Shown here piece after piece: positions 1 through 64,000 of a DNA stretch of 64,000 nt (the first letter of the stretch is position 1; every line of letters starts with the position of its first letter). The translations under genes were made by a program, and so were the position numbers. Location of the stretch: IMG/VR virus record IMGVR_UViG_3300032294_002797, positions 1 to 64,000 of that record; one strand, given 5' to 3'. Under the pieces are notes generated by a model. The model worked only from the letters and a program-made list of their open reading frames with translations. It had not been told where the DNA came from and searched no databases.

Positions 1-131
1 TAAAAAATATCTACAGGACGATCACTAGCATTAAAATCTGTGGTACAAACATACTTAATAGGAACGCCATCTTTCTCAGAATAATGGCTTACAACAAAAT
101 CTATATTAGTGACCGGAAAATGCTTAATCAT
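1..131 (-). CDS. hypothetical phage protein (partial, runs off window)
   Basis: ATG at 131 overlaps the end of the upstream gene; open frame MIKHFPVTNIDFVVSHYSEKDGVP... to window edge. Confidence 0.6.
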   Translation of the reverse strand, partial: MIKHFPVTNIDFVVSHYSEKDGVPIKYVCTTDFNASDRPVDIF

Positions 132-417
132 TTTTAGATTTCTCTAATTGTTCTATTAATTCATTTCGCCTATGATGCCATAACCTAGCCAATCCTAGAC
201 AGTTATCAGTATATCCTGTTGTGTTGGGATTGTCAAATACAAAATCGGCCAACGCCTCACTTAACTTTAAAATATCATCCTGTCCCAATCTGTGAGTAGT
301 ATATCCATCATATCCATAAATTCTCAAATCATATGGCTTATTAGTGATATTAGGATTATGATGAATTTCCACTAACAGATCATCAATAACTATAGTTTGT
401 TTTTTATAGTCGCTCAT
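124..417 (-). CDS. hypothetical protein
   Basis: ORF in packed leftward run; start moved to MSDYKK. Confidence 0.65.
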   Translation of the reverse strand: MSDYKKQTIVIDDLLVEIHHNPNITNKPYDLRIYGYDGYTTHRLGQDDILKLSEALADFVFDNPNTTGYTDNCLGLARLWHHRRNELIEQLEKSKND

Positions 418-649
418 TATGTTTTTTCCCAAGAACTTTTTCACTATAATCTAAAACCTTTTCTCCATTTTTAAATTCTATCAAAGAGTTAAAGTTAGAC
501 AATAATTTAATTTCTATATCTTCGGCTGTAATCTTGTAGTCTTTAAATTTTTTAGGATTCTTTTTGTTATAGACCCTAAAAAAATGACACTTATCAAAAG
601 GACTATAAAGTAAAAAGCCCTTTACTCCTTTGGCAGATTTTTCTTTCAT
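404..649 (-). CDS. hypothetical protein
   Basis: ORF in packed leftward run. Confidence 0.65.
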   Translation of the reverse strand: MKEKSAKGVKGFLLYSPFDKCHFFRVYNKKNPKKFKDYKITAEDIEIKLLSNFNSLIEFKNGEKVLDYSEKVLGKKHNERL

Positions 650-685
650 ATAATTTTATTCTAAAACTTAGTTTGAATATTTTTC

Positions 686-697
686 GGTGTAATACTA
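686..697 (+). promoter_or_regulatory. putative late promoter (GGTGTA motif)
   Basis: Same motif precedes all four antisense HNH genes and several structural genes. Confidence 0.5.
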
Positions 698-701
698 TAC
701 T

Positions 702-795
702 AGGGTGTGGGTAGACACTCTTATAACAGATCAATTTATGATACTGGACGCCCAAATGATTGTCAACTACCCTTGACTTTTGTTTGGGTTGTCTT
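702..795 (+). ncRNA. structured RNA leader, kissing-loop motif copy 1
   Basis: Hairpin 702-721 (loop GGGTAG) and hairpin 746-795 (loop CTACCC); loops are complementary; homologous covarying copy at 10603. Confidence 0.7.
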
Positions 796-810
796 GTTTA
801 TATAGATAAA

Positions 811-1536
811 ATGAAAACAAAAATTTGTGGATCATGTAAAGTTGAGAAATCTATTGAAAGATTTTGTAAAGATAGTAGAAAAAAATCTGGATTATGTAGT
901 CAGTGTAAAGATTGTCGAAAAAAATATAATGATAACAATAAAGAAAAAAGACAAAAATATTATGAAGAAAACAAAGAACTAATATCTTTAAAAAATAAAA
1001 TATATAGATGTTCTAATAAAGAAAAATTAGATAAATACTATCAAAAACATAAAAAAAGACACAATGAATATTCTAAACGATGGTATCATTCTCATAAAGA
1101 ATCACAATCAAAATACAATAAAGAATGGAGAGAAAAAAACAAAGATAGACATCATGCAAATTATATAAAATGGAAAAATAAAAACCAAAAATATTTAAAA
1201 AAATATAGAAGAAAAAGAAGAAAACAGCCAACAGTTAAATTGATAGATAATGTAAGAAGAAGAATCAATAGTATGATTAAAAATAAGAGTAAACATTCAA
1301 TAGATTATTTAGGTATAGATATAAAATCATATAAGAAATATTTAGAAAATTTATTCCAAAAAGGTATGACTTGGAAAAATTATGGAGTTAAAGGATGGCA
1401 TATCGACCACATTATCCCACTATCTTCTGCAAAAAATGAAAAAGAATTGATTAAATTATTCCACTATTCAAATACTAGGCCTTTGTGGGCTAAAGATAAT
1501 CTAATTAAATCAAATCGTCATCCTCATACTTTTTAA
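811..1536 (+). CDS. HNH/endonuclease VII-like homing endonuclease with N-terminal Zn finger
   Basis: CxxC...CxxC N-terminus, Lys/Arg-rich linker, WHIDHIIPL...FHYSNTRPLWAKDN His-Me motif; antisense to neighbours. Confidence 0.85.
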   Translation: MKTKICGSCKVEKSIERFCKDSRKKSGLCSQCKDCRKKYNDNNKEKRQKYYEENKELISLKNKIYRCSNKEKLDKYYQKHKKRHNEYSKRWYHSHKESQSKYNKEWREKNKDRHHANYIKWKNKNQKYLKKYRRKRRKQPTVKLIDNVRRRINSMIKNKSKHSIDYLGIDIKSYKKYLENLFQKGMTWKNYGVKGWHIDHIIPLSSAKNEKELIKLFHYSNTRPLWAKDNLIKSNRHPHTF

Positions 1537-1813
1537 TAAGCCAACCTAATTTCATTAAATCAAACCGTACTTCATCGGTAACTTTCCCCTCGCAGCCACA
1601 TGCATACCAATCCATATAATCTCCTTTTTTTATAAGATCAGATATAATTCCACCGGCATATCGCCATGAGCAAGTCCATTCTTTATCATTGTAAAAAAAT
1701 CTATTATTACACAAAGAACAGTATAGGTCTTTACAATATCTAAATGAGTTTATACATTTATCTTGTATCTCTTTGCTATTAATCAAATCTTTTTCTAAGT
1801 CTGGTTGATTCAT
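1505..1813 (-). CDS. hypothetical protein
   Basis: ORF in leftward run; 3' end overlaps the HNH gene convergently. Confidence 0.7.
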   Translation of the reverse strand: MNQPDLEKDLINSKEIQDKCINSFRYCKDLYCSLCNNRFFYNDKEWTCSWRYAGGIISDLIKKGDYMDWYACGCEGKVTDEVRFDLMKLGWLIKKYEDDDLI

Positions 1814-2037
1814 AAGTCAATATTAATATTATGTTCGTTCAATAGTCTATAAAACTCTTCACGAATTTTATCTAAAGCATCATCTGCATCTTTAAAATCA
1901 TGATGATACTTGTACCAACTTCTTAATTGCTGACTAAAATCCCACAAAAAAGACTGTACTTTGGGTGCTTGAGTAGCAATTTCATACTCTCTTTGATCTT
2001 CTGGCAAATTAAATTCTAATATACTTTTCATGTCCAA
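1810..2037 (-). CDS. hypothetical protein
   Basis: Overlapping start/stop coupling. Confidence 0.7.
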   Translation of the reverse strand: MDMKSILEFNLPEDQREYEIATQAPKVQSFLWDFSQQLRSWYKYHHDFKDADDALDKIREEFYRLLNEHNINIDL

Positions 2038-2813
2038 ATACTGTGTCTTATCTTGATTAATTCGATAAGTTTTTCAGTATCCTCGTTGTCGTATTGTTCT
2101 TCTATTTTTTCTAATTTAGCTAAAGCGTTTTTAAGTTTTTTAGTATCTTTGGTAGATTTTCTATCAAAACATTCGTCTACTTTAGTATATCCGCTCAAAT
2201 CTTGAGGGTCTTTTCTTTTTGGTCTAGTAACTGTCCACCAAGTATAAAGTTCTTTAATTTGTTTAGCGGCTATTGCTTGCGGGGTTGGTTTATTATAATT
2301 TGGATCGGTTTTATCTTTGCACCAATCTTTTCCATAGGTCAATCTTGACGCCCAGTTTAAATGATCTAATCCGGCTTTTGGACAGCGACCATTAACGAAC
2401 TTATATTTATTTTTGTTTTTGCTGCTCCATCTGCTCATAGATGCCAGTTCTACTTCTACATAATCAACCAGTTCATAGAAAAGACCGTGCAATATTTTTG
2501 TGTCAAAATCATAATACTGTCCCGGTTTGAGTCCTGTATTAACAAGATGACACTTATCTATCCATCGATTTTTTACATAGGTCTTTATGGAATAATAAAG
2601 ATCACTAGGATAATAAACAATGTCTTGAAGTTTCTTGAAGCCGGTTTCAACAATCCAATATCGTATAGGATGCTTTTGTGCAGCGTCTTTGTGCCATTCA
2701 TCCCACTCTGCCCAGCCAAGAGCATACGGTTTTTTTGATCCGCGAATATAATCCGCAAATTTTCCACTGTTCCAGTAATGTATTCGGCTTCTACGCATAT
2801 TCATTTTCTTCAA
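2028..2813 (-). CDS. hypothetical protein
   Basis: 261-aa ORF; start uncertain (2813/2804/2798). Confidence 0.8.
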   Translation of the reverse strand: MKKMNMRRSRIHYWNSGKFADYIRGSKKPYALGWAEWDEWHKDAAQKHPIRYWIVETGFKKLQDIVYYPSDLYYSIKTYVKNRWIDKCHLVNTGLKPGQYYDFDTKILHGLFYELVDYVEVELASMSRWSSKNKNKYKFVNGRCPKAGLDHLNWASRLTYGKDWCKDKTDPNYNKPTPQAIAAKQIKELYTWWTVTRPKRKDPQDLSGYTKVDECFDRKSTKDTKKLKNALAKLEKIEEQYDNEDTEKLIELIKIRHSIWT

Positions 2814-2976
2814 AAATTATTTCGACAAATTCATTACCATCCTCATCCTTTTGGATAAGTTCATTGTCTATAGTCTGAACCATATCATAGTCTCGTATAA
2901 CTACCTCTATTCCTTCTGGAATATTAATAGGATCAACAATACCACCATCAACTTTAAGAATAATTTGTTTGGTCAT
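2791..2976 (-). CDS. hypothetical protein
   Basis: Small acidic ORF in packed run. Confidence 0.65.
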   Translation of the reverse strand: MTKQIILKVDGGIVDPINIPEGIEVVIRDYDMVQTIDNELIQKDEDGNEFVEIIFEENEYA

Positions 2977-3184
2977 AGTTCTCGCTTTCGTTTTGACTGT
3001 TGATAAACTCTCTTATATCATTATTAAATTCTTCTTGTTCTTTACCTAAAACAACAGCAGCATGATACAAAATATGATCTCTGGGATCATTACCTTCCTC
3101 AATATATTCTTGATAACTAATTTGCTCACAATCGCTGTCAAAAATATAATGAGCACATTCTTCAGCAGCAGTTCTAAAGTTCAT
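2954..3184 (-). CDS. hypothetical protein
   Basis: RBS GGAGA, directly downstream of promoter 3211-3239. Confidence 0.7.
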   Translation of the reverse strand: MNFRTAAEECAHYIFDSDCEQISYQEYIEEGNDPRDHILYHAAVVLGKEQEEFNNDIREFINSQNESENYDQTNYS

Positions 3185-3210
3185 AATCTGTTCTCCAAGG
3201 GTTTAGGATT

Positions 3211-3239
3211 AGTATACCATACTTATCGGCTACTGTCAA
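3211..3239 (-). promoter_or_regulatory. sigma70-type early promoter with CCGATA spacer box
   Basis: TTGACA-gtagCCGATAagtatgg-TATACT (17-bp spacer). Confidence 0.8.
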
Positions 3240-3249
3240 GAGAAACTTT

Positions 3250-3283
3250 AAAAAATAGCGGGAGACAGTGAATCCCCCGCTAT
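3250..3283 (-). terminator. intrinsic terminator
   Basis: ATAGCGGG...CCCGCTAT hairpin followed by T-run, just after the Hsp20 stop. Confidence 0.75.
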
Positions 3284-3297
3284 CTTTATTACAATAC

Positions 3298-3798
3298 TCA
3301 TCCTTCTTTAATTTTCAATCGCTTAACTTTACTTTGAGGCTGTTCAGTTGCGGCCAAAGCAAATGTTAGTGTTAATATACCATCTTTTAATGTGGTAACT
3401 GGATCTTTATTTTCTAAATCAGACGGCAATCTAACAACACGCCTAAATTCTTGACCACTCAATTCTCTAATTTGATAATCTTCTGTTTTCCCGAGATAAT
3501 CTTCATGCAAAAATCCGCTAACAGTCAATAATCGTCCCTGTTCATCCTCTGATAATTCTACTGTCAAATCATCCAACTTCACACCGGGAACGGTATATCT
3601 CAAAATTAAATCAGATTCATTTCTTACAGCATCCATCAAGGGATAGCCCCGTCCCTTTTTGCTCAATCCTGCAAAAAAATCATGCCCAAAAATATTATTC
3701 ATAGCATGATCTAGTTCTTTACTAATCTCAGAAAAAAGATCAACACGGCGAGGGGCAAGATAGCCGTTAGAATTAGTAGGACGATATAGCATATTCAT
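3298..3798 (-). CDS. small heat shock protein (Hsp20/alpha-crystallin)
   Basis: YPLMDAVR...VPGVKLDDLTVE...FRRVVRLP...LKDGILTLT signature; GGAGG RBS. Confidence 0.9.
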   Translation of the reverse strand: MNMLYRPTNSNGYLAPRRVDLFSEISKELDHAMNNIFGHDFFAGLSKKGRGYPLMDAVRNESDLILRYTVPGVKLDDLTVELSEDEQGRLLTVSGFLHEDYLGKTEDYQIRELSGQEFRRVVRLPSDLENKDPVTTLKDGILTLTFALAATEQPQSKVKRLKIKEG

Positions 3799-3911
3799 AT
3801 TAACCTCCGTTACAAACTAAAACTTAGTTTAACATTGTAAAATTAGCCCATTATTATGGCACTAATAGATTCACGCGAATCCGAAATATAATATATACTC
3901 AAAATACTTTG

Positions 3912-4586
3912 TCAAGATACTATCAAATTGACTTGACCATTTTTAATGGTAATATATGAACAATTCTTATCTGTCCATGATCCTGTATTATAGTATTCAA
4001 TCTGACCATTAGTATTTACTAGAGGTAAATGAGTATGTCCACAAATCACACCGTTTACATTGTGTAATGATCCGTACAATTTAGCCTTTTCGCAAATTAT
4101 TTCAGAACATCTTAAAAATGTTTTGCTGTTATTTTTTGCTAGAGTTGAATAATAAAAATCTGTAGAAAAATAAGCGTCTATATACTGTATCGCTCTATAA
4201 AAATAGTCAGCACATTTTGTTAATACGGGATGGTTAGTAATGAATCTATCGAAAATATCACCATGCAATATTAAAAAAACTTTGTCTCTGCTTTTGATTG
4301 TATATTCATTAACAAATAATGAACCTATCAAATGAGAAATATCTTCTGACCCATCGTGATTACCTTTAATCCACACTATTTTTGTGTGTTTAGAAATTTT
4401 ACGAAAAGTTGCCAATATATCCCAATGGTTTTGTTTTAATCTTTTAAAGTTAAGGCTGTCAAACAAGTCTCCATTTATAATTAGTTCTTTTGTGGGCGGC
4501 AATGAGGATAAAAATTGTTGTATTTGCTTAACTCTGCAAATATTACTACCCAAATGCAGATCACTAATAATAATAGAATCGTACAT
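3912..4586 (-). CDS. calcineurin-like metallophosphoesterase (LpxH-like)
   Basis: SDLHLG, NGDLFD, GNHD, HGD, GHTH and NTGSW motifs. Confidence 0.85.
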   Translation of the reverse strand: MYDSIIISDLHLGSNICRVKQIQQFLSSLPPTKELIINGDLFDSLNFKRLKQNHWDILATFRKISKHTKIVWIKGNHDGSEDISHLIGSLFVNEYTIKSRDKVFLILHGDIFDRFITNHPVLTKCADYFYRAIQYIDAYFSTDFYYSTLAKNNSKTFLRCSEIICEKAKLYGSLHNVNGVICGHTHLPLVNTNGQIEYYNTGSWTDKNCSYITIKNGQVNLIVS

Positions 4587-4761
4587 TATTTATTTTCTAG
4601 AAATCTGCTAATAAAACCAACTAATGTTTTAAGTTCTTCTTCACTTAGTTGTATAGTTTCCAGTTTAGCAGTATCTCTATCGTGAATCCACAAAGTAAAA
4701 TAATTTTCGCCTCTGGTTAATTTAATAACCTTATTGCATACTTCAAGAGTATCTAAGTATT

Positions 4762-5142
4762 TCATACTTTACAATTCTTAACGTAGATAATTCCACGCTT
4801 CTTAGGAGGATCAACAGGATTTTCAAATTTAGTAATATTACTAACTACCCACCCATATTTCTTTTTATCTTCATTCCAGTTATAAGATTTATCGTTTTCT
4901 TCTACTTTATGTCTATTATAGTCATCAGTCCAAGATTGTTTATCTGGATATTGAAAAGAATGACTAAAGGTTATAGTGCCGATTATTCTACTTTTAAATC
5001 GACCGTATTTCCCCGGAGTTTCTATTAGTGCTAACTCAATACCTTCCAGTCTTTTAGGCAGTGGGTACGAGCGTGTTTCAACGCTTTTCTCGCCATTGAT
5101 TAAAAGGGATGACCACGGTATTTGAATATTTAAACCTGTCAT
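4762..5142 (-). CDS. ASCH domain protein
   Basis: LNIQIPWSSLLINGEKSVETR matches the ASCH GxKxxExR motif. Confidence 0.8.
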   Translation of the reverse strand: MTGLNIQIPWSSLLINGEKSVETRSYPLPKRLEGIELALIETPGKYGRFKSRIIGTITFSHSFQYPDKQSWTDDYNRHKVEENDKSYNWNEDKKKYGWVVSNITKFENPVDPPKKRGIIYVKNCKV

Positions 5143-5143
5143 G

Positions 5144-5344
5144 TTACCAGTGACGTATGGTATTGGCTATGATAAAACCACACGTTATAAAATTGATTAG
5201 GATTATACATAATTTGATCCAAAATGCCGTCCATGCTTCTATTTGTGTTAAAATAGGAACATCTGGAGCATCATCATCTGTCTGACCAACTCTATGATCT
5301 ATTGCTCTTGCTAAAATCAGCAAAAACTTTTTTCTACTACGCAT
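5144..5344 (-). CDS. small membrane protein
   Basis: C-terminal hydrophobic helix. Confidence 0.65.
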   Translation of the reverse strand: MRSRKKFLLILARAIDHRVGQTDDDAPDVPILTQIEAWTAFWIKLCIILINFITCGFIIANTIRHW

Positions 5345-5525
5345 ATTTCTTTTGTTTATTCAGATGATTGAGGATGTTTATATATTTTTCAGCATCTTCC
5401 CTAGAATCAAACTCCGTAACAATAGTTTGTCCGTTACTCTTAGGAAGAAGAATGGGCTCGCCATTCTTTGTAACCACAAACTTATTACCCTTACTAATCA
5501 CGCCAAGTTTAGCACTCATTATCAA
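5337..5525 (-). CDS. hypothetical protein
   Basis: Packed ORF. Confidence 0.6.
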   Translation of the reverse strand: MIMSAKLGVISKGNKFVVTKNGEPILLPKSNGQTIVTEFDSREDAEKYINILNHLNKQKKYA

Positions 5526-5549
5526 CTTTCTCTAGTTAAAGGAATAAAA

Positions 5550-6032
5550 TTAACCGAATTGGGTCCATCTACGTTCTGTAATAATATCTTTAAATTTTTG
5601 TCCGGCAGGAGTTAGTTGAACCATACCTTCGACACAAAAAATACAACCATCCTTATCGCCAGGATTATCATAACGGTCGCCACCTTCTGTATCATAACTA
5701 TCAAAATACAAAGTCAAACCAGTCTTTTTGTTAAAGGACTTTTTTAGATTAGTAACGAGCATTTCATACTCTTGAAAAATATCTTCCACAATACTATCAA
5801 TATCCTTTTCAAGTCTAATAACAGGCTTAGACTTATCTTCCTCTATAGAAATATAAATTTCTTCTTTAATTTGGTCAGGATCATCCCAACTCAACCATTG
5901 ACCAATGCTTCCCCAACCAATATCTTTAAAATATTTAGCATTTTCAATAGCCTTAATTTCGTTAGGACAAATATTCTTCAAATCCTTATATTCAACAACA
6001 AAACTCCCAACTGCAAAACTTCCCATTCCCAT
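5550..6032 (-). CDS. hypothetical protein
   Basis: 160-aa ORF with GGAG RBS. Confidence 0.75.
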   Translation of the reverse strand: MGMGSFAVGSFVVEYKDLKNICPNEIKAIENAKYFKDIGWGSIGQWLSWDDPDQIKEEIYISIEEDKSKPVIRLEKDIDSIVEDIFQEYEMLVTNLKKSFNKKTGLTLYFDSYDTEGGDRYDNPGDKDGCIFCVEGMVQLTPAGQKFKDIITERRWTQFG

Positions 6033-6170
6033 AATATTTTACTCCAATTTACTTTGTAACTTCAATGCGCCACTTGTTGCCGTGCAATTCAGCAACAACG
6101 CCCATATTCAACTTAACAAGTTCTGCTACAATTTCAGCCAACTTTTGTGTCTCGTTCAGATATAGAAAAA

Positions 6171-6389
6171 TCACTGATTATTCTCCTTAGTCCAAGCCCG
6201 ACTATCTCGTATATAAAGAGCCACAGTATTAGCAGTGTTGTTTATACTATCATTTGCATCGTAATGAGCGGCTATAATATTCTTAATGGTATATTTTTCA
6301 TCGTCTGTAATATAACCATCATCAATATTACCATATTCCATATCAATATAATCAGCCACTTGATACATATATTCTTTAAGAGATTTCAT
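6171..6389 (-). CDS. hypothetical protein
   Basis: Packed ORF. Confidence 0.65.
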   Translation of the reverse strand: MKSLKEYMYQVADYIDMEYGNIDDGYITDDEKYTIKNIIAAHYDANDSINNTANTVALYIRDSRAWTKENNQ

Positions 6390-6576
6390 CTGTACTTTCC
6401 ATCAAACGATTGTCCAAATTATGAAAAAGATTATTAACATCATCAATCAAATAAGGATACCGATTTGGCAAACCAAATGCTTCTGTATTTTTCATAGAAA
6501 GAGATAAATTGTCCAAAGCATCTAAAATTATTTCCATATCATGTTTTTCGATGTAGTAATTCATAACATCCTCCAA
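6376..6576 (-). CDS. hypothetical protein
   Basis: Follows promoter 6589-6617; shares the DMEIILDAL motif with 15351..15536; true start probably a downstream ATG. Confidence 0.65.
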   Translation of the reverse strand: MEDVMNYYIEKHDMEIILDALDNLSLSMKNTEAFGLPNRYPYLIDDVNNLFHNLDNRLMESTDEIS

Positions 6577-6588
6577 GGTATGCGTTCA

Positions 6589-6617
6589 AGTATACCACTC
6601 TTATCGGCATTTGTCAA
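6589..6617 (-). promoter_or_regulatory. sigma70-type early promoter with CCGATA box
   Basis: TTGACA-aatgCCGATAagagtgg-TATACT. Confidence 0.8.
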
Positions 6618-6762
6618 CTGCCGTCTTTAGGGATTTTCTCTGTCCTCTAACTCATTCAGTTTAGTCTGTAAACTCTGAACCACAATAATATTCATTTCTA
6701 GTCTGTGTTTAATATCGGCCAATCACCATAAACACAAACAAATAAGACCAAATAAAACTATA

Positions 6763-6975
6763 TCAAATAGTAGTTGACTCATTCTCTCTTTTCCATTCAT
6801 TAAAACAAATCTCTGCTCTTTCTGGGGTTTGACATTGATATATTACTTCATAGATTGGTCTACGTACTCCAAAATCACCTAGAGTAAAATAATTGGTAAC
6901 TCTTACAATCTCACTATAAAAAACAGTCTCATTACCTTGATGAACCCCAAGTATTTCTGTCCAAGATTTACTCAT
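6763..6975 (-). CDS. hypothetical protein
   Basis: GGAGA RBS. Confidence 0.6.
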   Translation of the reverse strand: MSKSWTEILGVHQGNETVFYSEIVRVTNYFTLGDFGVRRPIYEVIYQCQTPERAEICFNEWKRENESTTI

Positions 6976-7401
6976 TTCTTTTCTCCGTTAGGATTATAAA
7001 GAGTGGTACTCATTAGAAAATATTCTTTACTATCAAAATGTTCTTCGCCCCAATCTAATGCTTTTTCGCCATCGTCAAATGGACCAAAGTATTTTGTTTT
7101 TTCTTTTTCATCGACAACTATTAGTATAAATTTCATTTGTTTTCACCATATTTTTTAAAGGTCGCATAAATAGTAACACAAATAGCAATAGATTGAATAG
7201 CGTACCAGAAGTATAGTTCGTTCATTATCTCATCAAGGCCCATACTTACCATCGCTAAATCCCTCCTTATACCCATCATCGTATGCTTTTTCTATAACTA
7301 TTCTGAGTAAAGCCAATAATTCTTTAGGAATAGTTAGATTCTTGTTTCCTACAACAATTTGATTTATATTATGCTTTTCTATCCAATCGTCAAATTCTTT
7401 A

Positions 7402-7590
7402 TTATTCATTTATTACTCCAAACTCAGGATCATATATAGTTTTACCAAACCATTCATAAATTCTAAACCATCTCCAATTTTCTTTTCTATATTCTTTTTG
7501 ATGAGCCGCATTATATTTTAAAGTCATACCATTGGGACCAAACTGCCAATGATAAGTACCAAATCTTATATTAAACCATAAATTACTCAT
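7402..7590 (-). CDS. hypothetical protein
   Basis: Packed ORF. Confidence 0.6.
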   Translation of the reverse strand: MSNLWFNIRFGTYHWQFGPNGMTLKYNAAHQKEYRKENWRWFRIYEWFGKTIYDPEFGVINE

Positions 7591-7618
7591 AATGTATTCC
7601 CTATTTTATTGTCAAATT

Positions 7619-7834
7619 TTAGTAAACCCACTCATTTAAATTAATTATTTCATACCAATCATAAACTTCGCCAGTTGGAATATATACATAGGCTTTTTCA
7701 TAATTATCATTTTGGCGAATAATTTCTACAACAGAATCTTGGGCTTCTTTTAGAGAAGAAAATGTTGATATCCAACTTTCACTTCCTAATCTTAGGTAAC
7801 GATTTTTTCCCATAGTTAATAGATAAAGTTTCAT
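7619..7834 (-). CDS. hypothetical protein
   Basis: ATGA coupling with upstream gene. Confidence 0.65.
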   Translation of the reverse strand: MKLYLLTMGKNRYLRLGSESWISTFSSLKEAQDSVVEIIRQNDNYEKAYVYIPTGEVYDWYEIINLNEWVY

Positions 7835-8055
7835 TTGTTTTTCTTATAAGTTAGGGGTGCTGGATGCTGTTTCCATTCTGTTGCTGCAACCAATTCGCCC
7901 GCCTCATTAATTACCATTTTAGTTTTGTTGTCTTCTTCTTTCACAATATAAACTGCCTCACCAGTTTCAGTATCAGCCCAAACTACCCAATTTAATGGAT
8001 AACCATTAGCATCAAAAACGGAATATAAACAATGTTCGGGAACTTTAAGTATCAT
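7831..8055 (-). CDS. hypothetical protein
   Basis: GGAGA RBS. Confidence 0.65.
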   Translation of the reverse strand: MILKVPEHCLYSVFDANGYPLNWVVWADTETGEAVYIVKEEDNKTKMVINEAGELVAATEWKQHPAPLTYKKNK

Positions 8056-8063
8056 TTTTTCTC

Positions 8064-8591
8064 CTATTGATTCACAGAATTAATGAAATTCTCAAGATTT
8101 TGAATATAATCTACTAATTCTGGAATAGTATTTAAATATCCGTGTCTAATAACAGCACTATACATATTAGTATTTTTTGCTCCTTCAATATCTCCAAATG
8201 TTGGATTAGCAGTAACCATCAATGTTTCTGTTGGCTTAAAGTTTGTGTCTTTTTCTATGGTCTTATAAGCATCAAAATGAGGTTTGTACACTTTGTGTTT
8301 ATTTAAGTTAATAATATAGTTCCAATAAATATTGTTAGATTCTGATATGCTTTTGATTAAATCATAAGAACCATTGCTTAATGCTACACAATAATATCCA
8401 TTACCTTGCAAGAGTTTTATTCCTGCTGCACTATCTTCGTGGGCTGTTAAAGCATACCAACTATTAGGGAAAGAATATGGGGAAAAATCTTTTTTATTTA
8501 CATGATCTACATAGTCTTGTATTTCTTGTCTAGATATATTTCTCATATCAAAAACAGTACCAAAACAATCAAAAGCAATACATTTAATCAT
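8064..8591 (-). CDS. HAD-superfamily hydrolase (haloacid dehalogenase-like)
   Basis: FDCFGT motif I, LSNG, YKP, GDIEGA. Confidence 0.85.
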   Translation of the reverse strand: MIKCIAFDCFGTVFDMRNISRQEIQDYVDHVNKKDFSPYSFPNSWYALTAHEDSAAGIKLLQGNGYYCVALSNGSYDLIKSISESNNIYWNYIINLNKHKVYKPHFDAYKTIEKDTNFKPTETLMVTANPTFGDIEGAKNTNMYSAVIRHGYLNTIPELVDYIQNLENFINSVNQ

Positions 8592-8793
8592 TATTTTTTT
8601 TCAACATAAAAACAGAATCATTAATTATTCCCTTGGTCATATAAACGGTATCACCGTTGTCCGTTGCAAAATGCAAATAGTCCATTTTATGGAGTTCTTT
8701 AACAAGATTCAACATTTCATCATGTGTTTTTTCATCATATTCTGCACTTTTACCATGAAACACACCATGCTTTGTATAAACTTCAAGTCTCAT
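8584..8793 (-). CDS. hypothetical protein
   Basis: Start moved to MRLEVY. Confidence 0.6.
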   Translation of the reverse strand: MRLEVYTKHGVFHGKSAEYDEKTHDEMLNLVKELHKMDYLHFATDNGDTVYMTKGIINDSVFMLKKNND

Positions 8794-9019
8794 TTTTTCC
8801 CTTTTGTTGTTCTGGACTAAAATAATCACATGCTGAATCAATAATAGTTTGTGCGGCCTCTTTGGCAATTTCAACAGTAGCAAGTTTGTCTATAGTCTTT
8901 GATGCTTTCTCAAACGCAAGAGAATATATTTTTTCTGAAAAACGCGATACAAGACCATCGATCCAATCTACTGCTTCTCTGGACATGCGTAGTTCTTTAG
9001 TTTTATTGAATTCAGTCAT
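8783..9019 (-). CDS. hypothetical protein
   Basis: Packed ORF, predicted helical. Confidence 0.6.
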   Translation of the reverse strand: MTEFNKTKELRMSREAVDWIDGLVSRFSEKIYSLAFEKASKTIDKLATVEIAKEAAQTIIDSACDYFSPEQQKGKNET

Positions 9020-9300
9020 CTATTTTTTCCTTTTAATCAACAGAATTTCTTTAAAATATAAGTTATAGCAGTCATATATACTAGCGCCCATAAAAGATTA
9101 TATTCTAATTTAGAAATAGTTATTGTATTCGTTGGTTTATTCGTTGTTTTATACATAACACTTGATTTCTTCGCCATTTTTCATAGTAATTAGCATATAG
9201 TTTTCGGCTAATGGTCCGTCTTGGAAAACATAATGAACAGACTGAATAGGACAATTTTCTGTTTTGGTTAATAGGATTAGATAATCGTATAGTTCATTCA

Positions 9301-9666
9301 TTAATAATCCTGTCTGTCATACAATTCTGGATATTCTTTAGTTAGTTTATCTCTAGGATCAAAATCTTGATTAAATTCTTCACAAACAAAAGCGTAAAAT
9401 TCATATCCTTCATATTCGCTCTCTTGATAACGCCCTTCTTGTTTGTCATATTTAACAACAAGTTCTTTTAGTTTATTTAGGAATTCGTTTTGATGAATAT
9501 GTTTTTCAACCTTTTCTCTATAAAGTTGTATTTCTTCTTCATTTAATTGATGCCAATAAATATCCGCCTCGTCCCTAATTTTGTCGGCTTTTGCACCCTC
9601 TAATTCTTCATCATTCATAGAGTATAATAGTTTCCAACATTCAAAAAGTTTATTTAGATTGCTCAT
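9301..9666 (-). CDS. hypothetical protein
   Basis: 121-aa ORF. Confidence 0.7.
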   Translation of the reverse strand: MSNLNKLFECWKLLYSMNDEELEGAKADKIRDEADIYWHQLNEEEIQLYREKVEKHIHQNEFLNKLKELVVKYDKQEGRYQESEYEGYEFYAFVCEEFNQDFDPRDKLTKEYPELYDRQDY

Positions 9667-9669
9667 GAT

Positions 9670-9852
9670 TTATAGTATTGCTTTGTTTAGAGATGTTTTG
9701 TCTATGATAGATATATTACCATCGCTATCTTCCTCAATGTATAGATTTTTGGACTCATAGATTTTTATTGGATTCTTAGGTGGGCCATTGTTCAGTTTGT
9801 CCCACTCTTGTTTAAGTTTATCAATATGATATTGAACAGTTTTATCGATCAT
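9670..9852 (-). CDS. hypothetical protein
   Basis: Packed ORF. Confidence 0.55.
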   Translation of the reverse strand: MIDKTVQYHIDKLKQEWDKLNNGPPKNPIKIYESKNLYIEEDSDGNISIIDKTSLNKAIL

Positions 9853-10332
9853 AATCCATATCCTTTAAGAATATTTGTAACATAATTTTGTGTTTTAATA
9901 ATATCTATGGCTCTGATAGCATCTTCTAAAGATATAAATTCATATGGCATATCGGGCAAAACTATAGGGACGCCATTTTGTAAGACAACAAATTTATTGT
10001 CTTGTTTAGTAATAGATAGATTCATTTCTTTTCCTCTATTTTAGATTTTACCCACTCAAACCATTGATCTGGAGTAAAATTATAGTATCCTTATAATCTT
10101 GAACACAAGAGATAGCATAAGCAATATCTTCAGCCAGTGTTGGTTTAGTCATTATTTTCTTGCAACACTCCATTCAAATATTTAGCCAAATTCTCCACAT
10201 CATCTTCAGTCCAAACATATTCATGACCATTAGCATTACCATGCTCAATATCAAGTTGGTAACTTTCCAGAGAGTCAAGAATTAGGCCAATTTCATGCTT
10301 ATCAAGATTAATGTTCATTACTTTTCTCCATA

Positions 10333-10512
10333 ATATTGACCATGATGTACCAACTGCACCCGTCCCTACAATTTATTCCACTAAAAGAGGGCCGCTTTAA
10401 TAATAGGATATTTGGAACTATTATTTCACGATTCGGTCTGGTTTAGTCTCCCGTAGGTAAGTATATGACTTATCATCATGGAAAGTCCCATGCGACTCAT
10501 CATAGTCAATAT
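10333..10512 (-). ncRNA. candidate structured RNA (~180 nt)
   Basis: 15-bp closing helix (one G-U on minus strand) with internal hairpins, just downstream of promoter 10532-10559; no ORF of 60 aa or more. Confidence 0.5.
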
Positions 10513-10531
10513 CTAGTTTTGGTCTGACGGC

Positions 10532-10559
10532 AGTTTACCATAACATCGGCACTTGTCAA
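10532..10559 (-). promoter_or_regulatory. sigma70-type early promoter
   Basis: TTGACA-agtgCCGATgttatgg-TAAACT. Confidence 0.7.
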
Positions 10560-10602
10560 CACCAACCTTTAGAAAATATGCCAATATGGTGTATTTATTA
10601 GA

Positions 10603-10699
10603 GTTGAGAGTGTGGTCAGACATTTTCAATACTACAATATAATATCTATCAAACGCCCAGATAATTGTCAACTGACCTTGACGTTATTTGGGCTGTTTG
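10603..10699 (+). ncRNA. structured RNA leader, kissing-loop motif copy 2
   Basis: Hairpin 10603-10630 (loop GGTCAG) and hairpin 10650-10699 (loop CTGACC); complementary loops with compensatory change versus copy 1. Confidence 0.7.
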
Positions 10700-10715
10700 T
10701 TTTAATGGGTCAATT

Positions 10716-11429
10716 ATGACAAATAAAACTTGTAGTAAATGTAACAAAGAGTTTCCAGCAACAAACAAATACTTTCATAAAAATAAAGACCATAAAGATG
10801 GATTAAGAACATGGTGTAAGATTTGTGTTAAAACTTACCAAAATGACCACAAAAAAATTCGTAAATGTTTAGTTTGTCAAGATGACCTAGAACTATATTC
10901 CAAAAAACGATGCAAAAAATGTCAACAAAATTATACTAAACAATGTAGTAAAGAAAGAGATAAATCGGTTAAACGAAAACAGCAAAGTAAATTAAGAACA
11001 AAGAAATTTCATGAAAATAATCCAAATAAATTAAGTGAATATAATAAAAAATATAGAGAAAGATATAATAAATGGAAAAATAGTAAATATAAAAATGATC
11101 TCAATTTTAAATTGCAAAAAGCATTAAGAGACAGACTTTATCATGCTCTGGCTTCTAATATCAAATCTCAACACACAATGGAACTATTAGGATGCTCTAC
11201 AGAACAATTAAAGGTTCATATAGAGTCACAATTTAAAGATGGTATGAGTTGGGATAATTGGTCTATTAAAGGGTGGCATATTGACCATATTCGCCCATGT
11301 TCTTCGTTCGATCTTTCTGATCCTGTTCAACAAAAACAGTGCTTTCATTACTCTAATCTTCAACCATTATGGGCTAGTGAAAACCTAAAAAAGAATAATA
11401 AATGGGTTTCAGACCCAATAGTATTTTGA
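10716..11429 (+). CDS. HNH/endonuclease VII-like homing endonuclease
   Basis: Zn-finger N-terminus; GWHIDHIRPC...FHYSNLQPLWASEN; paralog of 811..1536. Confidence 0.85.
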   Translation: MTNKTCSKCNKEFPATNKYFHKNKDHKDGLRTWCKICVKTYQNDHKKIRKCLVCQDDLELYSKKRCKKCQQNYTKQCSKERDKSVKRKQQSKLRTKKFHENNPNKLSEYNKKYRERYNKWKNSKYKNDLNFKLQKALRDRLYHALASNIKSQHTMELLGCSTEQLKVHIESQFKDGMSWDNWSIKGWHIDHIRPCSSFDLSDPVQQKQCFHYSNLQPLWASENLKKNNKWVSDPIVF

Positions 11430-11465
11430 TTCTTTGATTTTGATGGGATTTAATCCCGATTTCAT

Positions 11466-11633
11466 TCAATTAATGGTTTGATTATACTTTTTAATAGGAA
11501 CAATAGCCCTTAGACGATTATGAATAATGGTCAAATTATTACGGTCAATGCTAACTTTATCGTTCAAAGTTTGACTAATAACAGACTTCAACAGGGCTAT
11601 TTCTTTATCGGTCAATAAAACATTTCTATACAT
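11466..11633 (-). CDS. hypothetical protein
   Basis: Start moved to MYRNVL, downstream of a TTGACA-17-TATAGT promoter at 11680-11708. Confidence 0.55.
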   Translation of the reverse strand: MYRNVLLTDKEIALLKSVISQTLNDKVSIDRNNLTIIHNRLRAIVPIKKYNQTIN

Positions 11634-12340
11634 AAATCCCCTATAAAACACAACATTAGTACCATTACCAGTAGTATCCACTATACCAGACGATACGGTA
11701 GTTGTCAATAGGGTTTATCGACCATTCCTACTTGGCCCCTTTAATCAATTTTCACCACGGGCAAAAGCAATAAGTAAAAATCGATCACTTTTAACTAATA
11801 ATAGAATCTATTAGCTTTTATTGTGATGCTTTCGCCTCATTGTAGGATGGTTGAGAGGTATATTGTGGGGAATTTGAGGGGACAGAAAAGATATTTACTA
11901 AAAAATAATGAACAGAAATCATGGAAACTATTGTTACCAGACCTATAAAAGCTAGATTTTTGATAAAAGGAATATGGAATTGATCATTTTTCATTTTTCG
12001 TTCCTAACTATGAAAATGGTAAAGATTGTACAGAATAAAAAAACAATACCTAATATTATCCATGTGCTTAATTCGTTGTTACTCATTTTTCAAACTCATA
12101 AATGGTGCAGAGATAAGAAAATAATAGGCCATAAAATATTAAAACCCCACTTAATATCCAATGACCATAATCCCTGAGATACCCCAACTCATCGTCCATA
12201 GTATTTTCCTATGTGGTATAGGACTGATAGTACTAATAGTAATCCTATTGCACAAATATAGATTCTTGTAATTGGATCATGAACCAAAGTTGGTAATAGT
12301 GGCTTCCTAACTATTGTAACAACTTGGCCGAATAACCCAA

Positions 12341-12580
12341 TCATTGGGGGCCAAATCCAAATGTGGAAAATACCTTATCCTTAATACTCTTTAGTCGATC
12401 TATAAGTTTAAGATCAGTAGGAATAGTAACAGGAATACTAATAGGAATAGGGGCCGGAATAGGAACAACAACATTAATATCTTTTACTAGTTTAGTCGCA
12501 CACTTGTTACTACAAGATTTTTTCCCACACTTTTTCTTGGGCGAAGCTTTTTTGCTAATTTTCTTTTTCTTTTCTGACAT
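12341..12580 (-). CDS. Lys-rich hypothetical protein
   Basis: Basic N-terminus, Pro/Ile-rich middle. Confidence 0.6.
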   Translation of the reverse strand: MSEKKKKISKKASPKKKCGKKSCSNKCATKLVKDINVVVPIPAPIPISIPVTIPTDLKLIDRLKSIKDKVFSTFGFGPQ

Positions 12581-12646
12581 AATAATCTTTCTACTTTTGG
12601 CTGACTATTTCCATAATTTCCAAATAACTAGGATTAGATGAGACAA

Positions 12647-13048
12647 TTATATTCCAAAGCAAATCTTGCTGGCTGCTTTAAAATGTTGATCACTTCCTAT
12701 TTTAAGAAATTCTAAGTATGAATTAAACGCGCTTTCATTAACTTTGATCCATCTCATTTGGTCTTTACATACTTTTTCTATAAATGTAGGTTTATTGTCA
12801 GATAAAGAGTATGTTGTCCTAGGATCATAAATTTTACCATTATCTATTCTAACATAGTAGACATATGATAGATCCTTAGACAAAAAATCTTTCATATTTT
12901 TAGGCTCCAAACCTTTTCTAGCAAATACATATTCATCCCATTGATTTCTTAATGAACAACCGGACTCATCGGTATTCTCAGAATAATCGGATGTTGTATA
13001 GTAGAAATATGGTTTTTTACCAGTAGACGATGGCGAAAATATGGTCAT
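12647..13048 (-). CDS. hypothetical protein
   Basis: 133-aa ORF with ATGA coupling. Confidence 0.7.
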   Translation of the reverse strand: MTIFSPSSTGKKPYFYYTTSDYSENTDESGCSLRNQWDEYVFARKGLEPKNMKDFLSKDLSYVYYVRIDNGKIYDPRTTYSLSDNKPTFIEKVCKDQMRWIKVNESAFNSYLEFLKIGSDQHFKAASKICFGI

Positions 13049-13221
13049 GATAATTCTTTATAAGTTAATTTAGGTTGTAATGATATATCTTCTGTTATGT
13101 CCACAATATCTATAATTAAGATTTTATTAGTCAAATTTTCATTTTTAGGTATAATTTTTTGTATATCAGCACATAGTTTTTCGCACAATATCTGATGATC
13201 CAATTTGTAGGCAAGTTTCAT
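13045..13221 (-). CDS. hypothetical protein
   Basis: Start moved to MKLAYKL. Confidence 0.55.
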   Translation of the reverse strand: MKLAYKLDHQILCEKLCADIQKIIPKNENLTNKILIIDIVDITEDISLQPKLTYKELS

Positions 13222-13256
13222 GATATTATAGAAATAACTGTAGCCGGTAACAAGTG

Positions 13257-13598
13257 TTATCTCCAACTGCGTACTCTGTACCAACGTCCATTATTTCCTT
13301 GAGCACTAGCATCTCCTGTTAATTTCATATTATTACTAGGCACACAAGTATTACAGTTAGGACTATTACCATAACCAACTCCTTCAAAGTTTCCTATAGT
13401 ACCCCAGACATGACCGCTGATATTATTAGCTGCCATATGATTTGCTTCTGCCTGACATCTTTCTTGGTCACTACCAAAACTATTAGTATACGAATAAGTC
13501 TTTACTGTTGGCTGACTATAATTGTACACTCTTGGTTTTGCTGCTTGTGCTACATTAACAAATAGTAATAGTACTAACAATCCATTTAATAGTTTCAT
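13257..13598 (-). CDS. secreted protein (signal peptide, Cys-containing)
   Basis: MKLLNGLLVLLLFVNVAQA signal peptide; AGGAGG RBS. Confidence 0.75.
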   Translation of the reverse strand: MKLLNGLLVLLLFVNVAQAAKPRVYNYSQPTVKTYSYTNSFGSDQERCQAEANHMAANNISGHVWGTIGNFEGVGYGNSPNCNTCVPSNNMKLTGDASAQGNNGRWYRVRSWR

Positions 13599-13616
13599 AT
13601 TTCCTCCTTGAGAGTA

Positions 13617-13648
13617 TAAAATAAACCCCCGAGTTTTTTCGGGGGATT
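13617..13648 (-). terminator. intrinsic terminator
   Basis: CCCCCGA-AAAAAC-TCGGGGG hairpin plus T-rich tail. Confidence 0.65.
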
Positions 13649-13676
13649 ATAATGTATTGTAAATATTGGTTAAGTA

Positions 13677-13892
13677 TTAACGCACAACACTACGGCAGCG
13701 ATTAACTACCTTGCTACCAACATTACGGGTAGCCTGAACTGTGCGACGAGTTACTGTTACTGGAACATTAATAATTTCACGAGTAACATTAACAGTACGA
13801 CTACGCAGCGTACAATTGCCAGTAGGACATTCTCCAGCAATTGCTGATGTTCCGGCAATCATTAGTAAAAGCATCATAACAAACTTAATCAT
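13677..13892 (-). CDS. small secreted protein
   Basis: Signal peptide, then CPTGNC and a Val/Arg/Thr-rich tail. Confidence 0.75.
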   Translation of the reverse strand: MIKFVMMLLLMIAGTSAIAGECPTGNCTLRSRTVNVTREIINVPVTVTRRTVQATRNVGSKVVNRCRSVVR

Positions 13893-13996
13893 AGTTTTCT
13901 CCTATTAAAGTAATGTCGCATCCCTGCGACCGATTTATCCTATACTAACGACTGAGACATAAGGGTCAACTTAGAATATCTTAAGGGGCTCGTATT

Positions 13997-14044
13997 CTCG
14001 CTGACTACAACCACAAAAACCAAATCCGGCGGATTAGCTAAGAC
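13997..14044. repeat. dispersed repeat family B copy 1
   Basis: GCTGACTA-N14-AAATCCGNNGGATTA-N5-GAC. Confidence 0.8.
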
Positions 14045-14224
14045 TAATCGCCGGACCTGATTATCTCTAAAGATTGATAAAAATCGTTTATAGATTTTTA
14101 CTACCTATATGTGGATTCCAAAAATAACTATACCAAACTCCTAACCCAATCAATGTTAGCAGAGTAAATGTTAATCCACCAATCCAATACCAATTAACTA
14201 AAGGAATGTCTATCATAAGTCACC

Positions 14225-14467
14225 TCATATAGTAATGTATTCAGTATCTTTTATTTTAGATTTACTAATTTTGGGTCTGTGACCAACCTTAGTAATCTTG
14301 CCTCTATGATCCTTATGTTCCAAAGACATAAAGCAACGCTCCCCGCGATCATCGTAGTCTTTGAAGTGAAAGTCATAATTTTTTAAAACATCCTCTGGTG
14401 ATGTGTCGGAGTCATAAATCTCTCCCTCTACATCGAAAGCCAGAGTTCTATGGAAGGTTCTAGGCAT
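14225..14467 (-). CDS. hypothetical protein
   Basis: GAGGAG RBS. Confidence 0.7.
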   Translation of the reverse strand: MPRTFHRTLAFDVEGEIYDSDTSPEDVLKNYDFHFKDYDDRGERCFMSLEHKDHRGKITKVGHRPKISKSKIKDTEYITI

Positions 14468-14756
14468 GATGATACTCCTCTTCTGAAGATGGACTATCTT
14501 GATAGAATTTAGACTCTTTGTTTTTAGTTAAAGTAGCGGGTTGATTAAAATCTTCCCAATTTTCTACTAAAACTTCAGGAGCTTCTTTTCTTATCTCAGA
14601 TTCCAAAGCATAATCAGATGACTTATCTTTTTCTTTAGATAGATAGTCTCTTAACCGATCCTTAATCTGCATGAAATCTAGCTCACCCAGAATTTGATCT
14701 ATATACTTTCTCTGAATCTCTTTCCTATTAACCTCTCTGATATATCGGCTCTTCAT
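14460..14756 (-). CDS. hypothetical protein
   Basis: GAGGTG RBS; weak resemblance to 15690..15887. Confidence 0.7.
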   Translation of the reverse strand: MKSRYIREVNRKEIQRKYIDQILGELDFMQIKDRLRDYLSKEKDKSSDYALESEIRKEAPEVLVENWEDFNQPATLTKNKESKFYQDSPSSEEEYHHA

Positions 14757-14921
14757 AAATCACCTCATGGTTTCAAAGTTAAAAAACACTTTAGCCCATG
14801 ATTCCATCGTCCCTCACAGTATGGTCTGTGATTGATTATCAGCCCCGTGGACAAGTGTCATTATACCACACGAGGTTATGGACGCAAATTTTTAAAAGAG
14901 AGAGTTTTTCGGTCAGACTAT

Positions 14922-15107
14922 CTATTTAGAATCGTTTACAATCACTTTTGGAATGACATCATTAAGATCAAAAATATTTTCGTTGGTTATCAACTCTGTT
15001 TTAGAAAACCAAGCTTGTGGCTTATGAAAGTTTGGGTTGTTGTCAACGAAGTATCTTTGTCCTAACAAAAGATAAAAGCATAAAACTGGATCAAGAGGTA
15101 TAAGCAT
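14922..15107 (-). CDS. hypothetical protein
   Basis: Small ORF. Confidence 0.45.
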   Translation of the reverse strand: MLIPLDPVLCFYLLLGQRYFVDNNPNFHKPQAWFSKTELITNENIFDLNDVIPKVIVNDSK

Positions 15108-15350
15108 TGTTATTTAAAAAAATAGTGTCTTGACCATACAAATGATAACCTTATATATTATGCAGAGGGGGTGATAATTACTAGTAGAGGCGGTTACTTA
15201 ATACTTATATAACTACTATACTCTAGAGATCACCAAGCCGTCAATCATACCGCAAATAATACAACCTATAAAAATAGCATACAGCATCTGTAAAATTTCC
15301 TCAAGGTGTTGACAAGACCAATGTTGTTCGTATAATACTGCGTAGGCCGA

Positions 15351-15536
15351 TTATCCTGTTGTTACATTCATATTTGCTCCTGAGTTGTCAAGTGATTGAT
15401 ACAAACCATCAATATAATCCCGGTCAGACTCAGACAGGGACTTATCATTCCAATGAGCATATGAAAGGGCATCAAGAATAATCTCCATATCTTTGGTGCT
15501 AAATTTATATGAACCGTATTCTTCGTCGTATTTCAT
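15351..15536 (-). CDS. hypothetical protein
   Basis: GAGG RBS; DMEIILDAL motif shared with 6376..6576. Confidence 0.65.
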   Translation of the reverse strand: MKYDEEYGSYKFSTKDMEIILDALSYAHWNDKSLSESDRDYIDGLYQSLDNSGANMNVTTG

Positions 15537-15660
15537 AAACTAACCTCTCTTGTAAACAAGATAAATAGAACTAATGAAGCAACCGTAAACTAAACAGATC
15601 AGAGTAAAATATATCACTTGCACTCCTCCATACTACCAGTATACCAGACCTATCGGTCGC

Positions 15661-15689
15661 CGCAACCCCTTGACTATAAAGAACTTACA
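15661..15689. repeat. family A single 29-bp site (degenerate)
   Basis: CGCAACCCCTT-N7-AAGAACTTACA; abuts the stop codon at 15690. Confidence 0.6.
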
Positions 15690-15887
15690 TCATTCGGCCA
15701 GAATATCAGGATAAAATTCTTTGATCTCATTCTCCAAAGGCTCATTATCCATCAAGTCTTTACTTTCCACTAACTTTTCATAAGCCCAACTATAAAGAGT
15801 ATCCAAATCCATACCATCTAAGATACTAGAAGCATAAACTCTAATAATATCATCACGATTTTTATCAGTAACAGTAATTATTCCCAT
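15690..15887 (-). CDS. hypothetical protein
   Basis: GGAGA RBS. Confidence 0.7.
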   Translation of the reverse strand: MGIITVTDKNRDDIIRVYASSILDGMDLDTLYSWAYEKLVESKDLMDNEPLENEIKEFYPDILAE

Positions 15888-16170
15888 TCTTTAATCTCCA
15901 CAATATTTTCAGGACCAAAATCCCCAAAGAACTCAGGGTCGGTATATAGTTTATTATTCAGATAATTAGCGATCCTATCCTTATCATAGTCAAGATCATC
16001 GTCTACAATAAGTTCCATACTAATCTTAATTACTTTCATCAGGAACATCTCCAATTACTTCATCAATATACCAATCATAACCCTTATCATCCATCACCCG
16101 TAATTCCTCACTAAGAATCTCAATAGCATTAGTAGCCTCTTGACTATCAGGGTCTTTAATAGAGGGCTCG

Positions 16171-16353
16171 TCAAATATTACAACAATCTTCATGCTTTTT
16201 TCCCTTATTAATTTCAGTCATATAAATATTAGCAACCCTCAAATACATCTCACAATCAGTAAGATACTTCTCATTACCAGTATCCATATACCACTTGAGT
16301 CTTTGACTAGAACAATCTAAGGTATAATTAAGTGATCGAATAATATCCTCCAT
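16171..16353 (-). CDS. hypothetical protein
   Basis: Purine-rich RBS. Confidence 0.55.
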   Translation of the reverse strand: MEDIIRSLNYTLDCSSQRLKWYMDTGNEKYLTDCEMYLRVANIYMTEINKGKKHEDCCNI

Positions 16354-16502
16354 CCTCTTCCTTTCTGCACAATTAAGGTCCGTACAATAACAAAAACTGA
16401 ACCCATAGATATACTATCAGATAGTACAGAAAATTAGGAGGGGGTTCTAATATTTTCATAATACATGCTCCTTAGAACATATATTATAATATACCCCTAA
16501 AA

Positions 16503-16550
16503 CTCGCTGACTATCACTAAGACCGCCAAATCTGTAGGATTAGGTGAGAC
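16503..16550. repeat. dispersed repeat family B copy 2
   Basis: GCTGACTA-N14-AAATCTGTAGGATTA-N5-GAC. Confidence 0.8.
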
Positions 16551-16649
16551 TATAAAAATATCTTATATTGAGAACTAATCTCAACTAATTATTTACTATA
16601 TCTTTTACAACCTTGTTACTATTACAGTATACCACACTCTAAAGGTTGT

Positions 16650-16678
16650 CGCAAGTGGTTGACTCATAAGAACTTAGA
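16650..16678. repeat. family A single 29-bp site
   Basis: CGCAAGTGGTT-N7-AAGAACTTAGA. Confidence 0.6.
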
Positions 16679-16708
16679 ATCAGTAGTTCTTGTTACTATA
16701 TCAATATT

Positions 16709-16755
16709 CTCGCTGACTATCGCCAAGACCGCAAATCCGCTGGATTAGGCGAGAC
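16709..16755. repeat. dispersed repeat family B copy 3
   Basis: GCTGACTA-N13-AAATCCGCTGGATTA-N5-GAC. Confidence 0.8.
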
Positions 16756-16799
16756 AAATTAAAAGATTCTACTCTTTATATTTATAGTTAAGATTTTAA

Positions 16800-16828
16800 C
16801 CTAACCCTTTGTCCCATAAAGACTTACA
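16800..16828. repeat. family A single 29-bp site
   Basis: CCTAACCCTTT-N7-AAAGACTTACA. Confidence 0.65.
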
Positions 16829-16884
16829 TCCACACACCTATCCATTATATCGGCACTGTGGCGTTTTGTCTATAACTTTTTTGA

Positions 16885-16966
16885 CGTAACCCGTTGTGGC
16901 ACTTAAACTTACGACAAAATTTCGGGGCCCGATTTGCCCTAAGTCCTTTGATACCAAGCACTTACG
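16885..16966. repeat. 82-bp double-palindrome element (family A) copy 1
   Basis: 29+24+29 bp architecture. Confidence 0.9.
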
Positions 16967-16984
16967 TCAAATGATGTTGAATCA

Positions 16985-17031
16985 AAAGAGAAAGCCGCAG
17001 CCGGTTTCCCAGCCACGGCTCTCCCCCTTTT
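16985..17031 (-). terminator. intrinsic terminator
   Basis: Long GC-rich hairpin with GAAA-type loop and T-rich tail after the DUF932 gene. Confidence 0.7.
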
Positions 17032-17049
17032 CATCGTGACACGAAAAGA

Positions 17050-17997
17050 TCAGACGGCGTTCGCAAACTCCACTGCGGTATTGAGTGCCTTGAGATTATC
17101 AACTCCGTTCTGGCCGAACCAGAGAGAGTCAAGGCGATTGCTCACATTGCGACCCTTAGTATAATTCAGGTATTCATTGTAGCCGTTATAAGCAGCCCAC
17201 CATGTACCCCGAACCCCCGTTGCACTCTGCTTCGGGCCTTCAACAAGGGCGAGAATCTCGTCCATGATATTGCGGGTACGGGTTTTGATATCCTCGTCGG
17301 GAGTCTTATCAATACCCAGCACCACCTTCACATAACGCTTGATATCTGCTTGATTGAAGTCCTTACTGGCGAGGAACCGATACTGTTCCGCAGTAGCCTC
17401 AAACTGAGCATTGATATTGTCCATAATATCACGCACGTTTTCCAGATTGGTCTTGCTGGAACGAGTGTGACGAATACGAATCAACTGGCTATCCTTACTG
17501 GAGTGAGCAGCCGCAAGCGTATTCACGCACACGACGCGAATCGGAGTATATCCGACGCGAATCGACGTGGTGCCGTCATGGCTGTTCGACAGCAGAATGA
17601 ACTTGCTCACCTCGTCACCGGGAACAATCTCGCTGTTCGAGCGGTTGAGTTGAGCCAGAACCCAAACCTTTTCACCTTCGGAGAGAGAGCCAGCCGTATG
17701 CAACTGGCACTCACCAGCGTCGAGAAACGGCTGGAACCAATCGAAAGCGGCTTGATTCTGGAGCGGCGTATAACGCGGCCCCACAACACCCAGCACGCGA
17801 TTATCATCCTTACGATAGGTAGCCTTGGCATTGACCAATGTACCCTCTGCGGTAAACAAATCCTTTGTGCCAACTTCCCAATCCAGACCAGCAGCGGTAA
17901 TCGCTTCGCCGATAGAGGGATTTTCGTCCAACTGCGTACCCTCACCATGCCAAGGGGTAGCACCAACAAACATCATCTTTTCAACCATAGCAGGCAT
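17050..17997 (-). CDS. DUF932 family phage/plasmid-like protein
   Basis: PWHGEG, AGLDWEV, LGVVGPRYTPLQN, LLSNSHDGT, TPIRVVCVNT and GTWWAAYN motifs. Confidence 0.9.
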   Translation of the reverse strand: MPAMVEKMMFVGATPWHGEGTQLDENPSIGEAITAAGLDWEVGTKDLFTAEGTLVNAKATYRKDDNRVLGVVGPRYTPLQNQAAFDWFQPFLDAGECQLHTAGSLSEGEKVWVLAQLNRSNSEIVPGDEVSKFILLSNSHDGTTSIRVGYTPIRVVCVNTLAAAHSSKDSQLIRIRHTRSSKTNLENVRDIMDNINAQFEATAEQYRFLASKDFNQADIKRYVKVVLGIDKTPDEDIKTRTRNIMDEILALVEGPKQSATGVRGTWWAAYNGYNEYLNYTKGRNVSNRLDSLWFGQNGVDNLKALNTAVEFANAV

Positions 17998-18039
17998 AAT
18001 CAACCCTTTCGTGTTATCGTTCTTCGTTCAACTGTACTG

Positions 18040-18068
18040 ATTCTACACTATAGATATCGGCCTGTCAA
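18040..18068 (-). promoter_or_regulatory. sigma70-type early promoter with CCGATA box
   Basis: TTGACA-ggCCGATAtctatagtg-TAGAAT. Confidence 0.8.
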
Positions 18069-18096
18069 GCAGAAAACTTGCGAAAAAATTTCGTGA

Positions 18097-18178
18097 CGCA
18101 AACCCTTGTCGCACAAGCACTTACGTCAAAATCGGCCCGCCCGATTTGCCCTAAGTCTTTGCTGGGGCAGGATTTAGG
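18097..18178. repeat. 82-bp element copy 2
   Basis: 29+24+29; contains the stop codon of 18151..18657. Confidence 0.9.
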
Positions 18179-18657
18179 AGAGGCACCCGGAAATCCTTCT
18201 CAAACATTTTAACCGTGTCTGAGCGATAAGCACATTCGTCTGGCATATAGCAATAAACACCTACACACTGTGCTTTGGGACAATCTTCATGGATAGTATT
18301 TTTAATATGCCTAATGGTTGAGCCAGAGCAAACTAGATCATCAACAATAATGTATCTGAATGGAGTTACTCCCTCCATAGGAAAATCGCTGTAGCATTTC
18401 TCATCTGGCTTACGAATAAGAACAATATGTTTTTTCAGTAATTCAGCAATTTGTGGAACAACAACAAGTCCACTCACACCACAACAAGCAATACTATCAA
18501 ACTCGTTAGCAATCTTTCTTAGATCACAAACAGCCTTGATAATAACTTTGTTTCTGGCCTGATGATTTAATACCCTGCAAGTGTGGCTAGCACCTTGAAT
18601 AATCTTACCATCTTCGGTGCGTCTAAAGTCTTCAACCATATTATTCATCACATTCAT
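18151..18657 (-). CDS. phosphoribosyltransferase-like protein
   Basis: PRPP-binding motif YIIVDDLVCSGST; IACCGVSG; LIRK. Confidence 0.8.
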   Translation of the reverse strand: MNVMNNMVEDFRRTEDGKIIQGASHTCRVLNHQARNKVIIKAVCDLRKIANEFDSIACCGVSGLVVVPQIAELLKKHIVLIRKPDEKCYSDFPMEGVTPFRYIIVDDLVCSGSTIRHIKNTIHEDCPKAQCVGVYCYMPDECAYRSDTVKMFEKDFRVPLLNPAPAKT

Positions 18658-18748
18658 AAAAACGGACGGTACGATTTGAACGTACTAGAAAGAAAGGAAA
18701 GAAAGAATAGATACTTGTCCCACCAAGTTGCGTCCGTTCAGAAAAGAT

Positions 18749-18943
18749 TCAATCGTCAATTAGTTCGTCTGTGATATTATGATAATAGTTTTCCCAGCCA
18801 GCATTATCCATAGTCTCAGTCTCGTCTTCATCAAGACCAGCCCAAGGCTCATCAGTGCCATCATTATAGTAGCACTCGTCTTCATACAATTCTTCAGAAT
18901 TGTCTAGAATATTATGATAGTCATATTCAAAATCTCTACTCAT
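18749..18943 (-). CDS. acidic hypothetical protein
   Basis: AGGAG RBS; very Asp/Glu-rich. Confidence 0.6.
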   Translation of the reverse strand: MSRDFEYDYHNILDNSEELYEDECYYNDGTDEPWAGLDEDETETMDNAGWENYYHNITDELIDD

Positions 18944-18993
18944 CTCTTTTCTCCTTTGAAAACTATCATACACCAATCAGCCGGTTTGTCAAG

Positions 18994-19066
18994 TGGGGCC
19001 TGTGGGACTCGAACCCACGACCAAAGGTTTAAAAGACCCTTGCTCTACCAACTGAGCTAAAGCCCC
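18994..19066 (-). tRNA. trnK: tRNA-Lys(TTT)
   Basis: Full cloverleaf, anticodon loop CT-TTT-AA, TTCGA T-loop; own promoter. Confidence 0.95.
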
Positions 19067-19106
19067 TACTTTGTATAGTTTATCCTATCGCTTCCATATT
19101 GTCAAG

Positions 19107-19178
19107 TGACCCCAATGAGAATCGAACTCATATTAACAGATTGAAAGTCTGCTTTCCTAACCATTAGAAGATGGGGCC
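19107..19178 (-). tRNA. trnE: tRNA-Glu(TTC)
   Basis: Cloverleaf, loop CT-TTC-AA. Confidence 0.9.
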
Positions 19179-19309
19179 ACTCCCGCAACTCAACGTCAGC
19201 CTCCGTTTTGCTATTGTACATAATCGGTATTCTGTTGTCAAGACTTGAGTTGTTTTTGAATCGAAATGGTGTATAATGACTTAGTGAGTTGTACTACAGG
19301 AGTTCCATT

Positions 19310-19798
19310 ATGAAATGTATTAATTGTAATAAAGATACAGATAACCCTAAATTTTGCTCTAGATCATGCGGAGTGTCTTATAACAACAGAGTAAAACCAA
19401 AAAGAATTAAAAGAATGCAAACATGTATATTTTGTAAAAATCAATTTCATTCTTTACATAGTTATAATCAAAAATATTGTAATAAAAAATGTTTACAAAA
19501 TCATAGAGAGCACAATATCCAAACCAATGGTTTTGGAGAAGGTCATTATCATAATAATTCTATTAGAAAATACCTAATTAAAAAACATGGTAATCATTGT
19601 ATGATCTGTAACCAGTCTGGAGATAATTGGAACGGTAAGCCAATTACTTTAATTGTGGATCATATTGATGGTAAATCTAATAACAATAAACTAGATAACC
19701 TTAGAATTGTTTGTCCTAATTGCGATAGTCAACTACCTACATACAAAGCAAAAAACAAAGGAAATAGCACTCGTAGTTATTTTATAGTCCAAAAGTAA
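19310..19798 (+). CDS. HNH endonuclease inserted in tRNA cluster
   Basis: FCSRSC and YCNKKC Zn motifs; VDHIDGKSNNNKLDNLRIVCPNC; GGTGTA upstream; AGGAG RBS. Confidence 0.9.
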   Translation: MKCINCNKDTDNPKFCSRSCGVSYNNRVKPKRIKRMQTCIFCKNQFHSLHSYNQKYCNKKCLQNHREHNIQTNGFGEGHYHNNSIRKYLIKKHGNHCMICNQSGDNWNGKPITLIVDHIDGKSNNNKLDNLRIVCPNCDSQLPTYKAKNKGNSTRSYFIVQK

Positions 19799-19799
19799 A

Positions 19800-19874
19800 T
19801 AGGGCGTGGAGGAGTCGAACCTTCCCTTTTTTTCACCTTATAAGAGTGACTGCCACTACCGGCGGCAACGCCCC
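19800..19874 (-). tRNA. trnI: atypical tRNA-Ile(TAT)
   Basis: Acceptor GGGGCGT/ACGCCCT, anticodon arm TCACT-CTTATAA-GGTGA, TTCGA; short D-loop and T-stem mismatch. Confidence 0.65.
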
Positions 19875-19924
19875 ATATGAGTATCATACACTATCTATCG
19901 TCAGTTGTCAACCCCAATCTTTAG

Positions 19925-20009
19925 CGGAATCTGAGGGATTCGAACCCCCGGAGGATTTCTCCTCGTCGGTTTAGTAAACCGGTGCATTAGACCACTCTGC
20001 CAAGATTCC
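19925..20009 (-). tRNA. trnS: tRNA-Ser(ACT)
   Basis: Type II cloverleaf with long variable arm, G73, loop TT-ACT-AA. Confidence 0.85.
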
Positions 20010-20012
20010 AAA

Positions 20013-20084
20013 CTGGCGAGACAGGATTCGAACCTGTAACCTAGCGGTTAACAGCCGCTTGCACTACCGTTGTGCTACCCGCCA
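20013..20084 (-). tRNA. trnN: tRNA-Asn(GTT)
   Basis: Cloverleaf, AGCGG-CTGTTAA-CCGCT. Confidence 0.92.
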
Positions 20085-20089
20085 TCAAT

Positions 20090-20161
20090 TTCCGGAGCAT
20101 GGGTACGATCCATGAATAAACGGACCAAAGCCGTTTGTGATACCAGTTTCACCACTCCGGA
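20090..20161 (-). tRNA. trnQ: tRNA-Gln(TTG)
   Basis: Cloverleaf, AACGG-CTTTGGT-CCGTT; atypical T-loop ATCGTAC. Confidence 0.8.
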
Positions 20162-20164
20162 GCA

Positions 20165-20235
20165 AGCCCACAACTAGAATCGAACTAGTATTAGATGATT
20201 ACAAATCAACTGTATTACCATTATACTATGCGGGC
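20165..20235 (-). tRNA. trnT: tRNA-Thr(TGT)
   Basis: Cloverleaf, loop TT-TGT-AA. Confidence 0.85.
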
Positions 20236-20240
20236 GAAGC

Positions 20241-20429
20241 CTACATATCATAGTCCTGACGCCAACCCCTGTCAATATCACGACGGGTACGCTGACGCTT
20301 GGGACGGTTATCAAACAACGTATTACGTTCTTCTCGGTGTCCAGTAGCCAACTCCCACGGTTGCTTGACCTTGACCTTGATCTTATTGTGGTTGCGTTGG
20401 GGTCGAGTATCGTCGTTGAGGTGGTGCAT
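20241..20429 (-). CDS. basic hypothetical protein
   Basis: Arg-rich small ORF; start uncertain. Confidence 0.55.
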   Translation of the reverse strand: MHHLNDDTRPQRNHNKIKVKVKQPWELATGHREERNTLFDNRPKRQRTRRDIDRGWRQDYDM

Positions 20430-20637
20430 AGTCAAACCATTGTCCATTATCGTGTAAATAAAAAACCTTGTCAATATTAGGATCGTACGCCATTAAACAG
20501 TATTGTACCGGATAAACTGGTTTTGTCAACTGTTTTTGTGGAAGTTTAGGAAGTTTAATATCGCCCTTTTGATAGTCTTTTACACCAGTATAGGCTAAAC
20601 CTAATAGTGCAACGATTACCCCAATCCATTGGATCAT
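20383..20637 (-). CDS. membrane-anchored hypothetical protein
   Basis: AGGAGA RBS, N-terminal TM segment; follows promoter 20660-20688. Confidence 0.7.
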   Translation of the reverse strand: MIQWIGVIVALLGLAYTGVKDYQKGDIKLPKLPQKQLTKPVYPVQYCLMAYDPNIDKVFYLHDNGQWFDYAPPQRRYSTPTQPQ

Positions 20638-20659
20638 CAATTCTCCTTTGCGTCTAACT

Positions 20660-20688
20660 AGCATACCATACTTATCGGCAATTGTCAA
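20660..20688 (-). promoter_or_regulatory. sigma70-type early promoter with CCGATA box
   Basis: TTGACA-attgCCGATAagtatgg-TATGCT. Confidence 0.8.
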
Positions 20689-20705
20689 GCGACTCTTTAG
20701 TTTTT

Positions 20706-20787
20706 CCTAAGTACTTGAGACATAAGCACTTACGTCAAATTTTCGCCGCCCCGTTCGTCCTAAGTGGTTACCCACAAAGGACTTAGG
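20706..20787. repeat. 82-bp element copy 3
   Basis: 29+24+29. Confidence 0.9.
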
Positions 20788-20794
20788 AAGAGTT

Positions 20795-21031
20795 TTATTC
20801 TTCTTCCAGGCTCCAACCGGCTTTTCTTACCACCTTAGTAGTTTTATATACTTTAGTATCTGGTAATGCAGTAGCGTAGTCTTTGAATCCTCTTTCATCA
20901 AGATAAAAATGTTCGTCGAGCGTGTCAAATTTATTAGTCTCCCATAATGCTGCTACAGCAGCGTCCAGAGGTTTTTGATTAGTAGAGTAAATAAGTTGTA
21001 GTGTGCCAGATTGTATATAATACTTAGCCAC
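20795..21031 (-). CDS. hypothetical protein
   Basis: GTG start with GGAGG RBS, overlapping the upstream stop. Confidence 0.65.
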   Translation of the reverse strand: MAKYYIQSGTLQLIYSTNQKPLDAAVAALWETNKFDTLDEHFYLDERGFKDYATALPDTKVYKTTKVVRKAGWSLEEE

Positions 21032-21623
21032 TATACCCTCCACCACATTTGTAGCATGAGCAATATTCATATTCGTCCCCGCCCGTTCCTTCGGCCCAAC
21101 AAGGTTCCTCATACTCACCAATATCACCAAGGCTTTCACGACCAACATCTACAATAACCAATACTTTATGCTTACCTCTTTTTACATATCCAAGATTAGC
21201 ATTATGAGCATCTGTATAGGTTATCCCAAACATTTCTTCAATATCAACTATCATTCTGTTGATAACTTCGAAATTTTCGCACAGGTCATTCTCATAACAG
21301 TAGCCATCGCATTGCCTACACTTGAGCGGTGAAGCAATTTCGGTCAAGTATCCCCACTCGCTCAGTACCAATTTTTCCTCGGCTTTATAACCACCCTTGC
21401 CGTCTGATACTGCAAAATAGTTAGGAATCCGTATTCTGCAAACTGGACTATAAACACGCGGAGTAAAAGTACACGGTTCAGATAGTTCGCTCTGTATATG
21501 ATGAGCAAACTCGGCTAAACTTTTATTAGGAAAACTTTTGAATCCGTATCGGCTACCTTTCATTTTATAGAAAGAGTTTTTGCTTCCCCCATCGGCATAT
21601 TTACCAATATATTTAGTAGTCAT
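21024..21623 (-). CDS. protein kinase-like fold protein
   Basis: Gly loop DGGSK, beta3 Lys (GFKSF), catalytic DAHNAN, DFG-like DVG. Confidence 0.65.
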   Translation of the reverse strand: MTTKYIGKYADGGSKNSFYKMKGSRYGFKSFPNKSLAEFAHHIQSELSEPCTFTPRVYSPVCRIRIPNYFAVSDGKGGYKAEEKLVLSEWGYLTEIASPLKCRQCDGYCYENDLCENFEVINRMIVDIEEMFGITYTDAHNANLGYVKRGKHKVLVIVDVGRESLGDIGEYEEPCWAEGTGGDEYEYCSCYKCGGGYSG

Positions 21624-21632
21624 TACATTCTC

Positions 21633-22343
21633 CTAATGAGAGGGAAACAAAACATTAGCCAGACCACGAACACAAAGATCACAGTGTACGCTATTTTTGC
21701 TTTTTGTACAAGTCACAACGCCACGACCACGACGGATTTCCGGGCAAGTGATAAACTTCTCACCCTCTAATACAACGAGTTTAGGCAACGCTTCTCTCCA
21801 TGCGGCGGCTTTAGCCTTGCCGCGAGGACGCTTGGGAGCGATTTTAGTATCACTATCGCACCATGCGAAAAGTTTGAAACCAGCCGCTTTCGCTTGTTTC
21901 ATATCTTCACCGTCGTGGATACTAGCATACATATTTATATACTTGCCAAGTTGAGTAGACAATTTAGTATCATAAATATGGGTATAAGCCCACATAGTCG
22001 GCAGACTACCGCCACTGGCAAGAATACTCTCACAAGCCCACAATACATTATCTACATACTCATGGTCGAGTTCGCCATACTTGAAAAAGTCTCCACGCTC
22101 ATGCCAGCGAACATCTTTATTTTTCTTGACAGCATCCACAAGCATGGCACGGATACGATTTTTTTCCGTGATAAGATTTTGCATACCGGCAGGACGCACA
22201 CCGGGATAGATATTTTCCAAGTCCTCGGCATAGCATCCGTTCCCGAGAAAATCACAATCGCTAGGGCAAGTATCGCCAACGGGGCGACTCACTACGATGC
22301 AATTTTCTTTGCCCAACTTGTCATTACCATTTGCTGTTTTCAT
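21633..22343 (-). CDS. Gp88-like Cys-rich (putative Fe-S) phage protein
   Basis: TCPSDC...GCYA, VRWHERGDF, WAYTH and C-terminal CP...C...CxxC. Confidence 0.7.
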   Translation of the reverse strand: MKTANGNDKLGKENCIVVSRPVGDTCPSDCDFLGNGCYAEDLENIYPGVRPAGMQNLITEKNRIRAMLVDAVKKNKDVRWHERGDFFKYGELDHEYVDNVLWACESILASGGSLPTMWAYTHIYDTKLSTQLGKYINMYASIHDGEDMKQAKAAGFKLFAWCDSDTKIAPKRPRGKAKAAAWREALPKLVVLEGEKFITCPEIRRGRGVVTCTKSKNSVHCDLCVRGLANVLFPSH

Positions 22344-22364
22344 ATTCTTTCTCCTGTGCTACTG

Positions 22365-22393
22365 ATTCTACATTAGAGTATCGGCAGTGTCAA
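22365..22393 (-). promoter_or_regulatory. sigma70-type early promoter with CCGATA box
   Basis: TTGACA-ctgCCGATActctaatg-TAGAAT. Confidence 0.8.
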
Positions 22394-22421
22394 GAGAAAA
22401 ACTTTGGCAAAAATATTTTGA

Positions 22422-22503
22422 TGCAAGTCCTTGCTGCATCAGCAGTTACGTCAAAATCGGCCCCGCGAATTCGCCCTAAGTCTTTATGCTGCAACAACTT
22501 AGC
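22422..22503. repeat. 82-bp element copy 4
   Basis: 29+24+29; abuts the tRNA-Asp 3' end. Confidence 0.9.
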
Positions 22504-22576
22504 GAGAGCGACGGGACTTGAACCCGCAACCTCCAGCGTGACAGGCTGGCGATCTAACCAATTGATCTACGCTCCC
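22503..22576 (-). tRNA. trnD: tRNA-Asp(GTC)
   Basis: Cloverleaf, CCAGC-CTGTCAC-GCTGG. Confidence 0.95.
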
Positions 22577-22579
22577 AAA

Positions 22580-22651
22580 TAGCCCCAAGAGGAATCGAAC
22601 CTCTAACCAGTGCTTAGAAGGCACTTGTTATATCCATTTAACTATAGGGCC
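22580..22651 (-). tRNA. trnR: tRNA-Arg(TCT)
   Basis: Cloverleaf, AGTGC-CTTCTAA-GCACT. Confidence 0.92.
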
Positions 22652-22717
22652 ATAATACCGATAGCCGCCAGTTATTCACCAGCGGCATCTCGGTTTATTA
22701 TAGCATATCGTAGATGC

Positions 22718-22966
22718 TTAGGCAACAGCCTCGGCTTCCACCTTGGCATTGTGAGCGTCACCGGCCTGCTCGGCAGTAACACCCGTGACGCGGGCACGCC
22801 ACACCTTATAACCCTGCTCGCTGAAACTCTTGATTTCGCCAGCCTTGACATTAGCATGAACATCACCAGGCAGCGAACCACTCAGACACTCACGAATCGA
22901 ATCCACAACCGAGTCACGATCAAGTTCATCGGCAACAATATCAACCGCAAACGCAAACTTCTTCAT
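22718..22966 (-). CDS. hypothetical protein
   Basis: GGAGA RBS; GC-rich codon usage; tandem promoters at 23011-23039 and 23099-23127. Confidence 0.75.
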   Translation of the reverse strand: MKKFAFAVDIVADELDRDSVVDSIRECLSGSLPGDVHANVKAGEIKSFSEQGYKVWRARVTGVTAEQAGDAHNAKVEAEAVA

Positions 22967-23098
22967 GTTACATTCTCCAAAAGTGTTACAGTTCCAATCG
23001 TCATAGTATCAGTATACGCTACAGATACTTACTTGTCAAGAGTGCCATGAGGGTTTCTATTGTTGGCTTCGTGGCAGCGTCTTGCGTCGTACTCTATC

Positions 23099-23127
23099 AT
23101 TCTACAGTATAGTATCGGCATTGTCAA
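23099..23127 (-). promoter_or_regulatory. sigma70-type early promoter with CCGATA box
   Basis: TTGACA-atgCCGATActatactg-TAGAAT. Confidence 0.8.
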
Positions 23128-23165
23128 CCCAGCACTTGAGTTAGCCTCAAAAAATTTTTAGTCTT

Positions 23166-23247
23166 CCTAAGTCGTTGAGTATCAAGCACTTACGTCGAAT
23201 TTTCGCGGCCCGCCTCGCCCTAAGTTCTTTAGGGACAAGGCTTTAGG
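23166..23247. repeat. 82-bp element copy 5
   Basis: 29+24+29; abuts the stop at 23248; contains an exact IHF consensus TATCAAGCACTTA. Confidence 0.9.
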
Positions 23248-23619
23248 TTACGAGAGATAACCCTCACAACCCAAACCCGCAAGATCACGCAGCAGATTTT
23301 CCGCCGCTTCGGGAGTCTTGAGCGTGATGCTCTGCTTGGTGTTTGTAGCAGCAGGATACCACCTATCGCCCTTCCAACCACCCACCAGAAAATCCGTCCA
23401 CTCCTTACTTTCCTTCAGACCCCAGCCGGTGTGGAGTCGAATAGCCTTGATGCAAGGAATCCGGTTGTCAAGACTCATACCGCCCGTGATAGTAACGGTC
23501 TTGAGTTGATTCACGCCCAACGCAACCTCAAAAGCATTCACGATCCTGTCGTAAATGTCACGGTTGCAATTGTTGGACAGTTCAAAAGCCTCACGGACGC
23601 TCAGTTGCAGATTAATCAT
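23248..23619 (-). CDS. ribosomal protein bL12 (L7/L12) C-terminal-like domain protein
   Basis: RIPCIKAIRLHTGWGLKESKEW resembles KIxVIKxVRxxTGLGLKEAK. Confidence 0.7.
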   Translation of the reverse strand: MINLQLSVREAFELSNNCNRDIYDRIVNAFEVALGVNQLKTVTITGGMSLDNRIPCIKAIRLHTGWGLKESKEWTDFLVGGWKGDRWYPAATNTKQSITLKTPEAAENLLRDLAGLGCEGYLS

Positions 23620-24098
23620 ATTCCAAAACTTTCTGTATATTTAGGTTCAATCTCGTAAATGCCGTCAAAATTTCCGTTTCGTTCTTCTAGGACATATACC
23701 TGTTTACCATCAGTAATCAAGGTATCGTATTCACTATTGTCCCAAATGAACTCATTGTTATCACTTTCTCGTCGCCAGTGTGGATCACGAAGCGGATTAT
23801 AATACAACTTTTCCAGATTGTCAACAGGTAAAGAGGGATAAAAATCCTTACGCAACATAAACTCATTACATCTAACCCATCCACTCACATCATGCACACC
23901 AGCCTCAAATACCTGTTTAGCCTTATTCGGCCTATTCCACAACTTACAACCCCGCATCTCCAATTGATATTCAGACGGATCAAAATAGCAAACCTCCACG
24001 GTTTTGCCACCTTGCTTAATTTTCAGTTGCCAAAACATATAGTTAGGCCCGTTACTCAAATGAAAGCGAACTTCGCCGTATGGTGGTCTAGGTTTCAT
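23616..24098 (-). CDS. hypothetical phage protein
   Basis: 160-aa ORF; ATG only about 6 nt below a TAGAAT -10, so probably leaderless. Confidence 0.75.
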   Translation of the reverse strand: MKPRPPYGEVRFHLSNGPNYMFWQLKIKQGGKTVEVCYFDPSEYQLEMRGCKLWNRPNKAKQVFEAGVHDVSGWVRCNEFMLRKDFYPSLPVDNLEKLYYNPLRDPHWRRESDNNEFIWDNSEYDTLITDGKQVYVLEERNGNFDGIYEIEPKYTESFGI

Positions 24099-24145
24099 AT
24101 CGACATTCTACCTTAAAAACTTTAATTGTCAAGTACACCTTAGTC

Positions 24146-24192
24146 TGGCTGACTATCAGCAACGGCAGCAAATCCGTAGGATTAGGCAAGAC
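24146..24192. repeat. dispersed repeat family B copy 4
   Basis: GCTGACTA-N14-AAATCCGTAGGATTA-N5-GAC. Confidence 0.85.
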
Positions 24193-24279
24193 AAGCAGAT
24201 TGGGTTATGCCATACTCGGCCTTACATTTAACCGTGGCTTCTTTGATATCATTCTGCCAGCGGCCCTCATCTACTTATC
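24190..24279 (-). ncRNA. candidate small RNA (~90 nt)
   Basis: Own promoter 24287-24315; 11-bp closing helix with two G-U pairs on minus strand; no ORF. Confidence 0.5.
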
Positions 24280-24333
24280 GTGTTCTAGTATACCTCTATT
24301 ATCGGATATTGTCAAGGTTAGTCTTTAAAAAAT

Positions 24334-24415
24334 CCTAAGTGCTTGTCCCATAAGAAGTTACGACAAATTTTAGCCGCCGAATTTGCCCTAAGTCCTTATC
24401 CTACAATGAGTTACC
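24334..24415. repeat. 82-bp element copy 6
   Basis: 29+24+29. Confidence 0.9.
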
Positions 24416-24515
24416 GATATACCACCAATGGCATTGTTGGCAAAATATCCAGATTATACCATTTTTGTCATATTTCCAACACAATTCGTCACAAGCCCCA
24501 CACGGGCAAATATCA

Positions 24516-24689
24516 CTAAGAGTTTTCATATACAAACTTTATATATCTATCTACAAGTTCTGATACAGCAATCTCATGAGTACTGATTAGTTCTTTTACT
24601 TGGCTTACATTATGCTTATTTACAGCAGCCATCTTATTTCTGAAAAAACTCAGAATAAGAATCATAGCCTTATCACGATCATTAACCAT
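24516..24689 (-). CDS. hypothetical protein
   Basis: Start moved to MVNDRDK, overlapping the upstream stop. Confidence 0.55.
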   Translation of the reverse strand: MVNDRDKAMILILSFFRNKMAAVNKHNVSQVKELISTHEIAVSELVDRYIKFVYENS

Positions 24690-24939
24690 GTGGATAATCC
24701 TTTGGGTAATCAGTCTCTGGACGTTGTGGCTTGGGTTGTCCCTCGTATGGCATCCACCACGGAGCATCCATACGATCTACTATACCGGGACTTTCTTCAC
24801 AAATCAAGATATGTTCACTCACAGGATCGTCCCAATGAATCTCATATCTTCCCTGCCACACACCAATATACTCGCCAAAATAGTAAACTTTCTGACCATT
24901 AATAGGGCGACGAGGACCGAAAAAACTAATCCATTCCAT
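24682..24939 (-). CDS. hypothetical protein
   Basis: MEWIS...P...WWMP pattern common in small phage proteins. Confidence 0.7.
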   Translation of the reverse strand: MEWISFFGPRRPINGQKVYYFGEYIGVWQGRYEIHWDDPVSEHILICEESPGIVDRMDAPWWMPYEGQPKPQRPETDYPKDYPHG

Positions 24940-25133
24940 TAAGATTTTACCTTATGATTAAAAGCCGTATCATATGCTTCCTCTGCCTCTTCGATTTTTT
25001 TCAACACGCTATTTTGCATCTTCTGAAACTGGGCTTTATTGCCCCAGTAATAACCTTCTTCAATATGGTCATGGACAAGGCTCAAGAGATAATCAAGTTC
25101 AGTCTTAGTAAATTCAATAGTTTCGGTTTTCAT
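24939..25133 (-). CDS. hypothetical protein
   Basis: TAATG coupling. Confidence 0.65.
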   Translation of the reverse strand: MKTETIEFTKTELDYLLSLVHDHIEEGYYWGNKAQFQKMQNSVLKKIEEAEEAYDTAFNHKVKS

Positions 25134-25366
25134 TACCAATTCTCCGGCATAGAAATCTCATCAAAACCAATATAGCATATCACTAACGAATTGTCAAACT
25201 GATCCCATTCCAAAGCACCATCATCATATTCTCCATGCCACCAATCACCCCAACCACCTTCTTCTTGATTCCAAGTAAGATCAATAGGAGACGAATATCC
25301 CTTCACGCAACAAAGATATTTCTGATTCACAATAGGATCACCATAATGCCAGTTCATTATTTCCAC
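25133..25366 (-). CDS. hypothetical protein
   Basis: Packed ORF. Confidence 0.65.
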   Translation of the reverse strand: MEIMNWHYGDPIVNQKYLCCVKGYSSPIDLTWNQEEGGWGDWWHGEYDDGALEWDQFDNSLVICYIGFDEISMPENW

Positions 25367-25518
25367 CTAAAACTAAAGTGAGTAGCCTCGTTATCACAAA
25401 TAAACGTAAAATATGCCAGAAAGAACATAGTCAAAGATGGGAAAAATAAAATGATTTTACGAAAGATTCTCATCATGTTTCCTTTTCCACCATTATACCA
25501 TTCTTTATCGTCAAGTCA

Positions 25519-26040
25519 AGTACCGACACACTGATAGTTTTACGAATAACACTCGGTACTATGTTAGTTCAACCTCAAGGTTTTACCTTATCTAAGGAAA
25601 CTATCAGCAGATTTATAACCAGCGAATCTTTTACGCCCCGATTCTATAATCCATATTAGCCTAAATACTCTAGTGCGAATATCTTCGGGAATATGGAAAC
25701 CGTCCACGGAACTCCTCCCTAGAATCGAGTTAAACTTCCGGAATGTTTTTCGATTCATCTGGCTCTTGGAAACGGTTACTGGTATATTTTATATGGCAGA
25801 GTTTTTAGCCTATCACAAAGGATGGGAAGGGCGAACTCTTTTAATCCTAACCTATTATCTAGGAACCATAATATTGTTTATGGGTGTCACCTATTTCTAC
25901 TCATGCTATCGCATTTTCGGAGGCCACATGGAAGGATCGTCACCGGTAACTCCTCTTCGCTCTGTTGTGCTTTGCCTCGTCATACGGAAAACCGTCACCC
26001 ATAAAGTATTGGTCGTGGTGAGGACGCTATCCCCCATAGA
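25519..26040 (-). ncRNA. candidate large structured ncRNA (~520 nt)
   Basis: Own promoter 26049-26076; no minus-strand ORF of 60 aa or more; several 7-10 bp perfect helices and a 3' pseudoknot. Confidence 0.6.
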
Positions 26041-26076
26041 TTGGTATTACTATACAGCATATAACCTTGCTGTCAA

Positions 26077-26260
26077 CCCCGGCGATGATTACGTCTTCGC
26101 TGAACGGGAGGTTTATCGTAATAGGTTATCCAATCTAGTCCCTGAGCATGGACCCACGAAAGTTTGTCATAGTACGCTAGGTTTAGTGCTGCTTCTCTAT
26201 CCTAGCACGGCTTAGTATGATGTTATCTCTGGCACTCAACCGCTATGATTTGTTTTGTCT
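26077..26260 (-). ncRNA. candidate structured RNA (~185 nt)
   Basis: Own promoter 26270-26297; multi-stem junction; no ORF of 60 aa or more. Confidence 0.45.
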
Positions 26261-26326
26261 TACTCAGTCATTCTACAATATATTATCGACTTGTCAAGAG
26301 GGTTTCTTGAAAAAATATTTTTTTGA

Positions 26327-26408
26327 TGTAAGGTGTTGGAGGATAAAGACTTACGACAAATCCGGCGGCGCAAATTCGCCCTAAGTCCCCTTGGGCAAAG
26401 AACTTAGA
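26327..26408. repeat. 82-bp element copy 7
   Basis: 29+24+29. Confidence 0.9.
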
Positions 26409-26419
26409 GCGAACCGCGT

Positions 26420-26902
26420 TTAGGTAGTTGCTTCTTCTGTATCGTCTTTGAAGAATTCTTCCATACCAAACTCATTCCACAATGCGACAGGAATCATATC
26501 CTTACTCGGATATTCCACATAGTTATCAGCACCATTATCCCAAATACCACAGAAAGCCATGCCCGGCTCCCAATAACTAGCCTTTACATCATATCCCAAC
26601 TCAACCAGTTTATCATACAAACCAATAGGAGGACTCCACGCACTATCAAACGAACAACTTACTTGGTTTCCTACCCTAGTAGCCTTCAAGCCGTGATATT
26701 CTTCCCTATCTGTACCCATATCGGCCCCAATATCCCATTTGGTTCCCCAATTATCTATTTGCCAGCCGTACCAATCTTCACCTTCTGGTAGAGGCAGAAA
26801 TTCTTCACAAGCCTTACCCAGATTATAGGCTTTCTCAAATCGGTCAACCATAGAAACATCAGTATGCTCAACCGTCAATTTATTCAAACACCAATTAGGC
26901 AT
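26420..26902 (-). CDS. DUF1281/YubB-like ferredoxin-fold protein
   Basis: MPNWCxNxL, WYGWQIDNWGTKWD, FDSAWSPP and EPGMAFCG motifs. Confidence 0.8.
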   Translation of the reverse strand: MPNWCLNKLTVEHTDVSMVDRFEKAYNLGKACEEFLPLPEGEDWYGWQIDNWGTKWDIGADMGTDREEYHGLKATRVGNQVSCSFDSAWSPPIGLYDKLVELGYDVKASYWEPGMAFCGIWDNGADNYVEYPSKDMIPVALWNEFGMEEFFKDDTEEATT

Positions 26903-26912
26903 CTTTTTTCCT

Positions 26913-27071
26913 TTATTCTATTTCCAAAATCTCATAGACCCCAATCTTAGGATCCATACAATGTTCATCATATTCTTTTTCTTGACGAACCCACTCCCTA
27001 GCATCCTCTATATCGTCAAAATCATAGTTTCTACTTGACCCATTTTCAGTTCTAATCACACGATAGACCAT
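26913..27071 (-). CDS. hypothetical protein
   Basis: Start moved to MVYRVI (GAGG RBS, promoter 27094-27122). Confidence 0.6.
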   Translation of the reverse strand: MVYRVIRTENGSSRNYDFDDIEDAREWVRQEKEYDEHCMDPKIGVYEILEIE

Positions 27072-27135
27072 ACAGACCTCTCTTTCTGCACCAATCATAT
27101 CATAATACAGACTATTTGTCAAGAGCCCATTATTT

Positions 27136-27182
27136 TGGCTGACTATCGCCCATAACCGCAAATCCGTAGGATTAGGAGGGAC
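27136..27182. repeat. dispersed repeat family B copy 5
   Basis: Consensus match; contains the stop of 27172..27333. Confidence 0.85.
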
Positions 27183-27333
27183 AGGATATACGTTCAACTA
27201 AAATATAGTCGCCATATTTTTCTTTGGCTTTTCGTAGAGCATCATATTCGCTCATAGCAACAACGTATCCAACAAAACGATTGTGTTGGAAAACTCGCCA
27301 TGAAATACCGGAATAGCAAAATGTAGTGTTCAT
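27172..27333 (-). CDS. hypothetical protein
   Basis: Probably leaderless, under promoter 27340-27367; ends CPS-stop inside repeat B. Confidence 0.6.
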   Translation of the reverse strand: MNTTFCYSGISWRVFQHNRFVGYVVAMSEYDALRKAKEKYGDYILVERISCPS

Positions 27334-27386
27334 AGAGTTATTGTACCGTATTATCGGCAAGAGTCAAGAGCAAACTTTAGATTATT

Positions 27387-27468
27387 CGTAAAGTCTTGTG
27401 GTATAAGGAGTTAGATCAAATTTTGCGGCGCGCCCTCGCCCTAAGTGCTGCCGTAGCAACAACTTAGG
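27387..27468. repeat. 82-bp element copy 8
   Basis: 29+24+29. Confidence 0.9.
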
Positions 27469-27496
27469 GGAAGGGTTCAACTTTTTAGATTATGAA

Positions 27497-27904
27497 TCAA
27501 GCAAACATAAGTGCCAGATTCGTGGAAAACAGTGCCTTACCACCAATTGGCTTACGCACGTTCGTGGTACGTTCTGCATAGAAGTTACGCACAGTACCAT
27601 TCGGCATTTCGCAAGTCACAAGATGGCGAGTACGCTGAAACTGCGGATCGTTTGCACGATACCGGCTACGGACATTCAAACGGCGGATACTATTATCATC
27701 CAACGTGTGAACTTCCAGAACCTTAGCAAGATAACGCTCAGGATCGCCGTGATGGGGCTGCTCATAAATGAAGTTATAAACTTCGCCGGGAGCAGCATTC
27801 CCCAGACTACCATGAACACCACCATAGATGCTATACAGCGTAAAAGCAATCAGAAGACCAGCAACAACAGCAAACAAACCACCAACCAGAATAAAATCGT
27901 TCAT
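27497..27904 (-). CDS. membrane-anchored protein, possible WYL/SH3-like domain
   Basis: N-terminal TM; C-terminal VRNFYAER resembles WYL RxFxxxR (weak). Confidence 0.6.
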   Translation of the reverse strand: MNDFILVGGLFAVVAGLLIAFTLYSIYGGVHGSLGNAAPGEVYNFIYEQPHHGDPERYLAKVLEVHTLDDNSIRRLNVRSRYRANDPQFQRTRHLVTCEMPNGTVRNFYAERTTNVRKPIGGKALFSTNLALMFA

Positions 27905-28003
27905 ATGAACCCTTTTTGTTGTGAAAACTTTCCCTTATGTCTCACGATTCTACACTACTTATCGGCAAGAGTCAAGTGCTAAGTTTAGAAAAAATATTTT
28001 CGC

Positions 28004-28085
28004 CATAAGTCGTTGCAGCATAAGGAGTTGCGTCAAATTTTGCGGCACCCGCTCGTCCTAAGTGCTTACACACCAAGGGCTTACG
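28004..28085. repeat. 82-bp element copy 9
   Basis: 29+24+29; contains the stop at 28081. Confidence 0.9.
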
Positions 28086-28287
28086 TCAGTACGACAGGCT
28101 CGCTCCTGAACGAACATACAGGCTGGCCGCTTGCCGCAACCAAAACGTCAAGCATTGCACCAACCTGTTCCATACGTTCAACAGGCTGATCCATATCGTA
28201 CTCGGGAATCTCAAGAACAAATTCACGATCCAAACCCACATCACCATTATCGGTTTCGATCACAATATCAAAAAAACGGTGTTGCAT
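28081..28287 (-). CDS. hypothetical protein
   Basis: Single-gene cassette with promoter 28311-28339 and GAGG RBS. Confidence 0.7.
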   Translation of the reverse strand: MQHRFFDIVIETDNGDVGLDREFVLEIPEYDMDQPVERMEQVGAMLDVLVAASGQPVCSFRSEPVVLT

Positions 28288-28366
28288 CTAATCCTCTCTT
28301 TCGTATGCTAATCCTACACTATACTTATCGGCTTGTCAAGCGGGTCTCTTGAAAAATTTTATTTGA

Positions 28367-28448
28367 CGTAAAGCGTTGAGACATAAGGAGTTACGTTAAA
28401 TTTTGCGGCGCCCCCTCGCTCTAAGTTCTTTGGCGGTAAGGGTTTGCG
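28367..28448. repeat. 82-bp element copy 10
   Basis: 29+24+29; contains the stop at 28421. Confidence 0.9.
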
Positions 28449-28972
28449 ACAGGAGGATAAAACTTCATAAAATTCTCAATATGATCGTCATATGCCATAT
28501 TCATATTGTCACAAGTTTCATCAAAACCAATAGAATATCCTTCCTTACCTCTCTTACGGCTATATTCCTGAACATACCTAGTAACATACTTGCTTTCTGT
28601 CCATTTGAAAATCGTACCTTTTGGAGTAATAAAAACCATGAACAAAATATCAAAAAGTTCAGGTTTGATTTTTTGCAAAGTATAATACTTATATTTGTTT
28701 TGATGCAAAGTCAATTTAGCGGTTTTTACTTCGCACCTAATACTATCATTCAAAAGAATATCAAAAATTTTACCGTGACCGTGCCGTTTCACATCATACT
28801 TAGCCCTACTCAAACGATCACACATCAGGCACTCACCAGCATCCCCCATTCCGGTAGAATCCAGATTGGAGATTTTCCAGCATAGATAATTTTTCTTACG
28901 CGAATAAAAATTGTCTGGACGGGAAATTTTGAGATTATGCTTGATCCTGTTGAAATCTCTCATCGTAAACAT
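28421..28972 (-). CDS. PD-(D/E)xK restriction-endonuclease-like protein
   Basis: GDAGE...FDILLN...CEVKTA catalytic pattern; AGGAGG RBS. Confidence 0.7.
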   Translation of the reverse strand: MFTMRDFNRIKHNLKISRPDNFYSRKKNYLCWKISNLDSTGMGDAGECLMCDRLSRAKYDVKRHGHGKIFDILLNDSIRCEVKTAKLTLHQNKYKYYTLQKIKPELFDILFMVFITPKGTIFKWTESKYVTRYVQEYSRKRGKEGYSIGFDETCDNMNMAYDDHIENFMKFYPPVANPYRQRT

Positions 28973-29058
28973 TGCTTTTCCTCCTTATTGGAATACGCTT
29001 AGTCTACAATGCTTATCGGCTAATGTCAATAGATTTAGCCATAAAATTATTTTTTGAT

Positions 29059-29140
29059 CATAAGTCTATATCCCATAACAACTTACGTCAAATTTTCGCC
29101 GCCCCGCTCGCCCTAAGTGCTTACGCACCAAGGGTTTGCG
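29059..29140. repeat. 82-bp element copy 11
   Basis: 29+24+29. Confidence 0.9.
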
Positions 29141-29147
29141 GCGAGTT

Positions 29148-29381
29148 TTATTCAAAGTCTACGAAAATAACTTGATTATATCCACGAGGCTTAATAGTAA
29201 GGCTCTCGCTGTAATCGTAGGTATCGGCCTTTACACCCGTCATACCCGCGAGCAACTTGGCCTTTCGCACAATATTACGCTGAGACGCCCCGCTATTAAT
29301 AGCAAACTCATAACGGTTAGCCCAAGAGTAGTTTGCCTCACCATTAAATGTGTCGGTCTGCGTAACGGTAACCTTCATCAT
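29148..29381 (-). CDS. hypothetical phage protein
   Basis: TDTFNGEANYSW; start moved to MMKVTV. Confidence 0.7.
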   Translation of the reverse strand: MMKVTVTQTDTFNGEANYSWANRYEFAINSGASQRNIVRKAKLLAGMTGVKADTYDYSESLTIKPRGYNQVIFVDFE

Positions 29382-29495
29382 CTTATTATTCCTTTTAGAG
29401 AGAAAAGTGTCGATCCAATTTTTAACGTTTTTAGTAAGCATTTTAACAATTCTGTGTATAATATAGTATACATCAACTATCAGGAGATGAATACT

Positions 29496-29897
29496 ATGTC
29501 AAAATATGATCCTCAAGAATACCAAAGAAACAAACAGGCCTATTTAGAAAGACAGAAACGATACAAGAACAAACACAAGGATACCATCAATGAGCGTCAA
29601 CGTCAATACCGTGAGTCAAATAAATCCCAACTCAATGTTTATGCCAATAGGCGTAAAAATAAAATTAGAGAAAAATATGATGAATATATGCAAGATAAAA
29701 AATGTAGCCATTGTGGATACTCTGATCCTAGATCGTTAGTTTGGCATCATACTGATTCGTCTAACAAAAAGAATGGCGTTGTTCAATTAGTTGGCAAGAA
29801 ACATGGATGGGATACTATTTTAGCAGAAATTAATAAGTGTATATGTTTATGCCATAATTGCCACAATATATTGCATAATCACCAATCATCTCCGTAG
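29496..29897 (+). CDS. HNH endonuclease
   Basis: CSHCG...LVWHH...EINKCICLCHNCH; AGGAG RBS; TGTGTA late-type motif upstream; start moved from 29136. Confidence 0.85.
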   Translation: MSKYDPQEYQRNKQAYLERQKRYKNKHKDTINERQRQYRESNKSQLNVYANRRKNKIREKYDEYMQDKKCSHCGYSDPRSLVWHHTDSSNKKNGVVQLVGKKHGWDTILAEINKCICLCHNCHNILHNHQSSP

Positions 29898-30154
29898 TCG
29901 GAATCGTGGTTATAGTATTCGTCCACACCCCATCCACATGAGCCGAACGCAGATTCAGCATCACCATCCATACTATCATCGTACGAATCATCCCAACCGT
30001 TCTCCAAATCTTCGGCGGTAACATCACCGTAAAAATCTTTATGGTCATCATACAGGTACTCGGCCAAAAGGGCGTCACTAGGATCATGCTCAACAACCAT
30101 ATCATCATCCTCATAAGCGTTATCGGGATCGAACAGTGGATCAGGGTGGCTCAT
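29879..30154 (-). CDS. highly acidic protein
   Basis: Strongly Asp/Glu-rich; AGGAGA RBS. Confidence 0.7.
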   Translation of the reverse strand: MSHPDPLFDPDNAYEDDDMVVEHDPSDALLAEYLYDDHKDFYGDVTAEDLENGWDDSYDDSMDGDAESAFGSCGWGVDEYYNHDSDYGDDW

Positions 30155-30177
30155 TTGTTTTCTCCTTTTCACCAATC

Positions 30178-30360
30178 CTACCAAATAAAATCGTTCGCGT
30201 CAAGAGGCTCGGGATACATTTCTTCCCACAAGCCAGTAACTTCTGCGTAATCAAACGGACTGCAATCGCTAGAGTCAATCGGCTCGGCCAGGGGCTCCAA
30301 GATACCATCTTCGGTCATCTCGTTCAGAATCCGGTTGATTTCATCAAAATCGTTCAGCAT
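30178..30360 (-). CDS. acidic hypothetical protein
   Basis: GGGAGA RBS; promoter 30387-30414. Confidence 0.7.
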   Translation of the reverse strand: MLNDFDEINRILNEMTEDGILEPLAEPIDSSDCSPFDYAEVTGLWEEMYPEPLDANDFIW

Positions 30361-30451
30361 AATTGATTCTCCCTTGTGATACGCTGATTCTATACTAATT
30401 ATCGGTCATGTCAAGCCCGCTCTATAGAAAATCTCTAAAAAAATTTCTTGA

Positions 30452-30533
30452 TGTAAGTCTATGGCAGATAAGGAGTTACGTCGCGGCGGGCGGCGCCGCC
30501 TTGTCCTAAGTACTTTAGGCTCAAGGCTTTACG
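30452..30533. repeat. 82-bp element copy 12
   Basis: 29+24+29; abuts the stop at 30534. Confidence 0.9.
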
Positions 30534-30845
30534 TCAATTTCCCACAACCATACCGTCTATAAACGGATAGGATTTATCGTTGATTTTCACAAACCATTCG
30601 AAATTCTTTTGATAAACATAACGTGGGCTATACTGGTTAATTCGATCTTTAGTAGTCAGAGTTTGCCAGCCACCACTATTCAGTGTATAGGTATCATCCT
30701 CATGAATCTTCACCACATAGGTGCTGTGTAGTCTAATTCCTACGCTACCATCATGCAGAATTTCAGCGTAAGTATTATTACCAACCTTGCGAGTATCCCG
30801 ATTAGTCTTACCACGAACCATACTAACTGCTTCGGAATGATTCAT
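30534..30845 (-). CDS. hypothetical phage protein
   Basis: LNSGGWQTLTTKDRIN motif typical of small phage early proteins. Confidence 0.75.
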   Translation of the reverse strand: MNHSEAVSMVRGKTNRDTRKVGNNTYAEILHDGSVGIRLHSTYVVKIHEDDTYTLNSGGWQTLTTKDRINQYSPRYVYQKNFEWFVKINDKSYPFIDGMVVGN

Positions 30846-30994
30846 TACTTGTTTTCCTTTTTCTTGGACTCGACCATCTCACGATACAGATTTTCCAGAA
30901 ACCTAACTTGTGCAACTGCACGGCCAGTTTCTTGCTTCATGCGAGTTTCTGTTTTCTGGTACTCGCTAACCGGCTTTCTCTTGGTTTTCATCAT
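30845..30994 (-). CDS. basic hypothetical protein
   Basis: AGGAGA RBS; promoter 31011-31039. Confidence 0.6.
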   Translation of the reverse strand: MMKTKRKPVSEYQKTETRMKQETGRAVAQVRFLENLYREMVESKKKENK

Positions 30995-31069
30995 CTTTCT
31001 CCTGCGATTGATTCTACAGTATAGATCGGCAAGAGTCAAGCATAATCTTTAGCAGATTTTTATTTTGTT

Positions 31070-31151
31070 CTTAAGTCGTTGGAATATAAGGAGTTACGTC
31101 GAATTTTGCGGCGCAAATTTTCCCTAAGTGCTTATGCAGTAAGGGTTTGCG
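31070..31151. repeat. 82-bp element copy 13
   Basis: 29+24+29; contains the stop of 31132..31293. Confidence 0.9.
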
Positions 31152-31293
31152 TCTCTTTTATCCATCGCCTTTTCAACTGTTTTGCAAGATGTTGTATTCG
31201 GTTCATAATAGCGGCCCGCTGTAACGGATGTTGTACAGTGGACAAACGTATCTGTTCGATTCGCAGAATATCTTGAAGCACTCGCGTTTTCAT
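31132..31293 (-). CDS. hypothetical protein (53 aa, below ORF-track cutoff)
   Basis: MKTRVLQDILRIEQIRL... starts 3 nt after the upstream stop. Confidence 0.55.
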   Translation of the reverse strand: MKTRVLQDILRIEQIRLSTVQHPLQRAAIMNRIQHLAKQLKRRWIKETQTLTA

Positions 31294-31295
31294 TT

Positions 31296-31664
31296 TTATT
31301 CCTTCCAAGCAAACGGAGAAATTTCCTCACCACAAGCCAGAATCGCAGCGTACTGGTGAGCAAGAGCCTCAACCCTTTCACGAGAACCCGGCTTGCCAGC
31401 CTTCACGATCATACTATCCTCACCACCCACAAATCGCGGGTCGTTGGTTTCCTTTTTAATCTTGCCCAGATTCTTGAGAGCCTTACGATTAAACTTGAGC
31501 ACCTTTTCGCTCACAACATACCTACCATGATCCTGCACACCGGACACATAGTCCACACCTTCCACAACCCGAGAGTCAGGAACCGGAACCAGAGTAGGAA
31601 TCGCAATTCCCTTGAAAACCATTCGTGCTTGACGCTTCGCATTTTCGATAATTTCAAACTTCAT
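31296..31664 (-). CDS. hypothetical protein, paralog of 34771..35085
   Basis: Shared NAKRQARMVFxGIAIPT...GKPGSxERVxALAxQYAAI...CGEExSPF. Confidence 0.85.
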   Translation of the reverse strand: MKFEIIENAKRQARMVFKGIAIPTLVPVPDSRVVEGVDYVSGVQDHGRYVVSEKVLKFNRKALKNLGKIKKETNDPRFVGGEDSMIVKAGKPGSRERVEALAHQYAAILACGEEISPFAWKE

Positions 31665-31703
31665 TTTCTTTCTCCTTTGGATTGGTTGGATTCTAGCAAA
31701 ATT

Positions 31704-31940
31704 TCAAGAGGCTGTCAACTCCATTTCCTCGATCATTTCCGCAAACGGAATCATCTTGGAAACGAGCGTCTGCTCAGTATTGTCATCATGGAAGAACGTT
31801 TGTACACTGTCGTTTTCCAGAAACACCGTAACTTGGAATCCGCAGATACTAGCGAAACCGCCGGTCGTGCGACGAATCCACATATCCTTCTCACCAAGAA
31901 ACCTAGCAGCAACCTTTTCAACCATCTCTTGCGTAATCAT
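31704..31940 (-). CDS. hypothetical protein
   Basis: Polypurine leader; promoter near 31966-31994. Confidence 0.7.
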   Translation of the reverse strand: MITQEMVEKVAARFLGEKDMWIRRTTGGFASICGFQVTVFLENDSVQTFFHDDNTEQTLVSKMIPFAEMIEEMELTAS

Positions 31941-32013
31941 CTCTTTCTCTCTTTCTTATACGGGAATTATACCTTAGTTATCGGCAAAAGTCAAGCAGAA
32001 TATTTAGAGAATT

Positions 32014-32042
32014 TTTAAATCCTTATTTCTCAACACTTTACG
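32014..32042. repeat. family A single 29-bp site
   Basis: TTTAAATCCTT-N7-AACACTTTACG. Confidence 0.65.
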
Positions 32043-32086
32043 TCAAGACCGGCCTGAATGGACACTTAGAATCTTGAGAAACTGAT

Positions 32087-32168
32087 CGTAAACCCTTGGC
32101 AGATAAGGAGTTACGTCAAATTTTGCGGCGCCGCCTCGCCGTAAGTGCTTATACAGCAAGGCTTTGCG
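32087..32168. repeat. 82-bp element copy 14
   Basis: 29+24+29. Confidence 0.9.
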
Positions 32169-32543
32169 TCAACTATTTACAACCCAGGCCGCTATACATC
32201 CGATCACGAATGAACAAAACAGCATAATCTGATCATTCTTTATCATTTTTTCTATGATCCTTTGAAGGGTAAACCAAATCAGAAACAAGCCAACTGCACC
32301 CAATACCCACCACAAATCCCACAAACATCCAAATCCATTCTACATTTAGATCGGCCATCCCTAGCACCCCTCTTTAGTTTTTATTCTACAGGAATTTTAC
32401 TGATCATGTACCCTAAGAAAAACCCTAGAGTCACAATAAAATTTAGACCCATCAAATATACAAGAATATTCATAAACCTTCACCTCTCTTTTCCACATTC
32501 TATACTATTATCGGCCTGCGTCAAGCCCAAGGTACAGTCTTTT

Positions 32544-32590
32544 TGGCTGACTAAACCCACTCAGCCCAAATCCGCAGGATTACCTGGGAC
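32544..32590. repeat. dispersed repeat family B copy 6
   Basis: Consensus match; contains the stop of 32580..32750. Confidence 0.85.
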
Positions 32591-32750
32591 ACTTATCCAT
32601 CACAGTATCCAGATATATCCCATCTTTACTCACAACCCATCCATATTCTACATCTTGCCCATAGACCCCAATATAACACCGACCTTTATCACACCCTTCG
32701 ATCTTGCACTCATAACCCACCAGACCCATCAACATAACCCAAATTGCCAT
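32580..32750 (-). CDS. hypothetical protein (56 aa)
   Basis: MAIWVMLMGLVGYECK...DKCPR-stop; AAGGA upstream. Confidence 0.5.
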   Translation of the reverse strand: MAIWVMLMGLVGYECKIEGCDKGRCYIGVYGQDVEYGWVVSKDGIYLDTVMDKCPR

Positions 32751-32788
32751 AGTTATCCAGAATCCTTTCTTTGACCAGACTATGTTTT

Positions 32789-32835
32789 TCGCTGACTATA
32801 CCCAACCTACCCAAATCCGTAGGATTACGTGGGAC
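32789..32835. repeat. dispersed repeat family B copy 7
   Basis: Consensus match; contains the stop of 32825..33031. Confidence 0.85.
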
Positions 32836-33031
32836 AAGAGAACAGTTCTACATCCGAAATAACTCGCACACACTTTTTGTTTTCGTCTACTTCATAGACT
32901 GAGCAATCGTACTGATATAAAAAACGATTACCGATATCTCTTTGCCAGACTACCCTTGCTTCATCCAGACTATCATACAGACGGTAATCTTGAATGAAAC
33001 CATCAAACACTATTGCAAACTTATTTTTCAT
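32825..33031 (-). CDS. hypothetical protein
   Basis: Ends CPT-stop inside repeat B. Confidence 0.65.
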   Translation of the reverse strand: MKNKFAIVFDGFIQDYRLYDSLDEARVVWQRDIGNRFLYQYDCSVYEVDENKKCVRVISDVELFSCPT

Positions 33032-33042
33032 TTTCTAACTTT

Positions 33043-33270
33043 CTACGAAACCGAAACCATAGAGGGATTCTTACGAAACTCCATAGCATACAATTCATCG
33101 ACCACAACCCGGACTACAGTATCCATGTTTACGTTTTTATGAGTGTGGTATCCGATCACGTTTGACCAGACATTGTATGTTCCATCCAAATTGTGCATGA
33201 TAGTCATATCAGCCTTTTTTGCATAGGCATGGATTTTGCTACGAATCGTACTAGACTTAGGAATTTTCAT
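33043..33270 (-). CDS. hypothetical protein
   Basis: Start moved to MKIPKS; polypurine leader; TTGACG/TATAAT promoter upstream. Confidence 0.65.
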   Translation of the reverse strand: MKIPKSSTIRSKIHAYAKKADMTIMHNLDGTYNVWSNVIGYHTHKNVNMDTVVRVVVDELYAMEFRKNPSMVSVS

Positions 33271-33347
33271 TTTCTTTTTCTTTCTTTCTCTTTCGACTAT
33301 TATACCAAACTTTTTCGCCGCCGTCAACCCCCTTATCGGGGGAGACA

Positions 33348-33551
33348 CTAGATTTTCCAACAGGCAAAAACCAGCGTAAACTGTGCATTCGGATACTTCG
33401 ACCGAATGTACGCTTCTGCTGTAGACTTCCTATTGTCCGTAGCACTCACACCTTGCACAGTCTTACCATCTATCACAACATTCCAGATTCGACGCTTGCG
33501 AATCTTAGGGAGACTACCGATAAAACTGTTGACACTGATAACTTTTTCCAT
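33348..33551 (-). CDS. hypothetical protein
   Basis: Polypurine leader. Confidence 0.65.
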   Translation of the reverse strand: MEKVISVNSFIGSLPKIRKRRIWNVVIDGKTVQGVSATDNRKSTAEAYIRSKYPNAQFTLVFACWKI

Positions 33552-33610
33552 TTTCTTTCTCTAACTTTCTAAACTTACCTAACTTACCAAAATCCCCCGG
33601 ATAGAGCAGA

Positions 33611-33772
33611 CTATGCTGCTTCACCATCATCGTAACCGGGAATATAGTCGGCATCGTCTGCGACTAATTCACAATGTTCACCACAATCGGGACAAATACC
33701 GTAGTCCATTCGGATACCGGTCATCTCAACTCCACAGCAATCCGAAACGTAATCAAAATCAGGATTTCTCAT
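33611..33772 (-). CDS. small Zn-ribbon protein (53 aa)
   Basis: MRNPDFDYVSDCCG...ICPDCGEHC; directly below the sigma54-type promoter. Confidence 0.65.
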   Translation of the reverse strand: MRNPDFDYVSDCCGVEMTGIRMDYGICPDCGEHCELVADDADYIPGYDDGEAA

Positions 33773-33804
33773 TCTAACTCTCTCTTTCTTATGCCATATA
33801 TAAA

Positions 33805-33820
33805 TGCACTTCCCGTGCCA
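33805..33820 (-). promoter_or_regulatory. sigma54 (-24/-12) promoter
   Basis: TGGCACGGGAAGTGCA = GG-N10-GC; no sigma70 promoter seen in this cassette head. Confidence 0.6.
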
Positions 33821-33842
33821 AACCCAAAAATATTTTTTGTGT

Positions 33843-33871
33843 CGTAAAGTGTTGCCCCATAAGGGTTTACG
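33843..33871. repeat. family A single 29-bp site
   Basis: CGTAAAGTGTT-N7-AAGGGTTTACG, between the sigma54 promoter and enhancer-like boxes. Confidence 0.75.
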
Positions 33872-33903
33872 ATTTTGCTTAGTTCGTGAGCAGCGTCTGC
33901 CTA

Positions 33904-33983
33904 TGTAGCATTATGCAACAGTGCTGTAGCATTTTGCGTCGCGTATTTCGGCCTAAAACATTAAAGTGAAGCAAATTGCAACA
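33904..33983. promoter_or_regulatory. three phased palindromic boxes (enhancer/UAS-like)
   Basis: TGTAGCA-N3-TGCAACA-like at 33904, 33925 and 33967 (21 and 42 bp apart). Confidence 0.55.
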
Positions 33984-33999
33984 CCACAATATATAGTGT
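33984..33999. promoter_or_regulatory. NrdR-box-like operator
   Basis: CCACAATATATAGTGT, 15/16 match to consensus acaCwAtATaTwGtgt. Confidence 0.55.
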
Positions 34000-34030
34000 G
34001 CCTCAAAATTAGGCACCACAAGGCACTTGC

Positions 34031-34112
34031 CGTAAGTCGTTACCACATAAGCACTTACGTCAAATTTTTGGGCGAAAATTCGTCGTAACTCCTTACATAG
34101 CAAGGGTTTACG
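34031..34112. repeat. 82-bp element copy 15
   Basis: 29+24+29. Confidence 0.9.
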
Positions 34113-34131
34113 TCGAACTTTTTAGGCTTTA

Positions 34132-34344
34132 TTACTTATTCCAATTAACATACCACTCTTGCCCATCTTGGCTCATCGTGCGAAGGAACCCACGCTTCCT
34201 CCAGTACCTATCTTGCATATACTGGTCATATATTCCCCATACCTTAGCAAATACCCAAAATCCCACATTACCCACAAGGTATAGAAACCCAAACATGAGA
34301 GAGATGGTCACAACCCACATACCCATAATCCAAAGCGTAGTCAT
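34132..34344 (-). CDS. small membrane protein
   Basis: Hydrophobic N-terminal half. Confidence 0.7.
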   Translation of the reverse strand: MTTLWIMGMWVVTISLMFGFLYLVGNVGFWVFAKVWGIYDQYMQDRYWRKRGFLRTMSQDGQEWYVNWNK

Positions 34345-34358
34345 TTGTTTTTCCTTAG

Positions 34359-34544
34359 TTAGTTAGCAAAACCAATATAGTCGCAAACCACACACTTGTC
34401 AAGATACATGGATCGGAAACCCACATTCTCGATTTCCATGGTAAACAGGAGACGGTTTCCATTCATATACTTGAACGAAACCACCTTACCCGTAAACTTC
34501 TCACCCGTACCGTACTCAACCGAAAGAATGTTTCCAATCGTCAT
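34359..34544 (-). CDS. hypothetical protein (SH3-like)
   Basis: Start moved to MTIGNI; TTGAAT/TATAAT promoter upstream. Confidence 0.65.
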   Translation of the reverse strand: MTIGNILSVEYGTGEKFTGKVVSFKYMNGNRLLFTMEIENVGFRSMYLDKCVVCDYIGFAN

Positions 34545-34660
34545 TTTCTTTTTCCTTTTCTCTTGTGTGTTTCTATTATACATACTTAATCGACCAATTC
34601 AAGAGAAAAATCCAGAAAATTTCAAATATAATTTCATGCCAAAGTTTAAAAAAATCTTGC

Positions 34661-34742
34661 TGTAAGTCGTTACGTAGCAAGTACTTACGTCAAATTTTTG
34701 GGCAAAAATTCGTCGTAACTCCTTATGCTGTAAGGGTTTACA
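34661..34742. repeat. 82-bp element copy 16
   Basis: 29+24+29; linker nearly identical to copy 15. Confidence 0.9.
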
Positions 34743-34770
34743 TCGAGTTTTTTGTACAGTGTACAGAAGA

Positions 34771-35085
34771 TTACCCCTCTGAGAAGGGGGATACTTCTTC
34801 TCCACACTCCATAATCGCGGCATATTGTGAGGCGAGAGCCTGCACACGCTCAGATGAGCCAGGCTTTCCCACACGCATGATCATATGATCAGTACCCCCC
34901 ACAAAGCGGGGATCGTTCTTTTCCACCTTACGCTTGCCCATATTCTTCAGGGCGGTTCGGTTGAATTTGATCACCTTCTCAACTTGGATATCTTCACCAT
35001 CTATGTTTTTCACTTCGGTAGGGATTGCTATTCCCAGGAAAACCATTCTGGCTTGTCGTTTTGCATTTCGGATAATCGGATACAT
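34771..35085 (-). CDS. hypothetical protein, paralog of 31296..31664
   Basis: Clear end-to-end similarity. Confidence 0.85.
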   Translation of the reverse strand: MYPIIRNAKRQARMVFLGIAIPTEVKNIDGEDIQVEKVIKFNRTALKNMGKRKVEKNDPRFVGGTDHMIMRVGKPGSSERVQALASQYAAIMECGEEVSPFSEG

Positions 35086-35126
35086 TTCTTTTTCTTTCTG
35101 TTTAGAGTGTAGGATTGTTGGATAAC

Positions 35127-35357
35127 TTAGGGAAGCCAGGCATCATCCACAACATAGCCCATCTCGTCAACTTCAATCCAACCACCATCATCACAGAATC
35201 CAATTTCCTCATCTATGTTAATCTGGTTAAACTTATTAACCCTTGCCAGAAGATCACCAGCAAAAGCAACCCTATTCACCAGAGTATCGAGCGAAGTCTT
35301 ATTGAGGAACTCGGTCAACTCAGTCACAGTATTCAGAACAATCAGGTTAGCAAACAT
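35127..35357 (-). CDS. hypothetical protein
   Basis: First gene of the leftward region; polypurine leader; TTGAAG/TATAAT promoter. Confidence 0.7.
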   Translation of the reverse strand: MFANLIVLNTVTELTEFLNKTSLDTLVNRVAFAGDLLARVNKFNQINIDEEIGFCDDGGWIEVDEMGYVVDDAWLP

Positions 35358-35487
35358 TTTTCTTTCTCTCTTTTTTCTCTTTTTCTTATATCGACATTAT
35401 ACCATGCTTTCTTGAAACTTCAAGAGAAAAATAGGAATTTTTATGTCAAGAGATTTTGACAAAACTTTTACGATTTATCGGCCCGAT

Positions 35488-35521
35488 TGGCACACCTTTT
35501 GCTATCGCAAGAGTCATGCCA
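35488..35521. promoter_or_regulatory. face-to-face pair of sigma54-type sites
   Basis: + TGGCACACCTTTTGCT (35488-35503) and - TGGCATGACTCTTGCG (35521-35506), both GG-N10-GC. Confidence 0.55.
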
Positions 35522-35532
35522 AAAAAAGTTGT

Positions 35533-35614
35533 TGTAAGTGCTTGTGGCATAAGGAGTTACATCAAATTTTTGGGGGCAAATATACCCTAAGTCCTTATAC
35601 CACAATAGGTTAGG
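35533..35614. repeat. 82-bp element copy 17
   Basis: 29+24+29; rightmost copy, no adjacent gene end. Confidence 0.9.
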
Positions 35615-35811
35615 GGGTTTTTTCGTTTATGTTACCCATTTCCCCCAAACTTCGAAAATCGCCCGGTGGTACAAACATAATAAGGACACAATAAAGTAAA
35701 TGTATCACCTAAACCACCCCTATAGACCCACTTTAATGATAAACTTAAATAATTTATGGGTTGTTGCTAGTAACCAGAGTAGCTTTTATTGTCTAAAAAT
35801 ACAGTTAATAT

Positions 35812-35842
35812 ACAACAAAAGGCGAGTTTCCCCGCCTTTGCT
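35812..35842 (-). terminator. intrinsic terminator
   Basis: AAAGGCGGGGAAACTCGCCTTTTGTT hairpin after the 35873 gene. Confidence 0.7.
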
Positions 35843-35872
35843 GCAACACACATTAGTATTTAAATTAAATTA

Positions 35873-36091
35873 TCAAACTGTAGTAGAAGACTTAGTAGTA
35901 TTAATCTTTTTTGGTCTTCCCCTATTCTTTTTCAGAGCCAACTTACGACGCTGTCTACGAATCATAGATGTGCTGATATTTTGCCCTGTCATTTCTGTTA
36001 ACTTGGCCGCTAGTCCGTCATCAGATAATGCAGCATGATTATTCTGAATGTAATCTAATTCACTACTAGACCATTTTTTATAATTAGCCAT
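35873..36091 (-). CDS. small HTH DNA-binding protein with AT-hook-like motif
   Basis: WSSSELDYIQNN...LAAKL...STSMIRRQRRKL; RGRPKK. Confidence 0.75.
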   Translation of the reverse strand: MANYKKWSSSELDYIQNNHAALSDDGLAAKLTEMTGQNISTSMIRRQRRKLALKKNRGRPKKINTTKSSTTV

Positions 36092-36174
36092 TTTTTATTT
36101 CCTTTGTAAAGTTGACAAATTGCCACAACAACCTATTATAATAGGTATTGACCTATTTTGCGCAAGGTAAAATT

Positions 36175-36360
36175 ATGAGTAATTCCAAAAAAATCACCAA
36201 TGTTGCTTCTGTGCTGTGTACTAAAGCTTCAGGATGTATCGAAAATATAGCGGATGATCTTAACCAACCAGATGGAAAGTGTATAGCAGAGCTTATAAAT
36301 GACCAAGAAAAATCTCAAGCCCAAGAAATGCCCATCAACACTTCCGAACAATGTAAATGA
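36175..36360 (+). CDS. hypothetical protein
   Basis: First rightward ORF, after TTGACA-17-TATTAT at about 36112-36140. Confidence 0.5.
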   Translation: MSNSKKITNVASVLCTKASGCIENIADDLNQPDGKCIAELINDQEKSQAQEMPINTSEQCK

Positions 36361-36955
36361 GCAAGAATTTTTGACAGTATTGGATAATATTAGTAAAAGA
36401 TTGGCCTATAAATTCCAGTTCGGCTATCATAGTTTTGAGGATATGAAACAGCAGGCAGCCATATTTGCTCTAGAAGGCCTGGAAAAATATGACAAAAAAC
36501 GCCCCTTAGAAAACTTCTTATGGACCCACGTAAGAAATAGGCTATTTAACTATAAACGAGATAATTATCAAAGACCCGATAAACCCTGTATTAGTTGTAG
36601 ATTTTTTGATAAACATTGTAAGAACTCTACTAATCAGTGTTTAGAATATACAAATAAAGATGACTGCGAAGAATATGCAGCATGGAATAATAGAAACTCT
36701 AGAAAAAAGAACATAATGAAACCGGTAGGAATAGACGATCTGTCTGAAAGTCTCACCAGTGGAAATGCCAAACATTCAATATTAGATATTGTAGCTAATG
36801 AACAAATAATCACCCTGTTAGACAAACATATTCCTGCACAATACAGAGAAACATACTTGAGATTGAAGCATGGAGATAAAGTCTATAAGTCAGATCTCGT
36901 TAAATTAACCAAAGTTATTAAAAATATTTTATCTGAAAATAATTATGACATCTAA
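36299..36955 (+). CDS. phage RNA polymerase sigma-factor-like protein
   Basis: Sigma region 2 pattern (EDMKQ...LEKYD...FLWTHVRNRLFNYKR), Cys-rich insert, degenerate region 4. Confidence 0.75.
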   Translation: MTKKNLKPKKCPSTLPNNVNEQEFLTVLDNISKRLAYKFQFGYHSFEDMKQQAAIFALEGLEKYDKKRPLENFLWTHVRNRLFNYKRDNYQRPDKPCISCRFFDKHCKNSTNQCLEYTNKDDCEEYAAWNNRNSRKKNIMKPVGIDDLSESLTSGNAKHSILDIVANEQIITLLDKHIPAQYRETYLRLKHGDKVYKSDLVKLTKVIKNILSENNYDI

Positions 36956-37781
36956 TTCTAAAATACCTAAAAAAAGAGGACAATTAAGTTTAGATGAAGA
37001 AAAATATATTAGAGATAATATTACAACATTAAGTATTGATGAAATTGCTCAACATTTAAATCGAAGCTCAACTCCTATCGAGAGATACATTAGAGAATCT
37101 AAAATCAATTTATCGTCTCACGAAGAACAAATTAATGATCGAATACTTAGACAAAAACTATATACAAAAACATTTTGGCCAGAAATAGAAAAACAATTTG
37201 ATAAAGATAGCGGAGAATTAGCATATTTTGAAAATACATGGATAGGACTCATCAAACAATTTAGAGAAGACGTTTTAGCAGCAGAAGAATTACAAATTAA
37301 ACAGTTTATTACAATAGATATTCTCATCAATCGCAGTATGAAAGAAAGAAAGCGACACATAGCTGACACTGAAAAGCTTCAGGTACAAGTCGATAAAGAA
37401 TATACTAAACCAGAGGACCAAAGAGATATTGCTAAATTGTCTAATTTAGAAACACAACTAAGTTTCGCTAGAAATAGTATTGCTAATTATACTAATGAAT
37501 ATACTAAACTATTAAATGAACAACAAAAGATAAGCAAAGATTTAAAAGCTACGCGAGAACAGCGCATAAAACGCATAGAAGATGGTAAAAGCTCTTGGAT
37601 AGGCTTAATACGAATGTTAGAAGATGAAAATATTAGAGAAAAAGAAGGAAGACAAATGGAAATTATGGCTATGGCGGTAGAAAAAAGTAAAAATAAACTA
37701 GCTGAATACCACGAATATGCAGATCAAATAGTAGACAGCCCATTACTCACACCAGAAATCATTTTAGACAGAGGAGAATAG
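36945..37781 (+). CDS. HTH plus coiled-coil protein (possible terminase small subunit)
   Basis: N-terminal HTH (SIDEIAQHLNRS), long coiled coil, lies upstream of terL. Confidence 0.55.
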   Translation: MTSNSKIPKKRGQLSLDEEKYIRDNITTLSIDEIAQHLNRSSTPIERYIRESKINLSSHEEQINDRILRQKLYTKTFWPEIEKQFDKDSGELAYFENTWIGLIKQFREDVLAAEELQIKQFITIDILINRSMKERKRHIADTEKLQVQVDKEYTKPEDQRDIAKLSNLETQLSFARNSIANYTNEYTKLLNEQQKISKDLKATREQRIKRIEDGKSSWIGLIRMLEDENIREKEGRQMEIMAMAVEKSKNKLAEYHEYADQIVDSPLLTPEIILDRGE

Positions 37782-37786
37782 TACAG

Positions 37787-38761
37787 ATGAAAACAGCTAT
37801 TATTACAGGAATAACAGGTCAGGATGGATCATATTTAGCTGAACTACTACTAGACAAGGAATATAAAGTAATAGGATGTTATCGTAGATCTAGTATTAAT
37901 AGTTTTGAAAGAATTAAGCACATAATAAAAGCCCCCAATTTAATTTTAGAAGAATTTGACCTCACAGACTCATCATGTTCTCATACATTAATTAATAAAT
38001 ATAGTCCTGATGAGATATACAATCTTGCAGCACAAAGCCATGTAGGAACCAGCTTCAAGCAACCATCTACCACTTTCGAGATAGATACTATAGGAGTTGT
38101 ACACTGGCTAGAAGCCATACGAAGTCATGGCTCAGCCATAAAGTTTTATCAGGCTAGTACTAGCGAAATGTTTGGTCGTAATTTTAGCATATCTAATGAT
38201 GGGAAAAAATATCAAGATGAAAATACCGAATTAATACCTCAGAGCCCATACGGAGTAGCCAAAGTAGCAAGTCACAGAATGTTGCAGATTTATCGTGAAG
38301 CATATGGTATTTTTGCTTGTTCTGGAATATTGTTTAATCACGAAAGTCCACGACGCGGGGACAATTTTGTTACTCGTAAAATCACAAAATATATAGGAGA
38401 CTTAGTGAAAGGTAAAACCAATGATACCTTAAAATTAGGCAATTTAAATGCTAGTAGAGATTGGGGACATGCTAAAGACTATGTATATGCTATGCATCTT
38501 ATGTTGCAACATAAAGTAGCTGATGACTATGTTATTTGCACCGGCTCTACATATACTGTGTTAGACTTTTTAAAGAAAGCCTTTGAAATAGTCAATCTTG
38601 ATTATAAGAAGTATGTAGATATTGATCCTTCATTATATAGACCAGCAGAGGTTCAGTATCTTAGGGGAGTCAATACTAAAGCACAACAGCAATTAGGCTG
38701 GAAACCATCTACAACTTTTGATGATTTGGTAAAAGAAATGGTTTTACACGATACTAATTAG
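37787..38761 (+). CDS. gmd: GDP-mannose 4,6-dehydratase
   Basis: ITGITGQDGSYLAELLL, NLAAQSHV, YQASTSEMFG, SPYGVAK, FNHESPRRG, RDWGHAKDYV. Confidence 0.97.
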   Translation: MKTAIITGITGQDGSYLAELLLDKEYKVIGCYRRSSINSFERIKHIIKAPNLILEEFDLTDSSCSHTLINKYSPDEIYNLAAQSHVGTSFKQPSTTFEIDTIGVVHWLEAIRSHGSAIKFYQASTSEMFGRNFSISNDGKKYQDENTELIPQSPYGVAKVASHRMLQIYREAYGIFACSGILFNHESPRRGDNFVTRKITKYIGDLVKGKTNDTLKLGNLNASRDWGHAKDYVYAMHLMLQHKVADDYVICTGSTYTVLDFLKKAFEIVNLDYKKYVDIDPSLYRPAEVQYLRGVNTKAQQQLGWKPSTTFDDLVKEMVLHDTN

Positions 38762-38763
38762 CT

Positions 38764-39033
38764 ATGTTTAGAAATTTTAAAGATCCTGCCTATAAAAAAT
38801 GGAGAGAACAAGTATATCAAAGAGATAAGTATAAATGCAGATGGCCTAATTGTAATATGAAAAAAAAATTAAACGCCCATCACATCAAAACTTGGTCAAA
38901 TTATCCCGGTTTGAGATTTAACACAGAAAATGGTATTACATTGTGTAAATATCATCATGATTTAATTAAGGGTATGGAAGAAATATATGCTGCAACTTTT
39001 TTAAGAATTTTAGCTAATGATAGACTTCAGTAA
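38764..39033 (+). CDS. small HNH endonuclease (packaging-associated type)
   Basis: RDKYKCRWPNC...AHHIK...NGITLCKYHH near the terminase. Confidence 0.85.
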   Translation: MFRNFKDPAYKKWREQVYQRDKYKCRWPNCNMKKKLNAHHIKTWSNYPGLRFNTENGITLCKYHHDLIKGMEEIYAATFLRILANDRLQ

Positions 39034-39496
39034 TTTTCATATAATTATAGATACCAGAGAACAACATCCATGGTCTTTCGATCACATGGAAAAAAGTATA
39101 TCTAAATTAGATACTGGGGATTATTCCTTAAAAGGATTAGAACATATTTTTTGTATAGAGCGTAAAGGTAGTGTAAGTGAATTTGCTAATAATATTACAG
39201 AAAAAAGATTTAAAGATGTTATTGAAAGAATGAATAAAATACCTAATTCTTTCTTACTATGTGAATTTGATCTAGAAGATGTTTTAATATATCCTGTGGG
39301 ATCTAATGTTCCTAAACGCATGTGGGATAAGTTAAAAATATCGCCTAAATTTATTTTGAAACACATGATAGAATTACAAATAATATATAATATTAAACTG
39401 GTATTTTGTGGTAATGCATCTAATGCCGAAAAGATGGCTATCAGTATCATGAGAAAAATTTATGAATATCACGGACAGCCAAAAACAGATCTTTGA
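39017..39496 (+). CDS. ERCC4/XPF-domain nuclease
   Basis: IIIDTREQ, LDTGDYS and IERKGSVSE motifs. Confidence 0.85.
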   Translation: MIDFSNFHIIIDTREQHPWSFDHMEKSISKLDTGDYSLKGLEHIFCIERKGSVSEFANNITEKRFKDVIERMNKIPNSFLLCEFDLEDVLIYPVGSNVPKRMWDKLKISPKFILKHMIELQIIYNIKLVFCGNASNAEKMAISIMRKIYEYHGQPKTDL

Positions 39497-41495
39497 CGAT
39501 GCTTGGCTAGACCTAGGAGATCTTAATTCTCTTAGTATAGCAAGCAATCCAATGATTGGTAGATCAGAACAGGATATAGAAAATCCAGATTTACATCTTA
39601 TAAAGTTATTAAAAAGTCCTAGATACATAGCAACAACATGTAAATTACTATTTAATATAGAATTGCATCCTATGCAAGTAGTAATTCTACAAGAATTTTG
39701 GGAAAGACCATTTCCTATGTATATCGCTAGTCGTGGTTGGGGTAAATCTTTTCTTTTAGCTTTATATTCTATATTACGATGTATTTTTAATCCTGGTACT
39801 AAAATTGTAATAGTTGGCGCAGCTTTTAGGCAGAGTAAAATTATTTTTGAGTATATGGAAACTATCTGGAGAGGCAGTCCTATTCTGAGAAGTATTTTTA
39901 ATGGTAATGATGATGGTCCTCGTCGAGATGTTGATAGATGTACTATTAGATTAGGAGATAGTTGGACCATAGCTGTTCCTATGGGAGATGGTAGCAAAAT
40001 CAGAGGTTTAAGAGCTCATATTATTATTGCGGACGAGTTTGCATCTATATCTCCGGATATTTATGAAACAGTAGTCGCTGGTTTCGCAGCAGTTTCAGCT
40101 AGTCCTATCCAGAATGTTAAAGAACAAGCCAAAAAAAGAGCCATGATCGAAGCAGGAGTATGGAATGAAGAACTAGAACAGCTAAGTCAAAAAATGGGTA
40201 ATCAGGCTATTATATCAGGAACAGCAGACTATTCATTCAAACATTTTGCTAATTATTGGAAACGATATAAAACTATTATAGAAAGCAAAGGAGATAATAA
40301 AAAATTAGAAGAAATTTTTAATGGTGAAGTACCAGAAAATTTTAATTGGAAAGACTATAGTATTATTAGAATACCATATGAACTCATACCTAAAGGCTTC
40401 ATGGATGACAAACAGGTTGCTAGAGCAAAAGCCACCATTCATACTGGCATATATAATATGGAATATGCAGCATGCTTTACGGCTGACAGCGATGGGTTTT
40501 TTAAGAGAAGTTTAATCGAAAGTTGTGTCACTAGCGATACACGACCCATTATATTAAATAACCAGATCATTGTCTTTGATTCTGTTACTACTGGCAATAA
40601 TTTTAGTAAATATATCTATGGTATCGACCCAGCCTCTGAAAGAGATAATTTTAGTATTGTAGTCTTAGAACTACATCCTGATCATGCTAGAATTGTTTAT
40701 TGTTGGACTACTAATAGAACTAATTTTAAAGAGCGTCAAAAAACTGGTTTAATTAATGAATATGATTTTTATAGTTTTTGCGCTCGTAAAATCCGAAACT
40801 TAATGAAAGTATTTCCTCCTTTGAAAATAGGAATGGATGCTCAGGGTGGTGGTATAGCTATCGAAGAGTCGCTGCATGATCCGTCAAAATTAGAAAATGG
40901 AGAAATATTGATATGGCCTACTATCAATAGAGACAAGCCTAAGGATACAGATGATCAGCCAGGACATCATATATTAGAGCTGGTACAATTTGCTAAAGCA
41001 GACTGGACTAGTCAAGCTAATCATGGCTTACGAAAAGATTTAGAAGATAAAGTATTATTATTTCCTAGATTTGATCCTCTTACATTGGGCTTAGCTTTAG
41101 ATCAAGAGGGCAAAAATATTCTAGACACCGATCTTAATCCTTTATATGATAGCTTAAGTGAGTGCATATTGGAAATAGAAGAATTAAAGAATGAACTTAC
41201 CACTATTGTAATGACACAAACAAGTACAGGATCTGGAGGTCGTGATCGTTGGGATACTCCAGAGGTTAAATTACAAAATGGAAAAAAGGGTAGACTACGT
41301 AAAGACAGATATAGCGCACTATTAATAGCTAATATGATAGCTAGACAATTAAAGACATATTTGGTAGCACCATCTTATGATGTTATTGGAGGAAATAGAA
41401 CGGAAATAGTGAAACAAGATGGTCAATTATACAAAGGCCCTGAATGGTTTACTTCTGGAGCTAATGAAGACCTATATAATGGCATATATCGATAA
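39462..41495 (+). CDS. terL: terminase large subunit
   Basis: LHPMQ Q-motif, Walker A SRGWGKS, IRGLR, Walker B IIIADEF, nuclease GIDPA...KDRYSA. Confidence 0.9.
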   Translation: MNITDSQKQIFDDAWLDLGDLNSLSIASNPMIGRSEQDIENPDLHLIKLLKSPRYIATTCKLLFNIELHPMQVVILQEFWERPFPMYIASRGWGKSFLLALYSILRCIFNPGTKIVIVGAAFRQSKIIFEYMETIWRGSPILRSIFNGNDDGPRRDVDRCTIRLGDSWTIAVPMGDGSKIRGLRAHIIIADEFASISPDIYETVVAGFAAVSASPIQNVKEQAKKRAMIEAGVWNEELEQLSQKMGNQAIISGTADYSFKHFANYWKRYKTIIESKGDNKKLEEIFNGEVPENFNWKDYSIIRIPYELIPKGFMDDKQVARAKATIHTGIYNMEYAACFTADSDGFFKRSLIESCVTSDTRPIILNNQIIVFDSVTTGNNFSKYIYGIDPASERDNFSIVVLELHPDHARIVYCWTTNRTNFKERQKTGLINEYDFYSFCARKIRNLMKVFPPLKIGMDAQGGGIAIEESLHDPSKLENGEILIWPTINRDKPKDTDDQPGHHILELVQFAKADWTSQANHGLRKDLEDKVLLFPRFDPLTLGLALDQEGKNILDTDLNPLYDSLSECILEIEELKNELTTIVMTQTSTGSGGRDRWDTPEVKLQNGKKGRLRKDRYSALLIANMIARQLKTYLVAPSYDVIGGNRTEIVKQDGQLYKGPEWFTSGANEDLYNGIYR

Positions 41496-41550
41496 TTAGT
41501 GTATGAATAGATAATTCAATTACAATACTATTACATTTAGAATATAAATT

Positions 41551-43737
41551 ATGGCCAATAAAAAGTATCCAAAAAGTTCAGCTATAGACGATCAATCTAT
41601 TATCGGCCAAGAAGCATATGTTACATGGGGAGATGATTTATCGTCAAAAAGAGAAGCTCTAAATAAATCTTCTGAATCTATGTCAGAATATACACTTATA
41701 GAGCATCAACATGCTAATGCTAATAGACGATATGGGTTAAATTATTCCAATCTAGATGGTAGCACCGGCGGCCGCCCAGGCTTAACCAGATCTGACTATG
41801 ATTTTTTTCGTCCAGACGAAGCAGTACCCAAACACATCAAAGGTATTATCAAAAGAGCAGAAGATATTTATCAGAGAGTAGGACTAGTTAAAAATGTCAT
41901 AGATCTTATGGGTGATTTTGGTTCTCAAGGAATTCGATTAGTACATAAAAACAAAAGAATAGAAAGATTCTATAGAAGTTGGTTTAAAAAAATAAAAGGA
42001 AAAGAACGTAGCGAAAGATTTCTTAATAATCTGTATAAAACAGGTAATATAGTAATTAATAGACAAACAGGTAAATTAAGCTTAAAAGTTTCTGATAATT
42101 TATATAGAGCAGTAGGCTCTCCTGATTTAACTGTAGACGACTTGGATTCTATTAAACTAGAAAAAAGAGAGATACCGTGGAAATATACTTTTATAGACCC
42201 ATTCTATGTTGATGTGTCTGCTGGTGCTCTAGCATCTTTTAGTTCGCTTAAAACTTATGAACTATCTTTGCCAGCTAATCTTAGAAGAACTATTAATAGT
42301 CCTAAAAGCACTCAAGAGCAAGAAATTGTAAATAATTTACCATCACAAATTCTGGAAGCAGCTAAAAGTAAAAAGCCGTTTCCTTTGTCCGCAGACAAAA
42401 CACTTGTTTTTCACTACAAAAAAGACGATTGGCAACCTTGGGCTTATCCCATGGTATACTCTATCATGGATGATATTACAGTTATCGAAAAATTAAAATT
42501 AGCTGATATGGCAGCGCTCGACGGAGCAATATCAAATATCCGTATTTTTAAATTAGGTAGTTTAGAGCATAAAATAGCTCCTACCAAAGCAGCAGCTGGT
42601 AAATTAGCTCAGATTCTAGGAAATAATGTTGGTGGAGGCACAATGGACTTAGTTTGGGGGCCTGATATAGAGTTGTTAGAATCCAATACTAATGTTCATC
42701 AATTTTTAGGCGAAGCTAAATATATACCACATCTTAATAGTGTCTATGCTGGTCTTGGCATTCCTCCCACCCTAACAGGTACTTTTGGGGCAGCAGGAAC
42801 AACCAATAATTTTATTAGTCTAAAGACACTAACTCAAAGATTACAGTATGGAAGAGATTTATTGACAGAATTTTGGGATAAAGAAATTGCATTAGTACAA
42901 AAGGCTATGGGTTTTAAATATCCTGCAAAGATAGAATTTGATAGAATGGATCTTAGTAACGAAGATTCTGAAAAAGCATTATTAATTCAATTGGCTGATC
43001 GTAATCTTATTAGTGACGAACTCTTACAAACTCGTTTTGGTTTTGATCCAGATATAGAAAAATCTCGTCTCAATAGAGAACATAGAGATCGAAAGGGTTC
43101 AAGAATGATAAATAAATCTGGTCCGTGGCATGATCCTCAGCCAGACAATAGTTTGAAAAAAATAGCTTTACAAACAGGTATAGTTACGCCGAGCCAGGTG
43201 GGTTTGCAACTCGATACTAAAAAAAATGGAGAGAAGAATTCTCTAGAACTCAGACAAGCTTTTAAACCAACCCAGTTGGTCAAAGATTCGCCAGAATCTT
43301 TGCCAGGCGAACCACAGCAAGGCCGACCCCCATCATCTAAAGATTCCAGTAAAAGATCTCCCAAAAAATTTGCCCCACAAACCGGAGCTAAATTAATCTT
43401 ATGGTGCGCCCAAGCTCAAGAACAAATCAATAAAATTGTAAATCCTATCATGCTAGAGTTTTTCAACAAAAAAAATCTACGTAGTTTATCCAATCAAGAG
43501 ATCGAAGAACTAGAAAAGCTTAAAAGCTCCATATTCTTTAACTTGGATCCTTTCTGCACCATATCCCAAGAAAAAATCTTAAATACTATTAATTCTCCGT
43601 TAAATAACACAATTATTAATGAATATAGTGTATGGTTAAAGCAGTTGTCTTTATCTATTGGTAAAGAAATTAGTACTGATGAAATTAAACACGCTAAAAC
43701 CTCATTTTATCATTTTTTATACAGTGATAAGGTTTAA
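41551..43737 (+). CDS. portal protein
   Basis: Size and position between terL and protease; portal-like helical content. Confidence 0.75.
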   Translation: MANKKYPKSSAIDDQSIIGQEAYVTWGDDLSSKREALNKSSESMSEYTLIEHQHANANRRYGLNYSNLDGSTGGRPGLTRSDYDFFRPDEAVPKHIKGIIKRAEDIYQRVGLVKNVIDLMGDFGSQGIRLVHKNKRIERFYRSWFKKIKGKERSERFLNNLYKTGNIVINRQTGKLSLKVSDNLYRAVGSPDLTVDDLDSIKLEKREIPWKYTFIDPFYVDVSAGALASFSSLKTYELSLPANLRRTINSPKSTQEQEIVNNLPSQILEAAKSKKPFPLSADKTLVFHYKKDDWQPWAYPMVYSIMDDITVIEKLKLADMAALDGAISNIRIFKLGSLEHKIAPTKAAAGKLAQILGNNVGGGTMDLVWGPDIELLESNTNVHQFLGEAKYIPHLNSVYAGLGIPPTLTGTFGAAGTTNNFISLKTLTQRLQYGRDLLTEFWDKEIALVQKAMGFKYPAKIEFDRMDLSNEDSEKALLIQLADRNLISDELLQTRFGFDPDIEKSRLNREHRDRKGSRMINKSGPWHDPQPDNSLKKIALQTGIVTPSQVGLQLDTKKNGEKNSLELRQAFKPTQLVKDSPESLPGEPQQGRPPSSKDSSKRSPKKFAPQTGAKLILWCAQAQEQINKIVNPIMLEFFNKKNLRSLSNQEIEELEKLKSSIFFNLDPFCTISQEKILNTINSPLNNTIINEYSVWLKQLSLSIGKEISTDEIKHAKTSFYHFLYSDKV

Positions 43738-43743
43738 TATTAT

Positions 43744-45294
43744 ATGATTATATATGACCAAGAAATTAATGATGGATTAAATAATCAAATTTTATCATCC
43801 TCTACTATAGCATATGCTTCCATAGCATGCCCTCTGATAAATAACGACCCGTCTACTCGTATTAAAGATCAATTTATTAGTTTAGCTTCTTTAGATGATG
43901 CAGACTTGTATTATGTACAATCTATATTAGTTAGTTCATCATGGAATAAAAATGATGATATTTTTGATAAACTTGAAGTATGGAAAGCTAGGCACACACC
44001 AGAAGATAAGCCGACAAATCTTGAACACGATGAAAATCTTATTATAGGTCACATTACAGCTAATTGGCCGATTGATGAGAATGGTAGTCGTATAGATGAA
44101 AACATAGATATTAATAGTATTCCAGATAAATTTCATATTCTAACCGGCTCTGTAATATATCGAGCTTTTACAGATCCTACTCTCAAAGAACGTGCTGAAA
44201 ACCTCATCACAGAGATAGAAAATGGTACCAAATATGTTAGCATGGAATGTTATTTTGATGGATTCGATTACGGCTTAATTCATAAGAACACTGGAGAATA
44301 TAAAATATTGCAGCGAAATAATAGTACTGCATATTTAACTAAATATTTAAGATCATATGGCGGAGCCGGTGAGCATGAGATCTATAAGATTGGTCGTGTA
44401 CTTAGAAATATTACTTTTAGTGGTAAGGGATTTGTGGACAAACCCGCTAATCCAGATAGTATAATTTTTACAAAAGAAAATATTTCTAGTTTATTCGATA
44501 AAAAAAATGATGATTTATCAAAATCAGGTGTAATATTAAATCAGTCTACTTCAACCGTGGAGAATATAATTATGAGCGAAATTTTAGAAAAGCAAGTCGC
44601 AGAACTAGGCGCTAAAATCGATACAGTATCATCTGCTTGCGCCGAAACTGTTAAAGAAGCATACAGTATTGCTTCGGAACTTAAGGATTCTAATCAGAAT
44701 CTTTCTAGTACACTTCAGGCCAAAGAAGAAGAACTTGCTTCACTTCAAGCCGCCAAGAAACTACAAGAAGAAGAAACAGAAAAAATGAAAGCATCTTTTG
44801 ACGAACAGCTCGAAGCAGCTATGAAAAAATGGCAAGCAGAAAAAGATTCTATGGAAGAAGAATCCAAGAAAACCAAGGCAGAATTAGAAGCCTTAGTCGA
44901 AACTTTAGCGGGCTATAAGTCTAAAGAAGAAGAAATGCTCAAGAAAGAAAAGAAAATGAAAAGAATGGCAGCATTACTTTCTGCTGGTTTAGACAATGAT
45001 ACCGCAACTTCCACCGTCGATAAATTTGATAGTATTGACGATGAGTCGTTCGAAGCTATGACTACAATTCTGGCCGCTGTTAAGCCTTCAATGAAAAAAG
45101 AAGAAGAGGCCATGATGATGAAACCTTCTAAGAAAATGGCTGCAGAAGAAGCTGTTGCTGCTCTTGAAACAGTAGAAACAGAAGAAGCTATTGAACTTAG
45201 TGTTGGTAGTGATTCCACAGAATCACCAGTAGAAGCTATTCGTTCTGAACTTGTAGAATTTGTTAGTGCTAGATTAAGTAAAAACTCAAAATAA
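43744..45294 (+). CDS. prohead protease-scaffold fusion
   Basis: NLEH...IIGHI, VSMEC and GFVDKPA protease motifs; acidic coiled-coil C-terminal half. Confidence 0.8.
   Translation: MIIYDQEINDGLNNQILSSSTIAYASIACPLINNDPSTRIKDQFISLASLDDADLYYVQSILVSSSWNKNDDIFDKLEVWKARHTPEDKPTNLEHDENLIIGHITANWPIDENGSRIDENIDINSIPDKFHILTGSVIYRAFTDPTLKERAENLITEIENGTKYVSMECYFDGFDYGLIHKNTGEYKILQRNNSTAYLTKYLRSYGGAGEHEIYKIGRVLRNITFSGKGFVDKPANPDSIIFTKENISSLFDKKNDDLSKSGVILNQSTSTVENIIMSEILEKQVAELGAKIDTVSSACAETVKEAYSIASELKDSNQNLSSTLQAKEEELASLQAAKKLQEEETEKMKASFDEQLEAAMKKWQAEKDSMEEESKKTKAELEALVETLAGYKSKEEEMLKKEKKMKRMAALLSAGLDNDTATSTVDKFDSIDDESFEAMTTILAAVKPSMKKEEEAMMMKPSKKMAAEEAVAALETVETEEAIELSVGSDSTESPVEAIRSELVEFVSARLSKNSK
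44572..45294 (+). CDS. probable nested scaffolding protein
   Basis: In-frame ATG with GGAGA RBS, and GGTGTA motif at 44527. Confidence 0.55.
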   Translation: MSEILEKQVAELGAKIDTVSSACAETVKEAYSIASELKDSNQNLSSTLQAKEEELASLQAAKKLQEEETEKMKASFDEQLEAAMKKWQAEKDSMEEESKKTKAELEALVETLAGYKSKEEEMLKKEKKMKRMAALLSAGLDNDTATSTVDKFDSIDDESFEAMTTILAAVKPSMKKEEEAMMMKPSKKMAAEEAVAALETVETEEAIELSVGSDSTESPVEAIRSELVEFVSARLSKNSK

Positions 45295-45307
45295 GGGAGA
45301 ATAAAAC

Positions 45308-45790
45308 ATGGCTCTTAAACCAGATCGTATTGAACTTCAAACAGATATCTCTTACTTCATGAACAATTCTACTACTTCTACTATAGAACGTGGTGGTGTT
45401 GCTTCTATCAGCACCGGTGGTTCGGGAGTAGCTATGGATGATAGCTCGGCTGTAGTAGCATATGCTACCACTGCTAGTGGCTGCAAACCAGTAGGTGTAC
45501 TCTTAAATGACGTAGTGAATATTGATTTGACTAGACAACACATCAATTGGCACAAAGATGAAGTGCAAGGTGGTGGCAAAGTTACTTTGCTACAAGTTGG
45601 TCAAATTACTACAAATAGAGTAGTAGGCTCTCCAACTGCTGGCGCTACCGCTTATGTTGGTGCCAGCGGAAACTTCTCTGCCACACCACCCAGTGATGCT
45701 GGCACAGAAGATGAAGCTTATCGCGTTGGTCGTTTCTTGAGTGCAAAAGATGCAGATGGTTACGCAAAAGTAGCAGTCAACATTGCCTAA
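45308..45790 (+). CDS. capsid decoration/cement-like protein
   Basis: Small Gly/Ala/Thr-rich protein between scaffold and MCP; GGGAGA RBS. Confidence 0.65.
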   Translation: MALKPDRIELQTDISYFMNNSTTSTIERGGVASISTGGSGVAMDDSSAVVAYATTASGCKPVGVLLNDVVNIDLTRQHINWHKDEVQGGGKVTLLQVGQITTNRVVGSPTAGATAYVGASGNFSATPPSDAGTEDEAYRVGRFLSAKDADGYAKVAVNIA

Positions 45791-45811
45791 TAACAAACGG
45801 AGAAAATAAAC

Positions 45812-46825
45812 ATGTCAGCAGTAAATAGTAAACCTTTTCAAGCAACACCAGAACTTACAGATCTTTTGATCAAGTCTGGTTCACAACACAGAGAAACTTC
45901 TTTAGCTGCCAACGCAGAATTTGCCAAAGCTCTAGAGCAGCCTCTTCGTCAGGCCGTACTTAGCGGCAATATTCTAGACGGTATCTTTGAACCTATTCGT
46001 TTAGCTCAAAGCGCTACTCCAGAATTTCCATTAGATTTCTTGGCTCCTGGTACAGAAAAGGACTTTGTCGCCTATACTGTACCCAACCACGGTTATATCC
46101 CAGAGCGACATGTAGAAGGCGATTACGTTATGGTACCAACATTTGATATTGGTGCTAGTATCGACTATCTCCTAAAATACGCTAGAGACGCCCGTTGGGA
46201 CGTTGTTGGTCGCGCAATGGAAGTTCTAGAAGCTTCATTTGTTAAAAAGATGAACGATGATGGCTGGCATACTCTTCTAGCCGCTGGCGTTGATCGTAAT
46301 ATCGTTGTTTATGATAGCGATGCCGCTAGTGGTCAGTTTACAAAGAGATTGGTTTCTCTTATGAAAACAGTTATGCGTCGTAACGGAGGCGGTAACTCAG
46401 CTAGTAACAATAGAGGTCTATTAACAGATCTTTATATTTCTCCCGAGGCAATGGAAGATATCCGTAATTGGGGTCTCGATCAGGTTGATGAAGTAACACG
46501 CAGAGAGATTTACACAGCTGCCGATGGCACAGTAAATCGCGTTTTCGGCGTTAATCTTCATGATCTAGATGAACTTGGCGAAGGTCAAGAATACCAGTTA
46601 TTCTTCAATAACACACTCTCAGCTACTTTACCGGGTGGCGACAATGAGCTTGTTGTTGGTCTTGATCTACGCAAGAGAGATAGTTTCATTATGCCAATCC
46701 GTGAAGAAGTTCAGATTTTTGAAGATGATACTCTTCATCGTCAAAAGAGAGCTGGTTTTTACGGCTGGGCAGAACAGGGCTTTGCTGTTCTAGACAACCG
46801 CAGAGTGATTTTAGGCTCTCTATAA
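45812..46825 (+). CDS. major capsid protein (HK97-like fold)
   Basis: 337 aa; position, strong RBS, biased codons, followed by a terminator. Confidence 0.8.
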   Translation: MSAVNSKPFQATPELTDLLIKSGSQHRETSLAANAEFAKALEQPLRQAVLSGNILDGIFEPIRLAQSATPEFPLDFLAPGTEKDFVAYTVPNHGYIPERHVEGDYVMVPTFDIGASIDYLLKYARDARWDVVGRAMEVLEASFVKKMNDDGWHTLLAAGVDRNIVVYDSDAASGQFTKRLVSLMKTVMRRNGGGNSASNNRGLLTDLYISPEAMEDIRNWGLDQVDEVTRREIYTAADGTVNRVFGVNLHDLDELGEGQEYQLFFNNTLSATLPGGDNELVVGLDLRKRDSFIMPIREEVQIFEDDTLHRQKRAGFYGWAEQGFAVLDNRRVILGSL

Positions 46826-46855
46826 TAGTTCTTGACTTTGATATAGCTAAAATAA

Positions 46856-46889
46856 AAGAGGGACCAGTTTATCTGGTCCTTCTTTTTTT
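46856..46889 (+). terminator. intrinsic terminator
   Basis: AGGGACCAG-TTTAT-CTGGTCCTT plus T7. Confidence 0.85.
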
Positions 46890-46954
46890 ATATACCTAGC
46901 AAAAGGTGTATATCTTCTATATAAGCAGCATTTTTTCTTATAGGAATTATTATT

Positions 46955-47470
46955 ATGTCTTGGCAAACAGAAATACCTATTATTGTGCGCACGCTAATCA
47001 ACGATTTAAGTGATCAACCTACTTATAGCGACGAAAGGATACTGCAAGTTATAACAGTAGCAGCAAAATATGTTCAATTTGACGTGGTTCTTGAACATCA
47101 ATATCTGGTCGATGTTACCAATCCAAACATTAGTCCAGATCCTACTTCTGATAGAGATGAAATTTTTATTAGTTTAGTCAGCTTGAAAGCTGCTTGTATT
47201 GTTGATCAAAGTACTTTTAGAACCAAAGCTGCCAATGAGGGTATAAGAGCAGCACTCGGTCCAGCTCAATTATCTATAGCGGGCAGTTTAGCGGGATGGA
47301 AAACTATACTAGAACAAGGTCCTTGTGCAGCATACGATGAACTAGTTTCTCATTGGGATGTTGGGCAAGCTACCACTGCTAAGGCTATTCTCAGTCCATT
47401 CGTTGGAAATAATTTTGATCCCAGATATTTACAAACCTATACTGATAGATCACGATATTTCTATTCTTGA
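46955..47470 (+). CDS. head-tail connector/neck-like protein
   Basis: VRTLIND...YSDERI adaptor-like pattern; follows MCP; GGTGTA at 46905. Confidence 0.55.
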   Translation: MSWQTEIPIIVRTLINDLSDQPTYSDERILQVITVAAKYVQFDVVLEHQYLVDVTNPNISPDPTSDRDEIFISLVSLKAACIVDQSTFRTKAANEGIRAALGPAQLSIAGSLAGWKTILEQGPCAAYDELVSHWDVGQATTAKAILSPFVGNNFDPRYLQTYTDRSRYFYS

Positions 47471-47485
47471 TCATAGGAGACAACC

Positions 47486-47938
47486 ATGGCAGCTGCTGAA
47501 TACAGTTTTACAATGGAAAAAGGAACAGCTTTTGTTATTGCTTTTGAATATAAGAACGATAATAATACTGCTATTAATTTGACAAATTGGTGTGCAAGAC
47601 TCAGATGGATAGAAGATCAACCAGAAAATCCCATTATACGTACTTTTGTGACAGATACACGAAATAGTCAATATGAGTTTTATATAGATCCATTATTAGG
47701 TAAACTAATTTTAAGAATACCAGCTAGTCAAACAGCTCAATATACCTTCGGTGGTGCAAGATATGATCTAGAATTACAAGAGCCGAACGATTTATATTCT
47801 GGTGGAGGGAAAAAAGTATTTAGAATTTTACAAGGCTCTATTGGATTGATATCAAGAAATGTTCCTGGTACTGAAGCATTTCAGTGTGATATTAATACGC
47901 AAGATGATTGTGGACAATGTTCGTCATTAGGCAATTAA
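47486..47938 (+). CDS. Ig-like virion structural protein (BppU/fibre-adaptor-like)
   Basis: INLTNWCAR...YDLEL...RILQG pattern; AGGAGA RBS. Confidence 0.55.
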   Translation: MAAAEYSFTMEKGTAFVIAFEYKNDNNTAINLTNWCARLRWIEDQPENPIIRTFVTDTRNSQYEFYIDPLLGKLILRIPASQTAQYTFGGARYDLELQEPNDLYSGGGKKVFRILQGSIGLISRNVPGTEAFQCDINTQDDCGQCSSLGN

Positions 47939-47945
47939 TAATCAA

Positions 47946-50900
47946 ATGAGTATAGTATCCGTTCAAGAGCAATTTCAACCATCTAGATATCTTGTAATAT
48001 CTAATTTATCTAATTCACAAGAGATATCTACAACCAGAGTTCTAGTATCTGATTTAAGAACTAATACTATTAATTTGGTCACCATAGAAAAAGGTCCAGT
48101 CGGCGATACTGGACCACAAGGACCTAAAGGAGAACCCGGTAAAGATGGTTTAATTTTTAATGTATTGCCAATTACTAGTGGAGGTACCAATAATACTAAT
48201 TTTGATACCAATTATTTGATCTCATATGATGGAAATAAACTTGTTAGCTCTCCGTATACCGTTAATGATATAGTTAATCTGAGTAATGCTACTAATAATA
48301 GTATAACTGGTATAATAGCCGGTTCTGGAATACAACGCACAATCGGTCCCAATAATACTTCTATTTTAGATGTAAAAATCGGAGATGGTCTAAGAATTTC
48401 CAACTCTACTATTGTAGTAGATGATAGTGTCGTTAGAGCTACTGGCGTTAATATAAATCAATTGATCGGCACGCTCCCAATTTCTAAGGGAGGCACAAGT
48501 AATTCTTCGTATTCTGTTAATAGATTAATTTATTACAATGGTTCTAGTTTTAGTTCTTTTCCTTTGAATACTGGAAATATTGTAGTTAGCGGATCCACTA
48601 TAAATATTGTAGCTGGTTCTGGTCTTATTGGCGGAGGACTGACCACAGTACCAAACGGCACGGTGGTTTTGGAAATTGGTCCTTCTTCAGATATTTTAGT
48701 TGAAGAAAATTCTATATCTTTAACTCCTGTAGGATCTCCAGGAACATATACCAAAATTACGACAGATGATAAAGGAAGAGTCATATCTGGATCATCATTA
48801 ACTATTCAAGATATTATTGCATTGTTGGGATATACTCCTTGGCATGCCGGTAACGACGGAGAATCATCCGGACTGGATGCTGATTTATTAGATGGGAGGC
48901 ATGGATCTTTTTATCAAAATGCTAACAATTTATCTGGCACATTAAATTTAGATAGACTGCCCAATTTACACAGTCAATCCCAAGTAGGAACCAAATTTGT
49001 TATCAATACCAAAGGCCTGATAGAAGATGTATATCTCGCTGATTCTCAAGATATTATTTCTTCTCTTGGCTATAGGCCGCTAAATGCTGAATCAGATGAC
49101 ACAAAATTAGGATCATTAAATATTATTGGTAATTTAATTACTAGTGCTGGAGATGTTAGCCTATATGACAATCTTCCTCTGTTAGGTACAAACAGACCTA
49201 ATATATTACCCTCCGAGCCAAGAGGATTTACTTTTAATTATGGTGGATCTTTTACTAATAAAACAGGTATCTTAGCATATTATCCTACAGATAATCAACT
49301 TAGATTGATTACTAATATTTTTGGATCGGGTTCTAGTATAGATGCTAATGATATAAATCAGGACGATATTAATGGAGGAGATGCTCAATCTATTTATATA
49401 ATAGAGAATCTACAGGGAGATACTAGTACAGTTTTATTTAGAGAAATTGCAGATCAACTATATATTAGTACAAATACATCTCAAACTATATATGGCTTTA
49501 AAAGATTCTTAGCAGACTTAGAGGTTGCATCACAATTACGTATACTGGGAGACAATGCTACTCCTACTAGACCTCCGTTGTCTGTTGGTAATAATAATTT
49601 ATTAGTAACTAATTTAAATGCGGACTTATTAGATAATGCGCACGGATCATTTTATCGTAATGCAGCAAATATCACTGGGTCTTTTAGTTATAATAATGTT
49701 ACCTTTGATCACATTCAGGGCGAAAATAATTTTATACCTAAGTTTACAGATCCCAGAGAACCTTCTCGTCAAATCACAGCATCTAATATTTTACAAAGAT
49801 CTAATGGCGACATAGAAATTAGTAATGAAAGGAATCTGATTGTTGGACTAGATGATAATGTTACTGATAGTGCTTCTATTAATACGCTCACTGTTGGAGA
49901 AAACAATTTCACCAGTTCTGAAAATAGCATATCAATAGGTCAACATAATATATTAGCCGGCTTTAATTCTGCTACTATCGGCAGTCGCAATATGGCAAGT
50001 GGCGATAATTCTATTGCTACTAATTTAGGTTCTACTACCAGAAGTGATCAGTCAGTAGCTATGGGTTCTTATGGCATAACAGAGGTGCCTAACCAGTTTG
50101 CTTTTGGAGCTTTTAGAACAGTGGGTTCTGGTAATCAAATTTTGGAACACGGACAGTATTCAACTGTTGCAGCTTATTTAAGGGGCACAGAGACGGATGG
50201 TAATTGGCGCTCTATGACACCTATTATTAATTTACCTAAAGATAAAACTATAGCATTCAATATAGAACTATTAATTAATAAAGGTCTAAGTAGCGGTGTT
50301 GGACATTTTCTTTTTGAAAGTGGTATTATTAATAATGCAACCTATCGTAATCCTTTAAATATTACAGAAATACTAAATAGTACAACTGTTCCCAATAGCG
50401 GAACTAAAATACAAGTATTTAATAACTCTCAACTACGTAGACATTATCATTTTTGGAACTATACAAATCCAGTAAGACCAGAATCGCCAACCCGAGTCGG
50501 ACAATATATAAATTGTCTGGATGCTCCTAATAGAGAACTTGATATATCTATTCGACATTTACCTACTTATCATATGTATACTCCAACACAGGTACATATA
50601 AGTGGCATATTCGAAAAAACTTTTGATGGTAATCTCATTCTAGATGTATCTAAACCTAGATATAGCGGTATTTTTACCCAGTCGTTTACAAGTCCTCATA
50701 TCTCCATATACAGTAAAAATCATGGCGTGGTACAAGACTCAGAAGTAGATATAGAATTTGTAAGCAGCTCTAAATATTTTTTACCCAAAAAGAGATATAA
50801 AGCTCTGCTAAGTGGTCAAGACTCCTTTTTTGTATCATCACCAGAATGGAGAGGAGTCAAACAAACACTAAATAACGAAACTAAAATTTATATTCAAAAT

Positions 50901-53900
50901 ACTAGTGAATATAATAAATTATTTGCATTTGATTTTATTGCTTCTATTAGTAATAATATCATTACTTTACCCATCGGTACGGTAAATAATGCCGGCTATA
51001 GAATAGATCAAATTGCTAAAAATAATATGAATATTAAGCTTGTACAACCTTATTCTAATATAGCCTATAATCGAATTATACAATCTATTAGTGGCAATAA
51101 ATTATTTATTAACTATCCATTATACTCAGATAGTCCTAATCCACAACAATTTACTGGAGATATTCGTGTTATTCTAGATAATTACTCTTTTTTTGTATAT
51201 AAAGAATGCGATAGTCTTTATATTAATTCTGAGTTTCAAAATATCAAAGATGCAAAAGCCACAAATACTGCGCAGTTTTTCCCTGATGCGAGATTTTCAT
51301 TTGTAAATGACGGCGGATCAGGCACGGTGATCAATCCCCAAGATGCTCTTTTATACAGCAATCAAAATAATTCTATAGAGATAGCTGTTGATGATATTGA
51401 TCAAAATGGAATATTTGATTTAGATGATGTAACAAATGTGGCCACAAACAATAATCCTTTTATATTTTCTATATCTATACCATACAACATTACTAATATT
51501 TCAGATGGCTCCGTTGTTTCTGTAAGACCCGTTTTTAATAATAATACAGGAACATTAAATTTATATCATAGAAATACATATAATTGTAGTTATAGCTCTA
51601 CATACTCTGATCTCAATAAACATAGTGGCTGTTATATTAGATGGAAAGATGATAGTAATTATCACAGAATATCTATTTTTGATTCTGGAAATAAACCTGT
51701 CAATTTTATATCCAATCCTCCGTCATTTGAGTTATCTAACGGATATTTATCTGATAATAATAAATTTTTTAATATTCAACAAAGTGGTAATAGATATTAT
51801 TTATATACTAATACATCTTTTGATTATGAAACTAATAATATAATTCCCATTAGAGTTAAAGCATCATCACACAAAGATAATATTGCTCCTAATTTTGAAA
51901 AAATTCTTTATATCTATATACAGAATCAACAAGAAAATCCTTTAGTAGCTAAACCTATTGGTAATTTTAATATTTATGCTAATGATATTTTTGAATATAA
52001 TGTTCCTAGTGATACTTTTTCTGATTCAGATCATGGAGAACTAAAATATTCCGCAGAGATAAAAGGTGGACACTCCTTACCAAGATGGTTAGTATTTAAT
52101 AGCCAAACTATTAGTTTTAGCGGAACGCCGGATATATGCGATATAGGAGCTTATTCTATAGATTTAATAGCTACAGACGAAGATGGCTTGAGTATTACAG
52201 ATAATTTTATTATCGAGGTTGCCGATAATCCTGTATCAACCATGGAAGTCTTCGCTTATGACGTGAGCAATATTCTAAGAACAGAAAATATTTATCTTAC
52301 ACAAAATCATTTGGAGGAAAACGCACCTCCGGCTACACTTGTTGGAGAATTGCGTCATATCGGAGGATATAATCCATACATAACATTTTTGACTGCAGAA
52401 AATAATTTTTCCGGCATCTTGAATAAAAATAGCGATATCGTCACAAAATGTAAGCCCATTTTACAACATTATATCCCAGCATCTATATCAGGATCTCCAG
52501 AGTTTCTATCTATTTATTCTGATGTATCTCTTAAAGACAATCTTAACAATACTTTGGGATCTGGATATAAAGTAAAAAATGTATATAAGCCAACTATTTT
52601 TAGCGGAACACCTATTAATAATGGCAAAATTATTTTTGATAATACTAATTTTGATTATTCTGTATCTACATTATTTACAAATCAGTTATTACCCATGAGG
52701 AATGTTAATCCGTCTTTTGGTTCTAGGATGAGAATCGGCTCATTTAATGATTATAGCGCCACGTTGACGAATGGATTATTACAAGAAAAAAGAGGTTCAG
52801 ATATAGAGCTTATTTTGACCGAGAATAATGAAGTTATAAATCATAATATGAATGAACTTTTAATTTCTTATTATATTGAGGAAGAAGACCGATTTAATGA
52901 TATATGTTCAGAGAATGAAGTAGATAAATTAATATATACTAACTATCATGAATATAAAAATATTTCATGGTCCACCAAAAATATGTACTCTTGGTTATTC
53001 ACAGAGTCTGAAGATTCTAATTTGGTGCCAGAAAATAATGTTCTCCAGAACCTACAAAGCGAAAATATATCTAACCTAGAGAGTATTTCGTATCCACCCA
53101 CTTATACAAATATAGAATTATTAACAGAAAATTACGAGAATATAAATGATGAAGCTTATTTTTCATTAACGGATAATATTGTAGATTATGTGTGGTACTC
53201 TGATGATCCTATAAAAATTTATCGACAATTTCATAACAATATTGATAGATCTTTTATAGACAATAAGAGTCCTAATTATCCGCTAAATCCATTACAACAA
53301 TTATATTACAGTAATGATACTATAGGATTATTACAGTCAAATATAGATTATACTAGAGATAACAATCAATTAAATTATGCTCATGACTACTGGTATTTTG
53401 ATAAAGAACTTAATAATGCTGTCTTATATGTCGATAAATTAGGTTCTGATGATAATGCTCATTTTATTACAGAGCAACGCATTTATGCTGGAGCCTACAT
53501 TGATAGCGCCCCATATGAGTATGGTTTATTAATCACAGAGGATGGCCATGGAATTATTTCTAATACAAAAACTCATCATGGATCAAGAATAGAGTTATCT
53601 GATAGATATGAAATTTTGGAATCAATTAATATATTTAATGATAATGGCAAAATTTTTCTCGATTCTTCTATTGACTCTCTTCTTTGTGAAAATAACGATC
53701 TTGTAGTACACGACTATGCCATTAGCGCTAAGAGTGGTACGGCGTACATCCTATTTCCTGGTAAAAATAATCAGATTAAAATTAATTATCCTAATAGAGC
53801 ATCATTATCTGCTAATAGAATAGGTCATGGTCAACAGGGATATTATGAAGATCAACTGTCTCTATTACCCACAAGTCTAAAATTTACTGAACCAAACTTT

Positions 53901-56900
53901 TTCTATACCTGGGGTAAGCTTATTCCGTATAGACTTTATACAGATGAATATGCTATAAGACTTGATTCTGCTTATAGCGGAATATCTCAAAATGGCAAGA
54001 TTTGCTATTCTGGTAATATTCCTGATTCTGGACATTATTTTCCAGAAATTTTTCAGACCTATAACTTTACTACCTATACAGGTATTTGCCCGATACCTTC
54101 ATTATCTGGAGGCTTTAACGGCTTTGGTATCAGAGAAAATTATAATGATAATGGAGAGTATGTTACGGGACTAGTTACTTTTTATACGGATGTAACATCT
54201 TCTAAGATTTCTATTAGTGCTATAAATGATGAATTTAATTTAGATGAACGAAATACCGATTATCTCAGGATCTATAACCCGGTCACATCCGCGTATAATC
54301 CTCAATTGCCTAGAATAGATACTTATTTCGATATCGATATTTTATCTGACAAAGCTTTTTCTGTAGAAAATTTATTTTTATACCCATCCATATATAATAT
54401 TGTTCATTCCGGTAATATTTCTGTTAATCTAGATCGTAATCATAATCGTAAGAGCTATAGTCCTAAAATAGTAAATAGAATACCCATAGTTTTTGATACT
54501 GTCTATAATTCAAATCAAAATCGCTTACCAAAAAATAACTTTTTTGATATAGAGAGTATCAGCGGAAATAAAATCTACGTTAAGGATGACAGAAGCTATC
54601 TTCTTAAAGAAAGTATTTATCCTGATTATTTTAATCATGCTGTACGAGCATCCTATTTGACCAATGGTTGTTCATTTTTAGGATCTTTATTTCATAATAA
54701 TAATAAGATATATGATATAAGACCCAATTTAAATTTATTTGATCAAGTCTATAATAATGCTACTTTCGAATTTGACAAGAACAAAAAAGAACTCGCTATA
54801 AATTTACCTACTGGTCTTGTAAAAGTATTTGACAATATTGAACTATTCAATTTTGCTGCATTATCTCCTTATATGATTTTTGATACGTCTAAAGTCTACC
54901 ACACAGGCTTCACTGTATTGCAACAAAATATGTCTATCAGAAATACCGATCCCACTCCGGAACAAGATTTTATATTGATGGAAAGATCATTAACAGTTCT
55001 AGCTCCAGATAATATCGAAAGACTAACCTTCAATAGTGATATATTCAGTAATTCGGTGTCAGGGACATGTTCTATTTCGTCTAAATTAGCAAATAGACTT
55101 GCTACCGGATATTTATTAAACTACACAGACAATATATCTAATCAATCTGGTCACCAGGTGTTAAGTATTCAAAACGGATATCAATTATCTGGAGTTATTC
55201 CTCGTAATCATAATATTCTATCATCCACTGGAATTCTTCTAGATGACAGGCTGGGTTTTTCTAGTGTAATATCTACCGGATCTCCGATTCTACTTAGCGG
55301 AGTGAAAACACACAAGATCGTTGACTCCGATGATATTGGGTATACAGAATTTTATAGGATTAATGCCTCTGGATTCCCTGTTCATCACTTGTTATCTAGT
55401 GGTATTTATGGTAAAGGAACTGTTTCTTTGCCATATAAGATTTTTATAGATACAAGCGGATCCAGCACAAATACGAGAATGGTAGAACTTTTATATCTTG
55501 GACATAACCCTAATACTCTAAATTTTTATGGAGTATTGAGCACGTCCGGATCAATGGGAGATTTTTCTATCACACAAATAAAATTAGCTGATCAATTGCA
55601 CATCGATTATTTAAATAAATTAGGTGTTGTTTCCGGCGTAACTCCTGTGATAGATACCGGAACACTAGGCTATGATTCAAATATTAATTGGTCTATACCA
55701 GTTGATAGATATGATATCATTCAGTTGAGAATTGATCCTAATAATATGCCTTCTGGTAATAATGCTTGTTATTTATATGCATATATGCAAGATCCGGCTG
55801 ATCCCTTACCTCTTAAGCTAGATCATCCGTCGCTAGTTAATACTGGCATAGCATACTTTCCTTCTTATAAAGAGATAAATAAATCTTTATTTTATATTTT
55901 ACCAACTATTAATACTACAGTTAAATATTGTAATCTTAATCAACCATATAATAAAAATAATAATATATTTTATAATGGCAATATTATTCAGTTAACTCGC
56001 TTAGATTCTATTAAAAGTTTTCTTAATAAAAATGATCATATTAAATTACAAAAAATTAATGATGTAAATATTATTGGTGGATCGCATATCAATAAAATAA
56101 ATAACAGCAATGAGACCACTCATATAACAGGAATATCTATAGACGGAAAGATCGCCATACCTCCAAATCAATATATGTATGCTAGCAAAGCTTTGTTAGA
56201 AGACACAAACAGACATGTAGACGTATTCTCTACTGGTATTAACACTCGAACTCCTATATCTGGATACATCGATTTTGTAGGGTATAATTCCGGATCGTTT
56301 AACTTAATAGACTATAACAATCTTATAGTGCAGTCTCATGGAGGTTCTACTGCTAGGTGGCCCCAGGATACTGATGGGCATCTTGTTCCTCCTATATTTA
56401 CAGGTATATATTCTGTAGTAGATAATGGTACTTCATCGTGTACCTCTGGAAGATTATGTGTATCAATATCTGGATATAAAAATACTCCTATATCTGATTA
56501 TATGTTATTTGATAAATATTATTATTTTGATTTTATTGATGGTATGCCATCATCTAGTAATCTTTATAAAATTAAAGATAAATTATCATATCAAAAAATA
56601 TCTATAGATATACCATATGATACTAGTTTGATTAATAATTCTGGTCTAGTTTACATAATAGATAGTCACTTTAATATCAAGCCCCACCTGGATCCTAATT
56701 TAAATAATGCCTTTATAAGAAATGTTGCCACGCTTTCTAATGTAAATAATATTGATCTGCTGGAACATACTATACATGCATTTGACGACAGTACTAAAAA
56801 ATGGAACCATATCTTCCATCTGCCTCAAACATTACCAGCATTTTCATCTTATCCCATCTCTGTGTCCATAGGTTCTGCGTTACAATCTGGTAATATTGTC

Positions 56901-59900
56901 AATTATCCAGAAATTCCCAAAATAGGCATTCGTGATGTGTCGGTATTAAAAAATAGAGATTTTGCTATATTTAATCCTGTAACTAATAATATGTCGACCT
57001 ATACTGATACTGATGCGCTTACAGTGAGAGTTAGGATCAGCGGAGGTACTCCTCCATTAAATAGCAATATTTCTATTAATACTCCTAAGATATTTATTAG
57101 CGGAGTAGCGGAATATAGTTTTCTATATTTTGATAGTTTATATGGATATACATCATCTGGCTGGAATATAGGCATCAATATCTATCCGTTTAAAAATACT
57201 GGGGTGTTTCCTATAGCGATTGGTGTCTTTGATGAAACTGGTTCAGATTATAGATATCTTAATTTGAGTATTACTGAAAGACCTATGATAGTACCTACCT
57301 ATCCTACTGGGTATGCATCAGTAACTTCTCCTTATTGGAAGCTATATTTTGATGTTAAAGGTATAGATTTAGGAGTTAATAATCCTAACGATCAAGGATT
57401 ATTCGTTTACGGATCACCCAATGATTTCAGTTATGATTTTGTAAGACATTCATCTTCTGAGCTAGAGCTTATAGGCTATCCAGCTGGTGGTGGATTTTCT
57501 ACTGGTATTTGGAATCCAATAGTTATTGTCAATGATTTTAATAGCGGTCAAATAATAGCTTCGGGTAGTGGTTCTTTACATATATTATCTAGCTTAAATG
57601 ATAGACCTCCATATACTCCACATATTAATAATTTAAATACTAACACATATATAAATTTAGCAAAAGATGAAAATATATCATTTCAGGTGCCGGTTTACGA
57701 AACGGATCAGCAACACTCTTCTATCACCACATCAGTAAATGGAGGAGTATATTTTGGAACAACACGAATCTTTGCTGGTTTTGATCCTGGCCTAAACAGA
57801 TTTAACATAGAATATGTGCCGACTAACACCGGAAATACATCGTATTTATCAGAAACAGCTTATGCTGCTGATAGACTGGTCAATTTCTCGGTATCTCAAC
57901 CTATATATACAAATGGCAATCCGAGTTGGACTACTTATACTTCAGAAAATTATTTGACTAATTTTACTTTTTTCAGACCATTGCTTATAGATACTACTTT
58001 TACCAATACAGTGCCCGAATTTGAAATTGATAAACCGTGGGTATACGAATTTGCTATAGTAGAGGGAGTTTGCAAACATAGGCCCAATCTACCTCCAAGA
58101 GTAACATTATTTAATACTCCTAATTTTGGCACTATAACACACAGATATTTATCTTATAGTTTGTCTTATAGATATGATAATATTAATAAACTGTGGATCG
58201 TAACAGCGCAAGGTAAGCCAGACATATATGGTAAATATGCTCCGTCTACCGGTATATATACTATGAATATTTTTGCTGATGATACATACGGGAGCTATAG
58301 TCGTTCTTCATTCAATATCAAGTACATTCCCACTAATTCTATACAATATATTTTTCCTAATTTATACAATACTCCTAACAATGAATTTTTTATTCAAGCT
58401 GATATCAAGGAGCCAAATAGTGGGGTATACCCGAATATTACATTTGATGGTGAAAATACTATCGATATGAACTATGCTAATATGTACAAAAAGTATAATA
58501 AAGATTTGAATATCTGGGAGGTAGCTGGAACAGGTAATAAATTTGTACAGAAATGGGATTCTAGAATTTTAATAGATAAGACATCTATTAATCCTTCTAT
58601 CACTCTTCAATGCAAAGGCATAGCTACAGATAAGATTACGGCTGTGGCAAAAGTTAATTTACTAGAATTACAAAATACTAATAGAGATATTGTTATTGAT
58701 CAAGCAAAATCAATAAAAATTAGTGGCATTAAAAATTATACCAATCCAGAATCTGGAATTATTATTAAACAAGGTGACGAGCCGTGGACACTGGAATTTG
58801 ATACTATTTTTGGTTTGGAGTCACCATTACATCCTCCTACTATTATTTTACAAAACACTCCAACTTTTTGCACAGGATATGACCCTCGTTTAGATCCCAA
58901 ATATAGCGATGTAATCGATCCGAATTTACAAAATCCATGCTTGTCTTCATCTAGTCCATCTTTCAATGATAATCTTAAAACTTGGCATTTTAAGTTTTCT
59001 GGAGTGCCGTCGTGCTCCTTGTTGGGATCATTACCATTCACGATTACTGCCATAGATACAAATTTGGTATTAGAAAATCCATATATAGAACCACCAGATA
59101 TTGTAGATACTTTATTTACTTATGTTCCTATAGATATTCCTCATCCTGATCCCGTTGTACAAGATAAAGAGGATCCTCAGGAGCAACTATTACTCAAGCC
59201 GCTGTGTGATACATTTTATTTTCGTAAATTAAAATTCGGCCCCAAAGCAAGAGAACAATGTCCACAGCCAACTGGTTTAACTGGGATAATTATTAGCGGC
59301 AGTTTACCATCTGGCTTAAGCTATACTATTAATTATCCATCTTATTTATTAGATAATCCTTTTAACGCTCCGCTATATAATAACTTACAGAGTGGAGAAG
59401 TTATTATCCAAGGATATCCTTTGTCTTTTGCTCCCAATGGTGCTGCATACGATGAAACTTTCGGCATTACAGTGGTAGACGCAAGAAATAATAGCGGATC
59501 TAAGGTTCTAACTTTTAATCAGACAGTTTCTATCAATGATCCTAACATTAGCATAGCAGTTTACTTCGATAGTGATAAGCCGGTATTTACACCATCTACC
59601 GGACTACAAATTTTACCACTACAGGGAACGTATAGATGGAAACCAGAGCCTATTGTTGATGAATTAGAATGTCGTAGTATATTACCTAATAATACATGTC
59701 CAACTAAGATTATCCCATATAGTGGACAAGAAGAACCAGACTCACTTCTATTTTTGCTGATGAATGAAACTAATAATTTTGGTATCCAGTCAGAAGATCT
59801 TGTGATAGGGAATGAAGTTTATATCAGAATAAATCAAGATGTCAGTAATTCGAATAATGGAAGATATTCTTTAAAGAAAACTACTTCGAGTTTTCCTGGA

Positions 59901-62018
59901 TCTCCAGTTCCATCTAATCTGTGGTATGTAAATACAAAAGAAGCTTTTCAACCCAGAACCGGATTAGTTGATATTGTAGTAGGAAATTATAAATTTGAAA
60001 ATATCAGTGACTTGAATAATTTATTTAATGGAGATATACAATATAATTTTGGATGCTTATTGGGTAATGGATCCATAGGAAACGATGGACTGAACAATAA
60101 GCTGGGCATTAAAGGATATCTAAGTCCCGGTTTTAGCGGATATCTGCCCACAAATGGAGCATGGAAGTCGAATGATGTTAGATTAACAGGTCTACGTTTT
60201 ATAAATATTGATTCTTCTAATACTAGAACCAATATAGCATATACTAATTGCTGGGAAACAGGATATTTAAGGATCAGCGGAGTTGTATTGCCGAGGCCGT
60301 ATGTGGAAATAACGGATCCTCCACCAGCGGCTAATAATAATTTTAGTTGGGATGGTTCGTCTTTTGCTTTAGATACTAGACTATCATTTGGTAATACTCA
60401 GCTGGAAAGAGGCATCGTAGAAAATCTGCGTAATGGAACAGCAAACTACTTATTGACCAATATGTATACCAATCAAACAGAATTATCCGGCTCTCAGTCG
60501 ATATCCCTGACTAGCCCAGTGGCTATCAATTTAACATCTGCTATTTTGGGTAATGCCGCTCGTGGCACAGGCACTGTATTTAAATTAGACATAGAATCAC
60601 CATCTAATTCTACTTTTCCAACCTTTAATGTTCAGGCTAGGCCGGGTGCTATCCCATCCACATATTTCTGGGTACATAAGGCTACCGCTACACCAGTTAC
60701 AAAACCTTCTCAATCATCATTACCTCCTATTATCCCTTGCATACCTGAATATATTAGTATAGTTAGTGGAGATATTATTAATAATATTAGTCCATCTATT
60801 TATGGCATAGATGGTTCTGCATACGGAGGATACATTCCTCACGATATTTGTTTTCCAGAGCCTCCTACCTGCTCTAATAACGAATTATATTATACTAGCG
60901 GAGGATCTCCATGGTTAGCTAAGAATTATCTTCCCATTATATCTGGCATTATACTAGAGTCTATAAATACTAAAAATAATTTTAAAACCACAGGTAGTTA
61001 CAACTCTTCGGCTCAAACTGTTTTAATTAGCAATATCAATAATGTATTATTAGAGGGAAATCTAATAAATATAACAATTACCAAAACAGAATGGAATAAC
61101 GAGATAACTGTCGTTGATTCATTTATAACAGAGCTATCTTCAACCAATATAGTCGGAAATAATGTTGTATTCTATAATAAAATTTATACTAATATAGGAC
61201 AGAGCGCTTTGATGATAGATATTAAATTTCTAAATCAAATTAAAGATATAGATACTATTAATAATTTAGTTACTGTTTATCATAATAATCTAAATCTATC
61301 AATTAATGATAATATAGCCATGAGTTCTGTTAGTGGATCTACATCATTAAATGCTATCGATTCTCCTGGAGTGCCCTATATTGCCGTCATAGATAATACA
61401 GGATTAATAATTAGCACTAATCTATATAATAATTTCAACATAGGCAATTATGTAAATATATACAAAATCATAGAAGATAATATTAAAATTATGCCAAATA
61501 ATATATCTTCAGATCAAGAAGGTGTTTATGATTTCAAAATCTCTGGAAGAGCCAATATTTTATATGGTAACTATTTTTATCGTATTATGACTAAAGAAAA
61601 TATAAATATGCCTATATTTAGTAATATTAGTACAAATATTGTTCCTAAAAAATATGAAAAAGACATTCCTATGGTGGTTAGTAAGCCATTAGAGATACTG
61701 TCGGCCTCTGTTACTTGGCCTTCAGCATCTAATAGTTGGACTGTTACCCTAGAGATAGATGGGGGCAGACTGCCAGCTCTGTCTGAAACTATTGATGTCA
61801 GAATAGACCTAGATGGTACTGAAAATTATGTTCGCTGTGGGTTTAGAAGATTTCCTATAAATAAAGATAAAGATATATTTAATCCGATAAATAATACTAC
61901 TATTATTACTTTATCTTCTATTCCTAATACGGTGGATTGGGGTAACCAATCAGCATTTCATATTAGGGTTTCCGATAGCACCGGCACAGATACCGTACTT
62001 ATATTGAAGGATACATGA
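47946..62018 (+). CDS. giant fibre/adhesin-like virion protein (4690 aa)
   Basis: Collagen GXY, two L(D/N)ADLLDxxHGSFY fibre motifs, YadA-like repeats, cadherin (FDYE) and dystroglycan-type CADG (LPRWLVFN...FSGTP) domains. Confidence 0.8.
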   Translation: MSIVSVQEQFQPSRYLVISNLSNSQEISTTRVLVSDLRTNTINLVTIEKGPVGDTGPQGPKGEPGKDGLIFNVLPITSGGTNNTNFDTNYLISYDGNKLVSSPYTVNDIVNLSNATNNSITGIIAGSGIQRTIGPNNTSILDVKIGDGLRISNSTIVVDDSVVRATGVNINQLIGTLPISKGGTSNSSYSVNRLIYYNGSSFSSFPLNTGNIVVSGSTINIVAGSGLIGGGLTTVPNGTVVLEIGPSSDILVEENSISLTPVGSPGTYTKITTDDKGRVISGSSLTIQDIIALLGYTPWHAGNDGESSGLDADLLDGRHGSFYQNANNLSGTLNLDRLPNLHSQSQVGTKFVINTKGLIEDVYLADSQDIISSLGYRPLNAESDDTKLGSLNIIGNLITSAGDVSLYDNLPLLGTNRPNILPSEPRGFTFNYGGSFTNKTGILAYYPTDNQLRLITNIFGSGSSIDANDINQDDINGGDAQSIYIIENLQGDTSTVLFREIADQLYISTNTSQTIYGFKRFLADLEVASQLRILGDNATPTRPPLSVGNNNLLVTNLNADLLDNAHGSFYRNAANITGSFSYNNVTFDHIQGENNFIPKFTDPREPSRQITASNILQRSNGDIEISNERNLIVGLDDNVTDSASINTLTVGENNFTSSENSISIGQHNILAGFNSATIGSRNMASGDNSIATNLGSTTRSDQSVAMGSYGITEVPNQFAFGAFRTVGSGNQILEHGQYSTVAAYLRGTETDGNWRSMTPIINLPKDKTIAFNIELLINKGLSSGVGHFLFESGIINNATYRNPLNITEILNSTTVPNSGTKIQVFNNSQLRRHYHFWNYTNPVRPESPTRVGQYINCLDAPNRELDISIRHLPTYHMYTPTQVHISGIFEKTFDGNLILDVSKPRYSGIFTQSFTSPHISIYSKNHGVVQDSEVDIEFVSSSKYFLPKKRYKALLSGQDSFFVSSPEWRGVKQTLNNETKIYIQNTSEYNKLFAFDFIASISNNIITLPIGTVNNAGYRIDQIAKNNMNIKLVQPYSNIAYNRIIQSISGNKLFINYPLYSDSPNPQQFTGDIRVILDNYSFFVYKECDSLYINSEFQNIKDAKATNTAQFFPDARFSFVNDGGSGTVINPQDALLYSNQNNSIEIAVDDIDQNGIFDLDDVTNVATNNNPFIFSISIPYNITNISDGSVVSVRPVFNNNTGTLNLYHRNTYNCSYSSTYSDLNKHSGCYIRWKDDSNYHRISIFDSGNKPVNFISNPPSFELSNGYLSDNNKFFNIQQSGNRYYLYTNTSFDYETNNIIPIRVKASSHKDNIAPNFEKILYIYIQNQQENPLVAKPIGNFNIYANDIFEYNVPSDTFSDSDHGELKYSAEIKGGHSLPRWLVFNSQTISFSGTPDICDIGAYSIDLIATDEDGLSITDNFIIEVADNPVSTMEVFAYDVSNILRTENIYLTQNHLEENAPPATLVGELRHIGGYNPYITFLTAENNFSGILNKNSDIVTKCKPILQHYIPASISGSPEFLSIYSDVSLKDNLNNTLGSGYKVKNVYKPTIFSGTPINNGKIIFDNTNFDYSVSTLFTNQLLPMRNVNPSFGSRMRIGSFNDYSATLTNGLLQEKRGSDIELILTENNEVINHNMNELLISYYIEEEDRFNDICSENEVDKLIYTNYHEYKNISWSTKNMYSWLFTESEDSNLVPENNVLQNLQSENISNLESISYPPTYTNIELLTENYENINDEAYFSLTDNIVDYVWYSDDPIKIYRQFHNNIDRSFIDNKSPNYPLNPLQQLYYSNDTIGLLQSNIDYTRDNNQLNYAHDYWYFDKELNNAVLYVDKLGSDDNAHFITEQRIYAGAYIDSAPYEYGLLITEDGHGIISNTKTHHGSRIELSDRYEILESINIFNDNGKIFLDSSIDSLLCENNDLVVHDYAISAKSGTAYILFPGKNNQIKINYPNRASLSANRIGHGQQGYYEDQLSLLPTSLKFTEPNFFYTWGKLIPYRLYTDEYAIRLDSAYSGISQNGKICYSGNIPDSGHYFPEIFQTYNFTTYTGICPIPSLSGGFNGFGIRENYNDNGEYVTGLVTFYTDVTSSKISISAINDEFNLDERNTDYLRIYNPVTSAYNPQLPRIDTYFDIDILSDKAFSVENLFLYPSIYNIVHSGNISVNLDRNHNRKSYSPKIVNRIPIVFDTVYNSNQNRLPKNNFFDIESISGNKIYVKDDRSYLLKESIYPDYFNHAVRASYLTNGCSFLGSLFHNNNKIYDIRPNLNLFDQVYNNATFEFDKNKKELAINLPTGLVKVFDNIELFNFAALSPYMIFDTSKVYHTGFTVLQQNMSIRNTDPTPEQDFILMERSLTVLAPDNIERLTFNSDIFSNSVSGTCSISSKLANRLATGYLLNYTDNISNQSGHQVLSIQNGYQLSGVIPRNHNILSSTGILLDDRLGFSSVISTGSPILLSGVKTHKIVDSDDIGYTEFYRINASGFPVHHLLSSGIYGKGTVSLPYKIFIDTSGSSTNTRMVELLYLGHNPNTLNFYGVLSTSGSMGDFSITQIKLADQLHIDYLNKLGVVSGVTPVIDTGTLGYDSNINWSIPVDRYDIIQLRIDPNNMPSGNNACYLYAYMQDPADPLPLKLDHPSLVNTGIAYFPSYKEINKSLFYILPTINTTVKYCNLNQPYNKNNNIFYNGNIIQLTRLDSIKSFLNKNDHIKLQKINDVNIIGGSHINKINNSNETTHITGISIDGKIAIPPNQYMYASKALLEDTNRHVDVFSTGINTRTPISGYIDFVGYNSGSFNLIDYNNLIVQSHGGSTARWPQDTDGHLVPPIFTGIYSVVDNGTSSCTSGRLCVSISGYKNTPISDYMLFDKYYYFDFIDGMPSSSNLYKIKDKLSYQKISIDIPYDTSLINNSGLVYIIDSHFNIKPHLDPNLNNAFIRNVATLSNVNNIDLLEHTIHAFDDSTKKWNHIFHLPQTLPAFSSYPISVSIGSALQSGNIVNYPEIPKIGIRDVSVLKNRDFAIFNPVTNNMSTYTDTDALTVRVRISGGTPPLNSNISINTPKIFISGVAEYSFLYFDSLYGYTSSGWNIGINIYPFKNTGVFPIAIGVFDETGSDYRYLNLSITERPMIVPTYPTGYASVTSPYWKLYFDVKGIDLGVNNPNDQGLFVYGSPNDFSYDFVRHSSSELELIGYPAGGGFSTGIWNPIVIVNDFNSGQIIASGSGSLHILSSLNDRPPYTPHINNLNTNTYINLAKDENISFQVPVYETDQQHSSITTSVNGGVYFGTTRIFAGFDPGLNRFNIEYVPTNTGNTSYLSETAYAADRLVNFSVSQPIYTNGNPSWTTYTSENYLTNFTFFRPLLIDTTFTNTVPEFEIDKPWVYEFAIVEGVCKHRPNLPPRVTLFNTPNFGTITHRYLSYSLSYRYDNINKLWIVTAQGKPDIYGKYAPSTGIYTMNIFADDTYGSYSRSSFNIKYIPTNSIQYIFPNLYNTPNNEFFIQADIKEPNSGVYPNITFDGENTIDMNYANMYKKYNKDLNIWEVAGTGNKFVQKWDSRILIDKTSINPSITLQCKGIATDKITAVAKVNLLELQNTNRDIVIDQAKSIKISGIKNYTNPESGIIIKQGDEPWTLEFDTIFGLESPLHPPTIILQNTPTFCTGYDPRLDPKYSDVIDPNLQNPCLSSSSPSFNDNLKTWHFKFSGVPSCSLLGSLPFTITAIDTNLVLENPYIEPPDIVDTLFTYVPIDIPHPDPVVQDKEDPQEQLLLKPLCDTFYFRKLKFGPKAREQCPQPTGLTGIIISGSLPSGLSYTINYPSYLLDNPFNAPLYNNLQSGEVIIQGYPLSFAPNGAAYDETFGITVVDARNNSGSKVLTFNQTVSINDPNISIAVYFDSDKPVFTPSTGLQILPLQGTYRWKPEPIVDELECRSILPNNTCPTKIIPYSGQEEPDSLLFLLMNETNNFGIQSEDLVIGNEVYIRINQDVSNSNNGRYSLKKTTSSFPGSPVPSNLWYVNTKEAFQPRTGLVDIVVGNYKFENISDLNNLFNGDIQYNFGCLLGNGSIGNDGLNNKLGIKGYLSPGFSGYLPTNGAWKSNDVRLTGLRFINIDSSNTRTNIAYTNCWETGYLRISGVVLPRPYVEITDPPPAANNNFSWDGSSFALDTRLSFGNTQLERGIVENLRNGTANYLLTNMYTNQTELSGSQSISLTSPVAINLTSAILGNAARGTGTVFKLDIESPSNSTFPTFNVQARPGAIPSTYFWVHKATATPVTKPSQSSLPPIIPCIPEYISIVSGDIINNISPSIYGIDGSAYGGYIPHDICFPEPPTCSNNELYYTSGGSPWLAKNYLPIISGIILESINTKNNFKTTGSYNSSAQTVLISNINNVLLEGNLINITITKTEWNNEITVVDSFITELSSTNIVGNNVVFYNKIYTNIGQSALMIDIKFLNQIKDIDTINNLVTVYHNNLNLSINDNIAMSSVSGSTSLNAIDSPGVPYIAVIDNTGLIISTNLYNNFNIGNYVNIYKIIEDNIKIMPNNISSDQEGVYDFKISGRANILYGNYFYRIMTKENINMPIFSNISTNIVPKKYEKDIPMVVSKPLEILSASVTWPSASNSWTVTLEIDGGRLPALSETIDVRIDLDGTENYVRCGFRRFPINKDKDIFNPINNTTIITLSSIPNTVDWGNQSAFHIRVSDSTGTDTVLILKDT

Positions 62019-62019
62019 T

Positions 62020-63186
62020 ATGCCTACTATCAATGTGATTACTCCAGAAAATAAATTACTCATTATCAATACTACAGAAAGCTCTGAAGATGTTCGTTCA
62101 TCCACAGTAAATATAAACGATAATTTTACTAGGACTATTGCTATTGTTGATATAGAAAGAGGTTTACAAGGACCACCAGGATCCGGCCTACCAGGTCCTC
62201 AAGGAGATAAGGGAGAGAAGGGAGACAAGGGTGATAGTATAGTTGGGCCTATTGGACCCATGGGACCACCTGGTTCCGGAATATCTGTGTTAAAATTGAC
62301 TGATTTTATTAATACAATTTCTTTAAGCGGAATATCTGATACATTACGAATAGCTGGTAATAATGGAACATCTATTGCTCTCGACAGTAATAGTAATACA
62401 TTGACTATTTCTTCACCAAATATAGTTGGGATCTATGCTCCTGTGAGTCATCAACACAATGTTGCTCAAATTACAAATTTTAACGAAGGAGTCGATGACA
62501 GAGTTTATAATCTTTTAGAAAGCGGAGATTATATATCATTATCTTATCATGATGATGATTTTAATAAACTACTAATAAGTGTTTCCGGATTAGATATTGG
62601 CACAGACGTACAAGCCCACTCTTCTGCTCTAGATTCTATATCTAGTTTGTCCATCTATTCCGGCGCTATGTTGTATGGAAATAGTAATACAGGCTTCAGA
62701 TTAATTACAGCTACTAGCCAAGCAGTAAAACTATTAAATGATGGTACGGCTCAAGAACAACGCAATACACTCGGCTTAGGCTCGTCCGCGATATATGACC
62801 AATCATATTTTGCAAAAATTAATGGCGGCAATAGTTTCACAGGAACTCAGTCTTTGGGCGACGGTGAACTAAATAGATTTTCTGCCAGTATTAATTATCA
62901 AACTACTAATAATTATATTGTCGAACAAAACGATAACGGTAAAATTATAGCACTAGACCACAATGATAGTTTTATTAATGTGAGTTTTTCAAATAATATT
63001 ACCAATGGATTTAATTGTCTGGTAGCCCAATTAGGGTCGGGGCAAGTGAGATTTTCCGGCACCATATTAAATAGATATAATCACACCAAACTAGTTGGAC
63101 AATACTCTATAGCTACTATTGTTAAAATTGCTACAGCTAAATTATTATTATCGGGAGATACAACAGCATTAAATAGTGGACCATAA
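62020..63186 (+). CDS. collagen-repeat tail-fibre-like protein
   Basis: GXY repeat, HQH...ITNF and IGTDVQAH motifs; N-terminus resembles that of the giant protein. Confidence 0.75.
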   Translation: MPTINVITPENKLLIINTTESSEDVRSSTVNINDNFTRTIAIVDIERGLQGPPGSGLPGPQGDKGEKGDKGDSIVGPIGPMGPPGSGISVLKLTDFINTISLSGISDTLRIAGNNGTSIALDSNSNTLTISSPNIVGIYAPVSHQHNVAQITNFNEGVDDRVYNLLESGDYISLSYHDDDFNKLLISVSGLDIGTDVQAHSSALDSISSLSIYSGAMLYGNSNTGFRLITATSQAVKLLNDGTAQEQRNTLGLGSSAIYDQSYFAKINGGNSFTGTQSLGDGELNRFSASINYQTTNNYIVEQNDNGKIIALDHNDSFINVSFSNNITNGFNCLVAQLGSGQVRFSGTILNRYNHTKLVGQYSIATIVKIATAKLLLSGDTTALNSGP

Positions 63187-63188
63187 TT

Positions 63189-64000
63189 ATGATTCTTCCT
63201 CCATTCTTTGGTTTTATCAATAAAAGAGACACCAGCGAGCTTGAACAGATATTGCTTTCGTATCTTTCTATCGATACTGTATCTTATACTATTCCAACAG
63301 AAAAAATTAATTTATCTTATCTTGCGGCTGATGTTATTTCATATAATAAAAAATCACCTATTATAAATTTAACATATGTCTCTAGCGATGTATTATCTTA
63401 TAATACTCTCAAGGAAGAAAATCGAATATCTTATATAGCAGCAGATGTCTTGGTATATAATTTACCCCCTACTCCTCCTGGTCTTATAGAATATATTTTT
63501 GCAAGAGACAAGGATTCATTAGGTATTTTTAAATGGCCAAAACCTTTTGATGGTAAATCACCCATTACAGACTATTTAGTAGAGTATAGTGACGATTCTG
63601 GAGCTTCTTGGAATACCTATTACGATGGCACTAGTACCAATACAGGATTAAATATTTCCATAACAAATAATGTTCCTTATCAAATTAGAGTAGCCGCAAT
63701 TAATAATATAGGAACCGGATTGTTTACTACTAGTGATATTATTATTCCATCTGGCGGAATAGATAATGATAATGATTTATTGTTCTTTGCAAATATGGAT
63801 CAAGCAGATAGAAATCAAATTGTGGATTATTCTTGTTTAATTAATCAAATTGATACAATAGAAAATGTCGAGCCAAATATATCAGATGGAAGCTGGTATT
63901 TTCCTGGAGATGTTTCATATAGTGACGAATCTTTTATTACTCAAACTTATCCTCATATGAGAGCATACGACCCGGATGGTTTATATAATACACTCTGGTC
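63189..64000 (+). CDS. fibronectin type III domain virion protein (partial)
   Basis: Four ~19-aa SYxxxDVxxY repeats, then WPKPFDGKSPITDYLVEYS...YQIRVAAIN; open to window edge. Confidence 0.8.
   Translation, partial: MILPPFFGFINKRDTSELEQILLSYLSIDTVSYTIPTEKINLSYLAADVISYNKKSPIINLTYVSSDVLSYNTLKEENRISYIAADVLVYNLPPTPPGLIEYIFARDKDSLGIFKWPKPFDGKSPITDYLVEYSDDSGASWNTYYDGTSTNTGLNISITNNVPYQIRVAAINNIGTGLFTTSDIIIPSGGIDNDNDLLFFANMDQADRNQIVDYSCLINQIDTIENVEPNISDGSWYFPGDVSYSDESFITQTYPHMRAYDPDGLYNTLW

What the first reader, a model, noticed from the sequence alone, without database searches (positions are those of the whole stretch)
686..1536. Kissing-loop RNA leader in front of a homing-type endonuclease (copy 1)
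Seen: directly after a GGTGTA promoter-like motif come hairpin 1 (702-721, loop GGGTAG), an AT-rich linker of about 24 nt, and long hairpin 2 (746-795, capped by GTCAA-CTACCC-TTGAC). The two 6-nt loops are perfectly complementary, and the ATG follows at 811. The same architecture precedes the paralogous endonuclease at 10716 but not the two unrelated HNH genes. Inference: an endonuclease-associated RNA motif. It could be a translational switch, the recognition end of a mobile unit, or an RNA cofactor of the nuclease. HEARO/omegaRNA-IscB is a precedent for RNA-plus-HNH units, but this RNA is far smaller and the protein lacks RuvC motifs.
Basis: partly seen in the sequence, partly recalled or inferred. 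Interest (0 to 1): 0.85.

Follow-up and report, generated by a model that had tools for sequence, protein, structure and literature searches.

The report
Kissing-loop leader of phage homing-endonuclease cassettes
A previously undescribed, roughly 110-base RNA leader with two hairpins whose loops pair with each other sits in front of mobile nuclease genes in a group of uncultivated giant phages, and the same DNA carries a strong outward promoter on the other strand, so it looks like a portable expression-control module.

Summary
A model built from relatives finds 87 copies (57 distinct) in viral and metagenome contigs. 56 of 57 have fully Watson-Crick complementary loops and one has 5 of 6; there are 15 different loop-2 sequences. 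Both stems covary, with 121 G-U pairs against 2 A-C, so the + strand RNA is what folds. No Rfam family matches.

- On the minus strand, the hairpin-2 apex and the linker form a sigma-70 consensus promoter (TTGACA-17-TATAAT, perfect in 31 of 57). It points at the neighbouring gene.
- Hairpin 2 is followed by a U-rich tail just before the start codon.
- The unit is an insertion. Related phages have empty sites where the flanking genes abut or overlap.
- The leader also precedes a GIY-YIG nuclease, survives decay of the nuclease gene, and is absent from HNH homologues in other phages.

An RNA cofactor or nuclease-specific operator is therefore unlikely. My best reading is a cis-acting leader that throttles or times nuclease expression, overlapped by an outward early promoter. 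The structure is well supported. The mechanism is inferred.

The parts
650..1536 (+). Copy 1: the whole inserted cassette (leader plus HNH gene), antisense to the flanking minus-strand genes.
   Evidence: The left neighbour's ATG is the CAT at 647-649, and the right neighbour (1505-1813, minus strand) overlaps the HNH 3' end. Related phages have occupied and empty versions of homologous sites.
686..695 (+). Promoter-like -10 region of the nuclease transcript: GGTG followed by TAATAC.
   Evidence: GGTGTA is present in 51 of 57 distinct leaders, and 35 of 57 have TAnnnT right after GGTG. The same (G/T)GTGTAT motif precedes the two leaderless HNH genes and an ordinary gene that has TTGACA at -35. 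The cassette's left border lies only 3-36 nt upstream of it in most cassettes.
702..721 (+). Hairpin 1: a 7-bp stem with the 6-nt loop GGGTAG (709-714), at or next to the inferred 5' end of the RNA.
   Evidence: The stem covaries, with 6 of 7 pairs changed on both sides in relatives.
722..745 (+). A/U-rich linker. It holds the -10 hexamer and start region of the minus-strand promoter.
746..795 (+). Hairpin 2: a long imperfect stem rich in G-U pairs, with apical stem GTCAA/TTGAC and the 6-nt loop CTACCC (767-772).
   Evidence: In relatives the mean length is 48 nt and the mean folding energy -21 kcal/mol.
709..772 (+). Loop-loop (kissing) helix: GGGTAG (709-714) pairs with CTACCC (767-772).
   Evidence: The kissing helix is 100% Watson-Crick across 28 distinct rows, with 5 of 7 pairs showing double changes. 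56 of 57 distinct leaders are fully complementary, with 15 different loop-2 sequences. At least 16 compensated steps are needed to connect the types.
738..766 (-). Outward-facing sigma-70-type promoter: TTGACA (766-761), a 17-nt spacer, TATCAT (743-738). It points at the left neighbour gene (404-649).
   Evidence: It scores 11 of 12 and is the best promoter-like site of the region. In relatives it is a perfect TTGACA-17-TATAAT in 31 of 57 and at least 11 of 12 in 42 of 57, against 0 of 1140 shuffles at 12. It is the same type as about 30 native early promoters on this strand.
796..810 (+). U-rich tail after hairpin 2 and the short spacer before the ATG. Copy 1 has no clear Shine-Dalgarno sequence; most relatives have GG(T/A)G.
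   Evidence: 54 of 57 leaders have 4-6 U in the first 8 nt after the stem.
811..1536 (+). HNH-type (beta-beta-alpha-Me) endonuclease of 241 aa, with an N-terminal Cys4 motif, a long helical middle and a C-terminal WHIDHI...N...LQPLWA.DN motif.
   Evidence: phrog_1035 at E = 8e-18. Invariant residues are listed. The model has pLDDT 88.8. The best fold match is the Hpy99I beta-beta-alpha-Me nuclease, over 40 columns only and at a weak E-value.
10588..10597 (+). Copy 2: promoter-like GGTG followed by TATTTA.
10606..10627 (+). Copy 2 hairpin 1 (GAGAGTGT / loop GGTCAG 10614-10619 / ACATTTTC, with two G-U pairs).
10650..10699 (+). Copy 2 hairpin 2 (loop CTGACC at 10672-10677, complementary to 10614-10619), followed by TTTTAAT.
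10643..10671 (-). Copy 2 minus-strand promoter remnant: TTGACA-17-TAGATA, with a decayed -10. A separate promoter-like site lies further left at 10559-10532.
10716..11429 (+). Copy 2 HNH endonuclease, 237 aa, 34% identical to copy 1.

Best explanation
The finding is the 5' control module of a free-standing homing-endonuclease cassette. These cassettes have inserted, antisense, between tightly packed early genes in a lineage of uncultivated phages whose long contigs run to about 200-240 kb.

Shown by sequence comparison:
1. The + strand RNA folds into a short 5' hairpin, a linker of roughly 24-28 nt, and a hairpin of about 48 nt.
2. The two 6-7-nt loops pair completely, forming a kissing complex.
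3. A U-rich tail and then the start codon follow within about 20-30 nt.
4. On the minus strand, the apex of hairpin 2 (-35) and the linker (-10) form a consensus sigma-70 promoter that fires outward into the gene the insertion cut off from its upstream partner.
5. The module travels with two unrelated nuclease families and outlives them.

Inferred mechanism:
- The nuclease transcript starts at a compact GGTG-TAnnnT promoter a few bases before hairpin 1.
- The kissing-locked leader, with its terminator-like hairpin 2, keeps nuclease expression low or delays it. It would do this by attenuation and/or by shaping mRNA stability.
- The strong convergent early promoter adds transcriptional interference while early transcription runs.
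- The same promoter restores expression of the downstream phage gene. This lowers the cost of the insertion and favours retention of the leader.
For: Structure:
- 95.9% of cells are paired, against 83.0% in shuffles (0 of 500 reach it) and 35-49% when partners are slid.
- The kissing helix is 100% paired, with 5 of 7 pairs changed on both sides.
- 56 of 57 distinct leaders have fully complementary loops; non-cognate loop pairs match fully in 1 of 332 cases.
- Strand: 121 G-U against 2 A-C in the stems.

Position:
- The ATG lies 21-23 nt after the conserved TTGGG of hairpin 2 in most copies.

Promoter on the + strand:
- GGTGTA occurs in 51 of 57 leaders.
- The same motif precedes the two leaderless HNH genes and a gene with a canonical -35.
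- Most cassette borders lie 3-36 nt upstream, so any promoter must be compact.

Minus-strand promoter:
-, and the native promoters of the same type.
- Two of the three members of the divergent subfamily B keep a -35-like box plus TATTAT at the same places (TTGCAA-17-TATTAT and TTGCGG-17-TATTAT, sequences).

Insertion:
- Flanking genes abut or overlap in empty sites, for example TAATG or ATGA overlaps.

Independence from the nuclease:
- GIY-YIG partner.
- Only 4 of 80 HNH-homologue loci carry the leader.
- The leader is intact beside deleted or truncated ORFs in L086 and L308.

Tail:
- 4-6 U in the first 8 nt after the stem in 54 of 57 leaders.

Precedents:
- T4 seg/mob genes carry promoters for downstream genes and use RNA hairpins to limit nuclease translation (PMC2988022).
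- icsA/RnaG combines convergent promoters, interference and a leader terminator (PMC2879508).
Against: - No transcript data exist. Both promoters and the transcript ends are inferred from sequence, and the host is unknown.
- The simple terminator scan did not call hairpin 2. Its U-tract is interrupted, and the stem is long, bulged and A-U/G-U rich.
- No alternative (anti-terminator) pairing conserved across variants was found by inspection.
- The Shine-Dalgarno/ATG region is not sequestered, so a translational effect is not evident.
- In the copy-2 lineage (GGTCAG loops, about a quarter of distinct leaders) the minus-strand -10 has decayed, yet the kissing structure is intact. The RNA's role therefore cannot depend strictly on that promoter.
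- What the kissing interaction itself contributes is not established.
- Family A was collected with a pattern that required TTGTCAA...TTGAC...TTGGG. The invariance of those bases is therefore partly ascertainment.
Confidence: 0.55

Rival explanations
1. Antisense-gated attenuator (a specific version of the main idea). Loop 1 holding loop 2 decides whether hairpin 2 terminates. The transcript from the outward early promoter is complementary to hairpin 1 and carries the loop-2 sequence in its own loop. It competes for loop 1, so the nuclease is off while early transcription runs and on afterwards.
For: - The promoters are face to face, with inferred starts about 35-45 nt apart, and the overlap covers hairpin 1.
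- A terminator-like hairpin lies just before the ribosome-binding site.
- The layout resembles icsA/RnaG and the pT181-type attenuators (listed).
Against: - The kissing structure persists where the minus-strand -10 has decayed.
- The minus-strand transcript has no terminator of its own and would simply be the neighbour's mRNA.
- No conserved pre-emptor pairing was found.
- There is no direct evidence that kissing alters termination.
Confidence: 0.18
2. Pure stability or insulation element. The 5'-terminal hairpin, locked to hairpin 2, makes a compact rod. This protects the nuclease mRNA from 5'-end-dependent decay and from pairing with abundant antisense read-through RNA. It does not regulate.
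For: - Hairpin 1 starts about 5-8 nt after the -10-like hexamer, which is where the RNA 5' end is expected.
- The G-U-rich stems fold only in the + strand RNA.
- The cassette lies antisense within a heavily transcribed early region.
Against: - It does not explain the U-rich tail.
- It does not explain why two of the four HNH genes of the same window, with the same promoter type, do without it.
- A single 5' hairpin would suffice for protection.
Confidence: 0.15
3. An independent small RNA of about 100 nt, ending at hairpin 2 and its U-tail. It would act in trans or as a cis-antisense regulator of the neighbour's mRNA. The nuclease gene merely lies downstream.
For: - It has the architecture of a small RNA gene: promoter, two hairpins, U-tail.
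- The leader is retained after the nuclease ORF decays.
- It overlaps the 5' end of the inferred minus-strand transcript.
Against: - It is never found away from a nuclease ORF or its remnant.
- The ATG spacing is tightly conserved.
- The neighbour genes are unrelated from site to site.
- Retention is equally explained by the embedded promoter.
Confidence: 0.1
4. A protein-binding operator: the nuclease, or another phage protein, binds the leader RNA or its DNA for autoregulation, as I-TevI does at its operator.
For: - There is a precedent in T4 intron endonucleases.
- The apex TTGTCAA-N6/7-TTGACA is a DNA palindrome overlapping the -35.
Against: - The same leader serves HNH and GIY-YIG nucleases that share no detected domain.
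- Loop identity does not follow insertion site.
- The 121:2 G-U to A-C asymmetry and the purely Watson-Crick loop covariation point to RNA pairing, not to two DNA half-sites.
Confidence: 0.06
5. RNA cofactor or guide of the nuclease, or a new self-cleaving ribozyme.
For: Only the adjacency of a structured RNA to an HNH gene.
Against: - No Rfam match, including HEARO and the known ribozymes.
- The protein has no RuvC domain and is 241 aa.
- The leader is absent from most HNH homologues and present with a GIY-YIG nuclease.
- The variable loops pair with each other, not with a target.
- The conserved unpaired bases coincide with the promoter hexamers of the other strand, leaving little for a catalytic core.
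Confidence: 0.03

Closest known systems
RNA structures and embedded promoters that regulate free-standing and intron-encoded homing endonucleases of T4-like phages (I-TevI, segB, mobE, seg43(25), segG), reviewed in PMC2988022
   Same: - Phage homing-endonuclease genes carry their own regulatory RNA hairpins just upstream of the ORF.
- Promoters for the displaced downstream phage gene are embedded in the inserted element, which favours its retention.
- seg43(25) has a very stable hairpin immediately upstream of the ribosome-binding site without sequestering it.
   Different: - The T4 hairpins are single stems that usually sequester the ribosome-binding site; here it stays free.
- Here two hairpins are joined by a covarying kissing interaction.
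- The outward promoter lies inside the leader on the opposite strand, not in the coding region.
- The cassette is antisense to its neighbours.
Countertranscript systems with convergent promoters and a leader terminator: icsA/RnaG of Shigella (PMC2879508) and pT181/pIP501-type plasmid attenuators
   Same: - A weak sense promoter faces a strong convergent promoter inside the leader.
- A hairpin plus U-run lies before the ribosome-binding site.
- Loop-loop contacts are the first step of RNA-RNA recognition.
   Different: - In those systems the kissing is intermolecular and triggers a refolding.
- Here the covarying loops are in one molecule and no alternative fold was found.
- The antisense transcript here would be a neighbour's mRNA rather than a dedicated short RNA.
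- Nothing has been tested experimentally.
Fully paired 6-7-nt loop-loop complexes: ColE1 RNA I/RNA II and HIV-1 TAR/TAR* (from my own knowledge of the structural literature)
   Same: Two hairpins whose entire 6- or 7-nt loops are Watson-Crick complementary. The flanking bases are not complementary, so pairing stops at the loop borders.
   Different: Those are intermolecular. Here the two hairpins are tethered by a linker of roughly 24-28 nt, which is long enough to span a stacked rod of about 35 bp.
HEARO / omega-RNA with IscB
   Same: A structured RNA lies next to a gene with an HNH motif in a mobile element.
   Different: - No match to the Rfam model.
- The RNA is about 110 nt.
- The protein has no RuvC domain.
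- The RNA is not specific to the protein family.
- No guide-like segment is present.

Membership tests
Any Rfam 15 family (including HEARO, group I/II introns, known ribozymes and riboswitches) | A covariance-model match at or near the family's gathering score. | tested here: not met
   The whole-window gathering scan found only tRNAs. Permissive scans of both leaders gave only chance-level hits; the best were E = 0.06 and 0.16, with bit scores far below threshold.
HEARO / omega-RNA-IscB | A partner protein with a split RuvC domain plus an HNH domain, about 400-500 aa. | tested here: not met
   The proteins are 241 and 237 aa. There are no Pfam hits above threshold and no RuvC. The only nuclease-like feature is the C-terminal beta-beta-alpha-Me motif.
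Intramolecular kissing-loop RNA | Two hairpin loops with conserved Watson-Crick complementarity maintained by compensatory change. | tested here: met
   The kissing helix is 100% paired, with 5 of 7 pairs changed on both sides. 56 of 57 distinct leaders are fully complementary, with 15 loop-2 sequences, and non-cognate pairs match fully in 1 of 332 cases. The pseudoknot was not part of the model that made the alignment.
Intramolecular kissing-loop RNA | Physical formation of the loop-loop helix. | not testable with these tools
   This needs SHAPE/DMS probing or NMR of the wild type and loop mutants.
Intrinsic terminator / transcription attenuator | A stable hairpin immediately followed by a U-run, upstream of the regulated ORF. 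| tested here: inconclusive
   Hairpin 2 has a mean folding energy of -21 kcal/mol, and 54 of 57 leaders have 4-6 U in the next 8 nt. Subfamily B has GGGCG followed by T6. However, the consensus terminator scan did not report it, and the U-run is interrupted in family A.
Intrinsic terminator / transcription attenuator | A mutually exclusive anti-terminator fold, or a measured termination. | tested here: not met
   No alternative pairing conserved between the loop-type lineages was found by inspection. Termination itself cannot be tested here.
Countertranscript-driven control (pT181, pIP501, icsA/RnaG) | A convergent promoter inside the leader that gives an RNA complementary to the leader's 5' part. 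| tested here: met
   By sequence only: TTGACA-17-TATAAT on the minus strand is perfect in 31 of 57 and at least 11 of 12 in 42 of 57. It has decayed in the copy-2 lineage.
Countertranscript-driven control (pT181, pIP501, icsA/RnaG) | A dedicated short antisense RNA with its own terminator. | tested here: not met
   No hairpin plus U-run follows on the minus strand. The transcript would run into the neighbour gene, whose ATG lies 3-36 nt beyond GGTGTA in most cassettes.
T4-type translational repression hairpin | The Shine-Dalgarno sequence and/or start codon are paired in the conserved structure. | tested here: not met
   The RNAalifold consensus of 28 leaders, extended to the ATG, leaves the last 23 columns unpaired.
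Free-standing homing-endonuclease cassette | Presence/absence polymorphism of the gene at the same intergenic position in related genomes. | tested here: met
   Occupied sites have gaps of about 650-900 nt, against 0-12 nt in empty sites at several loci. The junctions are resolved to the overlapping stop/start codons.
Free-standing homing-endonuclease cassette | A nuclease of a homing family (HNH, GIY-YIG). | tested here: met
   phrog_1035 at E about 1e-18 and conserved H/N motifs. The fold match to beta-beta-alpha-Me nucleases is weak. The L071 partner is GIY-YIG, Pfam E = 7e-10.
Free-standing homing-endonuclease cassette | Cleavage of the empty allele and gene conversion. | not testable with these tools
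   This needs purified enzyme and empty-site DNA, or phage crosses.
Sigma-70-type promoter (minus strand) | -35 and -10 hexamers at 17 +/- 1 nt, and actual initiation. | tested here: inconclusive
   The sequence criterion is met very strongly and matches the phage's other early promoters. Initiation was not tested and the host is unknown.

The most novel reading that the evidence does not exclude
The leader is a new kind of RNA timer. An intramolecular kissing contact between a 5' hairpin and the loop of a terminator hairpin sets read-through into a selfish nuclease gene. It is overridden by the 5' end of the neighbouring early mRNA, which starts inside the leader on the other strand and carries a copy of loop 2. 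The 15 natural loop pairs would then be an evolved set of partly orthogonal 'addresses' that keep several cassettes in one genome from cross-talking. Every multi-copy contig seen carries different loops, for example three within 7 kb of Ga0214921_10000057.
Probability: 0.15. Interest if true: 0.8.

Novelty: new variant of a known kind. Interest (0 to 1): 0.62.

Why it matters
1. It adds a well-supported structured RNA class to the small set of natural intramolecular kissing-loop RNAs. It matches no Rfam family and has unusually clean covariation: 15 loop pairs, no G-U and no mismatch except one.
2. It shows how a selfish nuclease cassette can carry, in about 120 bp, everything needed to live antisense inside a phage early operon. 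That is its own compact promoter, a structured leader that probably keeps a dangerous enzyme scarce or late, and an outward consensus promoter that repairs the polarity it causes. The outward promoter also explains why the leader outlives the nuclease.
3. The natural series of compatible loop pairs and the strand-specific, G-U-rich hairpin are ready-made parts for RNA-based regulators.
4. The hypotheses can be tested with a short synthetic fragment, without culturing the phage.

Tried and rejected
- Near-identity search of the first 12 kb against cultured phages found no match. The terminase is only about 26% identical to Bacillus phage terminases, so no annotated relative was available.
- A first pattern with a miscounted loop found nothing; it was corrected.
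- A search with the right-neighbour protein for empty sites returned only the window's own contig and its near twin. Empty sites were then found by tblastn among the loci already fetched.
- A scan of genome contigs gave 32 pattern hits, none with a complementary loop 1. The motif was therefore not found in bacterial or archaeal genomes.
- P1-like pairing of GGUGUA with UAUACC in the linker was considered and dropped. GGTGTA behaves as a promoter element, and ATTATACC is the -10 (with TG extension) of the other strand.
- An internal + strand promoter (TTGCGG/TTGCAG in loop 1 plus TACAAT) is not conserved in the GGTCAG lineage.
- No conserved ORF for a leader peptide was seen by inspection of the leader sequences.
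- Loops as target-site mimics were rejected.
- GTGTATNNT is not over-represented in the window as a whole: 7 found against 11 expected. The promoter reading therefore rests on context, not on counts.
- The ORF-free 270 nt left of copy 2 show no significant fold (z = -1.3).
- A PDB sequence-profile search with the nuclease family found nothing significant.
- Orthogonality of loops within genomes is only suggestive; with this few multi-copy contigs, chance cannot be excluded.
Full report
**What is in the window.**
The window is the first 64 kb of a 223-kb viral contig, IMGVR_UViG_3300032294_002797. It has no close cultured relative. The left 35 kb carry small genes and nine tRNAs on the minus strand. 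About 30 near-consensus sigma-70 promoters lie on that strand in front of them. Four HNH-type genes lie on the opposite (+) strand inside this region. Two of them, at 811-1536 and 10716-11429, are paralogues of 34% identity.

**Check of the observation.**
Every element is at the stated coordinates.
- Copy 1: GGTGTA 686-691; hairpin 1 702-721 with loop GGGTAG; linker 722-745; hairpin 2 746-795 with apex GTCAA-CTACCC-TTGAC; ATG 811.
- Copy 2: the same plan, with loops GGTCAG and CTGACC, which is already a compensatory change.
- Both leaders fold better than all 200 shuffles (z = -3.7 and -4.3).
- Neither matches any Rfam family, at gathering or permissive thresholds.

**Relatives.**
- A degenerate pattern from hairpin 2 retrieved leaders from viral contigs and metagenome contigs.
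- The same pattern gave 32 hits in 185,579 bacterial and archaeal genomes, none with a complementary loop 1.
- A covariance model of the two hairpins was run over all fetched loci. It gave 87 credible hits, 57 of them distinct. The model does not encode the pseudoknot.
- 56 of 57 have a loop 2 that is fully Watson-Crick complementary to loop 1, and one has 5 of 6.
- There are 15 different loop-2 sequences. Non-cognate combinations match fully in 1 of 332 cases.
- Connecting the 14 perfect types needs at least 16 steps, each a change in both loops.
- On the model alignment, the kissing helix is 100% paired, with double changes in 5 of 7 pairs.
- Hairpin 1 has double changes in 6 of 7 pairs and hairpin 2 in 12 of 19.
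- The whole structure is 95.9% paired, against 83.0% in shuffles (0 of 500 reach it) and 35-49% when partners are slid.
- The stems hold 121 G-U pairs against 2 A-C, so it is the + strand RNA that folds. The kissing helix holds no G-U at all.
- A divergent subfamily B (L195, L272, L021 second copy) has a different apical stem but again 7-nt complementary loops.

Read on the minus strand, the 5' arm of the hairpin-2 apex is TTGACA. Exactly 17 nt downstream, in the linker, lies TATAAT, usually preceded by TGG.
- The -10 was not part of any search pattern.
- It is a perfect 12 of 12 in 31 of 57 distinct leaders and at least 11 of 12 in 42 of 57. Of 1140 shuffles, none reach 12 and three reach 11.
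- In the window, copy 1 has TTGACA-17-TATCAT, the best promoter-like site of its region.
- Copy 2 and its lineage have a decayed -10 (TAGATA/TAGTTA). A separate promoter-like site lies 100 nt further left.
- The promoter points away from the nuclease gene, into the divergent neighbour. It is of the same type as the phage's own early promoters.
- This explains most of the primary-sequence conservation of the 'linker' and of the apex.

Hairpin 2 averages 48 nt and -21 kcal/mol. In 54 of 57 leaders it is followed by 4-6 U in the next 8 nt, and subfamily B has GGGCG followed by T6. A GG(T/A)G Shine-Dalgarno sequence and the ATG follow. This is terminator-like but not canonical, and the simple scan did not call it. 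The consensus fold leaves the ribosome-binding region free.

The upstream neighbours of 29 cassettes fall into 19 unrelated families and are always on the opposite strand. For many cassettes, related phages have the two flanking genes directly adjacent, with a gap of 0-12 nt and often overlapping stop and start codons such as TAATG or ATGA. The cassette of about 0.7-0.9 kb therefore sits exactly at a gene boundary inside a minus-strand operon. Its left border lies only 3-36 nt upstream of GGTGTA in most cassettes. Its right end overlaps the stop codon of the upstream gene.

- In L071 (and the metagenome contig L213) the same leader precedes a GIY-YIG endonuclease.
- The HNH family has at least 580 homologues in viral contigs. 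Of the 80 best loci, only four carry the leader; three were already known and one founded subfamily B.
- In L086 the nuclease ORF is deleted after about ten codons. In L308 its N-terminal two thirds are gone. The leaders are intact in both.

**GGTGTA.**
The motif occurs in 51 of 57 leaders. It is followed by TAnnnT in 35 of 57 and ends 5-8 nt before hairpin 1. The two leaderless HNH genes of the window are preceded by GGTGTATAAT and TGTGTATAAT. An ordinary minus-strand gene has TTGACA-16-(..GGTG)TATGAT. Because the cassette border is so close, the nuclease promoter has to be compact, and this is the only conserved candidate. I read it as the -10 region of the nuclease promoter, with hairpin 1 at the very 5' end of the RNA. 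This is inference: the motif is not over-represented in the window as a whole.

**The protein.**
It has an N-terminal CxxC...CxxC motif, a long helical middle, and a C-terminal WHIDHI.P...HY.N.QPLWA.DN motif.
- phrog_1035 ('endonuclease VII') matches at E of about 1e-18; no Pfam family passes threshold.
- The AlphaFold model has pLDDT 88.8.
- Its best fold match is the beta-beta-alpha-Me nuclease Hpy99I, followed by the nuclease-like domain of autotaxin and Cas9 HNH domains. The match covers about 40 residues only and has a weak E-value.
- I accept it as an HNH/His-Me-finger homing-type nuclease.

**Mechanism.**
Shown: the RNA fold, its strand, the kissing contact, its position, the insertion polymorphism, the sequence of a consensus promoter on the other strand, and independence from the nuclease family.

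Inferred: transcript starts and ends, and function.

The most economical reading is a portable two-way expression module.
- The outward promoter re-drives the gene that the insertion uncoupled from its operon. The T4 review describes this for seg and mob genes and notes that it favours retention.
- The structured leader keeps the nuclease scarce or late. It may do so by partial termination at hairpin 2, by controlling mRNA life, or both.
- The strong convergent promoter adds interference, as with icsA/RnaG.
- The many G-U pairs make hairpin 2 fold only in the + strand RNA, so minus-strand read-through would be unaffected.

What the kissing contact itself does is open. It may lock hairpin 1 against antisense attack, tune termination, or build a rod of about 35 bp. 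Its survival where the minus-strand -10 has decayed argues that it does not depend strictly on that promoter.

**Comparison and novelty.**
The closest known systems are:
- the hairpin and embedded-promoter controls of T4-family homing endonucleases;
- countertranscript attenuators with convergent promoters;
- structurally, the fully paired 6-7-nt loop-loop complexes of ColE1 RNA I/II and TAR/TAR*.

It is not a member of HEARO/IscB or of any Rfam family. It fails the defining feature of the T4 hairpins that sequester the ribosome-binding site. I rate it a new variant of a known kind, namely cis-regulatory leaders of phage homing-endonuclease genes. The structure is new and the superposition of an RNA fold and an antisense-strand promoter is unusual.

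**Caveats.**
- Family A was collected with a pattern that fixes TTGTCAA, TTGAC and TTGGG, so their invariance is partly by construction. True diversity is probably larger, as subfamily B shows.
- The sequences are related, so counts are not independent events. The lower bound of 16 compensated steps is the fairer number.
- All promoter and terminator statements are sequence-based, and the host is unknown.

Noticed in passing
window 1-35000, minus strand: About 30 sigma-70-like promoters scoring at least 11 of 12 (TTGACA-16/17-TAnnAT) lie in front of small minus-strand ORFs and tRNAs. Many share a CCGATA motif in the spacer, for example at 3239, 6617, 18068, 22393 and 23127. The leader's outward promoter lacks this motif.
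   Followed up: partly
window 19268-19798 and 29454-29897: Two further HNH genes lie on the + strand inside the minus-strand early region. One is in the tRNA cluster (phrog_10822/1271) and one matches phrog_3106. Both are preceded by (G/T)GTGTATAAT and an AGGAG Shine-Dalgarno sequence, without the kissing-loop leader. The first also has an outward TTGACA-17-TACAAT promoter just to its left (19241), pointing toward the tRNA-Glu gene at 19106-19178, which is the next feature on that strand.
   Followed up: partly
window 10319-10587: There is an ORF-free stretch of 270 nt between copy 2 and its left neighbour, with its own minus-strand promoter-like site (TTGACA-16-TAAACT with TG, 10559-10532). 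It has no Rfam hit and no significant fold (z = -1.3).
   Followed up: yes
window 28973-29450: A GC-richer stretch lies upstream of the third HNH gene, with no plausible minus-strand ORF (the listed + ORF from 29136 looks like an upstream extension). It contains runs such as CGCCGCCCCGCTCGCCC. It may be a remnant of another element or a structured RNA. The gathering-threshold Rfam scan found nothing.
   Followed up: no
window 18993-22652, minus strand: There is a cluster of nine tRNA genes. It includes Ile(TAT), found by ARAGORN but not by the Rfam tRNA model, and Ser(ACT), an unusual anticodon with A at position 34 that both tools detect.
   Followed up: no
window 47946-62018: A single 4690-aa ORF lies in the structural module, downstream of the terminase (39462-41495) and the portal (41551-43737).
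   Followed up: no
L071:1481-2479 (IMGVR_UViG_3300032247_001490): The same leader (loops ATTGCGG/CCGCAAT) drives a GIY-YIG endonuclease instead of the HNH family. The metagenome contig L213 has the same arrangement.
   Followed up: yes
L086:5543-5663 (minus strand) and L308:2535-2655 (minus strand): The leaders are intact next to decayed nuclease genes: the ORF is deleted after about 10 codons in L086, and the N-terminal two thirds are missing in L308. L291 and the second copy in L021 may be frameshifted.
   Followed up: partly
L195:2374-2483, L272:1194-1302, L021:10285-10398 (minus strand): Subfamily B of the leader has different apical stems (GGTTG/CAACT or CAATTA/TAATTG), 7-nt loops GTACGAG, GTGAGAG and GTGCGAG with exact complements, and a stronger terminator-like end (GGGCG followed by T6).
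   Followed up: partly
Ga0214921_10000057 (L208:8202-8324, L208:9699-9818, L298:4892-5013): Three leader-nuclease cassettes lie within 7 kb of one 202-kb contig. Their loops differ by single pairs (CTGCAAT, CTGCAAC, CCGCAAT). Every contig with two or more copies carries different loops.
   Followed up: partly
window 1505-1536: The 3' end of the HNH ORF overlaps the 3' end of the convergent right-hand neighbour (1505-1813, minus strand) by about 30 nt. In L019 the two stop codons share bases (CTATAG).
   Followed up: partly

What the first reader, a model, noticed from the sequence alone, without database searches (positions are those of the whole stretch)
10588..11429. Second leader copy shows a compensatory double change in the loop-loop pairing
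Seen: loop 1 is GGTCAG (10614-10619) and loop 2 is CTGACC (10672-10677), versus GGGTAG/CTACCC in copy 1. Two adjacent positions changed in both loops and the 6-bp pairing is kept. The stems also differ while staying paired, using G-U pairs valid on the + strand, and the GTGT/ACA, GCCCA/TGGG and GTCAA/TTGAC boxes are retained. This is direct evidence of selection on an RNA tertiary contact. The whole promoter-RNA-ORF unit is antisense and back-to-back with an early promoter, as expected of a self-contained mobile module.
Basis: seen in the sequence. Interest (0 to 1): 0.8.

Follow-up and report, generated by a model that had tools for sequence, protein, structure and literature searches.

The report
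Kissing-loop leader of phage HNH cassettes
Two selfish nuclease genes in this lake-water giant phage are each preceded by a folded RNA leader whose two hairpin loops pair with each other; this pairing is kept through at least twelve different loop sequences in related phages, so it is a real, apparently undescribed regulatory RNA.

Summary
It holds far beyond the two copies: 37 distinct leaders from viral and metagenome contigs carry 12 different loop pairs, and every pair is perfectly Watson-Crick complementary. No family member lacks the pairing. Both stems covary and use G-U 171 times against 14 A-C, so the + strand is the folded strand. The fold is a hairpin at the likely 5' end (H1), a 19-32 nt linker, and a long hairpin (H2, about -17 kcal/mol) followed by a U-rich tail, with the ribosome site just beyond.

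My best reading is a cis-acting leader that limits expression of an HNH-like homing endonuclease, with H2 acting as a terminator-like attenuator docked by H1. That mechanism is inferred, not shown.

New points:
- The opposite strand of the linker and H2 encodes a near-consensus outward sigma-70 promoter in most members.
- The roughly 195-nt promoter-leader block is 98-100% identical between contigs whose nuclease proteins are only 42-47% identical.
- The copy-1 cassette is absent from a close relative, so it is an insertion.

There is no Rfam match and no paper was found. It is a new variant of known structure-based control of homing endonuclease genes.

The parts
10532..10559 (-). Phage-type sigma-70-like promoter (TTGACA-16-TAAACT, spacer with GCCGAT) back-to-back with the copy-2 cassette. 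It belongs to the conserved ~195-nt block.
   Evidence: (repeat families D13, D18)
10588..10597 (+). Copy 2: conserved GGTG box plus -10-like hexamer TATTTA, the probable promoter of the nuclease transcript. The predicted start is about 10603-10605, at the base of hairpin 1.
   Evidence: GGTGTA is the most conserved motif of the family. The same box directly precedes RBS and ATG in leaderless cassettes L006 and L478/L480/L492 and two other genes in the window. The transcription start is inferred.
10603..10630 (+). Copy 2 hairpin 1 (H1): stem 10603-10613 with 10620-10630, loop GGTCAG 10614-10619
10631..10649 (+). Copy 2 linker. On the - strand it holds a degenerate -10 (TAGATA, 10648-10643).
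10650..10699 (+). Copy 2 hairpin 2 (H2): basal stem 10650-10654 with 10695-10699, outer stem 10655-10665 with 10683-10693, inner stem GTCAA 10667-10671 with TTGAC 10678-10682, loop CTGACC 10672-10677. The - strand of 10666-10671 reads TTGACA (-35).
10694..10715 (+). Copy 2 U-rich tail (8 of 12 U) and weak ribosome site (GGG 10707-10709) before the ATG
10716..11429 (+). Copy 2 ORF, 237 aa: N-terminal CxxC zinc-ribbon-like motifs, helical middle region, C-terminal His-Me/HNH-like motif (WHIDHI...N...N)
11403..11417 (.). Terminator-like hairpin readable on both strands, inside the 3' end of ORF 2
673..1540 (+). Copy 1 cassette as bounded by comparison with relative L403, which lacks it
686..695 (+). 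Copy 1 GGTG box plus -10-like TAATAC
702..721 (+). Copy 1 H1: stem 702-708 with 715-721, loop GGGTAG 709-714
738..766 (-). Copy 1 outward promoter on the - strand: -35 TTGACA 766-761, 17 nt spacer, -10 TATCAT 743-738. It faces the 81-aa gene at 649-404.
746..794 (+). Copy 1 H2: basal stem GGAC/GTCT, outer stem from 750, inner stem 762-766 with 773-777, loop CTACCC 767-772
811..1536 (+). Copy 1 ORF, 241 aa, 34% identical to ORF 2

Best explanation
The region is the 5' leader RNA of a free-standing homing-endonuclease cassette that encodes an HNH-like (His-Me finger) nuclease.

Shown:
- The + strand RNA folds into H1, a linker and the long hairpin H2.
- The whole 6-8 nt loop of H1 pairs with the whole loop of H2, an intramolecular kissing-loop helix.

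Inferred:
- Transcription starts about 7 nt after a conserved GGTG-TAtnnt box, so H1 sits at the very 5' end.
- H2 has a G+C-rich base, about -17 kcal/mol and a U-rich tail, with the ribosome site immediately downstream. It acts as a terminator-like attenuator or bulky roadblock that keeps nuclease output low.
- The H1-H2 docking locks this compact fold and sets how much transcript or translation gets through. It also gives the message a protected 5' end.

The same DNA read on the other strand is an outward-facing sigma-70 promoter: -35 in the 5' half of the H2 inner stem, -10 in the linker. It restarts transcription of the phage gene that the insertion cut off from its upstream transcription. 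The promoter-leader block behaves as a portable regulatory unit shared by divergent nuclease genes.
For: Structure:
- Twelve loop pairs are all Watson-Crick complementary.
- 35 of 35 sites found by a signature that ignores the loops carry the complement. The 79 non-complementary hits of the metagenome pattern were all unrelated sequence.
- Pair counts: 95.8% of cells paired against 84.9% in shuffles and about 40% when the partner is slid. 22 pairs change on both sides. The kissing helix is 98.1% paired.
- G-U cells number 171 against 14 A-C.
- RNAalifold finds H1 and H2 on its own.

Terminator-like H2:
- Mean -17.4 kcal/mol, and 8.2 of the next 12 nt are U against a 36% background. This holds in all 37 leaders, including the two most diverged, which have U6-U7 runs.

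Promoter box:
- The GGTG-TAtnnt box is shared with leaderless cassettes and with other genes in the window.

Outward promoter:
- TTGACA, 17 nt, TGn, TATAAT, with a perfect -10 in 16 of 35 members.

Insertion:
-.

Precedent:
- RNA structures that limit homing-endonuclease expression, a stable hairpin just upstream of an unsequestered RBS (seg43(25)), and promoters for host genes embedded in endonuclease cassettes are all described in PMC2988022.
Against: - No transcript ends could be mapped. The only RNA libraries holding the region are stored as contigs, and coverage of the leader is nil or very low.
- The simple terminator scan did not flag H2.
- Part of the U-rich tail pairs with the A-rich 5' flank, with covariation. 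The tail is therefore not a free U-tract in the final fold.
- Nothing shows what the kissing contact changes. It could raise or lower read-through, or act only on stability or translation.
- Leaderless cassettes of the same nuclease family exist, so the leader is not required for the gene.
Confidence: 0.5

Rival explanations
1. Antisense insulation or antisense control. The outward - strand promoter makes an mRNA whose 5' end is antisense to H1. The H2 loop has exactly the sequence of that antisense loop. It would either shield H1 from pairing with the - transcript, or compete with it so that - strand promoter activity tunes nuclease expression. The second case resembles IS10 RNA-IN/RNA-OUT or pT181-type attenuation.
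For: - Face-to-face promoters whose transcripts are predicted to overlap by about 40 nt at their 5' ends.
- The loop-loop helix is strictly Watson-Crick with no G-U, although G-U makes up about 15% of stem pairs. That fits a need for identity to the antisense sequence.
- Two cassettes in one genome always carry different loop pairs: this window, and L282.
Against: - L027 and L025 keep H1, H2 and perfect 7-8 nt loop pairing but have no internal - strand promoter.
- The copy-2 subgroup, including the finding itself, has a degenerate -10.
- Four G-U pairs in copy 2's H1 become A-C mismatches on the - strand, so the - strand hairpin is poorly formed there.
Confidence: 0.15
2. Protein-recognition platform. 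The stacked H1-kiss-H2 helix is bound or cut by a protein. Candidates are the nuclease itself (autoregulation) or host RNase III. That event would control message stability or translation.
For: - H2 has about 21 base pairs, and H1 could stack on it through the kissing helix, giving a long double-stranded substrate.
- Autoregulation is known for I-TevI, though there it acts on DNA (PMC2988022).
- The nuclease has zinc-ribbon-like and basic helical regions.
Against: - The same leader (98-100% identical) serves nuclease proteins only 42-47% identical. Loop sequences also change freely, which argues against sequence-specific recognition by the encoded protein.
Confidence: 0.12
3. DNA-level inverted repeat. 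The two loop sequences would be half-sites of an operator, or the ends of a small invertible segment that carries the - strand promoter, rather than RNA partners.
For: - Complementarity is strictly Watson-Crick.
- The two repeats bracket the whole - strand promoter.
Against: - Each repeat sits exactly in the loop of a stem that covaries with a strong + strand G-U bias of 171 to 14. A double-stranded DNA site would not require this.
- Loops vary while the encoded proteins do not track them.
- All 35 family members have the same orientation. No strand-switching joint is listed among the laid DNA contigs.
- A segment of 52-58 bp is very short for an invertase.
Confidence: 0.05
4. A ligand-sensing riboswitch in which two hairpins dock by their loops ahead of a terminator, as in purine riboswitches.
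For: The layout of two hairpins, a loop-loop contact and a terminator-like tail resembles purine and lysine riboswitch features (own knowledge).
Against: - There is no closing helix or three-way junction.
- The conserved unpaired bases in the linker are explained by the - strand promoter, and they vanish in L027 and L025.
- There is no Rfam match, even at E up to 10.
- A homing endonuclease gene gives no metabolic logic for ligand sensing.
Confidence: 0.04

Closest known systems
RNA-structure control of T4-family homing endonuclease genes (I-TevI, segB, mobE; seg43(25) of Aeromonas phage 25), as reviewed in PMC2988022
   Same: - A selfish nuclease gene with its own promoter and a stable RNA structure just upstream that limits expression.
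- In seg43(25) the hairpin ends immediately before an unsequestered RBS, as H2 does here.
- Cassettes that displace host promoters carry replacement promoters for downstream genes.
   Different: - Those elements are single hairpins that usually sequester the RBS.
- None is described with a second hairpin docked by a covarying loop-loop helix.
- There the replacement promoters lie in the coding region, not in the leader hairpin.
Kissing-loop complexes of antisense control systems (ColE1 RNA I/RNA II, R1 CopA/CopT, pT181) and the IS10 pIN/pOUT arrangement (own knowledge)
   Same: - Fully Watson-Crick pairing of whole 6-7 nt hairpin loops.
- Face-to-face promoters with 5'-overlapping transcripts in a mobile element.
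- An outward promoter.
- A terminator hairpin in the leader (pT181).
   Different: - Here the two loops lie in the same RNA molecule.
- The contact persists where no internal antisense promoter exists.
PeSL composite promoter/terminator cassettes of T4-like phages (PMC2839356, PMC4122927)
   Same: A short, highly conserved block of promoter plus stem-loop, flanked by unrelated sequence. It looks like a point of genetic exchange.
   Different: - PeSLs are a single early promoter plus a stem-loop found between many kinds of ORF.
- This block has divergent promoters and a two-hairpin kissing leader, and it was found only in front of one nuclease family.
HEARO / IscB omega RNA (Rfam RF02033; own knowledge)
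   Same: A structured RNA directly upstream of an HNH-domain ORF in a mobile element.
   Different: - No sequence or structure match.
- The protein here is about 240 aa, and no domain other than the His-Me-like motif was found.
- Nothing suggests a guide segment.
Purine and lysine riboswitch loop-loop contacts (own knowledge)
   Same: Intramolecular loop-loop docking of two hairpins in a 5' leader ahead of a terminator-like hairpin.
   Different: - No junction and no conserved ligand core.
- Loop sequences drift freely as long as they stay complementary.

Membership tests
Intramolecular kissing-loop RNA | Two hairpin loops whose complementarity is kept through compensatory changes | tested here: met
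   12 loop pairs, all perfectly complementary. 4 of 7 loop-loop pairs change on both sides and 98.1% of cells are paired. 0 of 42 cross-type combinations pair.
Intramolecular kissing-loop RNA | Flanking stems form on the transcribed strand | tested here: met
   G-U 171 against A-C 14 cells. RNAalifold consensus, with 18 of 27 pairs showing double changes. Physical pairing in RNA is not testable here.
Intrinsic terminator / leader attenuator | Stable hairpin with a G+C-rich base followed by a U-rich tract | tested here: met
   Mean -17.4 kcal/mol and 8.2 of 12 U in all 37 leaders. The simple scanner did not call it.
Intrinsic terminator / leader attenuator | Transcripts actually end there | not testable with these tools
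   Only contigs of two metatranscriptomes were available, and they do not cover the leader.
Free-standing HNH (His-Me finger) homing endonuclease | beta-beta-alpha-metal catalytic motif | tested here: inconclusive
   - PHROG 1035 'endonuclease VII', E = 3e-18.
- Invariant W187, D190, H191, N214 and N223, nearly invariant H188.
- The model shows strand-strand-helix at residues 187-226.
- The best PDB fold hits are Cas9 HNH domains and ColE7, but with E of 0.37 or worse.
- No Pfam HNH hit even at E up to 10.
Free-standing HNH (His-Me finger) homing endonuclease | Presence/absence polymorphism at an intergenic site between related genomes | tested here: met
   L403 lacks window positions 673 to about 1540, and its flanking genes overlap by ATGA. 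33 of 45 relatives lack a nuclease gene at the copy-2 site.
Free-standing HNH (His-Me finger) homing endonuclease | Site-specific cleavage of the allele that lacks the gene | not testable with these tools
   Needs purified protein or co-infection experiments.
Any Rfam 15 family (including HEARO, riboswitches, ribozymes) | Covariance-model match | tested here: not met
   No hit at gathering score on the whole window. No meaningful hit at E up to 10 on copy 2 or at E up to 1 on three other members.
Purine-type riboswitch | Three-way junction closed by P1, with a conserved ligand-binding core | tested here: not met
   No closing helix. Linker conservation disappears in L027 and L025.
PeSL-like mobile regulatory cassette | Short conserved promoter plus stem-loop block flanked by unrelated sequence | tested here: met
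   An island of about 195 nt at 90-100% identity lies between flanks that do not align. This was seen in two independent contig pairs.
Antisense-RNA control (IS10 pIN/pOUT type) | Face-to-face promoters giving 5'-overlapping transcripts | tested here: inconclusive
   A consensus - strand promoter is present in most members. It is degenerate in the copy-2 group and absent in L027 and L025. No transcript data exist.

The most novel reading that the evidence does not exclude
The leader is a new class of self-docking regulatory RNA built into a bidirectional promoter block of a selfish gene. The loop pair would work as an address that keeps each cassette's H1 bound to its own H2. That would prevent cross-talk with the antisense host-gene transcript and with sister cassettes in the same genome. 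The ~195-nt block would spread by recombination as a portable 'harmless insertion' kit: it limits the nuclease and restarts host-gene transcription.
Probability: 0.15. Interest if true: 0.8.

Novelty: new variant of a known kind. Interest (0 to 1): 0.62.

Why it matters
- Structure-based control of homing endonuclease genes is known, but a leader held together by a freely covarying whole-loop kissing helix is not in Rfam or in the searched literature.
- The family offers a natural series of twelve orthogonal loop pairs on one scaffold. That is useful for studying kissing-loop energetics and for RNA design.
- It shows how a selfish gene can pack three things into about 130 nt on two strands: an RNA fold, its own promoter, and a replacement promoter for the host gene it displaces.
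- The sharp identity island around the leader suggests that regulatory blocks, not only genes, are units of exchange in lake-water giant phages.

Tried and rejected
- **Closing helix.** I considered a helix between GGUGUA and the UAUACC of the linker. I dropped it because the GGTG box is a promoter element. It is shared with leaderless cassettes and with unrelated genes.
- **H2 loop pairing with the ribosome site.** GGGUCA is present only in the copy-2 subgroup, so this is not general.
- **Second + strand promoter from the TTGAC of H2.** The -10 candidates are poor.
- **Generic scan for hairpin pairs with complementary 6-mers.** The background was high and the scan was uninformative until whole-loop complementarity and position were required.
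- **Mapping transcript ends from public RNA runs.** Only contigs are held and they miss the leader.
- **Other collections.** The GenBank phage search found no relative of the leader. All 57 hits in the bacterial and archaeal genome scan were chance matches.
- **Second-generation covariance model.** It found no further diverged leaders among 80 nuclease loci.
- **Fold search of the nuclease model.** It gave only weak hits.

Full report
**Source and setting.** The window is the first 64 kb of a 223,302-bp viral contig, IMGVR_UViG_3300032294_002797. Runs that hold it come from lake and freshwater metagenomes. No GenBank phage is close to it. Genes around the finding run on the - strand. Two ORFs run on the + strand: 811-1536 (241 aa) and 10716-11429 (237 aa). 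They are 34% identical to each other.

**The observation.** Every coordinate in the finding is right.
- Copy 2 has hairpin H1 (stem 10603-10613 with 10620-10630, loop GGTCAG 10614-10619). It also has hairpin H2 (inner stem GTCAA/TTGAC, loop CTGACC 10672-10677, outer stem GCCCAGATAAT/GTTATTTGGGC, basal stem CAAAC/GTTTG).
- Copy 1 has the same layout, with GGGTAG 709-714 and CTACCC 767-772.
- Two adjacent loop-loop pairs differ between the copies and both are compensated.
- The + strand folds much better than shuffled sequence (z = -3.5 and -5.8) and better than the - strand.

**Is it more than two paralogues?** Yes.
- A first covariance model built from nine close copies carried no information on loop-loop pairing. 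It found diverged leaders upstream of nuclease homologues with new loops: AUUGCGG/CCGCAAU (L003), GUACGAG/CUCGUAC (L027, where the inner stem also changed to GGUUG/CAAC) and GGUUGCAG/CUGCAACC (L025).
- Pattern scans of viral and metagenome contigs added GAGCAG/CUGCUC, AUUGCAG/CUGCAAU, GUUGCAG/CUGCAAC, AUUAGGG/CCCUAAU, GGACGG/CCGUCC, GGACAG/CUGUCC and GUGAGG/CCUCAC.
- In all there are 37 distinct leaders and 12 loop pairs, every one perfectly Watson-Crick.
- The result is not produced by my filter. The metagenome pattern did not require complementarity. All 25 hits that look like the family had it, and the 79 that did not were plainly unrelated sequence.
- A signature using only the H2 flanks found 35 family sites, all with the upstream complement, plus two unrelated sequences.
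- Loops of one type never pair with loops of another type (0 of 42 combinations).

**Formal pair counts on the 37-sequence alignment.**
- 95.8% of cells are paired, against 84.9% in column shuffles (0 of 500 shuffles reach the observed value).
- Only 37-45% are paired when partners are slid by 1-3 columns.
- 22 of 36 pairs show changes on both sides.
- The loop-loop helix is 98.1% paired, with double changes at 4 of 7 positions and no G-U.
- RNAalifold predicts H1 and H2 on its own, with 18 of 27 pairs showing compensatory change.

**Which strand folds?** In the stems, G-U or U-G occurs in 171 cells and A-C or C-A in only 14. A structure read from the - strand, or a double-stranded palindrome, would show no such bias. 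The + strand is therefore the folded strand. This is the mRNA strand of the nuclease gene.

**What else is in the leader?**

1. *H2 is terminator-like.* It averages -17.4 kcal/mol and has a G+C-rich base. 8.2 of the following 12 nt are U, against a 36% background. This holds in all 37 leaders, including L027 (GUUUUUUAUU) and L025 (U7). The ribosome site follows within 8-12 nt, for example AGGUGA in many members. Part of the U-rich tail pairs with an A-rich 5' flank, and it does so with covariation: C-G against A-U at one position, and G-C, A-U or G-U at another. The final fold is therefore a helix of about 21 bp.

2. *The opposite strand carries a promoter.* The - strand of the linker and the 5' half of H2 is a near-consensus sigma-70 promoter: TTGACA, 17 nt, TGn, TATAAT.
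   - The -35 is invariant among the 35 GTCAA-type leaders. The -10 is a perfect TATAAT in 16 of them, and a TG extension is present in 25.
   - This explains why the GTCAA/TTGAC inner stem and the linker bases are conserved while the other stems drift.
   - The promoter faces the neighbouring - strand gene. That gene's start codon often lies only 9-25 nt beyond the cassette edge, and the neighbouring genes are unrelated to one another.
   - In the copy-2 subgroup the -10 has decayed (TAGATA, TAGTTA). Those cassettes sit next to a separate phage-type - strand promoter (10559-10532 in the window).
   - L027 and L025 have no internal promoter and likewise sit next to a phage-type promoter. They still keep H1, H2 and the kissing pair, so the RNA fold has a function of its own.

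3. *The most conserved motif is GGTGTA, 9-11 nt before H1*. The TA begins a -10-like hexamer (TATTAT, TATAAT, TATTTA and others). The same TTTTGGTG-TATAAT box directly precedes the RBS and ATG in leaderless cassettes of the same nuclease family (L006, L478, L480, L492). It also precedes two other genes of this window (18974 on the - strand and 19268 on the + strand). I therefore read it as the promoter of the nuclease transcript. With a start 7 nt after the hexamer, H1 is the 5'-terminal hairpin. This start site is inferred.

**Mobility.**
- A relative, L403, has a neighbouring 81-aa gene that is 93% identical. In L403 this gene directly follows the upstream gene with an ATGA overlap. In the window, about 870 bp (673 to about 1540) lie between them, and the upstream gene has a new C-terminus. 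The cassette is therefore an insertion between two co-transcribed genes. This is exactly where an outward promoter is useful.
- At the copy-2 site, 33 of 45 relatives of the adjacent 80-aa gene have no nuclease gene. Twelve have one, of varied sequence and with or without a leader. An RNA-library contig also joins 10146 to 11509 across 230 other letters.

**The leader is more conserved than the gene it serves.** Leaders that are 98-100% identical precede nuclease proteins only 42-47% identical. Sliding-window DNA identity between two independent contig pairs shows a sharp island of about 195 nt at 90-100% identity. The island runs from the phage-type promoter through the leader to the first few codons. 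On both sides the sequence does not align. This is the pattern described for PeSL promoter/stem-loop cassettes of T4-like phages (PMC4122927). One relative (L479, the same contig as L107) keeps an intact leader (126 bits) before a nuclease gene split over three frames.

**The protein.**
- There is no Pfam hit, even at E up to 10.
- PHROG 1035 'endonuclease VII' matches at E = 3e-18.
- At least 7,930 relatives exist, nearly all unnamed.
- Invariant C6, C9, C66, C69, W187, D190, H191, N214 and N223, with H188 nearly invariant, fit a zinc-ribbon plus His-Me finger nuclease.
- The AlphaFold model (pLDDT 85.7) has a strand-strand-helix element at residues 187-226.
- Its best PDB matches are Cas9 HNH domains and ColE7, but they are weak (E of 0.37 or worse).
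- I call it HNH-like. Membership is not proven.

**Mechanism.**
- *Shown:* a + strand RNA fold with a whole-loop kissing contact under selection, terminator-like features of H2, and promoter consensus sequences on both strands.
- *Inferred:* the leader keeps nuclease output low, with H2 as attenuator or roadblock and H1 docking as the lock and 5' protector. The outward promoter compensates for the insertion.

This fits what is known of homing endonuclease genes in T4-like phages. There, stable RNA structures restrict expression. One case, seg43(25), has a hairpin ending just before a free RBS. Cassettes also carry promoters for displaced host genes (PMC2988022). What the kissing contact changes (termination, decay or translation) remains open.

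The strict Watson-Crick nature of the loop helix and the overlapping antisense promoter keep an antisense-shielding model alive. The leaders without an internal promoter argue that this cannot be the whole story. DNA-level repeats, a riboswitch and recognition by the encoded protein are each disfavoured for the reasons given under the rival explanations.

**Known or new?** There is no Rfam family. No paper turned up in three targeted full-text searches. There is no instance in 185,579 bacterial and archaeal genomes or in GenBank phages. The kind, structure-based control of a homing endonuclease gene, is known. This architecture is not.

Noticed in passing
window 10331-10516 (- strand): A freshwater metatranscriptome run (X20) holds a 216-nt contig at depth 746, 100% identical to the window. 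It maps as 10422 down to 10331 and then 10516 down to 10393. That is a circular permutation of a 186-nt unit (216 = 186 + 30). The unit lies just downstream of the - strand promoter at 10559-10532 and has no ORF. Its two ends pair in a 16-bp stem in the predicted fold, and it has no Rfam match. About 100 nt of it recur at 95% identity in another phage contig (L489). It may be an abundant circular or tandemly copied small RNA.
   Followed up: partly
window 16880-35625: There are 14-15 copies of a 58-98 nt repeat (TAAGT...TTACGTCAAATTTT...GCCCTAAGT...). There are also at least ten sigma-70-like - strand promoters with a shared GCCGATA spacer motif (repeat families D1-D4, D13-D16). Together they resemble the PeSL promoter/stem-loop cassettes of T4-like phages.
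   Followed up: no
window 12594-32836: A second repeat family with 6-8 copies: GCTGACTA...CAAATCCGTAGGATTAGG..GACA (families D5, D9, D10, D12). Its function is unknown.
   Followed up: no
window 19268-19798 (+ strand): A third + strand nuclease gene of a different, classical HNH type (169 aa, motif DHIDG...N...CPNC) sits among the - strand tRNA genes. It is preceded by the same ATGGTGTATAAT box but has no kissing-loop leader.
   Followed up: partly
window 18993-22652 (- strand): Nine tRNA genes: Lys, Glu, Ile, Ser, Asn, Gln, Thr, Asp and Arg.
   Followed up: no
window 919-1134: ORF 1 contains three tandem 78-nt (26-aa) lysine-rich repeats, with weaker copies in ORF 2 (11001-11084). They fall in the helical middle region, which varies most between relatives.
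   Followed up: no
L479 2742-3542 (same contig as L107): An intact leader (126 bits, loops complementary) precedes a nuclease gene whose remnants lie in three different frames, with residues 23-97 missing. It is a decaying gene with a preserved leader.
   Followed up: partly
L478, L480, L492, L496, L502 (upstream of their nuclease ORFs): These are leaderless cassettes. The GGTG-TATTCT box of the nuclease gene overlaps, base for base, the -10 (TAGAAT) of a divergent phage-type promoter on the other strand. A GATTTTGTGGGTTT motif is repeated twice just upstream.
   Followed up: no

What the first reader, a model, noticed from the sequence alone, without database searches (positions are those of the whole stretch)
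13997..32835. Second dispersed element (family B): conserved boxes flanking a fixed-length variable 14-mer
Seen: 7 copies (13997, 16503, 16709, 24146, 27136, 32544, 32789) of GCTGACTA-N14-AAATCCGNNGGATTA-N5-GAC, one with N13, all in the same orientation, with an AATCC-N3-GGATT palindrome. Like family A, copies lie at unit ends, several of them about 15-30 bp upstream of the next -35 box. The N14 is different in every copy and C/A-rich. Inference: a bipartite site for a second DNA-binding factor, or an RNA processing or guide-like unit (small hairpin plus variable 14 nt).
Basis: partly seen in the sequence, partly recalled or inferred. Interest (0 to 1): 0.68.

Follow-up and report, generated by a model that had tools for sequence, protein, structure and literature searches.

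The report
Phage early-gene junction element B
A conserved 52-base non-coding signal sits between small early genes of uncultured lake jumbo phages; it has a tiny hairpin and two short matching words whose job is unknown, and gene cassettes are swapped at it.

Summary
The motif occurs exactly 7 times in the 223-kb phage genome, with 0 expected by chance. An eighth, decayed copy lies at 12594-12646. All copies lie at 12.6-32.8 kb.

The genes there are on the minus strand, so the element should be read as its reverse complement. In that sense it has five parts: a TTGTC block, a 5-bp hairpin with a 3-nt loop, 14 variable bases, a TAGTCAGC box and an A-run. It lies after the end of one small early gene and before the promoter or ribosome site of the next.

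The element is widespread in uncultured freshwater phage contigs. It is absent from cultured phages and from Rfam.

The "variable 14-mer" is not free. It holds two pentamers (T-G-G/C-x-y) 9 nt apart that stay identical while x and y change. I found no partner for them in cis, none in the phage genome, and no coding reason.

The hairpin shows some compensatory changes but is too weak to be a terminator.

Conserved arms with unlike flanks show that cassettes recombine at the element.

Best reading: a transcribed junction signal, a relative in kind of the PeSL cassettes of T4-like phages. The mechanism is not settled. The guide-RNA idea is not supported.

The parts
32785..32838 (-). Element B copy 1 (N14 class GGGT/GGGT)
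   Evidence: nhmmer 56.0 bits; exact pattern
32831..32837 (-). Copy 1: 5' block TTGTCCC (sense positions -10..-4; G at -8 invariant in 129 copies)
   Evidence: position table
32814..32826 (-). Copy 1: mini-hairpin, arms AATCC / GGATT, loop T-N-C
   Evidence: Stem pair counts: 93.8% paired; 11 cells changed on both sides against 2.0 in shuffles.
32809..32813 (-). Copy 1: repeat R1 (TGGGT, sense 14-18)
   Evidence: identity covariation with R2
32800..32804 (-). Copy 1: repeat R2 (TGGGT, sense 23-27), 9 nt after R1
32786..32798 (-). Copy 1: box TAGTCAGC followed by GAAAA
   Evidence: AGTCAG invariant in the 135-row alignment, full box >=90%; A-run conserved
32540..32591 (-). Element B copy 2 (GGGC/GGGT). 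The 56-aa ORF 32580-32750 ends in its TAA.
32497..32524 (-). Sigma-70-like promoter after copy 2 (TTGACG, 16 nt, TAGAAT)
27131..27184 (-). Element B copy 3
27094..27122 (-). Promoter after copy 3 (TTGACA, 17 nt, TATGAT)
24142..24195 (-). Element B copy 4 (GCTG/GCTG), preceded by a conserved 78-nt leader
24105..24132 (-). Promoter after copy 4 (TTGACA, 16 nt, TAGAAT)
16705..16758 (-). Element B copy 5 (the 13-nt variant)
16502..16552 (-). Element B copy 6 (one stem pair broken: C.A)
13993..14047 (-). Element B copy 7 (GGTT/GGTT)
12594..12646 (-). Decayed eighth copy: hairpin lost, repeats GGAA/GGAA and box kept
   Evidence: nhmmer 27.1 bits; sequence

Best explanation
Element B is a non-coding junction module of the early, host-sigma-70-transcribed, hyperplastic region of a clade of uncultured freshwater jumbo phages. 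It is about 52 nt long and always points the same way as the genes. Read on the gene strand it consists of: TTGTCYC; 3 nt; a 5-bp hairpin with a U-N-C loop; UUU; two identical pentamers (U-G-S-x-y) 9 nt apart; UAGUCAGC; GAAAA. I think it is transcribed as the tail of the upstream unit or as the leader of the downstream gene. I think it works in that RNA, or in the transcribing complex, as a factor-recognised signal that lets transcription through: a pause, attenuation or processing point that sets off neighbouring cassettes. Its two conserved arms also serve as the patches of homology at which cassettes are exchanged, as proposed for PeSL elements. Shown: the anatomy, orientation, position, spread, hairpin co-variation, repeat identity and mosaic flanks. 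Inferred: that the active form is RNA, and what it does.
For: The element is real and specific. It is absent from cultured phages and occurs in only 5 freshwater MAG contigs. It is co-oriented with genes in 145 of 152 copies. Upstream ORFs often end just before it, and 29 use its TAA as their stop. Of 212 copies, 95 have a promoter 14-34 nt after the box, 55 have one further on, and 29 have no promoter but a ribosome site and start codon within 50 nt (example); the element must therefore be read through. Distances to the -35 peak at 17, 23 and 30 nt, so there is no helical phasing. The hairpin has compensatory changes at 3 of 5 pairs and alternative stems. G.U-type variants number 25 on the sense strand against 11 on the other. 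The loop positions U and C are conserved asymmetrically. For mosaic junctions, pairs of copies share both flanks 110 times and one flank only 425 times; N14 differs in about 60% of the one-sided pairs. Published PeSLs have the same place and the same proposed role in shuffling (PMC2839356, PMC4122927).
Against: The hairpin is weak: folding z-scores are near 0 for 5 of 7 copies and RNAalifold finds no consensus structure. The stem sequence is so conserved that a double-stranded DNA site is not excluded. The repeat identity, the most striking feature, is not explained by this reading. The one-sided-homology fraction at B (0.79) is the highest measured, but control points 300-600 nt away give 0.33-0.72 because the whole region is mosaic. 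One large family (leader C plus B) inflates the pair counts.
Confidence: 0.4

Rival explanations
1. B is a double-stranded DNA operator. A host or phage regulator binds the palindrome, the repeats and the box, and controls the early promoter just downstream.
For: 45% of copies have a -35 starting 14-34 nt after the box, with a mode at 23 nt. The arm sequences are highly conserved. Direct repeats are typical of tandem-binding regulators. The 3' half (repeats plus box) survives loss of the hairpin.
Against: 29% of copies have no promoter within 120 nt, and 14% sit directly before a ribosome site. Spacings of 17, 23 and 30 nt are not phased by a helical turn. The stem changes are compensatory and include G.U types. 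The loop is asymmetric. About eight repeat classes in one genome would need as many proteins.
Confidence: 0.2
2. B is a weak, factor-dependent intrinsic terminator or attenuator and nothing more.
For: It has a hairpin followed by UUU. It occupies the slot that family A (long hairpin plus T-run) fills at other junctions.
Against: It has only five base pairs and three U. It is not picked up by the terminator scan. 25 conserved bases downstream of the hairpin remain unexplained. Some genes lack a promoter of their own behind it.
Confidence: 0.1
3. B is a guide or sponge unit: the N14 pairs in trans with a host or phage nucleic acid.
For: The variable segment is flanked by constant parts. The doubled pentamer could bind a partner twice.
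Against: There is no match or complement in the phage genome at up to 2 mismatches. No complement is enriched in 150-nt flanks. R1/R2 mismatches are not biased to wobble-compatible changes: 39 transitions to 49 transversions, against a baseline of 21 to 32. The fit to tRNA 3' ends is no better than chance. Pentamers are too short for specificity.
Confidence: 0.07
4. B is the site or end of a mobile element, or of a dedicated site-specific recombination system (integron-attC-like or MITE-like).
For: It sits at cassette ends, has mosaic flanks, occurs as tandem pairs flanking a small ORF (32.5/32.8 kb and 16.5/16.7 kb), and has terminal TWGTC words 39 nt apart.
Against: The genome has no tyrosine recombinase, Y1 transposase, reverse transcriptase or GIY-YIG nuclease detectable by Pfam. 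There are no inverted core sites. Crossovers fall on both sides of N14, as expected for plain homology.
Confidence: 0.07
5. B is a polymerase re-alignment or pause device. The two identical pentamers lie one RNA-DNA hybrid length (9 nt) apart, behind a hairpin whose base is 10 nt before U23/G24.
For: The geometry matches hairpin-stabilised pauses (my knowledge of the his-leader pause, not tested here). U23 and G24 are nearly invariant. Conservation ends about 18 nt downstream of that point, roughly the downstream DNA held by RNA polymerase.
Against: This is purely geometric. There is no G at -10 of the consensus pause. No precedent exists for a 9-nt re-alignment. No copy-number variants of the unit exist in DNA.
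Confidence: 0.06

Closest known systems
PeSL (promoter-early stem-loop) cassettes of T4-like phages (PMC2839356, PMC4122927)
   Same: Short conserved intergenic modules in the early hyperplastic region. A stem-loop lies just upstream of an A/T-rich stretch and a sigma-70-like promoter. They sit next to ORFans and at insertion, deletion and replacement junctions.
   Different: The PeSL stem-loop is stable and was shown to terminate; B's has 5 bp and must be read through. B has extra conserved single-stranded boxes and a co-varying direct repeat. Only about 45% of copies have the promoter attached. In this genome family A, not B, is the close PeSL counterpart.
Lambdoid nut sites (boxA, boxB hairpin, GU-rich boxC)
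   Same: A 5-bp hairpin with conserved single-stranded boxes, read in early transcripts, orientation-specific, in a region full of terminators. This rests on my knowledge and was not tested.
   Different: Different box order and sequences, a 3-nt rather than 5-nt loop, and 7-8 copies rather than 2. No N-like or Nus-recruiting protein was identified.
Hairpin-stabilised (class I) transcription pause signals such as the his leader pause
   Same: A multipartite signal of about 50 nt: a small hairpin, a 10-11-nt GU-rich spacer, a U-then-G at the pause point, and conserved downstream DNA. This rests on my knowledge.
   Different: No leader-peptide context, and it is repeated as a dispersed family. 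Pausing was not tested.
Integron attC sites
   Same: Mark the 3' end of promoter-less or small gene cassettes, all in one orientation. Structure is more conserved than sequence in part of the site.
   Different: attC is an imperfect inverted repeat with RYYYAAC/GTTRRRY cores and needs an integrase. B has neither.
CRISPR repeat or solitary repeat units (RNA anti-CRISPRs)
   Same: A small conserved hairpin next to a variable stretch.
   Different: The variable part is 13-14 nt with an internal repeat. There are no arrays, no Rfam CRISPR-DR match and no targets.

Membership tests
PeSL cassette | Intergenic, in the early hyperplastic region, next to small ORFans | tested here: met
   the flanking genes are small, diverse and mostly without known families.
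PeSL cassette | Strong sigma-70-like promoter directly downstream of the stem-loop | tested here: inconclusive
   Present within 34 nt in 95 of 212 copies and in 3 of 7 window copies; absent within 120 nt in 62.
PeSL cassette | Stable stem-loop acting as a terminator | tested here: not met
   5-bp stem; z-scores near 0; no consensus fold; not in the terminator scan; genes without a promoter of their own follow it.
PeSL cassette | Lies at insertion, deletion or replacement junctions between related phages | tested here: met
   One-sided homology fraction of 0.79; worked examples.
Intrinsic terminator | G+C-rich stem of at least 5-7 bp followed by a U-tract | tested here: not met
   2 G-C pairs and UUU only.
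Structured RNA family in Rfam 15 | Match to any covariance model | tested here: not met
   No hit on any copy even at E up to 10.
CRISPR-like guide unit | Variable part free in sequence and matching a target | tested here: not met
   Internal direct repeat, recurring classes, no target in the phage genome. Host genome unknown.
nut-type antitermination site | Hairpin plus boxA-like word in early transcripts upstream of terminators | tested here: inconclusive
   The anatomy is compatible and terminator-like family A lies downstream of several copies. No sequence match to known boxA or boxB was tested against a model.
nut-type antitermination site | Cognate antiterminator protein and read-through of terminators | not testable with these tools
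   Needs expression data or biochemistry.
Mobile element or site-specific recombination site | Dedicated recombinase, transposase or nuclease in the genome | tested here: not met
   Pfam RVT_1, Y1_Tnp, Phage_integrase and GIY-YIG are absent. Serine recombinases and HNH nucleases were not searched.
Protein-coding sequence | Open frame with codon-like conservation | tested here: not met
   Stops in two frames; all three codon positions equally conserved; 13-nt variants; no frame preference upstream.

The most novel reading that the evidence does not exclude
The two pentamers that must stay identical, 9 nt (one RNA-DNA hybrid length) apart and just behind a mini-hairpin, define a new kind of cis-signal recognised by sameness rather than by complementarity. 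One possibility is a matched pair of sites for re-alignment of a polymerase or its transcript. Another is a site that must bind the same trans-acting nucleic acid twice. In both cases it is used by a whole clade of lake jumbo phages to tune read-through between early gene cassettes.
Probability: 0.12. Interest if true: 0.8.

Novelty: new variant of a known kind. Interest (0 to 1): 0.55.

Why it matters
Dispersed regulatory cassettes are thought to make the early regions of large phages both expressible and easy to reshuffle. So far they have been described mainly as terminator-plus-promoter pairs in cultured T4-like phages. Element B shows a second, differently built module in the same slot, conserved across many uncultured lake phages. 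It can serve as a marker for this clade and its cassette boundaries. It also carries an unusual evolutionary signature: two short direct repeats that change together. Such identity co-variation is rarely looked for. If it reflects a mechanism, it would be a new type of nucleic-acid signal. If it reflects a mutational process, it is a caution for motif studies.

Tried and rejected
- **Helix between the 5' N5 and the end of N14.** It was suggested by four window copies. There is no covariation and no excess pairing over permuted controls.
- **Closing helix between the 5' block and the 3' tail.** None.
- **Partner of the pentamers in 150-nt flanks.** Not enriched.
- **Partner of the pentamers in the phage genome.** None.
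- **Phage tRNA 3' ends (N72-N73-CCA) as partner.** 3 of 8 classes fit, which is what chance gives.
- **Coding.** Rejected for the upstream ORF tail, a mini-ORF, Trp codons and the antisense frame.
- **Slippage dynamics of a 9-nt unit.** There are no one-unit or three-unit variants in IMG/VR. The apparent N7/N8 variants are normal-length copies with decayed hairpins.
- **Promoter for the phage sigma factor or for a T7- or N4-type polymerase.** No copies lie outside the early region and no such polymerase was found. The 4690-aa ORF looks like a fibre or adhesin, not a polymerase.
- **Link to one gene family.** The downstream genes fall into 74 clusters and the upstream genes into 45.
- **Known RNA families.** None match.
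- **Three loose IMG/VR scans.** They returned mostly chance matches and added only 23 true copies after profile filtering.

No other genetic code was used.
Full report
**Observation.**
When one arm position may be C or T, there are 7 matches in the whole 223,302-bp virus record, all on the + strand and all in the window. Shuffles expect none. A profile built from relatives finds the same seven, plus one decayed copy at 12594-12646, and nothing else in the genome.

**Strand.**
GC skew, nine tRNA genes, the ORFs and about 35 strong sigma-70-like promoters all lie on the minus strand between 12 and 36 kb. The element should therefore be read as its reverse complement. In that sense, counting from the T of TAATCC as position 0, the parts are:
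- a TTGTCYC block at -10 to -4;
- the arms AATCC and GGATT around a T-N-C loop;
- T at position 14;
- 14 variable bases at 15-28;
- TAGTCAGC at 29-36;
- GAAAA at 37-41.

**Spread.**
Five complete relatives carry 1-3 exact copies each. Only five contigs of the species-genome collection hold the element. All five come from freshwater MAGs and are probably phage DNA. Cultured phages have neither the region nor the element. After profile filtering I had 233 distinct copies.

**Position.**
- The copies point the same way as the neighbouring genes in 145 of 152 cases.
- Upstream ORFs often end just before the element, and 29 end in its own TAA. There is no preferred frame, and the element is not coding.
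- Downstream, 95 of 212 copies have a promoter whose -35 starts 14-34 nt after the box, and 55 have one further on.
- 29 copies have no promoter but a ribosome site and start codon within 50 nt, and 33 have neither.
- In relative G001 the copy orthologous to 24142-24195 runs straight into a ribosome site and an ATG.

The element must therefore be read through, so it is not an efficient terminator. The distances to the -35 peak at 17, 23 and 30 nt, which is not a helical repeat.

**Hairpin.**
The stem is only 5 bp. Folding energies of 61-nt RNAs are no better than shuffles for 5 of 7 copies, and RNAalifold gives no consensus structure. Even so, the evidence favours a real mini-hairpin:
- Diverged copies keep the pairing with other bases: AACCC/GGGTT, AATCT/AGATT, AATGT/GCATT, and a re-registered 6-bp stem.
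- On a 135-row alignment, 3 of 5 pairs change on both sides, in 11 cells against 2.0 in shuffles.
- G.U-type variants are commoner on the sense strand, 25 against 11.
- The loop keeps U and C asymmetrically.

This favours a hairpin in one strand, most simply in RNA. It does not prove it.

**The N14.**
This was the surprise of the analysis.
- Positions 14-18 and 23-27 are the same pentamer, T-G-S-x-y.
- Positions 17 and 26 agree in 175 of 224 copies against 63.7 expected, using all four bases.
- Positions 18 and 27 agree in 141 of 217 against 65 expected.
- Positions 16 and 25 agree in 191 of 232 against 149 expected. The following four positions do not agree.
- Six pairs of otherwise identical N14s differ only at positions 17 and 26, and in the same way. 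Single changes at either position are rare.
- The identity survives loss of the hairpin.

The explanations I tested for the repeat identity all failed; they are itemised with call numbers under Tried and rejected, and the ruled-out readings of the whole element are there too. The cause remains unexplained.

**Neighbours and exchange.**
The flanking genes are many unrelated small ORFans. The same gene family is found behind different N14 classes.
- Among pairs of copies, both flanks are homologous 110 times and only one flank 425 times.
- That one-sided fraction of 0.79 is the highest measured. Control points 300-600 nt away give 0.33-0.72, because the whole region is mosaic.
- In one-sided pairs the N14 differs in about 60%. 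Crossovers therefore fall in the conserved arms on either side of it.
- Worked examples: G000 and G001 share the promoter, the leader and the left half of copy 4, then diverge. G000 has two copies about 150 nt apart where G001 has one.

**Comparison with PeSL cassettes.**
The nearest published kind is the PeSL cassette of T4-like phages: a stem-loop, an A/T-rich stretch and an early promoter in hyperplastic regions, which mediate modular shuffling (PMC2839356, PMC4122927). B shares the place and the role in exchange. It fails the defining test of a stable terminating stem-loop, and it adds boxes and repeats of its own.

**Verdict.**
This is a real, conserved and apparently undescribed junction element. 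The most likely reading, at about 0.4, is a transcribed, factor-recognised read-through signal that doubles as a recombination linker. A DNA operator remains possible at about 0.2. The matched pentamers are the part worth an experiment.

**Limits.**
RNA runs could not be searched. The host is unknown.

Noticed in passing
window 24196-24273 (minus strand): A 78-nt non-coding 'leader' lies right after a promoter (-35 at 24315) and right before B copy 4. It recurs at 80-98% identity in more than 30 loci. In 24 of 29 distinct loci it is directly followed by B. The start codon of its 22-aa ORF is not conserved. Two short helices are predicted without compensatory changes, and there is no Rfam hit. 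It is a candidate small RNA or leader.
   Followed up: partly
AAGnACTTACGTCAA), preceded by a GC-rich stretch and followed by an A/T run, lying just upstream of most early promoters. It looks like the PeSL-type terminator-plus-promoter cassette of this phage.
   Followed up: partly
minus-strand promoters between window 18000 and 32600: About 35 near-consensus sigma-70-like promoters share a conserved word, GCCGATA, inside the spacer (TTGACA-nn-GCCGATA-n8-TAGAAT). This is unusual for a spacer.
   Followed up: no
window 15309-15336 (+): A perfect consensus promoter (TTGACA, 16 nt, TATAAT) points against the early genes, so antisense transcription is possible.
   Followed up: no
window 18993-22652 (minus strand): A cluster of nine tRNA genes. 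Four have a U1-A72 first pair, and the anticodons include tat (Ile) and act (Ser). Several are followed at once by a promoter.
   Followed up: partly
window 36299-36955 (+): An ORF with sigma-70 region 2 sits at the switch from minus-strand early genes to plus-strand genes. It is the only sigma-like gene in the genome and has no match in cultured phages.
   Followed up: partly
window 47946-62018 (+): A 4690-residue ORF with a collagen-like G-X-Y run near the N terminus. It is probably a giant fibre or adhesin.
   Followed up: no
window 32540-32838 and 16502-16758: Two tandem pairs of element B. One pair flanks a 56-aa ORF and the other flanks about 150 nt. A relative has a single copy at the second place. 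These are candidate excisable mini-cassettes.
   Followed up: partly
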